From Tubulanus polymorphus (taxonomy: Eukaryota > Animalia > Nemertea): DNA of 64,000 nt. The DNA lies in assembly GCF_964204645.1 (NCBI RefSeq), contig NC_134030.1, positions 21,970,210 through 22,034,209 of the forward strand. Reading direction: 5' to 3'. The notes under the pieces are model-generated. The model was not told the origin of the DNA, did no database searches, and saw nothing but the letters and a program-made list of their open reading frames with translations. Position 1 is the stretch's first letter. Each line of letters opens with the position of its first letter. Of this stretch, positions 1 to 64,000 are shown piece after piece. A program made the position numbers and the translations under genes.

Positions 1-1110
1 TTGGAACTTGCTTCATTCTAGTTATATTTTCGTTTTATCGACATTTACAGCCAGGTCATTTACGGCACAGTATTCAAATAAAGCATTTAACATAGATTTC
101 GGAATTAACTTAACTCTAGTTTTTTTTTTGTGCAAAAACTAATATTTTCGTTTTATCGACATTTACAGTGAGGTCATTAACGGCACAGTATTCAAATGAA
201 GCCTTTAAAGTTTAACTGGAGTGATCTCTCATCCTCCGTGGATAACCGTGTTATCCGCATATAGAATAATAAATAAATTGAGTAAAGCATCAATATCCTG
301 ATCACACCCCGAGAATTGAATAAAGTTAAGTTTGTTTGCACGGAATTGTTTTAACCCAAGAATTAATCATTCTTTACAATTGTAGGAAAATGCCAGGGGC
401 CAGTTTTAAAGACTGGTATTACCTTTAACCCGGGGGCTAACTCAATTCATATTCAATTGAGTTTACCCCTCAATACCAGGTAAAAGGTAATATCAGTCCA
501 TAAAACCGGACCCAGGGGTATATAGTACAATAGTAAATATAAGTACAAGCTAGGAGTAATATACAACATTAAATCAGCCACGTTTTAAGAAATTTAAAGA
601 AATGGAAACTTAGGGGTACTAAAATACAACCAAATACAACCAAATACAAACAAAGTTGGAAATTCAATTTCCTTTTAATGCAAAAAGTGGCATTTTTACC
701 GGTGGCATTTTTTCCTATTTTTCCTAGAAGTTTCAAAAGTTTCTAAATGTGTCTAAATTCGAAATAGTTTCGCGAAGTTCAGTAAGAAGGGTACAATCAA
801 AGAGAAAATGTTAATCATCCCTGAAAACGTAGATGGAGATTAGGTAAATTGTCCCCGGAAAAAATGTTCAATTTGTAAGGCCTAACTCACATACATTTCG
901 GAATTTGCTTCATTCTAGTTTTACTTCGCACAAAAACTTATATTTTCGTTTTACCGACATTTACAGTGAGGTCGCGGCACAGTATTCAAATAAAGCTTTT
1001 AAGCGTAACTGGGTGATCTCTCATCCTCAGCAAGAATGACCTTGTCATCCGCATATAAGATAATAAATAAATTGAGTAAAGCATCAATATCCTGATCACA
1101 CCCTGAGTTC
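1..1110. repeat. Locally repeated ~210-bp sequence (1-320 in partial copies; 895-1110), unclassified
   Basis: TATTTTCGTTTTATCGACATTTACAG...CGGCACAGTATTCAAAT occurs three times; AATAAATAAATTGAGTAAAGCATCAATATCCTGATCACACCC occurs twice. Confidence 0.8.
395..514. mobile_element. ~115-bp palindromic MITE family (other copies 1698-1810 and 63250-63361)
   Basis: GGGCCAGTTTTA(A/T)AGACTGGTATT...AATACCAGTCTATAAAACCGG hairpin. The 63250 copy is absent at the paralogous site ~19570. Confidence 0.85.
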
Positions 1111-1289
1111 AGATTCTCTATAAATGATTAAGTCGGGTTGCCATAGTTATTAAAAAACTCCTCGATATCATTCAGGAATAAAGAAAAATTAAGAAGAGGC
1201 CACAGGTTTTCACCTTGTCTTGCCCTTCAACCCAGTACTGCCCCCTGGTGACTGTATGAGATGTAACTATTCTGTTATTTGTATTGTAG

Positions 1290-4173
1290 AAGAGATTGTT
1301 GAAGCGATAAAACGCAAATATTTTCAAACTCCCGAATTTAAAAGTAAGTTTCCAATAAAATCAGAACCTGTTTTAACAACCAGAACTCAAATATTAATAT
1401 CTGTATGTATTGTATTATTATTTATAGGATCAGTTGAGACTGCAGTGAATGAAGCTATCCAGAATTCAGGTAATTAAATATTCTTCATAAGTTCGAATTC
1501 TGTGTTTGAATTGAGTTTGGCTAAAGGTGCTTTTTTTAAATGTATATACTTATATTTTACAGAAAAATCACAACACGGCAAAAAACCATGCTATGAATAT
1601 GCAGGTTTGTAAAACTCTAATTTCTGTAAATGAATTTGACCTGATGTGGCTGCTACACAGGACCGAATTTCATAGATTAGGGTGCAAAATATTCCCCTGG
1701 ACCCAGTTTTATAGACTGGTATTATCTTTAACCCGGGAGTTAACTTAATTGAAATTGAATCAAGTTAGCCTCCAGGTTAAAGATAATACCAGTCTATAAA
1801 ACCGACCCCTTGGCCTTGGAAACTTTTTGAAAATTGTCAGTCATCAACATTATTTCTTAATGTTGCTATGGTGGTTGTCACCATTGTTGAGGATTTTCCC
1901 CAAGAGGATCATCCATTTATTACGTATGCAAAAAATTCAGAAAAAGCCTCGAGTAAGCTGATAATAGTTAGATCGAGTCTATTATGTAGAAAAAGAGTGG
2001 ATGAAAAGGTAGTCACGTGATAAAATTCATCCGGAGCGGAATTGAATTTTTAACGTCATTTAAGTGCGCACAATACACATTACTATTTACCCTTTTGTAC
2101 ACAATATTTACACAATTGTATGCAATTTAATAAGACCCCTCCCACTTTGAACAATTTAATTTTTGAGTTTAACCCCCCCCCTCACTACCCACAATGCGTA
2201 CCTAATTAATGGATGAGCCCTTAAGGGGTTACTTTGAACCCGCCCTATGAAACAAGGCCCACGATTATGACCACAAAGATGAGATAATTTTCAGTTGCTT
2301 TCCATTCAGAATTTGATTCTATTATTTCAGTGAAATGGATAGCTGATGAGATGAAAGGTAAATTTACTGATAATAAATACTCAGTTTCATTATGAGTTTG
2401 TGTTGATGTTTACAGAATCATTTCTAATTTCAGGTTTCACGGTTAAACCATCTGAAACTTTTGGTATGTAATATATCTATATATGTTGTGTGGGTGGCTC
2501 ATCTGTCAGACAACTGGGCGGGAAGTTCAGTAACAATTCATTTAAAATCTTGACGTTTTTTTCAGAGCGTAATGAATTTGCTAGACTTGTACAACCAATA
2601 GGTAATGAATGAATTATGTGTGTTAAAACTGATGTTATCGAATTTCTATTATGTTTTATATTGTTATAGTACGTAATTTTAATTTCTATTTCAGTAATGA
2701 AAAGATCAAGAGAGTGGATGGATGAGATATGTGCTATAACAGATAAAAGTAATCAATATTGACTTCAATAAACATCTTATTGACTCAATAGTTCCATATT
2801 CATGAATTCATGTTTCCACATTTATATATAACGTGTCTTAGGGTCCCCAAACCGGGAAATCAGGAATTTCAAAATAATGTTCTTTAAATTCATTTTGCGC
2901 TTCAACTTTCTTCGGGGATCTTTTTTTAAAATCTCCTTCATTAACAAATCACCAGTAAATGTTGACGTCACTGTAGTGTGTGATGATAGCTGCTAAATCT
3001 GGAAAATAAAATCAACACCCATGAAATACTCGGGTTTATTGACTTCATGTAATTGTGAGAACTATCCATAAATTCTGTTTTGAGTTCGATCACAAACTTG
3101 TTTGGTCTTTACTTCTTTACTTTTGAAGTTGATCTGAATGTTACATGTGAATGATATTGATGTTTATAGTTTGGATGCATCAGTTTTTCAAGAATATTTC
3201 ATTTCATTTTCAGAAAAATTTTAAAAAAGCCTGGTTTCCTGGTATAGTTCATACAAAATTTTCATTTTTTTCAGAAATATTTTATTTTATTTTCAGAAAA
3301 ATTAAAAGATCTCGGTTTCCTGGTAGATGATGATTCGAGTAAGTAAATTATACAGTCATCACTTTCTGATTTAAACCATAATCAAATCACAATTAAGTTT
3401 GGGATGAAATTAAGTTTCGTTTTCGTTGATGAGAAATCTGAAGTATGATTAAACCGGTTTAATCCGGATTACTGGCGGGACACCGGGATGAAATTCATGT
3501 AGTTTGAGAAATCCAGATTTAAAATCGTATTCCATGAGATACTAGTTGATAATTAAATAAAGATTAGTAACCGAATCAAATCAGGATTAAACTGATCTCT
3601 TTCCCGCATGGCATTCATCGATCTACCGATCTATGTTTTCGGTAGATCATTAAACGTCAGTTCATTCCTTTGTCGGAGATCTCATAAATATATATGTGGT
3701 GTAAGAAACACTTTGGACTCAATAGAACACCCAGAAAAAATCAAAACTAATTCTAACTGAATCAGGGGTGGAATTAGTTGAGGTATTATTAACCATTGTC
3801 ACTGTTAACAGTAAAGCCGTAATTAGTTGAATTTTCAAGAGGTTGTGCATTTTATGAAACACACTGTAGCGGGTTATATATAGTTGTATAAAAACAGTTA
3901 CAAGCTGAACACATCTAAAACAGAGTAAACTCTAGGGGCCACTGATAAACTATTGTGAATATAAGTTAAAGTTGACGGGTATCTACATTTAGGGAGTGTG
4001 CAGTTGTATTTGGTGTTTGGTTTATATTGTACATGTATTTATTTATAGAAGTTACTCGTCCGAGTAATGAAACTGCTGCTAGTGATGGTCAAAGTGCTGC
4101 TGATGATAGTCACACAAGTGATACCGTATCGAGTGGTGATCGTGAGCAGGGTGAGAGAGGTACACAAGTCTAG
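1290..4173 (+). CDS. Gene B0: 3' end of an upstream gene B paralogue
   Basis: Phase 1-1 exons 1290-1343, 1428-1469, 1563-1604, 2331-2357, 2434-2463, 2566-2601, 2695-2748, 3297-3338 and terminal exon 4049-4173 (...EQGERGTQV*). Sizes 54/42/42/27/30/36/54 match B1 exons 43463-44335 one for one. Confidence 0.75.
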
Positions 4174-5214
4174 TACCTAGCCGTCGTACCCCAAAAGGTT
4201 TGATTTGACACTAAAATCAGTTGTTGCATTGCAAGAAACAGGAGTAAACCTCTATACGACAGTTTATCATCAAACGTTGTAGGGAACCCGTAACAACGAC
4301 TGGTATTCAGACTACTACACAGGATTATAACCGCCAGTCTCTAGTGGTGGAACTGGGTCTGGGTGGAATTGGGTGTAACTCACAACTGTGGAACTGTGTT
4401 TTGTATCACGCTATGATTAAGGATGTTTGTTAATCTCTTTTTGGGCTTGAATCATTTGAGATTTTATACGAAAAGAAAAAGAAAAAGAGATGAACACAGT
4501 TTCTAATAAAATCTTTATCTTTGTTATTTGGTTGTATGTAATTTCTGCGCTATTTAATTACTGTAGATCATTGTTTAATTATTGCTGAAACAATTAATTG
4601 TAATTACATTAGTTAATCAAATAAATATGTTCTGCTTTTACTAAAATATACAGTGTAACTGAAGTAGCTGATATTCAGTGTAACTGATGTATAGTGTAGC
4701 TGAAATTCAGTGTAACTGAATGAATGTAGTATTTTATTGTACCGTAGTTGTAACTTTATCCAGCAAAAATAAATTGTAAACGAAATTGCTTTTTGCTAAA
4801 TCATCAGCGGTTGTTCTTGGGGAATATTAGGCCTACATTGTAGTCCAACTTACGCTGTATAACTGTATTATGATACAATGTAACTGGTTTACTGTTTTAC
4901 TATACATAAAATATTATGTTTTAAGTTAAAAACTGTAAAAATGCATCACTGTTTGATTTGATAAGTTACTGATTCCATAAATTACTGCATTACTGATCGA
5001 TTTCATTGATCATTGGAAAACTGTGATAAGTTTTATTTCATTTAATTGAAAAAAATTTTGTAAAAACGTGACATTTTATGAAACCATTGATGCGGTTTAT
5101 AAGATCAGCTACACGCGGACTCCTGGTAAAACTTCGTGCTGTATTTTTGCTAGAAATTGCTAACGATGTAACGTGCTAATTTCATTCGCTTAAATAAAAG
5201 AATTTATCTTTATA

Positions 5215-5407
5215 AATAAATTCATTTATTTCTTTTCTATAAACTGCAGCCGGAGTAGAACCGACCCCGGGTCGGGTGAAGTTGACTCTTGGTCATCTCC
5301 AGTCTTACCAATAGCTTCCCGTTAACCCCAACTCTAGCCGAATAGGACTCGAACCTAAAATCTTCAGCGTGCCAGCCGAGCACACTAACCACTAGACCAT
5401 ACACCAG
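5215..5407 (-). mobile_element. tRNA-derived SINE (second copy ~48170-48361)
   Basis: Minus strand has A box TGGTCTAGTGG, B box GGTTCGAGTCC, a broken acceptor stem, a ~100-bp body and an A-rich tail. Confidence 0.75.
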
Positions 5408-6134
5408 TAGTTTGTAAGTGCGTGTCTGGTCAGGTGTGGTGAACATTTATCTGTGGTGACTATCAGTCGGGTGTGTGGTGACTGGTGACCATTCAGGTGC
5501 GGTGACTGTCGAGTCAGATGTGGAGACACTATTCACTAACAGTGCCCGCTCTATCATTCTGTGTTACAGTTACAGCAGTTTCAATGCAATTGTCAGGAAG
5601 TCGTTTTGTCCTGCAGCTCCTAAAAGTTCCTCTTTTTCCGTAGATGAAGTAGTCAAAATTACACCTTGTATCCATCTCTGAGACTTCTGCCTTCGCGACA
5701 TCGTGAATGTATTTTACAATCTCTCGGAATTGATATCTTTTATTGTATTTCATTAAGATTTTCTAATTGATATCTAAAAGTTTGATAATTTTTTATTATT
5801 CAGTTTCTAAAAATGTATACCTTATTTTGAGTGGAATGGATTGATTTTAGTAGAGACCCGCAGTTTATGGAGCGTAGATGGATTATAAAAGTAATAGTTC
5901 ATTGACTCCATCCAATAGGTGTAACATGCGATACATTGTTAAACCATTCTTGTCGTACGTGGCGTTGACCTCTTTTACCCGACTGGTATTTCTTCACACC
6001 TAAAGGTGCTCGCACATGTCACCCGTTATATCAAACGAGCACCGATACCTCTTGTGAAAAAATCATGAAATTCAACGAAAAGCTTAAGATGTAACTGATT
6101 AAAGGTGAGTTTGTTGAAGTATTTAACTCCACTC

Positions 6135-6430
6135 CAGTCGGATCTGTTCAACTCGGAGATAACCGTTCAACTCAGAGATAACCGTTCAACTCTGAGATAA
6201 CCGTTCAACTCGGAGATAACCGATCAACTCGGAGATAACCGATCAACTCGGAGATAACCGTTCAACTCAGAGATAACCGATTAATCAGAGATAACCGTTC
6301 AACTCGGATGTTGAAATATGTTTTTACGGCAGTATTTAAGAAATACATATCATCCAACTCGGATATCCCTCATCAAGTCGGACACGTTTTTGCGGTTCCA
6401 AAAGATCCGACTTGAGCGGAGTCTACTGTA
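6135..6430. mobile_element. Tc1/mariner-type MITE with an internal 19-bp tandem array (GTTCAACTCGGAGATAACC)n; second copy ~49104-49384
   Basis: CAGT...ACTGTA ends with imperfect TIR (CAGTCGGATCTGTTCAACTCGGA / TCCGACTTGAGCGGAGTCTACTG); ~8-9 repeat units. Confidence 0.65.
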
Positions 6431-6814
6431 TTCAAGAATAAGAGTCAAACTTATATACTAGGCCTATATGCCACAATTTCATTATTCAATTTTCTGACCT
6501 AAATTCTAAAATTCTAGTGAAACATTCGACGATTTTGAAATATTTTCTGAAAGCGGTGAAAACTATGCATTTTGTACAAAACTAAATTTACAAAGCAGTC
6601 ACTATTTGTGCCCCTGGACTTTGGACCCCGGGGCTTATATGAAGGTCATACAATTATTGAAGGACGACCAGTGATTTAAACACCTTTCACTTCCTGCTCG
6701 ACGCTCGAATATATTGAATGTATCACCGGCGCTGATCATCAAAATCTTATCTTTAACTTCCTCAATTATCAGACCAAAGTGGAACTCGATTTTTATTCTG
6801 TACTCTGTATCACA

Positions 6815-9800
6815 ATGATGAACACACGTTTATTCGTAATAATCTACATAGTTTTATTAAAACTTGGAAACTTAAACAGCGCAGAAACATCTGGAAATAA
6901 GACGCATAATTCAAGTAAGTCACTCGAACCAATGATAGCTTTTCTGTTGTGTCGATTTCATAGATTTCTGTCGATGATAATTCATGTACCTGAGGTATTA
7001 CACGCGTGATGTCACAGATCGTTTCACCGTCGGTGTTGGTGTTTACCGTACATAGGTCTAGCTATACTAACAAATATGGGATTTATCAAGGGCCTGTCAT
7101 GTAAATAGTTTACCGAGAAGATGCTGCAGGCCCGTATGCTGCCTTTCTTTGTTGTGGGCAGCTCGCGAGTACCGTATAAGAAGCGTTTTGTGGGGATTCC
7201 CCAAGGAAACTTTGATCATTTAAAGCCGTCAGTTTGAATTCATTACTGGCTAATTTATGTATAACTGTAAACAAACGACTGTGGAGGACGATACGTGATG
7301 GGAAATGTAGTCTAAAAATTCGGAACTAGAGATTTTGCTGGGGGGGGGGTCACATTGTGGGAAAAGACCTCAATAGATTATTGGAAGCTTGTGCGTTTTA
7401 CTGTTTCATAGACTATTCATATTTATTCGTTTTCAGTGATTTACCCGAAGCCTGTTCCCAATGGAAAACCCGATATTAAAACACAAGGACAAACGATTGA
7501 ATATATTTGTAGAACTAGTGTTAAATATCCTACAGTTATATTCCAAAAGAAGAGAAGAGATTCAGAACAATGGGAAACAATTCCAGACGAACTGATTCGT
7601 ATAACTAGAAATGTGAAATATATTACTTCTGCTTCACTAGAATTCAAAGCAGATTTCAAACTGCACAATGGAACAACATTTAGATGTCTCGTTCTTAAGG
7701 AAGGCCAAACAGATTTTGATTATCTTCAGTTTGATCTAATCGTAGTTCATCGAACTGGTAAGTAACAGTTTTAAAATGTGAACCTTCCCAGTCTGGAATC
7801 CTGCTACTCAATAAACATCGAATCTATCAAAACAAATTAATATTGAAACACAGCGTCTCTGTTACTTTTAAATTAGTTCGCAGTCGATTGCATGAATTTA
7901 TAGTTTAGCAGCTACGTATCAAAAGTGCGTTTATTGTAGCGTATGACATGTACATTCGCTGCTATGTTATTTTGTATAATGTTCTATTTTTCACTCATAT
8001 TGTCTAATTTGTAGACCTTGAGTTTGTCAAATAAACTGTAAACTGTAAACTGAATGCATTCTGGAATTTATAGAAATGATTCTCAAATTGACGGCCATAC
8101 GACTCAGCGTGAAATTCATATTTCTGTTTAACGGATGAATATAGCCGACAGTTTAATTTGTTGTAGCTTCCTCTTTCATATACCCGTCATTTGTTCATCC
8201 ATTTCTATCTCCGCACAAACATATCTTCTTGTGTCAACTACTAATTTCAAGGTCGCTTGATGAGTTGTTGATTTTAAATTTTGTATATTTGATATCTAAA
8301 AACCTGAATTTCTTCATTTAAAAAGTAAATATTTGTCGCCCTCGTCACTTTTGGAATTGGGAATAAGGCTTTTTATTTATGTCTTTTTATTTAAAAAGGG
8401 AGGTAAAAATAATAAGTATCGGCCGTTCTTGTCACTTTCCCAAAAAGGGGTCGATGAGAAACAACCATATTTATTTGCGTGGCCTTAATGCACGCGTCAG
8501 TAAACTAACCAAACTAAACCAAACCACAAACAGTCAAAGTTACTTTCTACAGGTAATTGTTTTTCTCATTTCAGATTTGAATCAAATCCCGGCGACTGAA
8601 ATCAGTAAATCAGGGTCAGTATCTATTTCACTTAGCGCACTACATAAATCATATTCTATATGTAAATCATTTCTTTGTGGTCGATGTTTGTTTTGTGAAA
8701 TAATTTTGAATTGATATCTCACTTGTCTCATTGGCTTCCGATTAACAATTCACCTATCATTATTCATCTCATTTTTCACATTTTGCCACAAAAGGTAACA
8801 GTACGGGCAATTGCAAAATATGTGACCTCGATATCGCTACCACGAGCCCTGCCTTTTCACATCTGGGCCCAGTTGCACAGTCGTGACTTAAGTCCAAAAG
8901 TAGTCTTAAATCTTAAGACTAGTCTTAATTTCTTAGATTAGCTATAGAACTAAGTTGGTCTTAGACTGGTCTTAAGTCTAAGCTTTGACTATGCAACTGG
9001 CCTCTGTTCTGCTGATTTATCTTAATTGTAAATTTCGTCCTTTTCATTCAGAGTTCGTCTGCTTACTGCTGAAAATGTGGCCTCGAAAAACAAGGTCATT
9101 ATAAATTTAAGTAATAATCAAACTAACTTGTCAAATAAAGTTCCCCGGATCCCAGACACAGAGTCGAATTAAACCCACTGAACTGTGAACCTTGATTTAG
9201 GATATAAAAGCGAATTGAATTTTATAATATAAACTGAATGATTAATTGATTGATATTTGCAGCTTGTGTTGAGGTTTGATTCTATTCTGTTGGTTTCTAG
9301 TTTATACCCGCGAATTGTCATCCGGTATATTCTACATCCTTCGAGTTTTCCTTTTTTTCTTTCTCTTACTAAATCGGTATACAGACTGGACTGGACCACA
9401 AACCTGACCGGACCATGATGATAATTTACATCGCTTGTGCAGTTATCGGTTTTCTCCTCGTCATCGTTATCATCGTCATTTGCAGGTTTGTACGCAGTAA
9501 TCTCGGGCAGATTTCATATCTAAGATAATCCACCTATGACATCATATTAAAACGTGAAATAATTTGATAAATCAGTGACGTTTTCCAAAAAGATGTCTTC
9601 GTTCATAAATTTGTAACTACCTATGCGCCGATTACTGGCTGAGTCAATCTCAAATCAGCAGGAATAATTCAATATAATGACCGAAATATCCGAAATCTAA
9701 AATCTCTTCAACGCTTAAATTACCCATTTTTCAGACGCAGGCGATTGCCAGGTGAAGGTCGTGTGGAGGTTACGACACCGCAGGTACTCGACGTCTATGA

Positions 9801-10245
9801 CGAGTTGTATGATGACATAGATTCTGTTACTGTGACTGACAAACTGCACACCAGCGATCAGAAAGTTACTACAGATCCGTACGTGAATATCGAGACCGGC
9901 AACGACAAAGACACAGCTCCGTACATGGATATGGCAGCCGCGAAGGGTAAAGATACAACTTCATATATAGATATGGAAGCCGGGAAGGGCAAAGATACAA
10001 CTCCTTATATGGATATGGGACCCGGGATAGAAGAGGATACGTACAGGAGTACTGAAACCGGGAAGGACAAACACACAACTCCTTACACGAATACCGGAGC
10101 CGAGAAGCGCAAAGATAGACATAGTTACGTGAATACCGAAGCCGGAAAGGCGCGCCATTTGAAGAAAGATACTGATGAACCCGTGAAAGATGATGTTGAA
10201 CTTTATTCTTACGCTACTGTTCAATATACTCGCAATAGGCGTTAG
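6815..10245 (+). CDS. Gene A1: single-Ig-domain type-I membrane receptor with tandem tyrosine-motif cytoplasmic tail (~379 aa)
   Basis: Exons 6815-6914 (signal peptide MMNTRLFVIIYIVLLKLGNLNSAE...), 7437-7757 (Ig-like: EYIC...W...HNGTTFRC), 8575-8614, 9052-9094, 9301-9324 (stalk micro-exons, less certain), 9385-9485 (TM MMIIYIACAVIGFLLVIVIIVIC), 9735-10245 (RRRR stop-transfer, then Tyr repeats). Phases are compatible and total 1140 nt. Every splice site is conserved in the paralogue. Confidence 0.8.
8862..9003. mobile_element. Short MITE with GGCCCAGTTGCACAGTC-type TIRs (Tourist-like); paralogous copy 51740-51880; similar ends at 31140-31277 and 43037-43148
   Basis: Terminal inverted repeats GGCCCAGTTGCACAGTC / GACTATGCAACTGGCC; internal CTTAAG palindromes. 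Confidence 0.75.
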
Positions 10246-12022
10246 AGGGCGCCGCTGAGCAAACAACGACTGATTATACATATGTAAAACATAAGGCTAG
10301 AAACAATTGAAACATTATTTTTCATAATCTGCTGAGCTCAAAAGTAGAATCAGCTGCATGCATACATTATTCATTTCTAAAAATAACAGACCCGGCCGTT
10401 TTAGAAATGAACTGACTACATATTTTATTCTAGTTCACAAAAATGACCCGGCCGACTAGGAGAAACAATTAGGTATGATTCACTAGCCTAAGTTTTAAGT
10501 TTTTGATATGTACCAGTAGTGTATTTGATGATCAAACTAAGGAACATCAATTCACTTCGACAATCATTCACTTTTAGCAAATGAAGATTAGGTGAAATAA
10601 CGATGTCAAATGCTTCAGTTTACCGGGCAGTATTCAAACTGTGAAAGTATAAATTCATGATATTCAGCTACCGATGGCCTTTAAATCGTAGACTGTTATG
10701 AGGACTTAAGTTTTTTAAATGGCAAATTGACATGTCAATCATCTTCAGGGGCGTATCCAAGTAAGGCCGAAGCCTCCCCTTATCTATTTTGCCAAGAAAA
10801 TATTTTCACAACATGGATTAGGAATGTAACAAATATAGTAGAAAGTCTTTGTCATTCATTTTGTTCTTGATTTACTCTAGATGCCCCCAGAAAATGATCC
10901 AATCCTGATTCCATTAAAAAGATATATAAAATATGGTATAAAATCCGTCAGTCTTATTCTTTTCTTGATGATTCATTTTCTTATTTCCTCTTTTACTACT
11001 TCGGTCAAACAAGATACATTACACGATGGTGAAAGCTTTCCTAAAATAGATGTGCTTTAAGATTTCATTCAGAAGTATCGACAGGATGAGGATTCCGGAA
11101 TACTGAACGGTCAAACATTCCACATTGCTGGGACAGTGAACTTCAAAGCTCTATTGCCAAATGACCTTCTTGGAGACAGATTTGACTAGAGGTGTTATCA
11201 TTTATATCGACTCATATTCTATTCATCCATTATAAGATCAAGCACATTCTAATGATCTTAACATTTTTATCAATATGTTCATTTCAGTTACTTTCACTTT
11301 GTCTCACTTTAAACCCATGTTTTAGTCTCTGGTTTGCTGTTACACATTTTTTCAGTTAATCAGACGGTTCACAGATCATTTTGTGCCTCGATAAGTACAA
11401 ACCAATCACTTCGTGCCTCGATATTTACTAACCAATGATATGTAGATGAACCGACCGATGTGTTTTACCAGGTGTTATCATTATATTGACTCATATTCTA
11501 TTCATGCACAGCGTTTATCGTTGACTCAATACATTTTGTATAGTTCCATTATTCACCCTCTATGGATTATATTTTAGTGGATACTTCCATTTTTCAAGAT
11601 ATTTTCTTCGGGCTGATAGAACATCTTATGTGAAGTTAACAATTGATCGTTCAGATTTTTTTGACTTCTTAAATGCATCAGAATCGAGGATTAGTTGCTT
11701 TGTTTATGGATATTTAGAGTAGTTTCACTTTGTTTTTATTTCATTAAGGTAAAAATCATTTCCTCATTAAACTCTTTTCACATCTGGGTTTCGTTTCATA
11801 AAAAGTTTTAAGCTTTAGACAGTTAAATATGAATTGTTGTCCTCATTACAAACTTGAAGTAACCAATCATAGCAGCTGAACTTGAGAGATTCAAGTTATT
11901 TTTACTCTGTTTTGTAATATTGGACCCTGAGCGAGACTCCTGGTTTTGATGTGCACATGTCTTGTATGCAGTGACTATCCATCACTTGGACGTTACCAAA
12001 AATACAAATGAAATTGAAATGC

Positions 12023-12207
12023 TGGTCGAATTAATACTAGGAATAGTACGTTAACTCATTCGTCTCCTAGGAATCGAATTGACGTTTCGTCTTCGTAGTT
12101 CTCAACTTCCGCGACGATTCTAAAATGAGAACTACTATACCGAAACGAAATTTCGATTCCTAGGTAGTTTAAGAAATACGATCTTATTCCTAGAATTAAT
12201 TGGGCCA
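12023..12207. mobile_element. Palindromic MITE-like element upstream of the B1 leader exon
   Basis: TGGTCGAATTAATACTAGGAATA...TATTCCTAGAATTAATTGGGCCA outer arms and CCTAGGAATCGAA...TTCGATTCCTAGG inner arms. Confidence 0.6.
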
Positions 12208-12298
12208 TCATATCACAAACCCCCAATCAGTCTAGTTTTCTGTATGTGATGATGATCTGAAGTTTGTGTCTTTATACCCAGGTAATGAATGAACCAAG

Positions 12299-15200
12299 AT
12301 GAAGAATCTATGGAGGAATCCGCAGAAGTGTTTAGTGATCTACGTGATTATACTGTTGAATCTCATGGCGAACAACAACAGCCCACAAGCGTTTAGAGTC
12401 AAGAGAAATACCGGTAAGACAACGTGAAAGAACATATCATTGAGTTTATATGGCGAATGTATTACATAAGATAAAACTTATCACCAGACTTTGGAAACTT
12501 GTATTTGAAATATCTGGGACAAAATGATAGTAGCTGAATAGTCCACTTGAACTGATACATTTACCTCGAATGAAAACCCACAATCTCTCAAGTGTTTTAC
12601 ATTTTACCTTAAACATTTTAACTATTCAATAATTGTATTTTATCTTCTAAAACTCCATCTGCACCCATCTCCATTCTTATACCCGGGTTATGCGTCTCCA
12701 CTACGCTCGCAACACGCCTTCAATGCTGAGTTTTCCGCAAAACCTGGGTTGTAGAAACCGTAGTTGAAAAAGAAGGGTCCACTCCTTATTTAACCACGTT
12801 CGCGTAAAACTTTTAGAATTTTTACTAGAAGTGTAGAAAGTAGACCCGCGTTCGGGTGCAACGAATGAACTTAAACTTGAACTACAGATTAAGAGAAATC
12901 CCACAATAAAATCAGCGAAATGAATTGAAATTTAGAAAAAGACGAGAATATATCTCGAGCAACGTTTCGGCTAAAACTTATGACCCAATCTATCAGTACA
13001 CGAGATAGATTTAACAAGATATTTACACAGGAATGTAACAAAGGAACTGAGTGAGTGATTGAAGTTAATAAAGATTAAAAACATAGACAAGGAAACAATA
13101 GTAGAAAGAGTTAGGTAATAGCAAACGGCAAACTAGGGGTAATCATACTTGTTGAGGTAAATTAAACACAAAACCCGAAAGTAAAACGAGGAGGTAAACC
13201 ACAGGGTAATCTAACAATCACAGAATACATCACAGCCTGTGTCTCAAAATCATAGATAATGCGTGTGAATATTAGATCTTAAAAACATCAAATCAGATTA
13301 TTGTTTATTTCTTGTCGAACCTCTTCAAACGGTGACAACTATCGGAAGACAATTTGCTTAAACAAGTCTGGGGCTCTAGTTGCTCTGAAGTCGGTTTAAG
13401 GTGAATGAAATTGAGATGTTAATTGGTCAATTCTGAACAATGGCTCTGACAGAAAGATTGCCATTTATTTCAGCACCTGATGGAGTTGTACTGGACAGTG
13501 TGAATGTTAATAGGGTACAAGATAATTACGTATATTGTTTATTTGATATTTCAGCACCTGATGGAGTTGTACTGGACAGTGTGAATGTATTACCGGGTAC
13601 ACCTATGTTACTGTCGCAGGAAGGTAAAACTGTTCGTATTACCTGCAAACAGAGGAGCTCTACAGCGACTGGTGTAGAATTCCAGCTACAAGTGAATAAT
13701 GGACCAGAAGGGACCTGGATTGCATTACCTACAGCATCAGCACCAGTTTGGGTTTTTCAGCCCGATGCTCGTAAAATGTATAAATGTGTGGCCATTAATT
13801 CAGCCGGAATTAAAGAAAGTCAGTTCTACCAATCAGATGTAATCAGTGAGTATGCATCACTTATCAAATAATGCTGGGAAAATAGAAAAAAAGTTTCCTG
13901 TGCACATGTTATATTTTTTCGTGCATATAACTTTTATTTCAGGTATAAAGATAAATGAAAACCCGTGTAAACTGCATGAATTCAAACCATCACTAACTTG
14001 TACTTGTAAAGCCACTAGTAAGATCGGTAATCCAATCATCAAAGTAAAATGGTATGCTGATGGATTTACTGAAGGATCAACGGATATTGATCAGATCCCC
14101 GATCAAGGCGTAAATACCCCGGTGAAAGATGGAGTTATCAACAGGAATCAGATGCGGTTTAATCTAATGCTGTACGCAATATTGATTCAATGTCGGTTAT
14201 GGAAGTATAATGGGATAGAGTTACCGAAACTAACACTTCAAGAACAAATACTACATCAAACTCCAATGAACGTTACGTGTAAGTTGGAGAATATTTTCAT
14301 TAGAGAATTTTCATACGATATCAGAGTGACAATAATGCATGTTACATCGTTTATTTTATTGGTAACTGCCCATAGTTGGAGATTTAAGAGTTACTATTTC
14401 ATAACGACTGGTGATCATGCCTATGAAATTCTTTCGTTTTAATATTTGGTTCCAAGAAGGTATTTCAAATACTGAAGCGAATTGTTAATAATAACATTAA
14501 AAGGACTAGAATATGAATGTGCATGTATTTGCTTTTGAAATCGAACCTACTAGAAAACGATTTCACCTTCTATGATTAGGCTTAAGATTTTGAGCCCACA
14601 TGGAAAAATTGCAGCGAAATCGGTTAAAATGTTGACATAAAAAGTTCGTTTCTGTAACAATTGTCGTCTTCGGGTATTCTTATGGCTATATCAGGGATTT
14701 TTAATTTGTAATATGGGACAAAGCTTCTTGGACCGGGACAATAGGATCACGCACAACTCACCAGAATAAAGGATTCTTTTCATGAGTGCGATAGATACGC
14801 CACCTATCGTTGATATGTATTGTTGCAAAAACAAATAAACTATATTACAATATAATTATGTCGGGAGTTACACCGTTATATTTCCGTCGATTCAAATTTC
14901 GACGCCCTTGATAAACACACATTCCTCGGAGCGAAAGTAATATTTTACCATGTTTTATGGACGGACGTTTCCTCACGTAAATCAACGATTTTGCACCGAT
15001 CAGTGAAATTGAAGTGGACAAACATGATATCATCCAAAAATGTATTTGCATCTTTATCTTTCAGATTTTCCCGATGAAATTCAAACACCAGATACTTTCA
15101 CCGGAGAACCTGACATTAGAAATGAAGGAGATGTTGTAGAATATACTTGTCGAACAGTGATAGGAAGACCCGATCCTACAGTGATATACCAACAGAAAAG

Positions 15201-18200
15201 AAGAGGTTCTGAACAATGGGAGCCAATTCCTGATCCACAACCTCGTAAAGTACCTCTCAAAATGGTTTTAAAAGGTTTTGACACGACGTACAAGTTCAAA
15301 GCTGATTTCAAACTGCACAATGGAACGTCATTTCGATGTGCTGTAAAGGAGAACCTTACGTTTCCAGAACCTCGACAATTTAATCCAATCATTGTTTATT
15401 GTAAGTAACAGTTTCTTTTTCGAATTCGAGAAATAAATAATTTTCCCTGCAACAATACAGACCCCAGTGGTAGTACAGACCTATCCACACATATAGCATG
15501 TCACAATGTAACCATGCTAAGCAGGAACATGGCAGAGTCTCGCGATGTCATCAGGTTCAAATCCCTGCCGAGGGAGGAACGTGGCAGAATCTCGCGATGT
15601 CATCAGGTTCGAATCCCTGCCGAGGGAGGAACGTGGCAGAGTCTCACGATGTCATCAGGTTCGAATCCCTGCCGAGGGAGGAACGTGGCAGAGTCTCACG
15701 ATGTCATCAGGTTCGAATCCCTGCCGAGGGAGGAACGTGGCAGAGTCTCACGATGTCATCAGGTTCGAATCCCTGCCGAGGATGATGGGTCTACTATGAC
15801 AGGGCTTAAGAACTGTGCTAGGTCAGATATTACTTTTACTAATGTTTTGTTTGTTTTTCAATCAGATTTTGCCGCACCAGTTTACAAGAAATCCAGTGAA
15901 AATGAAACAAATGCAGCGTATATTGTAACAGTTAATAGTTACCCATTGACTCAACAAGTTACATGTGACCCTCCAGCTGTCGTTCAAAAACTATCAAACT
16001 CTCAGTGGAATATAACGATACCTATCGTAAACAGTACCACAACTGACTATAGAGGGCGGTGTTTGGTTGATGGTATTAATGAAAGGGTTATTGATGTCGC
16101 TGGTTATCATCACACCGGTCCAACTGATGAACCAGGTAAGATTCCGGGTCACGACTGGATGAATTTTACATGAATTTGAAGATTCAAATGATTCAATTCC
16201 ATGACATTATAAAACTCGAGGCCATCATCTCTTAACTCGAAATCATTTCTACACAATCAAACAATTTACTTATGAAAGTCGTTATTTTCTAAATTGTCAC
16301 AAAACCTATTAATATATTTCAAAGTCTCAATTTACTAAGTCATTTGTCATTATTATTGGGTCTCATTTTACTAGGTGTAAGTCGTCATTCATTTAAAGCG
16401 TCACATACATACATATAACAAAAAAATAATTTTTGTATTTTACCTAAAGTGTAAATCATTTAGATTAGTCAGCACAGCGGAGGAGTCTCGTGACGTCATC
16501 AGATTTTAAATCCGTGCGCGATGACGTAATTCTCTGTGTCGTCAGAATTGAGCGTTTTCTATTATTATCTGTGAATTCATCACATTCAAATATTACACAA
16601 TGATTTAGCATCTTTAACTTTCTATCTTGAGGCTGTTTGACCCAATCAAGGAACAATTAATTTTCTCCCATTTTAAAAACAACTTATATACTTTATTCAG
16701 AGACTATTTGAGCTTTGAAATTAAGGAACAATTAATTTCTGTTTGACCTAGTTAATTATTCAATTAAATTGCTGTTACTTTTATCAATAGTTACAATGGA
16801 ACTATTTCTAGCTTTATATAATTCAATTCAATCGCATCACCGATTAGTTTGAATTTCCGTTTCAGATGCAGGAAATGGAGGAATAGTGGCTGGTGTTGTA
16901 ATCGGTATATTACTGATATTACTGATTCTAATAATACTGTTTATACTGTGGCGTCGTGGCTGCTGTAAGTTTTACATAAAACCATCAATAAATCTGAAAA
17001 ACAATAATAAACAAACTGCAGAAATGAAATACTCTATTAGGGGTAGAAAACCTAATGATGAACTGGTGGAAATTGTTAGTTCTATAATATTTCATATACA
17101 GAATGCTAGAAATCCAAAAGTAGTGTACACAGCTGGAAGAATTCAGGGGTCCCAAGGTGGCCAGATACAGTTCATTCTCAATTATCTGTTCAAATTTCAT
17201 TCATGCAATTGAATTCAAGAATGTTTGGAACTTAGAAGAACAGAATGTTATCATTTCTGGGATTCAGCACGGGTTGGGTCGTAGTTTCAGATGGCAGCAA
17301 ACATGAAATGTGCTACGACCAAACATTCACCGATTCCATAAAAATCATTTTGATAGAAACCGCCGGCATAGGTTTTCTTAGCCTCCAGGAGAAGCTACTA
17401 AGTAACATCGTTCTCTTCACAAATAACGGTGTTTGAAAAAGTATCCATTTTATAATGTTTAGCATCATTCAACTTTCAATCAATTTTCTAGACACAATAC
17501 GCGCATTATTCAAACCAGAATTTAGATGCACGAGACGCATTAAAAATCTAAAGCCAGAATATGCATAATGTTTATTTATTTTCGTCTGACATCGATCACT
17601 TTCAGATCTGAATCAGTGCGGTCTAAATAAAACATCGTTTTTATATCTATTGTAAAATGCAGCATTAATTGAATTATCTAATGGCGAATGAATTACTCGT
17701 AGATGCACAGTCTTCGGTACAGGCTCGATACAAGTCTCTGCGGGGTCATCAATCAACGTTGATAGGTTATGATTTCTTGCCTACGTTAGGTTCTGCATTT
17801 TCTCGTTGGGAAGTATCGTTAAGTTGTTGTGTGACGATAGTAATAAATTATCACATATGCCTACCGGGTATCGGTAATGAAAACTTGCGCCCGGTTCCTT
17901 GTCCCAGTTACCATTTATTGCCAACTAGAAGAAATTCCGTAAATCTCTGATTCCGAAAAATGACAGTACCGGTTTAAACTCGAAAAAGTTACGCAGTATC
18001 ATTGGTTCAATTGTCTCATGGCATTAGTATCCATGACTATCTTTAGTGGGTGGCTCCATGAATATCCAAATCACACTGTTTCTTTATTGGGTTGATTTGT
18101 CAGGTGAACGTGCATCGTGTAAATAAACAGTATTTCTGTTTTCTAATTCACAGTCACGTGTTTGGGTCCGAAATCTGAAGATGCGATTGAATTGTTGCGT

Positions 18201-21200
18201 TGGACAAGTGAAACCTGGTATGAAAAAGGTAAGATTCTCTCACATGATTTACTGCACATATTCTCAGATATCGGTTTGATAATTTTAGGTGTTGTTTTCT
18301 CTTTGTAGATCATGAGAATTGGGTGAAAACACGTGACCAACTGCAGCCGGGTATTTATAGAATTATTAACCCTTTATTTCTATAACATGTAGAATATCTC
18401 GCATGAATACAGTTCATAGTTTTAGAAATCATCCACTAATCATCTGAATGATATACAACTGATTTTGCTTCATTATCAAAACCGTAATTATCAATTTAAG
18501 TTTATGGTTAACAACGTAATTTTTGACTATTTTATCGTATGTTTTTGGTAGATGTTTAATGCAATTAACTGACAATTATTTCTATCTGTGAAGCACATTT
18601 ATAATAATGGCCTCTTATATTAACTCACTGGATACAATGGAAACACGTTTACGCAATGAAATAAACCAAATAATTTGGACCAAGAAACTTTTAGATTTTT
18701 CAGAAACTATTCCATATTCACGTACTAAATCCTGGACTTCACTTGTAGCAAGTGAGGATCCACCAGGTGCAAGGAGGCAATTCCTTGCTATTTTTAGGGA
18801 CTGAACTTTTCGTGAGAAATAAGAAAAAGCATGTGAAATCCCTGATAATGTGTTTGCCTAAGCGTTGTTGTCGTCGTTAACCGGCACTTTTTTCGGCAGT
18901 CCTCCAGTTCATGGTGTTTCATCGATCGTTCATTGATGTGTTTGGTTGAATGACTGGACTGGTTCCGGGTCACATGTACTCTGATCGTGCCTAGAAAACG
19001 TATCCACGCATCTAATTTTAAACAATTTTCTGCGGAAGAACGCCCACTAATTTGTGCACCCCTCCCTGAAATCCTGGATCTGCAGCTGTTCTGCGGCAAT
19101 AGAGGATTCCCATTGAAAATCAACTATACGCGAGAAACGTTTTTAGATGTCGTCTTTTTTCATGTTTATCTGTAGCTAATATTTGTGTTGTTTGTTTAAC
19201 AGTTAAAACTGAAGACTTTGAGGTCATTGAAAAGTCATTCAGTCCAGGTATATTATTCATTGTGATTTCATTTCAATAAAACAATATAAACTCACATGAT
19301 TCATCGATAAATCAACTACCTGTTTGTTAACATCGATGAATTCATTTAGAAAATTAATTTGTTGTCAATTTTTCTTTCTAGAAATTTTCAGAATAATTAA
19401 AGATGTTTACGGAACTGAGAATGATTGGGAGTTAACGAGAGATAAGGATAAACAAGGTAAGAGGAGTGAGTGGTAAGAGTAGTGAGTGGTAAGAGTAGTG
19501 AGTGGTAAGAGTAGTGAGTGGTAAGAGTAGTGACGACTCAGTTGCCGGAGGAAGAGCAGAACCGACTGATTGGTGCCCTGCATGTCTCTCTAAATATGAC
19601 ACTTCTGCCTCCTATCTTCATCCAGCAGTAATTCAAACTGTTTGATGCACAGTTTATTGGACTATTGAACAAATAATTTCTATAATTCATTTCAGCAATA
19701 GCTATCAGAGAATTCCTGTTTGGACAGTTATCAAGTGATCAAAGTAAGTAATCGTTTACCTATAGTTTGTTTTAAGTTTATGTACGCATGTGATGTATGT
19801 AAACATGCGCATGTGAGTTATGTGAACATGCACATGTGATTAATGTGTGCATTGACATTTGATTGATACATAGTAAGTTGTGAGTTGGGTAAACATGTTC
19901 ATGTAAGTTAACATGCACATGTGATTAGTTTACGTGTTTTAAGTTAACACAAGTTTCATCAATGTTTATATTTTCAGGTGTGTTAGATTTGGTGAAAGAA
20001 ATCCTAAGTAAGTTTACGAAACGACTCAATATTTCCTCTTCAACTCGAATCATCGATTCAAATGTGTTTGTTATTATCTGTTGACAGGAAAATACGTGAG
20101 AATAAACAATTTAAAAACGAAACTATCAAATGAGATCGGTAAGATTTGATTGTATACAGTTATTGGTGTATGAGTTTATTGATTATTATTCTACTGTCAA
20201 CACATTTTGTAAATGTATTACAGATACATTACTGAACAAGAAGAGGTCAATAGATGGCGCTGATGTAGTTTACAATAGAGATGAAGGTACATGATTATTT
20301 AGTGTTCAAATGAAATATTCAGCTTTGCTGATAGAAATGTAGCGAATTCTATTCAACATGGCCGCATGGCAGCCACTGAGAATAATCTATAAACCTGATA
20401 GAAGCGACCAGTTGGGAATTTGTTATAATTCAGTGTGTTATTTCGTGAAATGGAAAGTTACTCTAAATTTCTTTGCCTAAATTCGTACCGTTTTGGTCAA
20501 ATTGGATGCATCAAAATTTGTGATGGAAATTTCATCTTAAAAATGTCAGACTAGAGCTTCAGAAATACTCAAGTTACAACAAAATAATCAAATTTACAAT
20601 TGTTATTTAAGAAATAAGATGTGATATAAACTAGGGGTAATGATACAGCATGAAACAGAATTTCAATTAAACTAATTTCAAATCTATTTTTTCCGTGTTT
20701 CAGATGAAGTTCATGTTAGTTTTATGACGCAATCTAATGAAGAGAAAAAACCCCTGACAGACAAAGAGAAACAGTTCATCAGAGATGGTCAGTAAAACTA
20801 TGAATTCTATCTGAGTTCCAGTTTGATGTCGGGTTCACTACACAGTTACAGAGAGTCTTAAAAAGTGTTAAAAAAACTTACTGACGAAAATTTCCAACTT
20901 TTTGAAAAAATGTCTTCCGCATTTTTCAAGATTTATACAGATGTCTGTTAGTAATGATTAGTCATGTAGTGAACAGGGTTCAGTGATTCACTGTGTCACC
21001 AATATTTAGGAGTTATCTGTATTTATGGATTTGTTCACCCAGTCCTGAGAATGGTCGGTTCGCGGAGCTCCGTATACTGCCTATACTAAAGGGGTCGCGT
21101 TAGCGATATACCACTGACAAGGTTTTCAGTGAATGGATTTGCAAAATGAAATGAGTGCCAAAAGAGCAACTGCTCTGTGTGAATCACATTCAGCTATTTT

Positions 21201-24200
21201 TTCGCAGGCTTCAAATCCCCAGTAAACGGTTATAATGAATTTCTATATTTTCAGTTGCTTCAGCAGTTGAATCTATTGATGCTTTCTTTGCTAAAATGTC
21301 CGGTAGGTTCAATAAATCATTTCAGTAAAAATACTGTGGAGTTTGTTGTGGAATCATTGAATAATTGATTGTGTTTATTTTTACTGTAGATGCTGAATTA
21401 TGTGAACGAGGAATATTCAACATTAAACGTAGGTTTTAATTCTCATTTTATCCTCAACTGTTTATAAATACATGTGCTCTATAATCTACCGTACATGTAC
21501 ATGTGAGTTCTCTATACATGTACATGTTAGTTCTCTGTACATGTACATGTACAATACTGAAGTATTCGTAAGTTCTGTGGTTAATACTTTTTCTTTATAT
21601 TTCAGCTACTGATGAAATTGCTGGTAAGTGATAATATTCACTACGATGTTTAAACTGGTGCTAAGTCTGTTAATTGAAATATAGTTGTATCTATTTATAG
21701 ATATGTTTGTAAAAGAAACACTTCAAACAGAAGTTAAACAACAGAATGGTGAGTGTTCAGTTAATCTAGGAATCTATCAGGAAGGGGCTTACAACTATAA
21801 ACTGATTACATATTAAACATATTTTGTCTAATTACAGAAAACCTCGTCACACAAATAGAAAACCAGAAAGTAACTGATGAAACAAGGACAGGTTTGTTAC
21901 ATTATAATCGAAAATTTATTCAGATTTTTTTGATCTTCTGAAAACATGTACAGTAGATACAATTTTACACCGCAATAGTAAAAACATGTAGTAGAAACTA
22001 TTATTTATGGTTGGTTTTACAGAAATGGAAGTGGCCGATCGGAAGCGTTTTGTGAACAAAGATATTTGTGGTAAGACTGAAAATGTTGTTCTTTCATTAT
22101 TTTTCACGATAATTACAAATCGTTTCGTTAATGAGAAATCCAAGGTACAATAAAGCCAGCTGGACCCGGTGATGTGGAACAATTGGTAACTTTGTCGAAA
22201 TTCATCTGCTGTGTGGGAAATTTAAGGTTTTATAAAACCCAGATGTATTTATATGAAATTCTAGTTAGAACTGATCTACCAGATCAGTTCAAACTAGAAT
22301 TTCATGAATTTCATGTGTTGTAATTTCATTAGAATAACATGAATATTGACCAGACTTGTCAATATTCATGTTATTCTATTCATGTATTCATTTGTAGAAT
22401 CAGTTTTATTGGGTTCAAGTTTGCAGAAATTAGAAGAGAACAAACATTCGACAGAACTAGATAAAAGTAAGTGTAAACTTTCTTTGTCTCTAGAACTAAA
22501 TTTACAGAGTATTTGATGACCATGAATTGAAGATGAAATTTATCGATGTCATCAGATTATCAGAGGCATCTGATTCAGAGCCGAGTTTTAAGTGGTGTTA
22601 AACTAAGAATGTTGCTAGGTGACAGTTTGTATCGATATGAATAATATTCAGACTGAGTTCATCGTAGATGATTAAAATCAGTTGTGTTTAAACGCCAAAA
22701 AGTTACCCAGTATCGTCAGTACAAAATCAATCATAGTTTGAAGAAACCGTGTTTTGATTGTCATGCATGTATCAAATGGGGTGGCTCCGAAAATATCCAA
22801 ATCATGTCATCATAAGAGGCTAGCCGAGGGTGATTTCTGTCAAAATGCTCCATTTTGGGAAATTATTTTTTCATTAGTTTATTTCATTGTTCAACTATAT
22901 TTTTAGGTATTTATGAAATAAGTCGAGATGTTTTAGGTAAGAACTAAATAATAGTAACAAACTATAAATACCGAGGTCTAGGGTCGAAAGCAGACGTTTT
23001 AAAAGAAATTATCAGCTGACAAATTTCAAATTACATTTTCTAGGAGTTTCTCGTTTCTTTCTGATTAGCCAGAAACTTGTTAGGTTGAATTTCATTCAGA
23101 AATTTGAATAGATTTGAATAGAAGTCTCGATGTCACCGGAAGCGAATGCCGTGTTGTAATCATGAATTATGTTCTTTTATTCAGAAATTAAATTGAAAAT
23201 CGCAGTTTTTAAATCTATCAGAGGTAAGAGGTTTATGTATGGATTGCATCACAATCAGCAGGGTTTATTCCATCATTTTCCAAGATTCAACCTGAGCTCA
23301 ATTTTTTCCTGGAACTCAATTTCTCATTTTTTTCATGATGATACATAGGCCTATTTACAAATATTTCTTAAAATTGCTCAATTTGTTTTCTGAGAACTCA
23401 ATTTCAGTTCTGATGAAATTTTCCTAGTAATTTATCTTGACGAATCACTTTTAGAATTGTACGCTGGACGAGCTGAAAGATTTCAGAAAGAACTCAAAGA
23501 GAAACTGAAACAAGAGGAAAATAAAGAGAGAAAAAACGAGGAGGAATTGAACAGAATAATTCACAGTTCAGTTTGTCAGGCGTTTAAATATATCACTGAT
23601 ATGAATGAAAGTAAATATCGATTTTATATCTCAAAGTATAATGCACTTAACATGTCGCATATTATATGTAAATGAATGCACATGTCACATGTTCATGTAA
23701 ATGAATGCACGTCATGTAACATGGTTCAAACATCTTTGATACATTTCAGAAACTCTGGTGGATAGTAATGTTGTACGATATGGAGGTTTGTATATAATTT
23801 ACATGGTTCAATCACAAACCAGTTTTTAGCCCACTTGGGACTTTAGTCCCAGCGGACTATTGCGTTCACTTTTCGTCCGTCGTCCGTCCGTAGACGGAAT
23901 CCAGTTATTTTGGGATGTTTTGAAGACGCTTCAAGGTAACGTCTTGATATTTGGGTTACACATGTATCTACCCTAGACACATCTTCAGCCCAAAAACTGG
24001 CCCTGTCAGATTCAAGATGGCCGGCTGGCAGCCATTGTTGTTCGCCAAAATTAGCACTTTTTACTTTTTGAGGGTAATTTTGAAGACGCTTTGATCAATT
24101 ACATTGATCTTTCGGATATATGTGAATCCCCCGAGGGCCCATCAGCAAAAATTGGGTCGATCGGACTCAAGATGGCCGTCCTATGACCTTTTTTGTGCCC

Positions 24201-27200
24201 AAAATGTCAATTTTGGCCGGAATTCTGGGTCCTTTAGCTTCCTACTTGTTTGCCATTTCTCATTGCAATTTGTGATGGGTATTCTTTGGAAAGGGATGTT
24301 TTATACCTGAGATAGGTATTTTTGATCTGCCAATTATGACGCAATTGGCGGCCATCTTGGTGTCATCAGTACTCATTCGTAGGTGGGAAAAAGTTTTTCC
24401 ACATTAAATTGATACCTTAGCATATTGTGTTACTATATTCAATTGGAAAGTTGTAGCCCATAACGTGTTCTATGATTTTGGTGAGTTTCAAGGTCATTGG
24501 TTTTTGTATGTGGCCACCAGGGGGCGTTGAATAATACAATAACTTAGTATCGCTATATTTTATTTGTACCGATGCATATTTTGTTACCACAATCAATTGG
24601 AAAGTTGTAGCTTATGACATCATCTATGATTGTGGTGAGTTTTAAGGACATTATATATATAGTCACCAGGGGGCGTTGAATAGTAGAATAACTTAGTGTT
24701 TCCTTATAAGATTGGTACCTAGGCATATTTTGTTACCATGACCAATCGCAAAGTTGTAGTTCATGACATGTTCTATGATTGTGGTGAGTTTCAAGGTCAT
24801 TGGGTTTTGCATATGGTCACCAGGGGGCGTTGAATAGTAGAATAGCTTAGTATTTCCTTATTATATTGGTGCCTAGACATATTTTGTTAGCATGATCAAT
24901 TGCAAAGTTGTAGTTCATGACATAGATCATTGGGTTTTGCATATGGTCACCCGGGGCCGTTGAATAGTAGTCAGAATAACTTAGTATTTCCATATTAAAT
25001 TGGTAACGAGGCATATTTTGTTTTCACAATCAATTACAAAATCGTAGATGCTGACATGTTCTATGATTGTGGTGGGTTTTAAGGTCATTGGTTTTTGTAT
25101 ATGGTCACCAGGGGGCGTTGAATATTGAAATTGTTAGATTGTTGAGCATTTGACACCACTTCCCAAGTAGGCATGGTGTCCCTGGACCCCTAGTTATCAT
25201 GAATAATCTGTTTGATTTTCTATCTATTTATATTCCAGTGAGTCCAGAAGAGATAAGTGAGTTCTGATTGATATTTATAAATATTCTCAGTACAGTAGAC
25301 TGCGCACTTGTCTTTGATTTCATGTTGTAATTCGTCATATTTACCTTTTTATAAGTTGCAGTGATTTTCTATATTGATAGATTCTAAACTTCGTGAATTA
25401 GCCGATAAAGAGTTTAAAGACAGAACAGGTACTGTACATATTACAAAGTGTGAAGACTCTTGAATGGATTGTTTTGATATCGGTTACCCTAGATCCGAGT
25501 GTCGTACATAGAAAGCAAGCTAACCAGTAGACCATAGACGTATAAACTAGTCTAGTTTATACGTCCATGAGTAGACCAATAGAACTAGTCCACTGGTTAA
25601 TGTTTATACAGCTTGTCCTATATGCGGAACGCTGTGACCTTTTTTGAGCCCAAAAAGTTCATTTTCGCCCTGCATTCCGAGACCTGTAGCTTCCGAATGG
25701 TTTGCCATTTTTCATTGAAATTCGTTATGGATATTTTTAGAAGGGCTCTTAAACATATCAGATGGGCTGACGTTGAATAATGGAATTTAGTAATGTTTTA
25801 AATCTTATTGATGTTTATAATCAATGTTTATTACAGTCGGTAGATTTAAGGGAATAAAGACACCTGAAGAGATAGTGACTGTAACGCTGAATATACCGAC
25901 ACAACTCCGCACTGGTAAGTGACTACACTGAAACTGTATGTTGGAATTGGAATTCAATACAGTAAACTTAAAATTAGTCGAGAATCAGGAAAATCGGTTT
26001 ATCACAAACTTAAGGAATCTTTATTTGAATTTAATCTAATTTGTAGACTTGTATTCAGCTGGACGAGATCCAGTTATTCTGCCGGATCGAGCAGGTATTG
26101 TATAAGTCCGTAAAAAACTTAAGATAACCAGTTTAATTCCATTCCATAATCATGCCGTTATCAAACGCCAACATATTTCAGGGAATAAATCCCGCAAATC
26201 TAAATTCAGTGGAAATACCATTCTTTATAATGCCTTGTACTTCATCGGTCCCAACTGTTGCATCATGAAGGACTTTCACTGTGAACAAAATTTGAGTTTT
26301 TTAAGAGCATTAGCCTGAAATATTCTGCAACTGATCATTGTCCCCGAAAGGACGATTAATTCTTCTAAGTTCTTGTAACGAATCGTTAAACTGCTCGTTA
26401 TTAAAACCAGAAATCGCTCTTCCGTCATATACCTAATTGTTTGGTTAAGGCCCTGAAAATGGGGTTCTAACCATGGTTTACTGGTATTTTTAATGTCAAA
26501 ATGCAAACTTAAAGCAACAACGGTTTTATAATGAAACCACACTCATTGAATGCTGTGTCTATGTTTGCTGTTTTTATGTGAATTTCAGTGGAATATTTCA
26601 AGGATGAATTCATTAGCGCAATACAATCTGATGAATCATTGAAAACTGCTACTCAAACTGCTTTAGATAACGGTAAGTTACATCTACAGTAAACTACATT
26701 TACATCTACAGTAAACTACATTTACATCTACAGTAAACTACATTTGCATCTACAGTAAACTACATTTAATACATCTACATCTACAATCAACAATTAGATA
26801 CATTTATTCACTAAGATTGTCAATCATAGAAATTTGTTTGTGGTTTTTTAGAATCAAGTAAAATCAACGAATTGTTGAGGAAAGAAAAGTCGAATGGTAA
26901 AATTGTTTGATAAAATGCGGATAATTTGTTTGTTTTCACGAACCGAAAAATAATTCAAACGTTTTTCTTCTATTTCTTAGTTAATAGAATTTATGGTGAA
27001 GTGAAAAAGAGAATAGAATCAATGTCTACAGGTTTGTATTTTAATGATTTTCTATCAATTCTTGCATTTAAATGTCGGATATATTTCCTCGTGTTGAGGC
27101 TTCTTTTCATAAAGCATGTTATAATATATCATATTTTTCATAAACATATCATATCATATCATATACCACTATCATATACAATGTCATCAAGTACATATAT

Positions 27201-28835
27201 AAAATACGTATATCACATATCATATCACGCCATACCACATCATTTATGCTTGTAAAATGTGATTTTGAAGGTGATGAGTTTTGTTTTACTTTTTATCACG
27301 AATTGATGCATTGCTTAATTTACGTTCTACTTCTATTTGTGATTTCAGAGGAATTAAATGAACAGGGAATCGTAGTTTATAGAAGTGAGTAAAAGTCAAT
27401 TTGTCTGATTTGAATTCTAATCTGTTCATCAATTCCATAGTTTTCCTGTTCCATAGTTACCCTGATCCCATAAACTCCTCACAAGAGACTCCCAACACTA
27501 GAATCATAACCCCTCAGTTTTTTTAAATTCAGATCTAAATCAAATTAAGTAAGAATTTTATAGTAAAAGTGAACTGTATGAATTTATCTGTTTAGATCTA
27601 ATTAATGTATATTTATTAGTTATTGTTGTTGTTCTGTTTTTCAGTAAAAGATGAAACAGCGAGTAAGTACTGATGACAACTTCCATGTTAAAATTTAGAT
27701 AAAAATATATATTTGTCATCTCCTGTTTTGAATAGTAGTGGTTCTTATATAGCGCTAAATCCAGTGAAACCGTTTTACAGATGATGAAAATACTTCCTTC
27801 AAAAGGAAGGATTGTGAAAGGAGAACATTTTGGTGTTTATAGTATTATCCAAAACCTATGATATGAGTAATATGCATAAGTAGTTTTTAGTTTGTGGTTG
27901 CGGTTACATGAACTTTTGAACTTTATTGTACCATGTGTTTTGTACCACGTGTTCCTGGTTTATCTTTGTATGTGTGAATCCTTACTTATCAATAGAACGT
28001 CATATAGTAAACACGTAGTCTCAATATTTCTTCTTCCACGCCGTTTTGTGTTGCTTACAAGCTCTTTTACAACACATGTTTCTCTCTCCCTGCAGTAATC
28101 TATTGTGTTTATTCTGTTACAGTGAGTAACATCAAACCAATTATTGCAGACAGAATCCAAACGGAATTTAAAGGTGAATACATTGTGTTTACTGTTAGGT
28201 GTTTCAATTAACAAATTTAATCGGTACCGAGAGTAAGAATGGTGGTCGACAGGTCCCGAGTTAAGGGTGAAGGTCGACTGTATTTTGTTGGAGGATATTT
28301 GACGCTGTAGCAGCATAAATAGTTTACATCATCAGACGATATTTTAGTAGTTTCTAATGAGCATTGTATAATTACAGATTCACTAGTGACTGTTTTAGAA
28401 GAGAAATGTCAAAAGGCTATCAGTTTGTGGCCATCAAAACACTGGGAATACGATATATCTCGCGCGAGTAAGTTCATTGTGAAATCAGTTTGTGATTTAT
28501 AATAGAATTCTATTGTATAAAAACTTGTCTATTGTTTATTACATATAGTGTCTGTACTCAGTGAATTTACCAGTAGAACTTTAAACACAAACACAGGTTA
28601 TTGGAAACAAGTCAAAGAATGTTTCGGTAAATAATAAATTCTTGTTTCACTGCTGATTCTTTTTTGATGATCTGATTTGTAAGGATGACCAATAATTGTT
28701 TGTTCTGTTTGAATAGGAGATGAAATTAACAGTGAAACAAATACAACTGAACTGACAGAAATAGGTGAATATCAAATTAACATATTACATATTATTTCAA
28801 GATTAACAAAAATTATTTTGAAAATTATTTATATA

Positions 28836-28910
<75 letters not shown>

Positions 28911-31900
28911 TATTTATTTATTATTCACTTGTTCGTTTATAGTTGATGAGTGTTCGGGTGAATGCATCAAAACAATGAGTGACAAATGGAATCCCGGTGA
29001 GTACCCCTCACCCCTCATATGGTGACTGATAAGGGCCATGAAAATATTTCCCGACAAAAAATGATTTTATCATGAAAAATAAGTTTCCATCGAAAAATAT
29101 TCGTGAGTGAAAATAATTTCGTCACAAAAAAATTATTTTCCATCGAAAAATATTTTGTGAGTTAAAATAATTTCGTTGTGAAAAATATTTTGTGAGTAAA
29201 AATAATTTCGTTGTGAAAAATTAATTCCCATCAAAAAATATTCATAAGCGAAAATAATTTTCTTAATAATCGCCTCCAAAATATAGACGTGAGAAAAAAT
29301 AATTCCGTTCTGAAAAATAAATCGCCTTCCTTCAAAATATATTCCGATGACAAGATATTTTTGCAGCGTAAAAATAATTGTGGGTTTTCCGCTAGTACGG
29401 AAGCCCCTAGGTGACATACGAGAAAACCTTTTCACAATTTCGACTTATTAAGTCGAATTTCGACATAATAAGTCGAATTTCGTGTTAATTAAGTCGAAAT
29501 TCGACTTAATAAGTCGAATTTCGACAATTAACACGTTAATTAACACGAAATTCGACTTATTATCTCGAAATTCGACTTATTATGTCGAAATTCGACTTAA
29601 TAAGTCGAAATTATGAAAAAAATTATATCATATGTCACCTAGGGGCTTCCGTACGCTAGTCACCTCTGATCTTATTTCATCTATGCTACTAGCCCTTAGT
29701 ATAGTGGTACACACTGCGTACATAACATACTTGAACTACACGGGGGGGGGGGGGGGTATACCACAGGGCTCTCATTTACACATGAATCAGAGTACTTGGG
29801 TAGAGCTTTGATTTTTTTTTTAATCCTGAGATTTCGTGACGGCGAGTCCTTGTAACCTAAAGTAAGGAAGGGTGGGATGGTGGTGCTGTCATCGGGTCCA
29901 TGTGAACACAAATTTGGGCAAAAAATATCAAAAATTGTGTACGGTCAAAATAAAAATTAGGGCTCTTGATTTTGGTTTCCTTCTCAGACCTCCTGTCCAT
30001 CTAGAAATAAATATCTTTTGTCAATGTTATGGGCGCAGATCAAGGACCCAAATAACGGATACAAGAAGCCGTAGGGCTAGTAGCATAGATGAAATGTTAA
30101 GATCAGGTGAGAAAGTTCAATCGACCGCGTGCACCAGCGGAAAACCCACAATTATTTTTTACGCTGCAAAAATATTTTAGTCATCGGAATATATTTTGAA
30201 GGAAGGCGATTTTTCATAGCGGAATTATTTTTACTCAGCATATGTTTTGAAGGCGATTATTTTCATGAGAAAATTATTTTCGCTTATGAATATTTTTGAT
30301 GGAAATTTAGTTTTCATGACGAAATCGTTTTTGTCAGGAAATATTTTCATGGCCCTTCCTTGTCAGCCACCATAGATACAAGTTGCTGTGCTGTAGCCGT
30401 AGGATCGAAAACTAAGACATCTTTTACTTGATGTCCCGTTCAACATACTTAACGGTACAAACACTGCTGCGCCGTAGTTGTAGCGCGATCAATATAAAGC
30501 GCGTGAAAACGGGAAAACCCGAAATTATTTTTACAGCAGTTATTTCTCGACAGAGAAAAATATTTCTATGGAAATATTTTTACACATAAAATATATTTTG
30601 AAGGTGATTCATTTTACACACCAAAATTATTTTCACTCACGAATATTTTTCGATGGAAATTTATTTTTGTTAGGAAATATTTTCATGGCCCTTATCAGCC
30701 ACCATACCCTCATTAGTACCACTTATGAGTACCTCTCATGAGTACCACTCGTGAGTACCTCTCGTGAGTACCTCTCATGAGTTCCTCATCCATAATACTT
30801 CAGTTCAATTTGAGTACAGGCCTCAAATGCAAATCGTAATTTCAGTACCTGAGTACCATAAGCTATTGGACCTTGAGTGAGTACCATTTCTTGACTGTCG
30901 GAATATGTCAGTATGATTAGAGTACATGCAAATACAGTCACTCAACTGAGTATCCGGCCCCGGTTACATGAATTGTGTGTAAAGGCATTTAAATGATGCT
31001 ATTCAGAGATCAAGTTGAAACAAACTGCAAAATGAACAAGGTTAAGTGACATAATTTCATGTTTTGTTGTTTGTAGGCGATTTTAAGAACCGCAACATGA
31101 TTGTAGGGACAGGTAAATATTCCGTATATGAATCACCTAGGGCCGGTTCTATAGTAATCATTACAGTTAAAACCAGTCTAAGACGATTTCGGTTTTACAG
31201 CCGATCTAACAACTTAGAACCAGTCATGAGATTTAAGACAAATTTTGGATTCAATTTTCGATTATGGAGCCGGCCACTGGTTCAATGAAAAACCAATTTG
31301 AATTCATCATGAAAATCTGTTTGATTTTCTATCTATTTCAGCGAGTCCAAAAGAGATAAGTGAGTTCTGAGATGAGTAGAATTTATTTTCGATTTTCACT
31401 ATTTTGATCTATAAAGTGATTGTTAGATGTGACAGGTACCGGTATCTGCGTGAACTGATGCTGACAATCACAAATAATTCATTGGATTCACAAGAGCAAC
31501 AATCATTTTGGGTTCAGTGATAACTGGTTATTCATAATTGCTGCCCCATAAAACAATTCAATGCAATTTACTTCTTCAAATATTATACACAGAAAAAAAT
31601 ATCCCTAAAATAGAAACCAGTTGTCAATATCATCACATGGTGGACCTAAAACCTAGAGTCACACTTATCTGTTTATCTGACAGTTGTAGTCAGCGCTTGC
31701 CTCTGATTTCGTGGAACAATTGAATAATAGTGACTTCGAACTACAAGTCACACGAGTTTGTTTAAGTTAGTGAATTTCTATATTGATAGATTCTAAACTA
31801 CATGAATTAGCTGATAAAGAGTTTGAAGATAGGAAATTAGGTACTGTACACATTACAAAGTGTAAAATTCAATAAAATGATTGTTAGATGTGACAGGTAC

Positions 31901-34900
31901 CGCGGTATCTGCGTGAACTGATGCATAATTCAATGCGATTTACTTTTTCCAAATATTATATACGGAAAGAATATCACCAAAATAGAATAGAAACTAGTTG
32001 TCAATATCATCACAAGACCTGAAATCACACTTATCTGTTTTATCACATAGTTGTGCACAGCACGCTTGCCTCTGATTTTGTGGGACCAGTTAATAATTGT
32101 CATGATATAATTCGTCATATTTACCTGTTTATAAGTTGTTTGTGATGTCAGTTATTTTCTATATTGATAGATTCTAAACTACATGAATTAGCCGATAAAG
32201 AGTTTGAAGATAAGAAAGGTACTGTACACATTACAAAGTGTGAAATTCAACATGTTTTATGTTTTAAATCTTATTGATGTTTATTATCAATGTTTATTAC
32301 AGTCGGTGAATTTAATCAAATAAAGACACCTGATGATCAAATAAAGACACAAGATGCATCATTCGAACGCGTAAAAACACCTGAAGAAATATTGCCTCTA
32401 ACACTGATTATACCGGCACAACTCAGCACTGGTAAGTGACTACACTGAAACTGCATGTTTGAATTTTAATTCAATACAGTAAACTCTGTCTGAAATAACC
32501 TGTTAGTAATTCACCGAGTTGAGAATCAGGCTAATCGGTTTATGACACATTTCTCTATTTTTAAACTGTTTAATTTTTGTAGATCAGACTGATCCTTTTA
32601 TCACAAAACATTACATTTTTTTAAAATGTTAAAATCCTATTCAATTTTTGTAGTGTTGGATTCAGCCAATCGACATCCAGATATTCTGTGGGATAAAGCA
32701 GGTATTATATAAGTCTGTAAAAAACTTAAGCTAACCTGTTTAATGTCACCGATCTCTTAACGTCAACATTTTTCAGAGAACAAATCCGGCAAATCTAAAT
32801 TCAATGGAAATACCATTCTTTATGTATTTCATCGGTACCAAAAGTGGCATTTCGAAAGCCCTTTTACTGTGACCAGCTTCTTAGGAGCACTAGCCTGAAA
32901 TATTCTGCGGCTGATCTTTGTCCCTGAAAGGACGATTAATTCTTCTAAGTTCTTGTTAAAAATCCTTAAACTGCTCGTTAGGAATACCAGGAAATGCTCT
33001 TCTATCATTCATCCTGAATTGAACATGATGTTCTAATCCCCTGCTTTACTGGTCTTTTCTATGTCCAGCGGAACTGAATGTCTTTAAGCAACAAAAGTTT
33101 AAAATTGAAACCACACTCAATGAATGTTATGTCTATGTTTCCTGTTTTTTATGTGAATTTCAGTGGAATATTTCAAGGAAGAATTCATTATTGCAATACA
33201 ATCTGATGAATCATTGAAAACTGCTACTCGAACTGCTTTAGATAAAAGTAAGTTACATCTACAGTAAACTACATTTATATCTACAGTAAACTACATTTAC
33301 ATCTACAGTAAACTACATTTACATCTACAGTAAACTACATTTACATCTACAGTAAAAGACATTTAATACATCTACAATCAACAATTATATATTCATTCAC
33401 TAAGATTGTCGATTCTTAAAATGTTTTTCCTTTTTTGAGACTCAAGCGAAATCAACAATTTGCTGAAGAGAGAAAACTGGAAAGGTAAATTGTTTGATGA
33501 AATGTGTGTAAAATGTTTATTTTTACGAATCAAAAATGAATGTTGTTTTAAGAACCGCAAATGACTTGTTTATTTCAATCATTGCAATGAATTCAAATTG
33601 ACAGCTGATTTTACTGTGTAAAACAATTTAAAGATTTTCTTCTATTTTCAGTTAACAGAATTTATAATGATGTGAAATCCAGAATACAATCAATGTCTAC
33701 AGGTTTGTAGTTCAAACGATTCACTATCAATTCTTGCATTAAATTGAAACCGTATCTTGTCGGGCAAGCGCCCTTTTGTGACCCATATCATATCATATCA
33801 TTGTATCATAAATAATGCATCATATATCAGCCGGTATATACACTTGTATAACGGTGTATTCCCATTTCGCCGCTTATTTATTCCAATTTGGCCTTTTTCC
33901 CAATCCACCCCTTTCCCATTTTGCCCCTTTCCTATTTCGCCCCTTTGTTCACATTTTTGCCCCTTTTTGTACATTTTCAAAGAAGCTTAGTTAAATTTAA
34001 GCAATGTTACATGATTATGCTAATTGTGCCCTCAGTCATTTAGTTAATTTGAATATCAATCAATAACACAAAAAGGTCCAAGGTGGGAAGGGAGCAAAAT
34101 AAGAAAATTGGCAGGGCCGAAAAAATGGGATGGGTGAAATAGAAAAAGGGGCCAATCGGGAAGGGGCGAAATTGGAACACATTTTATATCAAGTCAACAC
34201 ACTCGCACGCATGCACGCACACACGCACGCATGCACGCATGCATGCATGCGAATCCAGGTTAAAATGCCAGAAGTAAAAAATGCCAGAGGAAAAATCCCA
34301 CCATAGGTAAAAATGCTAGAGGTAAAAATGCCAGACGGAAATATGAGGAAAATTAAGTGAAGAATTAACCAATATTGGACCTGATATTATATACACTAGA
34401 TTTTACATAATGAATGCACAGTTTAGATATACATAACATATTCCTATGATAATAAAATTCAAAAAAATGAATGACAAATTTATGAAATAAAGAGAATCAC
34501 AAATTTATGAAATAAAGTCTGACATAAGCAAGAAATTCATTGGAATCATTAATAATATTCTTATTTGGACGAGATGATATTAAGATACAACACATTTTTA
34601 GATCATTGGAAATTAGAAAATTAATGCGCATTTTCTTATATGATTGAAATCAAAAAGCAAAAATAGTCATGATATAACGCATTTCTAGATTAATGAATAT
34701 TAACGAATTCAAATGAATGCACAGAGTTTACATATTGAATGCACAGTTCAGGTAAACCATATTTCTAGGCATAATGATAATTATTAATTAGGTAAGATAA
34801 TTAAATTCAAAATTTTTAGATGAGTTAGTTTGCTTTTTTTCATAACATCAAAACAACAATTCGATGAATAGTTTTTAAGTTTTGATACACTTGTTTCTTA

Positions 34901-37900
34901 TAATCATTGAATCAATTTAACCTTCTGGCATTATTTCCTCTGGCATTTTTACCTCTAGCATTTTTACACCCCTGACATTTTTACCTCTAGCATTTTTACT
35001 TCATTATTACAGCATTATTACCTTCAATTTTACTGCATTATTACCCCGTACATATCATTTATTTTTCATCACGGATTGATTTATTGCTGAATTTACATTT
35101 TATTTCTATTTGTGATTTCAGAGAAATTAAAGGAACGAGGAATCGTAGCTTATAGAAGTGAGTAGTTTGTTCATCAATTCCACAGTTTCGAGTTACCCTT
35201 AACCTATAAACTCCAAACACTAGACTCCTAACACTAAACTCCTAACACTAGACTCCTAACACTAAACTCCTAACACTAGACTCCTAACACTAGACTCCTA
35301 ACACTAGACTCCTAGCACTAGACTCCTGACACTAGACTCCTAACACTAGACTACTAACACTAGACTTCTAACACTAGACTCCTAACACTAGACTCCTAAC
35401 ACTAGACTCCTAACACTAGACTCCTAACACTAGACTCCTAACACTAGACTTCTAACACTAGACTCCTAACACTAGACTACTAACACTAGACTCCTAACAC
35501 AAGACTCCTAACACTAGACTCCTGACACTAGACTCCTAACACTAGACTCCTGACACTAGACTCCTAACACAAGACTCCTAACACTAGACTCCTACCACTA
35601 GACTCCTAACACCAGATTCCTGACACTAGACTCCTAACACTAGACTCCTAACACTAGACTCCTAACACTGGACTCCTAACACTAGACTCCTAACACTAGA
35701 CTCCTACCACTAGACTCCTAACACCAGACTCCTGACACTAGACTCCTAACACTAAACTCCTAAGACTAGACTCCTAACACCAGACTCCTGACACTAGACT
35801 CCTAACACTAAACTCCTAACACTAGACTCCTAACACTAGACTCCTAACACTAAACTCCTAACACTAGACTCCTACCACTAGACTCCTTACACTAGACTCC
35901 TAACACTAGACTCCTAACACTAGACTCCTAACACTGGACTCCTAACACTAGACCCCTAACACCAGACCCCTAACACTAGACCCCTAACACTAGACCCCTA
36001 ACACTAGACCCCTAACACTAGACTCCTAACACTAGACTCCTAACACTGAACTCCTAACACTAGACTCCTAACACTAGACTCCTAACACTAGACTCCTAAC
36101 ACTAGACTCCTAACACTAGACTACTAACACTAGACTCCTAACACTAGACTCCTAACACTAGACCCCTAACACTGAACTCCTAACATTAGACTCCTAACAC
36201 TAGACTCCTAACACTAGACTCCTAACACTAGACTCCTAACACTAGACTCCTAACACTAGACTCCTGACACTAGATTCCTGACACTAGACTCATAACACTA
36301 GACTCCTAACACTAGACTCCTAACACTAGACTCCTAACACTAGACTACTAACACTAGACTTCTAACACTAGACTCCTAACACTAGACTCCTAACACTAGA
36401 CTCCTAGCTCTAGACTCCTAACACTAGACTCCTAACACTAGACTCCTAACACTAGACTCCTAACACTAGACTCCTAACACTAGACTTCTAACACTAGACT
36501 CCTAACACTAGACCCCTAACACTGAACTCCTAACACTAGACTCCTAACACTAGACTCCTAACACTAGACTCCTAACACTAGACCCCTAACACTGAACTCC
36601 TAACACTAGACTCCTAGCTCTAGACTCCTAACACTAGACTCCTAACACTAGACTCCTAACACTAGACTCCTAACACTAGACTCCTAACACTAGACTTCTA
36701 ACACTAGACCCCTAACACTAGACCCCTAACACTGAACTCCTAACACTAGACTCCTAGCTCTAGACTCCTAACACTAGACTCCTAACACTAGACTCCTAAC
36801 ACTAGACTACTAACACTAGACTTCTAACACTAGACTCCTAACACTAGACCCCTAACACTGAACTCCTAACACTAGACTCCTAACACTAGACTCCTAACAC
36901 TAGACTTCTAACACTAGACTCCTAACACTAGACCCCTAACACTGAACTCCTAACACTAGACTCCTAACACTAGACTCCTAACACTAGACTCCTAACACTA
37001 GACTCCTAACACTAGACCCCTAACACTGAACTCCTAACACTAGACTCCTAGCTCTAGACTCCTAACAGTAGACTCCTAACACTAGACTCCTAACACTAGA
37101 CTCCTAACACTAGACTCCTAACACTAGACTCCTAACACTAGACTCCTAACACTAGACTTCTAACACTAGACTCCTAGCTCTAGACTCCTAGCTCTAGACT
37201 CCTAACACTAGACTCCTAACACTAGACTCCTAACACTAGACTCCTAACACTAGACTCCAAACACAAGACTCCTAACACTAGACTCCTAACACTGAACTCC
37301 TAACACTAGACTCCTAACACTAGACTCCTAGCTCTAGACTCCTAACACTAGACTTCTAACACTAGACTCCTAACACTAGACTCCTAACACTAAAATCCTA
37401 ACACTAGACTCCTAACACTAGACTCCTAACACTGAACTCCTAACACTAGACTCCTAACACTAGACTACTAACACTAGACTCCTAACACAAGACTCCTAAC
37501 ACTAGACTCCTGACACTAGACTCCTAACACTGAACTCCTAACACTAGACTCCTAACACTAGACTCCTAACACTAGACTCCTAACACAAGACTCCTAACAC
37601 AAGACTCCTAACACTAGACTCCTGACACTAGACTCCTAACACAAGACTCCTAACACTAGACTCCTACCACTAGACTTCTAACACTAGACTCCTAACACAA
37701 AACTCCTGACACTAGACTCCTAACACTAAACTCCTAACACTAGACTCCTAGCTCTAGACTCCTAACACTGAACTCCTAACGCTAGACTCCTAACACTAGA
37801 CTCCTGACACTAGACTCCTAACACAAGACTCCTAACACTAGACTCCTACCACTAGACTTCTAACACTAGACTCCTAACACAAAACTCCTGACACTAGACT

Positions 37901-40900
37901 CCTAACACTAAACTCCTAACACTAGACTCCTAGCTCTAGACTCCTGATACTAGACTCCTAACACTAGACTCCTAACACTTAACTCCTAACCCCAAGATCC
38001 TTTGCTGAGACTAAATTCAGCAATAAATAAAAATGATATTTATTTCTAAAAATCGCTTCACATCATGAAAATATCTCGAAGCTTTTAACCTGAAACATTG
38101 AAATGTTACAATATATCAAAAATATCAAATATTTTAAAAATAAGGTATAGAAATAAAGTAAAACATTGAATGACGATATAATGAAGAATGATTACAATAA
38201 CTTAGGAAATAAAAAAATTGAGAATTGAATAAAACATCAACAGAAATAAATACTCATGTAACAGAAATATGTTTAAAGTATTTTTTGAAAGATGAGAAAA
38301 GTGTTTAGTTGTCATATTATTCGATGAATAATTAAGTTATAATGAGTTTTTTTTAGATTTAGATTTAAATCAAAAGATGTTAAAATTATATAGTTAAAGT
38401 GAACTGTATGAATTAACCTGTTTATATCTACTCAATGTTTATATATGAATCATTGTTTTTTCTGTTTTTCAGTAAAATATGAAAGAGCGAGTAAGTACTG
38501 ATAACAACTTACACGTTAAAGTCTGTTTTGATATGTCCTGCTTTTAATAATACTGGTTCTTAATGGTAGCTTAACTGGTTCTTAAGTAGCTCTAAATCCA
38601 GTAAACTGCTCAAAGAGCTTTACACTGAAATGCTTCCTTAAGAAATAAACATTTTAAAAGCCGTCTGAATTTATTAATGGAAAGAACAGCCTGTGGGCTA
38701 GGCCCCCCTATCAATCTTCAATATTGTGGGTTGTTTAGAGCCTGTACAGTCAATATTCATTTTTCCGGTTTAACTCAATCCACTAAATTTGTAGATGTGA
38801 AAGAAGAACACGTTTCACTCTCCCTGCAGTAAATCTATTGTGTTTATTCTGTTTCAGTGAAACACATCAAACCAATAATTGCAAACAGGATCCCGGGATT
38901 TAAAGGTGAATACATTTTCTTGATCGGGAGACGTACAGGTGAAGGTCGACTGTTTTCTGTAGGAAGATATGTGACGCCATAGGCGAAGTATAGATATTTC
39001 ACAATATCAGTCAATGTCACGGTAGTTTCTAATCAACATGTCTAATTATAGATTCACTAGTGACTATTTTAGAAGATAAATGTAAAAAGGCTAGCAGTAC
39101 TGCGTTCTCAAAATACTGGAAGTATGATATATCTCGCGCATGTAAGTTTATCAGTTTTTTTATCTCTAATTGAATTCTATTTTCACTCCGATATGATATG
39201 TCGGGATACGCCCATAATACCTCCGCCCAATATACCTCCGTCCAAAATCCCACACCCGGAATCCCTCCACCCAGAATACCCTCATATGTGTCCAAAATAC
39301 CTCCACCCATAATTAAAAGAAATACTATAATTCTATTATTTAGATGTATAAAGTACCACCAATATTGACTATTATACATGTATAGGATCATATATAATGT
39401 ATTACGGTATATATAAGCCTATACTGAATAATAATTGAATAACAATTAATGACAATGTTCACTTCTAATTAGTAATGGCTGGGAAATTTACAAATCGACC
39501 CAATTTGAATAAACAACGAGATAGGGATTATAGAATATTAATTAGTTTATCTCGTGTCTTTAATCTGATACTAGATTTCTCTAGAAACAATTCAATATTT
39601 AGATTATAGAATATTAATTATTCCTCTAATCTAAGAAAACAATGTACTACATTTCGGTTTACACAATGAATTCAGTTTATTTCCATTTAACTGCAACAAT
39701 GATCTTCGAACAATAAACTGAAATTAACATTATACTTTGTTAACTACTTTTAAACTACAGAACTTTGGTTTATTTGAATATGGCCTGTAAATTCAAACTT
39801 GGATGGGGACAAATTCTAAAAAATTATATTACTAATAGGTTCCTAATTTTTTTCCTTCAGGCATAAACCCATTAGATCTAGGGCCTGGAGGTATTTTGGA
39901 AACATATGAGGGTATTCTGGGCGGAGGGATTCTGGTTGTGGGATATTTGGGTGGAGGTATTTTGGGCGGAGGTATTATGACCCGGATTCGATATGTCACA
40001 AGTTATAATCATAAGTATTTACAATTTCATATCGAAATGTTCAAAATATTTCACATCACTTACTTCATGAAATACTTATTAACTATCAAAATATAACAAT
40101 AACAATGTAATATGATTTTACTAAATATATTATCAATATGTGCTTTTATCGTAATCAACATGTCAGACTAGTCATTACGTATTCATAGTAATTAACTCTA
40201 GTCATTTCATCAATAATGAATTTGTGTCTCTCAAACATATCGTTAGTTTGTGATTCCTGTTGGCTACAACTTGTCTGACACCTCTCCCTCCATACACATG
40301 ATTCTGTTTAATAAAGACTATGTAAAGTTATGATAATCATTCACATTGTGGGATGCAATACAGATAGTACATATAAGGTTTAACTGCCTGTTCCTGATGG
40401 ATGGAGTTCTGTACCGCTGGTGTAAATGCTAGCCCCCCCCCGCCAGCCTGCCTGCCGATACAACAACCAGCCGGTTACACTATTGTATAAAAACTTGCCT
40501 ATTGTCTATTACATATAGTGTCTGTACTCAGTGAATTAACCAGTAAAACTTTAAAGACAAACACAGGTTATTGGAAACAAGTCAAAGAATGTTTCGGTAA
40601 ATGATAAATTCTTGTTTCTCTGAACGTTTTATTAAATGATCTGATTTTTATGTTTTGAATAATAATTGTTTGTTCTGTTTGAATAGGAGATGAAATTGAC
40701 AGTGAAACAAATACAACTGAACTGACAGAAATAGGTGAATATCAATACAATAACAACACATTATTCAAATAAACAAAATGTGTTGTTGAATTCCAGAAGA
40801 TGAAATTCATCAATGTTTTCAGATCTTTAGAGGCATCTGTTTTGATTCAGAGCCATGTTCTAAGTTTGAAAGTCACATTTTTTATCTCTGTGAATATTTA

Positions 40901-43900
40901 TTTTATTTAATCATTTTTTTTCAGTTGATGAGTGTATGGGTAAATGTACTAAAACAATAAGGGATGAATGGAATGCTGGTGAGTACCCTTCATGAGTACC
41001 CTTCACGAGAACCATATATTACTAGTAGACTTAAAATGCAAGTCGTAATTTCAGTACCTGGGTACAAACTACTGGTAGTTAAGCCAGTAGTTTGTACCCA
41101 GATATGTGATCAGTGAAGTGAGTACAGATAGATATATATATATATATAGATAATAGATAATTTCATTGTCCACAAAAAAAATTTGCATTGAAAAAATTAT
41201 TTTCAATAGTTATCAATATCACGATTCAATCGTGATATCACAATATCAATACAAGTGTTGTGATTAACAGATATATAGCAGCAGCAGCAGCAGCAGCAGC
41301 AGCCGCCGCACAAGGAAGGGCCAGTTTCACATCAATTTTACTTAATAAAAGTTGTCATAAGCAACTAATAGTTAATTTTCTTCGTGGGACTGACCCCAGT
41401 AAACATTCAATAGTATTCATACTCAATCTGATAATAGTGTATATTTAGGATACATTATCTATTGTCAACCTGACGACATAGTTTGCATAAATGGCGCAAT
41501 AGAGGTATTCCAGGTTTCAAATAGTTGTTTTAGATTTTCAAGGCTTGAGATATTAAAAAAGTTACGCGGGAGTAGGTGATCTTTTACTTCCGCATGTGCG
41601 AGGCATTCTAGCAGGGCATGGCGTTAATCGCCTAAGATTTGCATATTGCACTCATCACATAGCCTTTTTTCCCCTTAAAATTCTGCGCCTATGATTACTG
41701 CATCTAATGCGAGCTAAGTTGACACGGAAGTTAGTCGGAAGGTTAGTTAGGTAGAATCCTTGCTCAAAGTAAAGTCACAGTCGTTGCGGAATTAATACAA
41801 TTAAAACACCTTTTTGGATAAACTGTTCTTCTAATCTTCTTTTCCGACTGGTAGATAAATTCTAGGTATATTTTGATTGAGCCAGAATTCGGCCATGCCA
41901 CAGCCTTCCAATATACGTTTCATGCTAAACAACCATATGTAATCATTACTCTCTCCTGCGACTGTACTAGACAGGGTTCTCTTATTTTCGGCGATAAGAC
42001 TAGCCCAGTATTTCACCATTGTGGCTTTTACTTCGCATTCCAATCGGTTTCTACCATTCTCACCATATACCATATAATTCGTGGTAGAGCGGTTTAGTCG
42101 TAGTGTGCATTTACAAGAAGTTAGATGATTTTTTCAATACAGCTAATCCCCAAATTTCGCAAGCATATGATAAAATCGGTTTTACAAGTGCGTCAACAAG
42201 ATGGAAAGACGCGTCGTCCCCAAACCTATTTCTTGTGGATTTTTCTAAAACGTGGAATTGAGCCTTTGCACCACTGTCGGCTTACGTTTTGCGGCATTTG
42301 ACAAAAGTTCCAGTATGGTTAAATATAACGCCAAGGTCCTTAAACTGGTCGACTATTTCGATTTCACCATTTGCTAAGTGAAAATTGAGGAAATATGGAA
42401 GTCTTAGAATGCCGGTTCCAAGTCGAGGACACGGAAATTATTTAAATGTAATAAACATTCGTGTGATGTTGATATATAATCCATAACAAGCTTAACAGCT
42501 CCTTTTAAGCAGGTAAAATCACCACCAGTTGCTTTATCGTCTCCAACTCGACCATCAGCAATAGATAAGGCGTGATTCATTCTGTAACCATAATTATTGA
42601 TACCACCAGTGTCACGGTTAAACATGTCCAAAATAGTATGCGCTCTGAGACGGTCGACAGCTTCATTCAGTTTGTCAAACAGACCTTCAACATTTAATTT
42701 ATTGTCGCCATCGAGAAAAAGATATTGTAGTGTTCTTAAAAACATTAGTAACTATCTTCATCACTATGGAAAAAAAGGTATCGATCTTAATCATCAAACA
42801 AACCAGCATGGCCGTATATTCTTCAGGTTCGGGGCTGAAATAAACGCCGCAAATGATAACGTCTTGTTGCACAGTTGAATAATTTCTTAGCTAGTTTTAC
42901 CCATAGACATGGGTCTCGGTTTTCAATATGAATTTAGCATATTCGTTCTTAACAAAGATTACGGTTCCGCCAGATCTGCGCACTACGGTTGTTTTAATCA
43001 CGCGTTAAAGCCTAGTCTTTCCGCAAAATTTGACACCCAGGGTCCAGTTACAGTGATGAGTTAGAGTTAACTCTGAGTTAAGATTAGTTCATTTTCAATC
43101 AGTTAACTCTGGGTCAAATCTTAACTCAGAACTGTGGAACTGGGTCCAGTAATCCAGTGTTTTCCACCTTTGTTTCGGTTAACACATGAGTACCAAATAG
43201 AAACCCTCAACTGAGTACCCGGCCCTGGTACCTGAATTATGTAATTTCAATTCAGAGATCAAGTTTAACAAGCTGAACATTTAACCAGGTTGGATGACAA
43301 GTTTTCTGTGAACTTATATTTCATGTTTCAACATTTTAGACGATTTCAAAAACTCCAACGTGTTTATAGATGCAGGTAAATATTGTTTAGCTCTGATATT
43401 CAACCCAGTACTGCCCCCTGGTGACTGTATGAGATGTAACTATTCTGTTATTTGTATTGTAGCAGTGATTGTTGATGAGATAAAACGCGATTATTTTCAA
43501 ACTCCCGAATTTAAAAGTAAGTTTCCAATAAAATCAAAACCTGTTTTAACAACCAGAACTCAAATATTAATATCTGTATGTATTGTATTATTATTTATAG
43601 GATCAGTTGAGACTGCATTGAATGAAGCTATCGAGAATTCAGGTAATTGAATATTCATCATAAGTTCGAATTCTGTGTTTGAATTGAGCTCAGTTTGACT
43701 GAAGGTGTATTGTTTTATTGTGCCGGCTTTCATTATGTTTACAGGGAAATCGAAACATAACAAAAAACCAGACTATGAAGCTGCAGGTTTGTAAAATATT
43801 TCTACAATCAAACAATAACATTTCCTCATTTGACTGATGTAGTTAAGATGTGATCACTCCCTGATGACCACTAGGATGTGGTTTCTTGTTTTCCCCTCAG

Positions 43901-46550
43901 AATTATATCTTATCATTTCAGAGAGGTGGATAGCTGATGAAATGAAAGGTAAATTGACTGATAAAAAAATAAGTTTCATTCAGAGTTGAACAGTTTGTGA
44001 GGTTTTTCTATTTTTCATTTTACCAATTTTTAATTACAGATTTCAAAGTTCCACTACCTGATATTTTTGGTATGTAATATTGTTACCTCTCAGTGGCGGC
44101 TACGAACTGAAATATTCAACTAATCGATCAATTGAGTAAAAATTATGTTGATTTTTTTTAGAGCTCAATGACTATGCTAAATGGGCAGAGAAACACGGTA
44201 AAATGAAGATGGAAATGTATGGATAAAATTCAGTCATCAATTTTGTAAATATTTTGTGAAGTTAATTAATTTATATTTCAGTCGGTAATAATTCCACATA
44301 TTTGTTGAACAAGATACGTGCTATGAAGGATAAAGGTAATTAAAAGTGACTTAAACATAAACATCTTACTGGCCATAATACTGACCATTACTAAAAATAC
44401 ATTTGTCAATACTAAATCATACTTACTTAATATTAACTAAATTTTGACTCAATACTAACTTAATACTAACAATACTGACTCATACTAACTTAACACTAAC
44501 TAAAATGTTGACTCAATACTAACTTAATACTGACAATACTGACTCAATGCGGACTCAATAAGACTTACAACTGACTCAAAACTAACTCAATACTGACTTG
44601 ATACTGACTCAATGTTGATTCAATGTTAACCAATACCGACTCAATACTGACTCAATACCGACTCAATACTGACGAACAATACCGACTCAATACCGACCAC
44701 TCAATACCGACTCAATACTGATTCAATACTTAATACTCAACACTGATACAATACTTATAGGAACCATCTGTGATGTCTATTTGAGCTTCCTTTTAAAAAT
44801 ATGAAGTTGATTCAATATTATGAATGAATTATGAATGTATTCCTGATTGTGAATTTCATTTTATTTTCAAGCGATTTGAAAAAGAAAGGTTTCCTGGTAA
44901 ATGAAATGAGTAAGTAAATTATGAAGCCGTTACTTTCTGATTAAGACCAAGCTCGAGTGATGAAATAGTCTGAGATAAATCGTCGAAATTGAGATGAAAT
45001 TTAGTTTCATTTTCGTTTATGAGAAATCTGAAGTATGATTAAACCGGTTTAATCTGGATAACTGATGGGATGAAATTCATCTGGTTTATGAAATTCAGAT
45101 TTAAAATCGTATTGTTTGATAAAGAGCAGTAATTGAATCAAATCTTGATCTTGATCTTGATCTTGATTCAATAAGTTTGTTCTGTATTTAATGTTCTAAT
45201 CTCTACTGAACAGAATCATCAACAATGTTTGATAATATGATATGAAATCACTCACTAAGAACAAAAAGAGTGCGAAACATTCCTTCAGATAATATTCATT
45301 AACCATTTAGACTATATCCTAATAGACATCTTCAGGAATACTGTATTCCTTGAGCTAGTGTAGTTTATTCAACGTTTCGACTATATCCTAATAGACATCT
45401 TCAGGAATACTGTATTCCTTGAGCTAGTGTAGTTTATTCAACGTTTCGACTATATCCTAATAGACATCTTCAGGAATACTGTATTCCTTGAGCTAGTGTA
45501 GTTTATGCAACGTTTCGACTATATCCTAATAGTCATCTTCATGAATACTGTATTCCTTGAGCTAGTGTAGTTTATTCAACGTTGCGACTATTTCGTAATA
45601 GTCATCTTCAGCAATACCGGAGTGTACTAATAAAATCATTAGGTATTATCTATACAGCCCAGAACAAATGGACCAATTAAGTAATAAGATGTGACACAAA
45701 AAATGTCAGTGCGTTTCATAAAATGCATAACCTCTGTAAAGTCAGCTAATTATAGTTTTACTGCATGTGAATTGAAATTGGTACAATGATCAAAAATATC
45801 ATAGCTTTTGATTATTGTTTGCGATATTGATAAAATAAAAATGGATATAGGGACCGAAATTAAAGACTGTATGAGACATTTTTGTGATAACAATAATAAA
45901 AGTCTGATTAATCATTTCTAACAGATCTTCCTTCGATGTGTCTGCTATTTCTAGCACCGCAGAACTGATCTCTTTCCCGCATGGCATTCATCGATCTACC
46001 GATCTATGTTTTCGGTAGATCATTAAACGTCAGTTCATTCATTCCTTCGTCGGAGATCTCATAAATATGTATGTGGTGTAAGAAACACTTTGGACTTAAT
46101 AAAACACCCAGAAAAAATCAAAGATAATTCTAACTGAATCAGGGGTGGAATTAGTTGAGGTATTATTAACGATTGTCACTGTTAACAGTAAAGCCGTAAT
46201 TAGTTGAATTTTCAAGAGGTTGTGCATTTTATGAAACAGACTGTAGCGGGTTATATATAGTTGTATAAAAACAGTTACAAGCTGAACACATCTAAAACAG
46301 AGTAAACTCTAGGGGCTACTGATAAAGTATTGTGAATATAAGTTAAAGTTGACGGGTATCTACATTTAGGGAGTGTGCAGTTGTATTTGGTGTTTGGTTT
46401 ATATTGTACATGTATTTATTTATAGAAGTTACTCGTCCGAGTAATGAAACTGCTGCTAGTGATGGTCAAAGTGCTGCTGATGATAGTCACACAAGTGATA
46501 CCGTACCGAGTGGTGATCGTGAGTGGGGTGATATCGGTACACAAGTCTAG
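12299..46550 (+). CDS. Gene B1: multi-exon type-I membrane receptor with 4 Ig-like domains, TM helix, ~1050-aa micro-exon-encoded tail and C-terminal PDZ-binding motif (~1540 aa if all exons are used)
   Basis: Manual GT-AG model, all introns phase 1. Leader 12299-12413 (MKNLWRNPQKCLVIYVIILLNLMANNNSPQAFRVKRNT). Ig-like exons 13555-13845, 13943-14278, 15065-15400, 15866-16135. TM 16866-16964 (GIVAGVVIGILLILLILIILFILWRRGC). Tail exons: 18154-18228, 18309-18350, 19203-19247, 19382-19456, 19696-19743, 19978-20007, 20088-20138, 20224-20286, 20704-20787, 21255-21302, 21390-21428, 21606-21623, 21701-21748, 21838-21891, 22023-22070, 22398-22466, 22907-22936, 23185-23223, 23455-23610, 23750-23785, 25239-25256, 25381-25428, 25837-25914, 26047-26094, 26589-26672, 26852-26896, 26981-27031, 27349-27384, 27645-27662, 28123-28173, 28378-28467, 28549-28626, 28717-28764, 28943-28996, 31077-31112, 31342-31359, 31790-31840, 32171-32218, 32303-32431, 32654-32701, 33164-33247, 33440-33484 (weak GAG acceptor), 33652-33702, 35122-35157, 38473-38490, 38858-38905, 39052-39141, 40519-40596, 40687-40734, 40925-40978, 43340-43375, 43463-43516, 43601-43642, 43745-43786, 43922-43948, 44040-44069, 44162-44197, 44282-44335. 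Terminal exon 46426-46550 (...EWGDIGTQV*). The joined frame is open. 18704-18766 is a possible extra exon with a weak donor. Linkage of ectodomain and tail into one transcript is inferred from phase continuity. Confidence 0.75.
15525..15781 (+). repeat. 52-bp intronic minisatellite with Pol III A-box-like and B-box motifs (5 units; 4 units at 58640-58845)
   Basis: Unit GAACGTGGCAGAGTCTCACGATGTCATCAGGTTCGAATCCCTGCCGAGGGAG. Confidence 0.92.
23823..25195 (+). mobile_element. Non-autonomous Helentron-associated element (HINE/DINE-1-like) with internal ~150-bp tandem repeats
   Basis: T-run, then subTIR GCCCACTTGGGA with an adjacent inverted copy, then a (CGTC)n microsatellite. About 4-5 internal ~150-bp repeats at 24420-25120. 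3' subTIR TCCCAAGTAGGC (25161-25172), short palindrome GGTGTCC-CT-GGACCCC and TAGTT end. A related fragment lies at ~25630-25750. Confidence 0.8.
26677..26770. repeat. 22-bp minisatellite (CATCTACAGTAAACTACATTTA)n; paralogous array 33256-33365
   Basis: 4 and 5 tandem units directly after the donor of the VEYFK exon in each internal block. Confidence 0.9.
28838..28907. repeat. (AT)n microsatellite
   Basis: Perfect dinucleotide run. Confidence 0.98.
29018..30706. mobile_element. Composite non-autonomous DNA transposon with TATGG...CCATA ends and 6-bp TSD (IS3EU-like)
   Basis: TIR TATGGTGACTGATAAGGGCCATGAAAATATTTCC vs GGAAATATTTTCATGGCCCTTATCAGCCACCATA. CCCTCA is duplicated at 29012-29017 and 30707-30712. 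A second right end lies at ~30374, and 29018-29697 forms a long foldback with 30072-30374. Confidence 0.8.
29396..29653. mobile_element. Nested palindromic MITE with TACGG...CCGTA ends and 6-bp TSD CGCTAG (IS3EU-like)
   Basis: TIR TACGGAAGCCCCTAGGTGACATA / TATGTCACCTAGGGGCTTCCGTA; CGCTAG at 29390-29395 and 29654-29659; internal TCGAAATTCGAC subrepeats. Confidence 0.85.
33852..34182. mobile_element. Small foldback/MULE-like element with TTCCCATTTCGCCCC subrepeats
   Basis: Pyrimidine-rich subrepeats at 33852-33970 are inverted at 34080-34182. Confidence 0.6.
34250..35052. mobile_element. Foldback/MULE-like element with GGTAAAAATGCCAGA subrepeat TIRs
   Basis: Repeats at 34255-34340 are inverted at 34920-35050, around an AT-rich interior; a related fragment lies at ~686-715. 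Confidence 0.65.
35210..37990. repeat. 14-bp satellite (ACTCCTAACACTAG)n, ~200 units, intronic
   Basis: Direct tandem repeat with recurrent variants (ACTGAACTCC, CTAGCTCTAG, GACCCCTAAC); no spacers. Confidence 0.99.
39203..39989. mobile_element. Non-autonomous TIR element with subrepeat-rich ~100-bp TIRs and 8-bp TSD (Mutator/Phantom-like; superfamily uncertain)
   Basis: AATACCTCCGCCC... subrepeats are inverted at 39886-39989; GATATGTC at 39195-39202 and 39990-39997; absent from the paralogous intron 28468-28548. Confidence 0.8.
41430..42990 (-). mobile_element. Decayed, internally deleted non-LTR retrotransposon (APE endonuclease + RT C-terminus + Cys/His knuckle)
   Basis: Minus-strand translations: APE-like NNYG...IADGRVGDDKATGGDFTC...VMDYIS (42404-42745); RT thumb IEIVDQFKDLGVIF...LVDALVKPILSYACEIWG (~42145-42390, with a stop); MVYGENGR...MVKYW (41831-42073); GD*RHALLEC (~41600-41660). 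Boundaries are approximate. Confidence 0.88.
44380..44755. repeat. Degenerate 11-bp tandem repeat (CTCAATACTGA)n
   Basis: Visible periodicity. The paralogous B0 intron has only a seed (TTGACTCAATA, ~2780). Confidence 0.85.
45309..45616 (-). ncRNA. Tandem array (69-bp unit, ~4.5 copies) of minimal type-I hammerhead ribozyme motifs, Penelope-like-element type
   Basis: The minus strand of 45366-45409 and 45435-45478 reads TATTC-CTGAAGA-T-GTCTAT-taggat-ATAGTC-GAAA-CGT-T-GAATA. This gives stem I TATTC/GAATA, the CUGANGA and GAAA core, stem II (one U-U mismatch; perfect GACTAT/ATAGTC in the later units) and a palindromic ACGU helix III. The copies at ~45504 and ~45573 carry core mutations. Confidence 0.75.
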
Positions 46551-46859
46551 TTCCTACCCGTCGTTCCCCATAAGGGTTGATTTGACACTAAAATCAGTTG
46601 TTGCATTGCAAGACATTGCATGGACAGTTTCTCACCAAACGCTGTAGGGAACCCGAAACAACGACTGGTATTCAGACTAGTACACATGATTATAACCGCC
46701 AGTCTCTAGTGGTGGAACTGGGTCTGGGTGGAACTGTGTCTAACTCACAACTGTGGAACTGTGTTTTGTATCACGCTATTATCAAGATGTTTGTTAATCT
46801 CTTTTTGGGCTCGAATCATTAGAGATTTTATACGAAAAGAAAAAGAAAAAAGATATGAA

Positions 46860-47975
46860 CACAGTTTCTAATAAAATGTTTATCTTTGTTATTCGGTTGT
46901 ATGTAATTTCTGCGCTATTTAATTACTGTAGATCATTGATTAATTATTGCTGAAACGATTAATTGTAATTACATTAGTTAATCAAATAAATATGTTTTGC
47001 TTTTACTAAAATATACAGTGTAACTGAAGTAGATGAAATACAGTGTAACTGATGTATAGTGTAGCTGAAATACAGTGTTACTGAATGAATGTAGTATTTT
47101 ATTGTACCGTAGTTGTAACTTTATCCAGCAAAAATAAATTGTAAACGAAATTGCTTTTTGCTAAATCATCAGCGGTTGTTCTTGGGGAATATTAGGCCTA
47201 CATTGTAGTCAAACTTACGCTGTATAACTGTATTATGATACAATGTAACTGGTTTACTGTTTTACTATACATAAAATATTATGTTTTAAGTTAAAAACTG
47301 TAAAAATGCATCACTGATTGATTTGATAAGTTACTGATTCCATAAATTACTGCATTACTGAATACAGTTTCTAATAAAATATTTATCTTTGTTATTCGGT
47401 TGTATGTAATTTCTGCGCTATTTAATTACTGTAGATCATTGATTGATTATTGCTGAAACAACTAATTATAATAACATAAGTTAATCATAAAATATATTTT
47501 TTGCTTTCATAAACTCTCATAAAATACTGATTATATATTTCTCGTTTTTCGGCGTCGTATCTGTTTTTTTTTTCGCTAGCGAGAAAACTTCTCTTTGTTT
47601 TGCTGAAATCTGTGAAGGTTCACATTTGATTGTTTGACTTTTATCAGTCAAAATACTGAAATGTGCTAAAATATACAGTGTAACTGAAGTAGATGAAATA
47701 CAGTGTAACTGATCTAAAGTGTAGCTGAAATACAGTGTAACTGAATGATTGCAGTATTGTACCGTAGTTGTAACTATATCGAGCAGAAATAAATTGTAAA
47801 CGAAATTGCTTTTTGCTAAATCATCAGCGGTTGTTCTTGGGGAATATTAGGCCTACATTGTAGTCCAACTTACGCTGTATAACTGTATTATGATACAATG
47901 TAACTGGTTTACTGTTTTACTATATATAAAATATGTTTTAAGTTAAAAACTGTAAAAATGCATCACTGATTGACT
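46860..47975 (+). repeat. Local tandem duplication downstream of the B1 stop codon, including candidate AATAAA signals
   Basis: ACAGTTTCTAATAAAAT...TTCTGCGCTATTT occurs at 46861 and again at 47364, but once in B0 (4497). The polyadenylation role is inferred. Confidence 0.8.
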
Positions 47976-49771
47976 GAAGTATTATCATTGAAAAATTGTG
48001 ATAAGTTTTATTTCATTTGAAAAAGTTTTGTAAAAACGTGACATTTTATGAAACCATTGATGCGGTTTATAAGATCAGCTACTTGCGGACTCCTGGTAAA
48101 ACTTTGTGCCGTGTTTTTTGCAAGAAATTTTATTCGCTTAAATAAAAGAATTTATCTTTAAAAATAAAGTCATTGTTTTCTTTTCTATCAACTCAACTGC
48201 AGCCTGAGTAGAACCGGCCCCGGGTCGGATGAGGTTGACGCTTGGTCATGTCCAGTCTTACCAATAGCTTCCCGTTAACCCCAACTCTAGCCGAATAGGA
48301 CTCGAACCTAAAATCTTCAGCGTGCCAGCCGAGCACGCTAACCACTAGACCATACACCAGTAGTTTGTAAGTGCGTGTCTGGTCAGGTGTGGTGAACATT
48401 TATCCGTGGTGACTATCAGTCGGGTGTGTGGTGACTGGTGACCATTCAGGTGCGGTGACTGTCGAGTCAGATGTGGAGACACTATTCACTAACAGTGCCC
48501 GCTCTATCATTCTGTGTTACAGTTACAGCAGTTTCAATGCAATTGTCAGCAATTTCTAAGGAAGTCGTTTTGTCCAGCAGCTCCTAAAAGTTGCCTCTTT
48601 TTCCATAGATGAAGTAGTCAAAATTACACCTTGTATCCATCTCTGAGACTTCTGCCTTCCCGACATCGTGAATGTATTTTGCAATCTCTCGGAATTGATA
48701 TCTTTTATTGTATTTCATTAAGATTTTCTAATTGATATCTAAAAGTTTGATAATTTTTGATTTTTCAGTTTCTAAAAATGTATACCTTATTTTGAGTGGA
48801 ATGGATTGATTTTAGTAGAGACCCGCAGTTTATGGAGCGTAGATGGATTATAAAAGTAATAGTTCATTGACTCCATCCATCCAATAGGTGTAACATGCGA
48901 TACATTGTTAAACCATTCTTGTCGTACGTGGCGTTGACCTCTTTTACCCGACTGGTATTTCTTCACACCTAAAGGTGCTCGCGCATGTCTCCCGTTATAT
49001 CAAACGAGCACCTATACCTCTTGTGAAATAGTCATGAAATTCAACGAAAAGCTTAAGATGTAACTGATTAAAGGTGAGTTTGTTGAAGTATTTAACTCCA
49101 CTCCAGTCGGATCTGTTCAACTCGGAGATAACCGTTCAACTCAGAGATAACCGTTCAACTCGGAGATAACCGATCAACTCGGAGATAACCGATCAACTCG
49201 GAGATAACCGTTCAACTCAGAGATAACCGTTCAACTCGGGGATAACCGTTCAACTCGGATGTTGAAATATGTTTTTGCGGCATTATTTAAGAAATACATA
49301 TCATTCAACTCGGATATCCCTCATCAAGTCGGACACGTTTTTTTGCGGTTCCAAAAGATCCGACTTGAGCGGAGTCTACTGTATTCAAGAATAAGAGTCA
49401 AACTCATACAGGCCTATATGCCACAATTTCATCTTTCAATTTTCTGACCAAAATTCTAAAATTCTAGTGAAACTTTTGACGATTTTAAAACATTTTCTGA
49501 AAGCGGTGAAAATTCTGCATTTTGTACAAAAAAATTTAGAAAGCAGTCACTATTTAATGTGCCCCTTGACTTTGGACCCCGGGGCTGATATTAAGGTCAT
49601 ACAATTATTGAAGGACGACCAGTGATTTAAACACCTTTCGCTTCCTGCTCAACGCTCGAATATATTGAATGTATCACCGGCGCTGATCATCAAAATCTTA
49701 TCTTTAACTTCCTCAATTATCAGACCAAGTGGAACTCGATTATTTTCCTTTATTCTGTACTCTGTATCACA

Positions 49772-52700
49772 ATGATGAACACACGTTCGTTCTTGATAAT
49801 ATACACGATTTTATTACAACTTGGAAACTTAAACAGCGCAGAAACATCTGGAAATAAGACGCATAATTCAAGTAAGTCACTCGAATCAATGATAGCTTTT
49901 CTGTTGTGTCGATTTCATAGATTTCTGTCGATGATAATTCATGCACCTGAGGTATTACGCGCGTGACGTCACAGATAGTTTCACCGTCGGTGTTTGAGAC
50001 TCCCGTACATAGGTCTAGCTATACTAACAAATAGGGGATTTATCAAGGGCCTGTCATGTAAATAAATTACCAAGAATCTAAGATGTTGCAGGCCCGTATG
50101 CTGCCTTTCTTTGTTGTGGGTAGTTCTCGAGTACTGTATAGGAGGGGAGTGTTTTGTGGGGATTCCCCAAGAAAACTTTGATCACTAAAGTCGTCAGTTT
50201 GAATTCATTACGTGGCTAATTTATGTATAACTTTAAACAAACGACTGTGGAGGACGATACGTGATGGGAAATGTAGTCTAAAAATTCGGAACTAGAGATT
50301 TTGCTGGGGGGAGGGGGTCACGTGGTGGAAAAAGGACCTAAATAGATTATTCGAAGTTTGTGCGTTTTACTGTTTCATAGACTATTCATATTTATTCATT
50401 CGTTTTCAGTGATTTATCCAAAACCTGTTCCCGATGGAAAACCCGATATTAAAAGAGAAGGACAATCGATTGAATATATTTGTAAAACACGTGTTAAATA
50501 TCCTACAGTTATATTCCAACAGAAGAGAAGAGATTCAGAACAATGGGAAACAATTCCAGACGAACTGATTCGTATAACTAGAAATGTGAAACATATTACT
50601 TCTGCTTCACTAGAATTCAAAGCAGATTTCAAACTGCACAATGGAACAACATTTAGATGTCTCGTTCTTAAGGAAGGCCAAACAGATTTTGATTATCTTC
50701 AGTTTGATCTAATCGTAGTTCATCGAACTGGTAAGTAACAGTTTTAAAATGTGAACCTTCCCAGTCTGGAATCCTGCTACTAAATAAACATCGAATCTAT
50801 CAAAACGAATTAATATTGAAACACAGCGTCTCTGTTACTTTTAAATTACTTCGCAGTCGATTGCATGAATTTATAGTTTAGCAGCTACGTATCAAAAGTG
50901 CGTTTATTGTAGCGTATGACATGTACATTTTCATGCATTCTAGAATTTATAGAAATAATTCTCAATAAGACGGCCATACGACTCAGCGTGAAATTCATAT
51001 TTCTGTTTAACGGATATATAGCCGACAGTTTAATTTGTTGTAGCTTCCTCTTTCATATACCCGTCATTTGTTCATCCATCTCTAATCTCCATACAAACAT
51101 ATCTTCTTGTGTCAACTACTAATTTCAAGGTCGCTTGATGAGTTGTTGATTTTACATTATGTTTATTTGATATCTAAAAACCTGAATTTCTTCATTTAAA
51201 AAGTAAAAAATTGTCGCCCTCGTCACTTTTGGAATTGGGAATAAGGCTTTTTATTTATGTCTTTTTATTTCAAAAGGGATGTAAAAATAATAAGTATCGG
51301 CCGTTCTTGTCACTTTCCCAAAAAGGGGTCGATGAGAAACAACCATATTTATTTGCGTGGCCTTAATGCACGCGTCAGTAAACTAACCAAACACAACCCA
51401 ACCACAAACAGTCTAAGTTACTTTCTACAGGTAATTGTTTTTCTCATTTCAGATTTGAATCAAATCCCGGCGACGGAAATCAGTAAATCAGGGTCAGTAT
51501 CTATTTCACTTAGCGCACTACATAAATCATATTCTATATGTAAATCATTTCTTTGTTGTCGATGCTTTTTGTGAAATAATTATGAATTGATATCTCACTC
51601 ATCTCATTGGCTTCCGATTAACAGTTCACCTATCATTATTCATCTCAATTTTCACATTTTGCCACAAAAGGTAACAGTAAGGGCAATTGCAAAATATGTG
51701 ACCTCGATATCGCTACCACGAGCCCTGCCTTTTCACATCTGGGCCCAGTTGCACAGTCTTGGCTCAAGTCCAAAAGTAGTCTTAAATCTTAAGACTAGTC
51801 TTAATTTCTTAGATTAGCTATAGAACTAAGTTGGTCTTAGACTGGTCTTAAGTCTAAGCCATGACTTTGCAACCGGCCTCTGTTCTGCTGATTTATCTTA
51901 ATTGTAAATTTCGTCCTTTTCATTCAGAGTTCGTCTGCTTACTGCTGAAAATGTGGCCTCGAAAAACAAGGTCATTATAAATTTAAGTAATAATCAAACT
52001 AACTTGTCAAATATAGTCCCCGGATCCCAGACACAGAGTCGAATTAAACCCACTGAACTGTGAACCTTGATTTAGGATATAAAAGCGAATTGAATTTTAT
52101 GATATAAACTGAATGATTAATTGATTGATATTTGCAGCTTGTGTTGAGGTTTGATTCTATTCTGTTTGTTTCTAGTTTATACCCGCGAATTGTCATCCGG
52201 TATATTCTACATCCTTCGAGTTTTCCTTTTTTTCTTTCTCTGACCAAATCGGTTTACAGACTGGACTGGACCACAAACCTGACTGGACCATGATGATAAT
52301 CTACATCGCTTGTGGAGCTATCGGTTTCCTCCTCGTCATCGTTATCATCGTTGTCATCGTCGTTTGCAGGTTTGTACTCAATAATCTCAGGCAGATTTCA
52401 TATCTAAGATAATCCCCCTATGACGTCATATTAAAACGTGAAATAATTTGATAAATCAGTGACGTTTCCCAAAAAGATGTCTTCATTCGTAAATTTGTAT
52501 CTACCCATGCGCCGATTACTGGCTGAGTCAATCCCAAATCAGCAGGAATAATTCAATATCATGACCGAAATATCCGAAATCTAAAATCTCTTCACCGCTT
52601 AAATAACCCATGTTTCAGACGCAGGCGATTGCCGGGTGAAGGTCGTGTGGAGGTTGCGACACCGCAGGTACTCGACGTCTATGACGAGTTGTATGATGAC

Positions 52701-53129
52701 ATAGATTCTGTTACTGTGACTGACAAACTGCACACCAGCGATCAGAAAGTTACTACAGATCCGTACGTGAATATTGAGGCCGGGAACGGCAAAGACACAA
52801 CTCCGTACATGGATATGGCAGCCGCGAAGGGTAAAGACACAGCTTCATATATAGATATGGAAGCCGGGAAGGGCAAAGACACAACTCCTTATATGGATAT
52901 GGGACCCGGGATAGAAGAGGATACGTACAGGAGTACGGAAACCGGGAAGGACAAACACACAACTCCTTACACGAATACCGGAGCCGAGAAGGACAAAGAT
53001 AGACATAGTTACGTGAATACCGAAGCCGGAAAGGCGCGCCATTTGAAGAAAGATACTGATGAACCCGTGAAAGATGATGTTGAACTTTATTCTTACGCTA
53101 CTGTTCAATATACTCGCAATAGGCGTTAG
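49772..53129 (+). CDS. Gene A2: paralogue of A1
   Basis: Exons 49772-49871, 50410-50730, 51453-51492, 51928-51970, 52176-52199, 52260-52369 (TM with in-frame 9-nt insertion), 52619-53129. Same structure as A1, open frame. Confidence 0.8.
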
Positions 53130-54394
53130 AGGGCGCCATTGAGCAAACGACTACTGATTATACATATGCAAAACATAAGGCTAGAAACGATTGATTATTT
53201 TTCATAATCTGCTGAGCTCAAAAGTTGAATCAGCTGCATGCATACATTATTTCTTTCTAAAAATAACAGACCCGACAGTTTTAGTAATGAACTGACTACA
53301 TATCTTATTCTAGTTCACAAAAATGTTCGGGTCGACTAGGAGAAACAGTTAGGTATGATTCACTAGCCTAAGTTTTAAGTTTTTGATATACACGGCATTT
53401 GTAGATTAGACTAAGAAACATCAATCCACTTCAACAATCATTCAAATTCCACTTTTAGCAAAATCCACATGGAGAATGCTTCAGTTTACAGGGCAGTATA
53501 TATTTTATGATATTCAGCTTCCAATGGCCTATAGTTCGTAGACTCTTATGAGGAGTTTTAAGTGCCAAATTGACTTGTCAATCATCTTCAGGGGCGGATC
53601 CAAGTAAGGCCGAAACCGCCTCCCCTTATCTCTTTTGCCAAGAAAATATTTTCACAACATGGATAAGGAATGTAACAAATATAGTAGAAAGTCTTTGTCA
53701 TTCATTTTGTTCTTGATTTACTCTAGATGCCCCCAGAAAATGATCAATTCCTGATTCCCCTAAAAAGATATATAAAATATGGTATAAAATCCGTCAGTCT
53801 TATTCTTTTCTTGATGATTTCTTTTCTTTTTTCCTCTTTTACTACTTCGGTCAAACAAGATACATTACACGATGGTGAAAGCTTTCCTAAAATAGATGTG
53901 TTTTAAGATTTCATTTAGAAGTATCGACAGGACGAGGATTCCGGAATACTGGACGGTAAAACATTCCATATTGCTGGGACAGTGAACTTCAAAACTCTAT
54001 TGCCAAATGAACTTCTTGGAGACAGGTTTGACTAGACCTGTTTGTATCTTGAATGGAACAGAGAACCACGTGGAACATGTAAGACCCTTCAAAGTCGATA
54101 CCTTGTTTCTCATCAAATCGCGAAGCCGCCCACGTCACTCCCGAAAGCCCAAATAGAATGATAATAATAAAGTTCGAAACCCGCATCAGATTGTTTACGG
54201 TCGTTTTTTTCTTTTTAGAATAAAAAACACGTGACGCGCGCGCATGATGACGCGTTGTACGGTCGTCTTTTTATATATGTCGCTTTTTATCGATAATCAG
54301 TATTGTGTATTAGTAAGATGATATTCCTCAATCTCAGATTTCACCAAAACCTTCTTTACACTAGGATCGGGGGTCACTGTGGAAACAACTATAC

Positions 54395-54918
54395 TGCCAG
54401 GACTGGTGGGTGAACCACTACCAGGTCTAGATGAACCGCTGCTAGGACTGGGTGAACCACTGCCAGGACTGGATGAACCACTGCCAGGACTAGGTGAACC
54501 ACTGCCAGGACTGGGTGAACCACTATCAGGACTGGATGAACCACTGCCAGGACTGGATGAACCACTGCCAGGACTAGGTGAACCACTGCTAGGACTGGAT
54601 GAACCGCTGCCAGGACTGGATGAACCACTGCCAGGACTGGGTGAACCACTACCAGGACTGGATGAACCACTACCAGGACTGGAGGAACCACTACCAGGAC
54701 TGGGTGAACCACTACCAGGACTGGGTGAACCGCTGCAAGGACTGGGTGAACCGCTGCCAGGACTGGGTGAACCACTACCAGGACTGGGTGAACCACTGCC
54801 AGGACTGGGTGAACTACTACCAGGACTGGGTGAACCGCTGCCAGGACTGGGTGAACCACTACCAGGACTAGGTGAACCACTGCCAGGACTGGGTGAACCA
54901 CTACCAGGACTGGGTGAA
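54395..54918. repeat. 21-bp minisatellite (CCAGGACTGGGTGAACCACTR)n, ~25 units, open on both strands
   Basis: Reads (PGLGEPL)n on + and (SGSPSPG)n on -; present only upstream of B2. Confidence 0.95.
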
Positions 54919-55957
54919 GGTGTAGATGGGACAATGAGTCAGTCATTGACTACGCTTATCTCCTTTACCTATTTAGGTCTTTCACAAGATTGCGTCAATT
55001 TTTTTTTCAACGACGCGATTGAATTCGTAAACGACACTATCTAATTCGTTCGTATACTCCTAATGATAACCAGGGAAGTTCATTCCCGACTACCTGTGAT
55101 ATTAACCAATGCACGTAGCAAGTTGTAACGTACAAAATAGGCAGAAATCTACGTGTTTTTATAATGGCAATAATTGAAACGTATTCTAGTGAGTAAGAGA
55201 TTAAACTGGAGGGAAACGGTAAGTAAAACATCTGCGAAGATACTTATATATTTAAAATCTTAAGTAACATTTGAAAGTGAAAGTACGATTTTACAAATGT
55301 GCATTCGTATATGTTAAACTATCTCCCACCGGCAGGGATTGAAACTTGTGTCGAATCCCTGTCGAGGGGAGGAAGGTGACGGGATAGGGGTGACTGCAGC
55401 CTACTACCATTACTACTTTACACAGCGCCAATCATATTCAATAAGGTGACTTGTGTTGTTTGGGTGATGATAAAGAAGGAAAAAGATAAGAATAGTAAAA
55501 CTGGTACAATTTGCTGACCTTTAGATAGGAATGAATCAGTATATTGATAAACTTATGTCATATCAAACCTGGGCCTTTCATTAAACTATTAGAGGATGGA
55601 GCTAGAAATATCTGATTTGAAAAAAAAACGAGGGATCTGACAAGAAATAGAGTTTAGTAGCAAATTGAAGTAAGCGTAAGATTTTATAGTGGAAAGAGAA
55701 TATACTGTAGATAAAATAACAACTTTTGTGAAAAAGTGAAATCGAAAGTATTTATTTTTGTCTTGTTATTTGGGTTATTATCATATTATACATAGTTTTT
55801 TATCGGTCGCAAATTTAAAGTCGATTAAAGCGTTTCTATATAAACACATACATGAGACGTGTGAGAAGAGCGCGCAGTTTACTCTACATAACATTAGATT
55901 CCAATGATACCAAGTATCCAAACATATATTTCAAGGTGACACGTTAACGCCTTGAAG

Positions 55958-58900
55958 ATGAACAACTGGATCCGTTTGTTAATTCTACTGCTGGAAATCT
56001 CGTTCAATTCAGAAGCTGCATCGATACGAAATAAGAGAAATACTGGTGAGTTAAAATGATGAACTACTTTTAAACTGCAGCGTCCGTTTTTATAGACTGG
56101 TATTTCAGCACCTGATGGAGTTGTATTGGACAGTGTGAATGTATTACCGGGTACAAGAATATTACGTATATTGTGTATTTGATATTTCAGCACCTGATGG
56201 AGTTGTACTGGACAGTGTGAATGTATTACCGGGTACAAGAATATTACGTATATTGTATATTCGATATTTCAGCACCTGATGGAGTTGTACTGAACAGTGT
56301 CAATGTATTACCGGGTACAAATATATTACTGTCGCAGGAAGGTAAAACTGTTAGTATTACCTGTAAACAGAGCAGCTCTACAGCGACTGGTGTAGAATTC
56401 CAGCTACAAGTGTATCATGGAGGGACCTGGACTGCATTACCTACAGCATCAGCACCAGTTTGGGATATTGTACTTGACGCTGGAAACATCTATAAATGTG
56501 TGGCCACTAACTCGGCAGGAATAAAGGGAAGTCACATCTATGAATCAGATGTGATCAGTGAGTATGGTGACAATTTGAACTCTAAGAATCGGCTTGTCAC
56601 GTGATAATTTATTTCTCCTCTGCAACTGAACCTAATTTCAATATTGCTGGGATAGGCTGAAAATAAGCCATGATTATAATTTCCCACAATCAGTTCAGAA
56701 AATGGCGAATAGATCGTGACGTAATTGAATATATGTTTGATCTTCGTTTCGGCGTTAAATTCATTGTCATCTTCAGACAAATTCAAACGTTGACTCTACA
56801 AGAACTTATCGTCTTTTCTGAACTGATTGACAGATCTCTGCTACTGACTCGGATGACAATTACTAAACCAGTAGCCTTCATACATTTACTGTTCGTTGTC
56901 GGTTGTCTGACAATACATGTATTTTTGTGCCAAATTCCAACGCTCTTATTCTCTGTGGAAACAAGTCCGCATATCCTTTCATTCAGCACTTATCAAATAA
57001 TGCTGGGAAAAATAGAAGAAAAGTTTCCTGTGCACTTGGTATTTTTTTGTATATAATTTGTATTGTAGGTATAAAGATAAATGAAAACCCGTGTAAACTG
57101 CATGAATTCCAATCACTGGCTTGTACTTGTAAAGCCACTAGTAAGATCGGTAATCCAAACATCAAAGTAAAATGGTATGCTGATGGATTTGCTGAAGGTT
57201 CAACGGATATTGATGAGATCCCCGATCAAGGCGTAAATACTCCGGTGAAAGATGGAGTTATCAACAGGAATCAGATGCGGTTTAATTTAATGCTGTACGC
57301 ATTATTGATTCAATGTCGGTTATGGAAGTATAATGGGATAGAGTTGCCGAAACTAACACTTCAAGAACAAATACTACATCAAACTCCAATGAACGTTACG
57401 TGTAAGTTGTATAATATTTTCATAAGAGAATTTTCATACGATATCAGAGTGACAATAATGCATGTTACATCGTTTATTCTATTGGTAACTGCCCATAGTT
57501 GGAGATTTAAGAGTTACTATTTCATAACGACTGGTGATAATGCTTATGAAATGTTTTCAAATTCTTTCGTTTTAATATTTGGTCCCAAGAAGGTATTTCG
57601 AGTACCGAAGCGAATTGTTAATAATAACATTAAAAGGACTAGAATATGATTGTGCATGTATTTGCTTTTGAAATCGAACCTACTAGAAAACGATTTCACC
57701 TTCTATGATTAGGCTTAAGATTTTGAGCCCACATGGAAAAATTGCAGCGAAATTGGTAAAAATGTTGACATAAAAAGTTTTTTTTCTCTAACAATTGTCG
57801 TCTTCGGGTATTCTTATGGCTATATCAGGGATTTTTAGTTTGTAATATGGGACAAAGCTTCTTGAACCGGGACAATAGGATCACGCGCAACTCACCAGAA
57901 CAAAGGATTCTTTTCATGAGTGCGATAGATACGCCACCTATCGTTGATATGTATTGTTGCAAAAACAAATAAACTATATTACAATATAATTATGTCGGGA
58001 GTTACACCGTTACATTTCCGTCGATTCAAATTTCGACGCCCTTGATAAACACACATTCCGCAAGTAATATTTTACCATGTTTTATGGACGGACGTTTCTT
58101 CGATTTTGCACCGATCAGTGAAATTGAAGTGGACAAACATGATATCATCCAAAAATGTATTTGCATCTTTATCTTTCAGATTTTCCCGATGAAATTGAAA
58201 CACCAGATACTTTCACCGGAGAACCTGACATTAGAACTGAAGGAGAAGTTGTAGAATATACTTGTAGAACAGTGATAGGAAGGCCCGATCCTACAGTGAT
58301 ATACCAACAGAAGAGAAGAGGTTCTGAACAATGGGAGCCAATTCCTGATCCACAACCTCGTAAAGTACCTCGCAAAATGGGTTTAAAAGGTTTTGACACG
58401 ACGTACAAGTTCAATGCTGATTTCAAACTGCACAATGGAACGTCATTTCGATGCGCTGTAAAGGAGAACCTTACGTTTCCAGAACCTCAGCAATTTAATC
58501 AAATCATTGTTCATTGTAAGTAACAGTTTCTTTTTCGAATTCGAGAAATAAATAATTTTCCCTGCAACAATACAGACCCCAGTGGTAGTGCAGACCTATC
58601 CACACATATAGCATGTCACAATGTAACCATGCTAAGCAGGAACATGACAGAGTCTCGCGATGTCATCAGGTTCGAATCCCTGCCGAGGGAGGAACGTGGA
58701 AGAGTCTCACAATGTCATCAGGTTCGAATCCCTGCCGAGGGAGGAACATGGCAGAGTCTCACGATGTCATCAGGTTCGAATCCCTGCCGAGGGAGGAACG
58801 TGGCAGAGTCTCACGATGTCATCAGGTTCGAATCCCTACTGAGAGAAGATGGGTCTACTATGACAGGGCTTAAGAACTGTGCTAGGTCAGATATAACTTT

Positions 58901-61900
58901 TACTAATGTTTTGTTTGTTTTTCAATCAGATTTTGCTGCACCAGTTTGCAAGAAATCCAGTAAAAATAAAACAAATGCAGCGTATATTGTAACAGTAAAT
59001 AGTTACCCATTGACTCAACAAGTTACATGTGACCCTCCAGCTGTCGTTCAAAAACTATCAAACTATCAGTGGAATATAACGATACCTATCGTAAATAGTA
59101 CCACAACTGACTATAGAGGGCAGTGTTTGGCTGACGGTATTAATGAAAGGGACATTAATGTCACTGGTTATCATCACGCCGGTCCAACTGATGAACCAGG
59201 TAAGATTCCGGGTCACAACTGGGTAAAATGATTTAATTCCATTGAAACATGATAAAACTCGAGTCCATCATCTCTTAACTCGAAATCATTTCTACACAAT
59301 CAAACAATTTACTTATGAAAGTCGTTATTTTGATAAATTGTCACAAAATAACCTATTAATATATTTCATAGTCTCAATTTACTAAGTCGTACTGGAGTTG
59401 TCTCTATCATTGGGTCTCATTTTACTAGGTGTAAGTCGTCATTCATTTGAGTCGTCACAATTCGTATTCGAATCAGCCACCAGTATTTTACCTAACCTGT
59501 AACTCAATTAGATTAGTCAGTACAGCGGATGAGTCTTATGGGAAATCCGTGCGCGATGACGTAATTCTCTGTGTCGTCCGAACTGAATGTATTTTTTGTG
59601 AATATATCACATTCAAATATTTCGTTATGATTTAGCATCTTTAACTTTCTATCTTGAGGCTGCTTGACCCAATCAAGGAACAATTAATTTTCTCCCATTT
59701 CAAAAACAACTTATTTACTTCATTTAGAGACAATTTGAGCTTTGAAAGTTAAGAAGCAGTTACTTTTTGCTTGACCTATTTAATTATTCAATTCAATTGC
59801 TGTTGTTTTTATCAATAGTTACAATGGAACTATTTCTAGCTTTATATAATTCTATTCAATCGCATCACTGATTTGTTTAAATTTCAGTTCCAGAAGAAGG
59901 GACTGGGGGAATAGTGTTTGCTGTAATCAGTATACTGATATTACTGATTCTGATAATACTGTTTATACTGTGTCTTTGTGGTTGCTGTAAGTTTTACATA
60001 AAACCATCATTTAATCTGAAAAACTATGATAAACAAACTGCAGAATCAGAATACTGTGTTATTTCTCATTGACAGTGCGGTGCAGAAAACCTGATGATGA
60101 ACTGTGTAGATGTGGAAATTGTAAGTTATGTAATAATTCAAATAAAGAATGCTAGAAATTGAAAATAGTGCATAAGGCCGAATGTATTCTAGAGCCCTAA
60201 GATAACCAGATACAGTTGATCCTCAATTATCTGTCCACATTTTTAATCTCGGGACCCTAGTTGCGCAGTATCATTCAAAAAGTGTTCGTAAACTATTAAT
60301 CTGGTCTTAAGTTGTTAGTTCGGCTTCAAAACTAAAACTGTTTTCCCCTGACAAAACCGGTCTTTGCAGTGGCAGATAACTGAGAGTTCATGAGGTCTGA
60401 AATCAGTCACACTTCTAGATTATGCTTAAAATTGCATACATGGGCTTAAAGAAACAACACAATTTTGTGTGCTTGCGTTTGACAAAAGATGATGATTCAA
60501 AAAATGATTGTATTGTTTTTGTTTTTGTTTTCAGCACTGAATTTCAATAGTATAAGCCGTGAACTAATGATTTGTAATTGTCGCACCGAGGACTCGTCGG
60601 ACGATGAACTATGTGTTTGTTGTTGCTGTAAGTGTCATAGAAAAATACCATCGTAGAATCGTAGAAAGGATTATCGCAAATTAGAATAATTTGTTTGTTT
60701 GTTTTTAGTGACTTGCAAATTACCTGCTGCCGATGAACCTGATAATGAGGATGATTCCTCAGATGAACTGTGTCATTGTTGCTGCTGTGAGTTCTATATA
60801 TAAACTGATAAAGATTAATAGTCAGTAACTGTAGAATAAACGGTTGTATTATTTTCTATTTGCAGTGGTGTTGAGAAGGGAGCCGTGTACATGTAATTAC
60901 TGTAAGTTTTATTAACATTGAAAACATTGATGATTAATCCTGCAAAATTAACTGTTATCGTCATTGGATATTCACGAATTCAAGAATGTTTGGAACTTAG
61001 TAGAACAGAATGTTATCATTTCTGGGATTCAGCGCGGGTTGGGTCGTAGTTTCAGATGGCTGCAAACATGAAATGTTGCTACGACCAAACATTCACCGGT
61101 TCATTAAAAATCATTTTGATAGAAACCGCCGCCATAGGTTTTCTTAGCCTCCAGGAGAAGCTACTATGTAACATCGTTCTCTTCACAAATCCATTTTATA
61201 ATGTTTAGCATCATTCAACTTTCAATCAATTTTCTAGACACAATACGCGCATTATTCAGACCAGAATTTAGGTGTACGAGACGCATTAAAAATCTAAAGC
61301 CAGAATATGCATAACGTTTATTTATTTTCGTCTGACATCGATCACTTTCAGATCTGAATCAGTGCGGTCTAAATAAACCGTCATTTTTATATCTATTGCA
61401 CAATGCAGCATTAATCAAATTATATAATGGCTAATCAGTAGCGAATGAATTACTCGTAGATGCAGTGTCTTGGGTACAGTCTCGATACAAGTCACTGCGG
61501 GGTCACAAATCAACGTTGATAGGTTAAGATTACTTGTCGACGTAGGTTCTCCATTTTTCTCGTTGGGAAGTATCGTTACGTTGTTGGGTGACGATAGTAA
61601 TAAATTATCACATATGCCCACCGGGTATCGGTAATGAAAACTTGCGTCCGGTGCCTTGTCCCAGTTACTATTTATTGCAAACTAGTAGAAATTCCGTAAA
61701 TCCGTGATTCCGAAATAGTACCGGTTTAAACTCGAGAAAGTTACGCAGTATCATTGGTTCAATTATCTCATAGCATTAGTATCCATGACTATCTTTAGTG
61801 GGTGGCTCCAACAATATCCAAATCACACTGTTTCTTTATTGGGTTGATTTGTAAGGTGAACGTGCATCATGTAAACAAACAGTATTTCTGTTTTCTAATT

Positions 61901-63970
61901 TACAGTCACGTGTTTGCGTCCGAGACCTGAAGATGTGATTGAATTGTTGCTTTGGACAAGTGAAACCTGGTATGAAAAAGGTAAGATTCTCTCACATGAT
62001 TTACTGCACATATTCTCAGATATCGGTTTGATAATTTTAGGTGTTGTTTTCTCTTTGTAGATCATGAGTATTGGGTGAAAACACGTGACCAACCGCAGTC
62101 GGGTATTTATAGAATTATTAACCCTTTATTTCTTTCATGAATACAGTTCATAGTTTTAGAGCTCATCCACTAATCATCTGAATGATATACAACTGATTTT
62201 GCTTCATTATCAAAACCGTAATTATCAATTTAAGTTTATGGTTAACAACGTAATTTTTGACTATTTTATTGTATGTTTTTGGTAGAATGCAATTAACCGA
62301 CAATTATTTCTATCTTTGAAGCACATTTGTAATAATGGCCTCCTATATTAACTCACTGGATACAATGGACACTCGTTTACGCAATGAAATAAACCAAATA
62401 ATTTGGACCAAGAAACTTTTAGATTTTTCGGAAACTATTCCATATTCACGTACTAAATCCTGGACTTCACTTGTAGCACGTGAGGATCCACCAGGTGCAA
62501 GGAGGCAATTCCTTGCTATTTTTAGAGTCTGACCTTTTCGTGAGAAAGAAGAAAAAGCATGTGAAAATCCCTGATAATGTGTCGGCCTAAGCGTTGTTGT
62601 CGTCGTTAACCGGCGCTTTTTTCGGCAGTCCTCCAGTTCATGGTGTTTCATCGATCGTTCATTGATGTGTTTGGTTGAATGACTGGACTGGTTCCGGGTC
62701 AGACGTATAGTCTGATCGTGCCTAGAACGCGTCACCACGCATCTAATTTTAAAACGTTTCCCGCGGGAGGATACCCACTAATTTAACCCTCCCTCAAATC
62801 CTGGATCCGCCACGTAAGATGCGGCAATTGAGGATTCCCATTGAAAATCAACTATACACGAGAAACATTTTTGGATGTCGTTTTTTCATGTATATTTGTA
62901 GCTAATATTTGTGTTGTTTTGTTTAACAGTTAAAACTGGAGACTTTGAGGTCATTGAAACATTCAGTCCAGGTATATTTGATATTTATTGTAATTTCATT
63001 TCAATAAAACAATATAAACTCAGATAATTCAGTTATAAATCAACTACTTGTTCGTAACGTCGATGAATTCATTTAAACAATTAATTCATTGTCAATTTTT
63101 CTTTCTAGAAATTGTTAGAATAATTGTCGATGTTTACGGAACTGAGAATGATTGGATGATAACGAGAGATAAGGATAAACAAGGTAAGAGGAGTGATGAC
63201 TCAGTTGCCAGGGTAAGAGCCAAACCGGCTGATTGGTTTATTGCAACCCGGGGCCGGGTTAATAGACTGGTATTAACTTTAAACCCGGGGTTAGTTTAAT
63301 TAATTTTCAATTAAGTTAGCCCCCGGGTTAAAGATAATACCAGTCTATAAAACCGGGTCCTGCATACAATACTGTACCGGAATATAACACTTCCCCGGGC
63401 CTCCTATCTTCACCCAACAGTAATTCAAACTGTTTGATGCACAGGTTTTTTTTATTATTGAAAACAATGCTTTCTATATTTCATTTCAGCAATAGCTATC
63501 AGAGAATTCCTGTTCCAACAGTTATCACATGATGAAAGTAAGTAATTGTTACCTATAGTTAAAGCTATGTACATCACATGTGCTTTATGTGAATATGCAC
63601 ATATGAATTCAGTTGACATGCACATGTGAGTTATATGCACATGTTCATGTTATTATTTGTTTTACATTCATGAGTAATGCATGCATGTACATGTGAATGA
63701 TACTTACATGTGAACATGTGCATGTGAGTTTTAACTGCGCATATGGTTTGTTTACATGCACATGTGTTTAAGTTTAAGTAGAGTTTGATCAATGTCTATG
63801 TATTTTCAGGTGTGTTAGATTTGGTGAAAGAAATCCTAAGTAAGTTTACGAAATGACTCAGTATTTCCTCTTCAACTCGAATCATGGATTCAAATGTGTT
63901 TATAATTATCTGTTGACAGGAAAATACTTTAGAATAAAGAATTTAAAAACGAAACTATCAAATGAGATCG
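55958..63970 (+). CDS. Gene B2: 5' part of the next gene B paralogue (runs off the window)
   Basis: Leader 55958-56045 (MNNWIRLLILLLEISFNSEAASIRNKRNT). Ig-like exons 56273-56557, 57069-57401, 58180-58515, 58930-59199. TM 59888-59986. Cys-rich exons 60076-60120, 60535-60627, 60709-60786, 60866-60901. Tail exons 61906-61980, 62061-62102, 62930-62971, 63109-63183, 63490-63537, 63810-63839, 63920-63970. All phase 1, and all internal exons are multiples of 3. Confidence 0.78.
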
Positions 63971-64000
63971 GTAAGATTTGATTGAATTCAGTTATTGATT

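Follow-up and report, generated by a model that had tools for sequence, protein, structure and literature searches.

Organization of the A/B array

The 64-kb window that we analysed, a continuous stretch of contig C6 of the nemertean Tubulanus polymorphus, spans two 43-kb units of a tandem array of immunoglobulin (Ig) receptor genes. The genes lie head to tail on the + strand in the order B0 (3' end)-A1-B1-A2-B2. The unit repeats with a 43-kb period and with 88-95% DNA identity over its main blocks, which bears out the alternating A/B cluster described in an earlier note on this DNA. Counting in the flanks placed the array at 21.68-22.10 Mb of C6, where 10 A and 12 B genes alternate (units beyond the window were placed by position only), clustered on one chromosome as in paired-receptor families. 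Because C6 carries this many copies in tandem, the units in the window are not uncollapsed alleles, a possibility raised by the earlier note that is also ruled out by the depth of DNA reads from a second individual (6-9 times the single-copy level, ~7x). At nine further loci, a B-type gene is immediately preceded by a diverged A-type gene (46-66% identity to A1). In addition, A-type genes are found without B at 4.2-5.1 Mb of C9 and beside short D3-D4 genes at 20.4-20.5 Mb of C6, so the co-duplication of A and B may reflect proximity.

Gene A1 (6815..10245, +; RefSeq A-type models P0010/P0098) is spliced at canonical GT-AG sites to encode a 372-aa protein. It comprises a signal peptide (6815-6914), a single Ig domain (7437-7757), a stalk (8575-8614 and 9052-9094), a transmembrane (TM) segment (9385-9485) and a tyrosine tail (9735-10245). 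The tail exon codes for 12 tyrosines and contains three YxxM and three YxN motifs, in agreement with the phosphotyrosine-type tail proposed for A. Gene A2 (49772..53129, +) is 92% identical to A1 in the Ig domain and 96% in the tail; across the array, A copies are 92-98% identical and all 10 keep an open frame. A motif scan of the A and B tails, both of which are long, found no ITIM, ITSM or ITAM, and neither TM segment has a charged residue.

The ectodomain and TM segment of B1 (12299..16964, +; RefSeq LOC141906946) begin with a leader containing a furin-type RVKR site (12299-12413), followed by domains D1 (13555-13845), D2 (13943-14278), D3 (15065-15400) and D4 (15866-16135) and the TM segment (16866-16964). 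The 5' part of B2 (55958..64000, +) has an intact leader of a different class (55958-56045, RNKR), D1 (56273-56557), D2 (57069-57401), D3 (58180-58515), D4 (58930-59199), a TM segment (59894-59986), Cys-rich juxtamembrane exons from 60076, 60535, 60709 and 60866, and tail micro-exons from 61906. The sole RNA-like run (X8) covered B exons and not A exons; it contains the D1-D2 and D2-D3 GT-AG joints of B1, showing that B exons are spliced.

D1 and D3 have an Ig-superfamily fold, and the canonical Cys pair is kept in D1-D3. In paralogues, Pfam Ig_2/C2-set_2 matched D1/D3 at E values of 3e-7 to 1e-4, scoring over the cut-off only in the multi-repeat P0001; the ESM Atlas returned Ig matches for D1/D3, and the modelled domains gave middling Z scores (6.8-7.8) against Ig chains. 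The ectodomain model has a pLDDT of 42, with values below 50 in D2 and most of D4, which may be Ig or Fn3-like, and yielded no Foldseek match at E <0.001. The named top HMMER matches were all from Tubulanus, followed by hemicentin-like proteins, with no Alr among them. Searches with window exons one by one and with public protein records as full-length queries identified no orthologue outside T. polymorphus above generic Ig level. This rules out a conserved single-copy adhesion orthologue, the other refutation named in the earlier note.

Tails of the B genes and their NACHT-LRR paralogues

The cytoplasmic tail of B1 (18154..44335, +) is encoded by ~58 symmetric phase-1 micro-exons of 18-156 nt (median 48), for a total of ~1,000 aa. 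Strong acceptor-donor pairs are of 3n length in 46 of 54 cases on the + strand and in 6 of 14 on the - strand. A 15-exon module is duplicated within the tail (25239-31112 and 31342-43375, +; 70% aa identity). No homologue of the tail was found outside T. polymorphus in Pfam, PDB sequences, the ESM Atlas or a search of 5.8 billion proteins. The terminal exon of B1 (46426..46550, +) ends in GTQV, as does that of B0 (4049-4173), which follows the last micro-exons of this gene (1290..4173, +; RefSeq LOC141906794 type) and is of the class I PDZ type. The acceptor of the B1 penultimate exon (44864..44909, +) is shifted, and all three RefSeq isoforms therefore stop prematurely here, at KDKAI. The Cys-rich, helical and PDZ-type tail that the earlier note attributed to B thus stands in part: Cys-rich exons are present in B2 and absent from B1; the GTQV exon is found in 10 copies, all in the main array, yet the B1 isoforms end before it; and the tail is helical by prediction, in a low-confidence model (AlphaFold pLDDT 37).

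The B1 terminal exon sits where other B paralogues have a NACHT-LRR exon. Its derivation from a NACHT-exon remnant was rejected, as it had no DNA match at the NACHT loci. At six other loci, a B ectodomain is followed on the same strand, after 6-27 kb, by a ~930-aa NACHT-LRR exon, and at four loci the micro-exon module stands in front of this exon. The Pfam NACHT domain scores 53.5 bits in these paralogues (cut-off 26.7) and has intact Walker A/B motifs; NLRC4_HD2 and LRR_14 gave sub-threshold Pfam scores only. Four RefSeq models join the Ig ectodomain to NACHT and, together with the same-strand colinearity at the six loci, are the basis for a putative Ig-to-NACHT splice. In one Ig-TM gene, the NACHT clusters with that of models that have no Ig or TM (support 100/100).

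NACHT is absent from the B0 and B1 models, and the main array contains no NACHT exon. However, the same B ectodomain precedes the NACHT-LRR exon at six loci, which suggests that the B genes of the window are NACHT-less members of a surface Ig-TM-NACHT-LRR family. Ectodomain identity among B paralogues is 76-96%; those of NLR-type and NACHT-less genes are 79-84% identical to B1 and interleaved in the D3 tree. It is B paralogues with and without NACHT-LRR, rather than A and B, that offer the closest contrast of the type 'same outside, different inside'. The phase-1 tail exons of the B family appear interchangeable; therefore, one ectodomain type can be combined with the helical module, NACHT-LRR, both, or a short tail.

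Relationship and variation of A and B

The Ig domain of A is homologous to D3 of B, as the earlier note proposed: the motifs it quoted are present, and the A domain shares 50-51% aa and ~70% DNA identity with B1 D3 (B has three further domains). The shared donor context was also confirmed. The A-Ig and B-D3 exons are followed by a common 14-nt intron start, GTAAGTAACAGTTT (7758..7771, also 15401, 50731 and 58516, +), which occurs exactly four times in the window and in none of 100 shuffles. The likeness of the A and B1 leaders was weak (its DNA score of 30 was reached by 2 of 300 shuffles), and the B2 leader is of another class. In the D3 tree, the D3 domains of all B genes group in a single tight clade (100/100), whereas the A-type domains fall outside it and are more diverse; the A/B domain split is therefore old, whichever side came first. 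A is not nested within B, so the tree rejects a recent origin of A from B and gives no support to the proposal of the earlier note that A is a partial duplicate of B.

A and B adjoin and duplicate together; A is nearly constant, and B is variable and mosaic. D1/D2 of B have a mean identity of 82% across copies, compared with the 92-98% of A, and the nearest neighbour of a B copy differs from domain to domain. Distances in D1 do not track those in the tail (Mantel p 0.10 and 0.29). Site models favoured an omega of 2.9-4.6 for 5-14% of codons (D2 p 3e-6, D3 p 9e-5), a result that gene conversion can inflate. Whole-domain dN/dS is below 1 (0.46-0.75), and the ectodomain exons show greater conservation than the sequence flanking them (p 0.01). 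The tail micro-exons have omega values of 0.73, 1.03 and 2.0, with every interval spanning 1, and their divergence equals that of the flanking introns; faster evolution than introns was not significant (0.24 vs 0.20, p 0.19). In the second individual, 307 of 4,819 reads were at least 99% alike, a fraction in which alleles and paralogues cannot be split.

A candidate immune receptor cassette

We lean towards reading the A/B unit as a young, lineage-specific cassette of immune-type receptors, with A as the constant co-receptor and B as the variable sensor. The cassette would multiply through unequal crossing-over. Through D1/D2, B would bind extracellular ligands that vary, most probably the surfaces of microbes or parasites, and would cluster. 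A, co-expressed with B as its partner, would dock PI3K p85 (YxxM) and Grb2 (YxN) via its phosphorylated tail, and its signalling may drive actin remodelling, uptake or survival. NACHT-bearing B genes would contribute NLR oligomerisation, and the NACHT-less genes of the array may be scaffolds, modulators or decoys of the NLR pathway. More tentatively, and with less likelihood, the A-B unit could be a two-chain surface receptor that couples a constant phosphotyrosine adaptor to a co-inherited variable Ig sensor from an NLR family; the tails of this family, whether a helical effector module, NACHT-LRR or neither, would be swapped as phase-1 exon cassettes.

Chains of the CD28/ICOS/DAP10 type are single-pass proteins with one Ig domain or a short ectodomain and with docking motifs for PI3K and Grb2. 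Gene A resembles them in its single pass, one-Ig ectodomain and predicted docking motifs, but the likeness is one of analogy only: A carries 3-12 repeated motifs, its TM segment is uncharged, and it has no homology to these chains. Plant sensor/helper NLR pairs and truncated NLRs are adjacent, co-inherited immune genes, one variable and one conserved. The Tubulanus genes are likewise adjacent and co-inherited, one conserved and one variable; unlike the plant pairs, they lie head to tail and each encodes a surface Ig receptor, with no NLR as the conserved partner. The NACHT-bearing B paralogues match sea cucumber AjNLRC4, a microbe-binding protein that drives phagocytosis and combines extracellular Ig, a membrane anchor and a cytoplasmic NACHT in a single chain (PMC8699970). 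However, AjNLRC4 is anchored by two TM segments and lacks an LRR, whereas the Tubulanus family is large, has one TM segment, at least four Ig-like domains and an LRR-like region, and includes the NACHT-less genes of the window. The NACHT search showed no AjNLRC4-like match, and an independent origin is therefore likely.

The array recalls the paired Ig receptors of vertebrates (SIRP, CEACAM, Siglec, KIR, LILR; PMC3533184) in its clustering, in ectodomains that are related while the tails differ, and in the exchange of sequence among copies. Nevertheless, the findings do not support placing A and B in this class, as the earlier note had done: they have no ITIM, ITAM, ITSM or charged TM and share one domain at ~50% identity, and the array has a strict two-gene periodicity and NLR tails. 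What does hold is that the Ig receptor genes form a cluster of many copies, restricted to this lineage, in which a shared module is joined to different tails; we found no description of it in the literature. A and B could also be independent, competing receptors, with A hitch-hiking and the functional pairs formed by B paralogues, NACHT-LRR 'alarm' versus NACHT-less 'quiet or decoy'. The interleaved ectodomains of the two B types and the A genes without B on C9 are consistent with this arrangement, which is unlikely given the nine older and diverged pairs in which A precedes B, the open frames of all array A copies and the lack of an inhibitory motif in either tail.

Less probable still is Alr-type allorecognition or gamete recognition, in which polymorphic Ig ectodomains bind allele-specifically in trans and A signals. 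The array resembles Hydractinia Alr in that divergent Ig-superfamily genes are clustered, exons are shuffled, the distal domains vary and the tails have diverged further than the ectodomains, but many Alr tails have ITAM/ITIM (10.1101/2022.03.04.482883). In Tubulanus these motifs are absent, the named top HMMER matches provide no sequence link to Alr, B keeps the canonical Cys pair in D1-D3, and no fusion/rejection phenotype is known. The few reads that are nearly alike in another individual would fit allelic polymorphism, but ten or more paralogues would give such read divergence, and the reads do not measure allelic polymorphism. Tubulanus is solitary and therefore offers no colony-fusion context, and the NACHT-LRR tails point to innate defence.

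A similarly low probability applies to neuronal, epithelial or glandular adhesion or identity receptors following the logic of nephrin, Dscam or protocadherins via PI3K/Grb2 docking and PDZ scaffolds. Generic C2/I-set likeness, the YxxM/YxN tail, the PDZ-type end and the furin-type prodomain site agree with such roles; such genes do not typically show rapid turnover, selected sites or fusion to NACHT-LRR, and the searches found no orthologue outside T. polymorphus. Finally, a tandem array that expanded from a few functional genes and is now decaying, for the most part neutrally, with NACHT-less B copies drifting, would account for the tail omega values, the intron-like divergence and the early stop of B1 but is very improbable in view of the ~58 exons that keep phase, splice sites and open frames, the + strand excess of 3n pairs, the conserved ectodomain exons and the splicing of B in RNA.

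To our knowledge, hardly any work on the immunity of nemerteans goes beyond Toll/Imd and complement. The A/B genes are concrete candidates for spiralian recognition diversity without adaptive immunity, and the family joins three designs that are usually separate: clustered variable Ig receptors, YxxM co-receptor tails and surface NLRs. The B family is also a clear case of receptor tails assembled by exon-cassette swapping, in which the position of NLR effector domains is taken by a ~500-aa module without known homologue. If A and B do form a two-chain receptor, the unit would be the animal equivalent of sensor/helper NLR pairs, acting at the cell surface, and the NACHT-less B copies would be its tuners or decoys.

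Layout and copy number of the A–B array

The window (C6:21.97–22.03 Mb) contains, all on the plus strand, the end of B0, A1, B1, A2 and the start of B2, where A genes encode small receptors with one immunoglobulin (Ig) domain and B genes large multi-domain Ig receptors. Self-comparison revealed a 43-kb direct repeat whose main blocks are 88–95% identical, and the surrounding array (21.68–22.10 Mb) holds 10 A and 12 B genes. DNA reads from another individual cover the A–B stretch mostly at 43–66x, compared to the ~7x that the same reads predict for a single copy (1,934 Mb/268 Mb). This depth indicates that the multiplicity is real and, together with the array, dispels the concern of the earlier note that the units could be uncollapsed alleles. 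Exons resembling D3, the third of the four extracellular Ig-like domains of B (D1–D4), number at least 68 genome-wide. A third gene class with D3–D4 only and a short hydrophobic end (P0013, P0016 and P0023) occupies C6 20.43–20.57 Mb; its Ig domain clusters with that of the adjoining A-type gene (100/96), which suggests local exchange.

Shared ectodomain module and its divergence

A1 encodes 372 amino acids in six exons with canonical splice sites throughout: a signal peptide, one Ig domain, a stalk, a transmembrane (TM) segment and a 168-aa tail exon. This tail holds 12 tyrosines, and YxxM and YxN motifs occur three times each. In the RefSeq model P0011 (16.5-Mb contig), N-terminal ubiquitin-protease-like motifs are joined to an A-type Ig domain, probably through fusion of gene models. 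The ectodomain of B1 consists of four domains; it is preceded by a leader that carries a furin-type site and followed by a TM helix. Relative to B1, B2 has another leader class and additional Cys-rich exons 3′ of the TM. The RNA-like sequencing run X8 contains the B joints D1–D2 and D2–D3 and no joint or coverage for A, its contigs being informative about presence, not absence.

The A Ig domain and B D3 are 50–51% identical, and the common donor context proposed for their exons was confirmed: the same 14 intron bases follow both, with four occurrences in the window and none in shuffles. The conserved intron start (7758, 15401, 50731 and 58516) has an acceptor-like AACAG six bases in, and an 11-mer of it is retained at 23 of 30 loci despite exon divergence to 50%. 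Some resemblance between the A and B1 leaders was also found, but it is weak. The B domains form one clade in the D3 tree with all A-type domains outside, which contradicts a recent origin of A by partial duplication of B, although the root is too distant to orient the A/B split.

A and B have duplicated together, A remaining constant (92–98% identity among copies) and B being variable and mosaic. Mean identity among B copies is 82% in D1 and D2, 89% in D3 and 92% in D4. Which copies are nearest neighbours differs domain by domain, and the B1 tail is 98–100% identical to that of a copy with another D1 class. Whole-domain dN/dS is 0.46–0.75; the M1a/M2a site test gave omega values of 2.9–4.6 at 5–14% of codons, strongest in D2 and D3, a result that gene conversion can inflate.

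The D1 acceptor and first codons are tandemly repeated as an 82-bp unit, twice in B1 (13466–13601) and three times in B2 (56098–56329), and the repeat joint also occurs in >300 reads of another individual. An X8 contig links the D1 end (13845) to the D1 start (13555), which could reflect back-splicing or paralogues that have D1 exons in succession. The D3–D4 intron (15523–15781 and 58638–58849) carries a 52-bp minisatellite differing in copy number between B1 and B2. A 21-bp minisatellite (54393–54918) within the upstream block specific to B2 has several open frames, Ser-Pro-Gly-rich on the minus strand; no splice signals were seen there.

Interchangeable tails of the B family

The B1 tail comprises ~58 micro-exons, predominantly phase 1, that extend 3′ of the TM to 46550. 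Strong acceptor–donor pairs have lengths divisible by three in 46 of 54 cases on the plus strand and 6 of 14 on the minus strand. The 63-exon B1 chain encodes 1,517 amino acids without internal stops and includes a duplicated 15-exon module (copies 70% identical). RefSeq LOC141906946 matches it at 95% over the alignment, with three exons more and two fewer. It also ends early, where an acceptor is shifted; the PDZ-type end retained by B0 may therefore be missing from B1. Tail exons are near-neutral at the protein level, yet frame and splice sites are kept. The structure model, which is unreliable, predicts a helical tail, and searches found no homologue outside Tubulanus polymorphus.

Two adjacent, near-identical micro-exons (31790–31840 and 32171–32218) may be alternatives in mutually exclusive splicing, since RefSeq uses only one of them. 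In B1, the RefSeq model leaves out a candidate tail exon (18704–18766) whose splice sites are good; its B2 counterpart (~62421–62492) has a mutated acceptor and an in-frame AG 9 nt upstream. B1 introns also contain a 2.8-kb satellite with a ~14-bp unit and strong strand skew (35204–38001) and, on the minus strand (42400–42750), degenerate open frames that give the impression of a retroelement remnant.

B-family tails are interchangeable, and NACHT-LRR is among them. Four RefSeq paralogues continue from a B ectodomain and TM into a NACHT and an LRR-like region, with intact NACHT ATPase motifs. Downstream of six B ectodomains, at a distance of 6–27 kb and on the same strand, positional mapping places a single NACHT-LRR exon of ~930 aa. 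A micro-exon of the helical module, a part of the B tail predicted to be helical, precedes the NACHT exon at four loci, three of them among these six and one on C19, where D3 fragments alone represent the B ectodomain. The RefSeq model P0110 has the order Ig-TM-module-NACHT-LRR; the Ig-to-NACHT junction is predicted from such models and from position. These paralogues qualify as NLRs. The B genes of the window do not: the main array has no NACHT exon, and a short terminal exon (10 copies) takes its place. The NACHT of one Ig-TM receptor groups with models devoid of Ig and TM (100/100), suggesting that the exon relocated more than once. Such an NLR clade (P0112–P0122; C8, C9, C32, C56 and others) has the identical single-exon type and short, repetitive N-termini with no recognised effector domain.

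Predicted roles and alternatives

We lean towards a model in which B would sense variable outside ligands, probably microbial, A would be a co-expressed partner docking PI3K/Grb2, and NACHT-less B copies would scaffold or tune a pathway triggered by NACHT-bearing paralogues. A membrane Ig-NACHT receptor of sea cucumber binds microbes and drives phagocytosis (PMC8699970). Alternatively, B receptors could be independent and competing, with A hitch-hiking. The solitary A-type genes on C9 and those beside short D3–D4 genes are consistent with this, but a diverged A-type gene lies immediately 5′ of a B-type gene at nine loci beyond the array, and we consider hitch-hiking improbable. An allorecognition system is more doubtful still; the observed likeness to the Alr cluster is one of layout. 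A role in adhesion is equally doubtful. Decaying copies are the least credible explanation of the array. Membership among paired immune receptors, as the earlier note had it, does not hold: A and B would work somewhat as paired receptors do, but they have neither similar ectodomains nor an ITIM, a charged TM or an ITAM.

The best HMMER matches are uncharacterised RefSeq proteins of T. polymorphus, and judging by titles or abstracts the 17 papers listed for this species do not deal with these genes. The receptor family is real, lineage-restricted and without a description in the literature found. It is a variation on known immune-receptor designs, with a predicted functional role.

Follow-up and report, generated by a model that had tools for sequence, protein, structure and literature searches.

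LOC141906946 of Tubulanus polymorphus, a predicted Ig-like receptor gene with a tail encoded by 57 consecutive symmetric phase-1 small exons

Gene structure at the locus

The window (the whole stretch of DNA that was analyzed, 64,000 nucleotides) comes from a chromosome of Tubulanus polymorphus, and the gene under study is RefSeq LOC141906946, listed as uncharacterised. Translation of the exons in the window reproduces the protein of its isoform X1 (P0053, 1483 aa) exactly, residue by residue. When P0053 was mapped onto the window, exons 2–63 were found to have AG/GT borders and to be in phase 1-1 throughout (Table 1). With regard to gene structure alone, it is highly probable that 12299–46550 is one real gene.

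Table 1. Positions of the features of LOC141906946 in the window
Feature	Position	Strand	Basis or remark
Exon 1, start codon and signal peptide, ends in phase 1	12299..12413	+	exact match, residues 1–38 of P0053/P0044
Ectodomain, four exons, phase 1-1, Ig-like and membrane-proximal domains	13555..16135	+	exact match to P0053
Ectodomain exons	13555-13845, 13943-14278, 15065-15400, 15866-16135	+	P0053
TM exon, 99 nt, phase 1-1, hydrophobic helix then WRRGC	16866..16964	+	P0053; absent from isoform X3 (P0052)
Tail N-part, exons 7–26, 20 exons, ~365 aa	18154..23785	+	P0053
N-part exons 7–16	18154-18228, 18309-18350, 19203-19247, 19382-19456, 19696-19743, 19978-20007, 20088-20138, 20224-20286, 20704-20787, 21255-21302	+	
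N-part exons 17–26	21390-21428, 21606-21623, 21701-21748, 21838-21891, 22023-22070, 22398-22466, 22907-22936, 23185-23223, 23455-23610, 23750-23785	+	
Module copy 1, exons 27–41, 15 exons, ~260 aa	25239..31112	+	P0053, module HMM; internal DNA duplicate
Module copy 1 exons	25239-25256, 25381-25428, 25837-25914, 26047-26094, 26589-26672, 26852-26896, 26981-27031, 27349-27384, 27645-27662, 28123-28173, 28378-28467, 28549-28626, 28717-28764, 28943-28996, 31077-31112	+	
Module copy 2, exons 42–56, 15 exons, ~277 aa	31342..43375	+	P0053, module HMM
Module copy 2 exons	31342-31359, 32171-32218, 32303-32431, 32654-32701, 33164-33247, 33440-33484, 33652-33702, 35122-35157, 38473-38490, 38858-38905, 39052-39141, 40519-40596, 40687-40734, 40925-40978, 43340-43375	+	
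14-bp satellite, ~199 copies, within intron 49	35210..37990	.	sequence repeat
Tail C-part, exons 57–63	43463-43516, 43601-43642, 43745-43786, 43922-43948, 44040-44069, 44162-44197, 44282-44335	+	P0053, paralogs
Exon 64, 38 nt, not a multiple of 3, stop after two residues	44872..44909	+	last coding exon, RefSeq models
Family-type terminal exon, acidic, Ser-rich, G-T-Q-V end, stop 46548-46550	46426..46550	+	intact

The TM exon is followed by 57 GT-AG exons (18154..44335) of 18–156 nt (median 48 nt), each a multiple of 3 and in phase 1-1, which sum to 2997 nt or 999 aa. Five of them have 18 nt (starting at 21606, 25239, 27645, 31342, and 38473), and 29 of the 57 are longer than 45 nt, i.e. many are above strict micro-exon size. 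The initial annotation had listed 58 tail exons; 57 of these agree exactly with P0053, all being multiples of 3 in phase 1-1, and its statement that almost any exon subset stays in frame holds, since all 57 are symmetric. When open AG..GT segments with good flanks were counted independently of the annotation, phase 1-1 on the + strand gave 32, and the other five phase/strand combinations gave 3–7 each. The order of signal peptide, Ig-like exons, and TM helix followed by WRRGC gives a predicted topology with the tail on the cytoplasmic side, as had been proposed; the hydrophobic N-terminus and the TM helix can be read directly from the sequence.

The tail is a repeat array, in which an exon set of ~50, 36–39, 18, and 48–51 nt recurs. 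According to a module HMM, each paralog contains between one and three copies of a 262-aa module that spans 15 exons. In a profile-profile comparison, the middle portion of this module matched the last portion of the N-part (probability 90.5%).

The 3' end of this copy departs from that of its relatives. Exon 64 was overlooked in the initial annotation because its 38 nt are not a multiple of 3; at this position the paralogs have an exon of 39 or 42 nt. The acceptor reads CAAG here versus CAGG or CAGA in three paralog copies (in L036/L040), so that the AG lies one base further on and the frame runs into the stop. Since the frame stops in exon 64, the RefSeq protein lacks the GTQV end that had been read from the DNA, and no free C-terminal T-x-V (class I PDZ ligand) is present in the annotated protein of this copy. 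The exon encoding that end is nevertheless intact together with its stop, and its sequence agrees to 95% with the last exon (4048–4170) of the paralog lying upstream; the exon is in frame with exon 63 only when exon 64 is skipped, and lies outside the RefSeq ORF. A TQV or TVV C-terminus was found in nine of ten paralogs compared. The proposed terminal PDZ ligand corresponds to a PDZ-type T-Q/V-V end that is typical of the family, whereas in this copy it lies behind the frameshifted exon 64. Mutually exclusive use of two variants of exons 61–63 was rejected, since the second variant is missing from this copy.

Paralog family, domains, and predicted fold

About 20 tail-bearing gene models were found, all from T. 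polymorphus and nearly all on contig C6: 13 are full-length paralog models with Ig, TM, and tail, two are hybrids with NACHT, and five are fragments that contain only the tail. DNA copies of the tail are present on contigs C6, C9, and C19. A search of 5.8 billion protein clusters revealed no homologs beyond T. polymorphus.

The family has two alternative 3' ends, the PDZ-type T-x-V and a NACHT-LRR giant exon, into which the micro-exon region runs in some paralogs. NACHT (E 1e-14 to 1e-17) and LRR occur in the models P0004, P0050, and P0051 together with Ig-like domains, the micro-exon region, or both. Parts of the tail are N-terminal to NACHT in P0050 and P0051; in P0050 these are the N-part and, in all, ~470 residues of micro-exon tail. 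At three loci, tail starts and NACHT open frames (920–1000 aa) share order and strand. For the NACHT hybrids, the final micro-exon and the giant exon map to C6:22.26–22.27 Mb and C9:0.31–0.32 Mb. The Pfam search showed no NACHT in P0053, and there was no NACHT match within the window coordinates. One RefSeq model, P0001, contains four ectodomain sets; some long RefSeq models such as this may be read-through chimeras, which also bears on the NACHT hybrids.

The Ig matches of P0053 are below the Pfam cut-offs (C2-set_2, E 0.044). The paralog P0050 gave Ig_2 at E 7.5e-6 (26.5 bits, cut-off 27) and C2-set_2 at E 4.6e-4. For the tail, the Pfam search gave no match, and PDB profile searches gave best E-values of 0.067 and 0.24. 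The AlphaFold and Foldseek check suggested with the initial annotation was performed. The tail was predicted to be all-helical (~71% helix) at low confidence, the mean pLDDT being 38.6 for the whole tail and 59.1 for the module. With these low-confidence models, the best Foldseek match against PDB had an E-value of 0.62, and the best VIA-align Z was 6.0, a background level for helical models; the tail may nonetheless have a known fold. Thus, in agreement with the initial annotation, no named family was found for the tail in Pfam, PDB profiles, Foldseek, VIA-align, or the protein clusters. The idea that one exon equals one helix was not borne out, as 18 junctions fell outside predicted helices versus 16.8 expected (p = 0.42). 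Atlas features pointed weakly, with values of ≤0.87, to helical bundles found in large GTPases (Sey1, GBP_C, GVIN1), which we regard as leads only.

Comparison with known systems

Schistosome micro-exon genes (MEGs) are described as coding mostly in short symmetric exons separated by far longer introns, and as generating protein variants through exon skipping and evolving rapidly (bioRxiv 10.1101/2023.06.21.545858, PMC4350168). LOC141906946 likewise codes mostly in consecutive symmetric small exons. However, the products of MEGs, which are specific to flatworms, are small and secreted and lack both Ig domains and a TM helix, whereas the present gene encodes a putative IgSF-type receptor of 1483 aa with a 57-exon array, on the predicted cytoplasmic side, that is predicted to be helical and contains repeated 15-exon modules; no sequence similarity to MEGs was found.

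Phase 1-1 exons are the usual rule for Ig domains. As in IgSF receptor genes, the signal-peptide exon ends in phase 1, there is one phase 1-1 exon per Ig-like domain, the phase 1-1 TM exon can be skipped, which would give soluble forms, and the paralogs form fast-evolving tandem clusters. Known IgSF receptors have short cytoplasmic tails with few exons, whereas here the phase-1 rule is carried through 57 more exons, and the Ig domains are too divergent to reach the Pfam cut-offs. Tropoelastin, titin PEVK, and nebulin contain dozens of consecutive in-frame cassette exons that arose by exon-set duplication, and, as is proposed here, their length is set by exon or module number and by skipping. 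These proteins are extracellular or sarcomeric with low-complexity or well-known repeats, in contrast with a membrane-receptor tail made of a predicted helical repeat that has no assigned family.

An echinoderm receptor with Ig plus NACHT is AjNLRC4 (PMC8699970). P0004, P0050, and P0051 resemble it in their domain combination, although LOC141906946 itself has no NACHT, and the nemertean hybrids differ from AjNLRC4-type receptors in having a signal peptide and a TM helix and, in P0050, the micro-exon tail ahead of NACHT. In Dscam, too, an IgSF receptor gene has numerous small alternative exons, but these form mutually exclusive clusters in the ectodomain, whereas those of LOC141906946 are cassettes in the tail.

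Putative role of the tail and alternative explanations

Taken together, the gene, its repeat structure, and the reading of the tail as a helical spacer or scaffold are likely to be correct. That the tail acts as a helical scaffold is by itself a more tentative proposition, and counts as a prediction because the structure models are of low confidence. The product of LOC141906946 would be a type-I membrane protein: a signal peptide is followed by four domains of Ig-like or stalk type, a single TM helix, and ~1000 charged intracellular residues, predicted to be all-helical, from the 57 consecutive symmetric phase-1 micro-exons. Since all exons after exon 1 are in phase 1-1, duplication, loss, skipping, and swapping among tandem paralogs can occur without breaking the frame, and this frame-safe exchange would extend to exons, modules, and whole 3' ends. 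The tail would serve as a long helical spacer or scaffold, tuned in length by the number of exons and modules, that sets the distance between a fast-evolving surface recognition domain and a C-terminal output, the latter being PDZ partners or an NLR-type oligomerising ATPase. The setting would probably be immune or self/non-self recognition. It is conceivable, but unlikely, that the tail is the adjustable arm of a new class of immune or allorecognition receptors, which would join an Ig sensor to PDZ scaffolds or NACHT-LRR, with module number and regulated skipping setting its length and composition. Such an NLR system would be anchored in the membrane and have a linker that can be altered by splicing.

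Should the models be correct, the gene has one of the longest series of symmetric small exons known so far, and we know of no other such series coding for the part of a receptor on the cytoplasmic side. It would be a case of the phase-1 rule of Ig genes spreading into a tail, allowing a tandem family to swap, multiply, and skip exons, 15-exon modules, and output ends in frame. Taken with the paralogs that contain NACHT, it is indicative of a system of surface receptors, restricted to a species or lineage, in nemerteans, a phylum whose immunity is to our knowledge almost unstudied. The gene is also a hard test for gene finders and splice-aware aligners. It has no bearing on any long-standing open question, and is already in RefSeq.

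An alternative that we consider improbable is that the tail is a combinatorial diversifier, with many exon subsets being spliced so that a single gene yields a wide variety of tails for signalling or as baits inside the cell. The symmetry of 57/57 exons would permit this and replacement changes are frequent, but phase symmetry is also explained by descent from phase-1 Ig-type exons and repeated duplication. Comparison of RefSeq isoforms, the differences between which match whole exons, showed that one or two tail micro-exons are skipped in seven tail-bearing genes. The skipped cassettes were 18, 36, and 45 nt, plus one case of 54 + 36 nt (adjacent exons), and homologous 36-nt and 45-nt exons were skipped recurrently, in more than one gene. 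However, there are only two to four isoforms per gene, each one cassette away from the full form (two adjacent exons once), and isoform 1 is in all genes the full-length form with every exon. No mutually exclusive exon choice in the tail was seen among the RefSeq isoforms. Thus, of the combinatorial tail postulated in the initial annotation, skipping is present in the RefSeq isoforms, but one or two cassettes per isoform do not amount to a combinatorial repertoire. Isoform X2 of LOC141906946 uses an alternative acceptor at 22404 for exon 22398–22466, a 6-nt shift. The TM exon is a skippable phase 1-1 cassette as well, left out in X3 of LOC141906946 and of two paralogs. This would yield unanchored forms, and a secreted protein with the same tail does not fit a purely intracellular role.

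It is also possible, though distinctly unlikely, that the tail is an appendage, under weak constraint and decaying fast, in a tandem family of recent origin, with this copy becoming a pseudogene and the micro-exon structure having no function of its own. The codon-level comparisons, which cover three in-window pairs, gave dN/dS values of 0.8–1.9; values close to 1 fit weak sequence constraint, as does the truncation of this copy, in which the acceptor shift and stop of exon 64 take away the conserved end. The tail-only fragments and the confinement of the family to T. polymorphus in the cluster search are in line with decay, too. Against it, the 999 codons are open here, and tails of about 650–1270 residues are open in 13 paralogs. 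Each tail exon was matched in at least seven of 11 paralog proteins, and all AG/GT pairs (100%) were kept in three in-window comparisons. All exon indels in these comparisons were multiples of 3 (5/5 versus 34/141 in introns) and five-fold rarer than those of introns, which bears out the paralogous support for the exons that had been claimed. Modules 1 and 2 are 85.5% identical in exons versus 73.8% in introns, and the mean column identity of the N-part is 85% among 14 paralog copies. The tail thus evolves in a frame-preserving manner with nearly free amino-acid change.

The C-part is the most variable section among the paralogs (33–74% identity per exon). Over the tail end, overall identity was 74.6% for exons versus 83.2% for introns, but a faster divergence of exons across this whole region was rejected, as the overall figure stems from a block mosaic. 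In the divergent block 43643–44871, introns have diverged as much as exons (55–83%), and the exon excess of changes is confined to 43399–43642.

The transcript support for LOC141906946 rests on the RefSeq models. Runs X1–X3 of T. polymorphus covered introns like exons and had no GT..AG joints, and thus look like DNA; the one RNA-like run, X4, gave no contig on 15800–21799, and a search for transcript-derived protein fragments of the tail matched the RefSeq models only. The NCBI pipeline is not known to make isoforms of very small differences other than from transcript alignments. It is extremely improbable that the micro-exon array is a gene separate from the Ig-TM part, or that the exons were chained by homology to paralog models, as the tail-only models (including P0061 and P0068–P0070) and the read-through-like P0001 in the cluster might suggest. 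Against this, the first tail exon starts in phase 1 and lacks an initiation codon, the TM exon has a strong donor and likewise ends in phase 1, the isoforms include such small differences, namely a 6-nt alternative acceptor (22398 or 22404) or an 18-nt exon, and the join of TM exon and tail, as first proposed from the DNA, is present in the RefSeq models of LOC141906946 and in every full-length paralog model (at least 12 paralogs).

A GC-skew anomaly at 34–38 kb of the window is due to the 14-bp satellite in intron 49.

Exon structure and isoforms of LOC141906946

A search of 1.84 billion representative sequences with the third Ig-like exon as the query retrieved long T. polymorphus proteins (RefSeq models from one contig), and one of the retrieved clusters was encoded in the window. 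Its members P0044, P0052, and P0053 are the isoforms X2, X3, and X1 of LOC141906946, a gene that is already annotated in RefSeq but uncharacterised; a literature search found no paper on it. X1 was rebuilt from the window DNA with AG/GT borders and exact translation required. The results showed that exons 2-63 are phase 1-1 without exception. The exons of the tail, the region of approximately 1000 residues after the transmembrane (TM) exon, measure 18-156 nt (median 48; eleven of 48 nt and five of 18 nt; 2997 nt in total), and the introns of the gene 77-3315 nt. The run of symmetric phase 1-1 micro-exons described in the initial annotation was thus reproduced almost exon by exon.

In an annotation-free scan, all open AG..GT segments with a length divisible by 3 were collected from 17000-46700, a simple scoring scheme without training (pyrimidine tract, YAG, GTRAGT) was applied to their flanks, and non-overlapping candidates with a score of at least 6 were kept. 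Phase 1-1 of the + strand gave 32 candidates, and the five remaining phases across both strands gave 3-7 each. When these candidates were used to train a matrix, 58 strong exons in phase 1-1 emerged versus one on the minus strand, a figure that is partly circular. The micro-exon array is real and beyond chance.

Genes of the window, exons of LOC141906946, and NACHT loci (C6, contig of the window; C9 and C19, other contigs of the same genome)
Feature	Coordinates	Strand	Basis or remark
Window gene 1: LOC141906794			end of B-type gene
Window gene 2: short Ig gene	6863-10225		Tyr-motif tail
Window gene 3: LOC141906946	12299-46550	+	complete
Exon 1	12299-12413	+	X1 reconstruction
Four ectodomain exons		+	X1 reconstruction
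TM exon	16866-16964	+	99 nt, phase 1-1; X1 reconstruction
57 tail exons	18154-18228 (first), 44282-44335 (last)	+	X1 reconstruction
Window gene 4: short Ig gene	49772-53109		second copy
Window gene 5: LOC141906853			start of gene
NACHT locus	C6:22260581-22261048	-	inside 920-1000-aa open frame
NACHT locus	C9:320392-320856	+	inside 920-1000-aa open frame
NACHT locus	C19:29805-30263	-	inside 920-1000-aa open frame

The proposal that the Ig-TM part and the tail form one gene agrees with the RefSeq models of LOC141906946 and at least 12 paralogs, in which 16964 is joined to 18154. At this junction, both the end of the TM exon and the start of the first tail exon are in phase 1, and the latter exon has no start codon. 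The one RNA-like run of the species had nothing on 15800-21799, and three other sequencing runs covered exons and introns evenly, without splice joints. The predicted join rests on the RefSeq models, the phase logic, and the kind of annotated isoforms, which include a 6-nt alternative acceptor and a skipped 18-nt exon; to our knowledge, the NCBI pipeline derives such isoforms only from transcript alignments.

The RefSeq isoform differences in ten tail-bearing genes correspond to whole exons. Among the annotated skips, a 45-nt exon is lost in three genes and a 36-nt exon in two, and an 18-nt exon and a pair of adjacent exons (54+36 nt) are lost as well. Annotated isoforms of LOC141906946 (X3) and two paralogs omit the TM exon, and these TM-less isoforms would be unanchored proteins with the same full tail. 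Exon 22 has alternative acceptors 6 nt apart (22398/22404), which distinguish X1 from X2 by two residues. The annotated isoforms support cassette use of tail exons, not a combinatorial repertoire: the suggestion that exon skipping diversifies the tail holds for such cassettes, and each isoform is one event away from the full form. The combinatorial or bait tail that had been envisaged is hypothetical. The best reading is that LOC141906946 is a lineage-restricted IgSF receptor with a predicted helical intracellular repeat region. This region would have grown through duplication of phase-1 exon sets, an organisation that permits in-frame skipping and shuffling, and it may be a spacer or scaffold linking the membrane to a PDZ-type end or an NLR engine.

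At the 3' end, RefSeq places a 38-nt exon (44872-44909) after 44335, with a stop two residues in. The acceptor at this site is CAG followed by G or A in paralog copies (exon of 39 or 42 nt) and CAAG in LOC141906946, so that the AG falls one base later and the frame is shifted. The exon 46426-46550, whose last codons encode G-T-Q-V before a stop, shares 95% identity with the upstream paralog's terminal exon, and is in frame solely when the 38-nt exon is skipped, as in none of the annotated isoforms. Of the earlier claim that the protein ends in GTQV, the intact exon stands, but the annotated ORF stops in the 38-nt exon. Since nine of the ten listed paralog proteins end in TQV or TVV and the GTQV exon lies outside the annotated isoforms here, the PDZ-type end is a family trait, probably lost in this copy.

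Nature of the tail and its gene family

The tail is rich in charged residues (34%; E 11%, K 11%) and poor in Pro and Gly, it contains 15 Trp and 12 Cys, and it is not low-complexity. According to low-confidence AlphaFold models (mean pLDDT 38.6 for the full tail and 59.1 for a single module), the tail is approximately 71% helical and includes short strands. That the tail resembles no named family was borne out: Pfam held no matching family, a PDB sequence search gave no match, fold comparison of the low-confidence tail models gave nothing above background, and T. polymorphus proteins were the only ones returned when 5.8 billion protein clusters were searched twice, once using a profile built from twelve tails. 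The cluster searches hinge on shared words and length limits, and distant relatives could escape them.

As read from an HMM of the module, the tail comprises an N-part (approximately 365 aa, 20 exons; mean column identity among paralogs 85%), a 15-exon module of 262 aa present in one to three copies, and a variable C-part. The end of the N-part resembles the middle of the module (profile comparison, probability 90.5%). An exon set of approximately 50, 36-39, 18, and 48-51 nt is repeated at five places (exons 16-19, 25-28, 33-36, 40-43, and 48-51), indicating that the five 18-nt exons are copies of one another and that the micro-exon structure is older than the duplications. Exon borders do not track the helix ends of the low-confidence model.

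The tail family contains 13 full-length Ig-TM-tail genes, two NACHT hybrids, and five tail-only fragment models, nearly all clustered on C6. In the RefSeq protein P0050, the ectodomain is followed by the full N-part and half a module, and then by NACHT and a helical domain of NLRC4 type; P0051 combines a shorter piece of the tail with NACHT and LRR; in P0004, NACHT-LRR follows Ig-TM directly. At least 23 NACHT loci were counted in the genome. Single open frames (920-1000 aa) encode the NACHT-LRR part, and at three loci the NACHT frame lies approximately 10 to 50 kb after the start of a tail encoded by the same strand. Together with the hybrids, this indicates that one gene combines micro-exons with a giant exon. 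P0001 (LOC141906641, 2186 aa) has four ectodomain exon sets, then one TM and NACHT-LRR. Some long RefSeq models of this kind may be read-through chimeras of tandem paralogs, which would stay in frame because of the uniform phase symmetry.

Divergence between copies

Three pairs were compared: LOC141906946 (B1) with its downstream (B2) and upstream (B0) paralogs, and module 1 with module 2. All AG and GT splice sites were retained in all three. Indels were five-fold rarer in exons than in introns (3.5 versus 17.8 per kb; p = 7e-6), and 5/5 exon indels versus 34/141 intron indels were multiples of 3 (p = 8e-4). The dN/dS values were 1.9, 0.95, and 0.83, and amino-acid change in the tail exons is almost free. 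Modules 1 and 2 are 85.5% identical in exons and 73.8% in introns.

At the tail end, intron identity to the upstream paralog changes sharply by block (99-100%, 55-83%, and 92-95%), a mosaic that points to gene conversion. Excess exon change is limited to 43399-43642 (versus 1226-1469), where two exons have 8/96 positions changed and the introns 1/148 (Fisher p = 0.003). All eight exon changes are replacements by the Nei-Gojobori count, and intron identity to the upstream paralog there is 99-100%. Local diversifying selection following a recent conversion could account for the excess, as could chance, given the small sample.

Repeats and layout of the window

A 16-bp tandem repeat (4.9 copies; 19456-19533) begins exactly at the exon 10 donor, so that the donor-like GGTAAGAG recurs; splicing from one of the later copies would change the frame. 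The same repeat reaches approximately 0.9 kb in paralogs (e.g. C6:22272969-22273910). Most of intron 49 (3315 nt) is occupied by a 14-bp satellite of approximately 199 copies (35210-37990), which accounts for the pronounced drop in GC skew at 34-38 kb. Intron 4 contains a tandem repeat of 52 bp whose 3' half is tRNA-like (15523-15781; also 58638-58837). The starting peptide of P0046, isoform X2 of the paralog LOC141907029, matches the open frame of this repeat, suggesting that an alternative first exon may come from the repeat.

The window (C6:21970210-22034209; assembly 268 Mb) contains a tandem unit of approximately 43 kb (1226-20165 matches 43399-63997) and an internal duplicate (25196-29010 matches 31306-40992). 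The short Ig-like receptor gene between the B-type genes has P0011 (374 aa) as its best match, with the third Ig-like domain type in common, and carries repeated YxxM-like motifs in its last exon.
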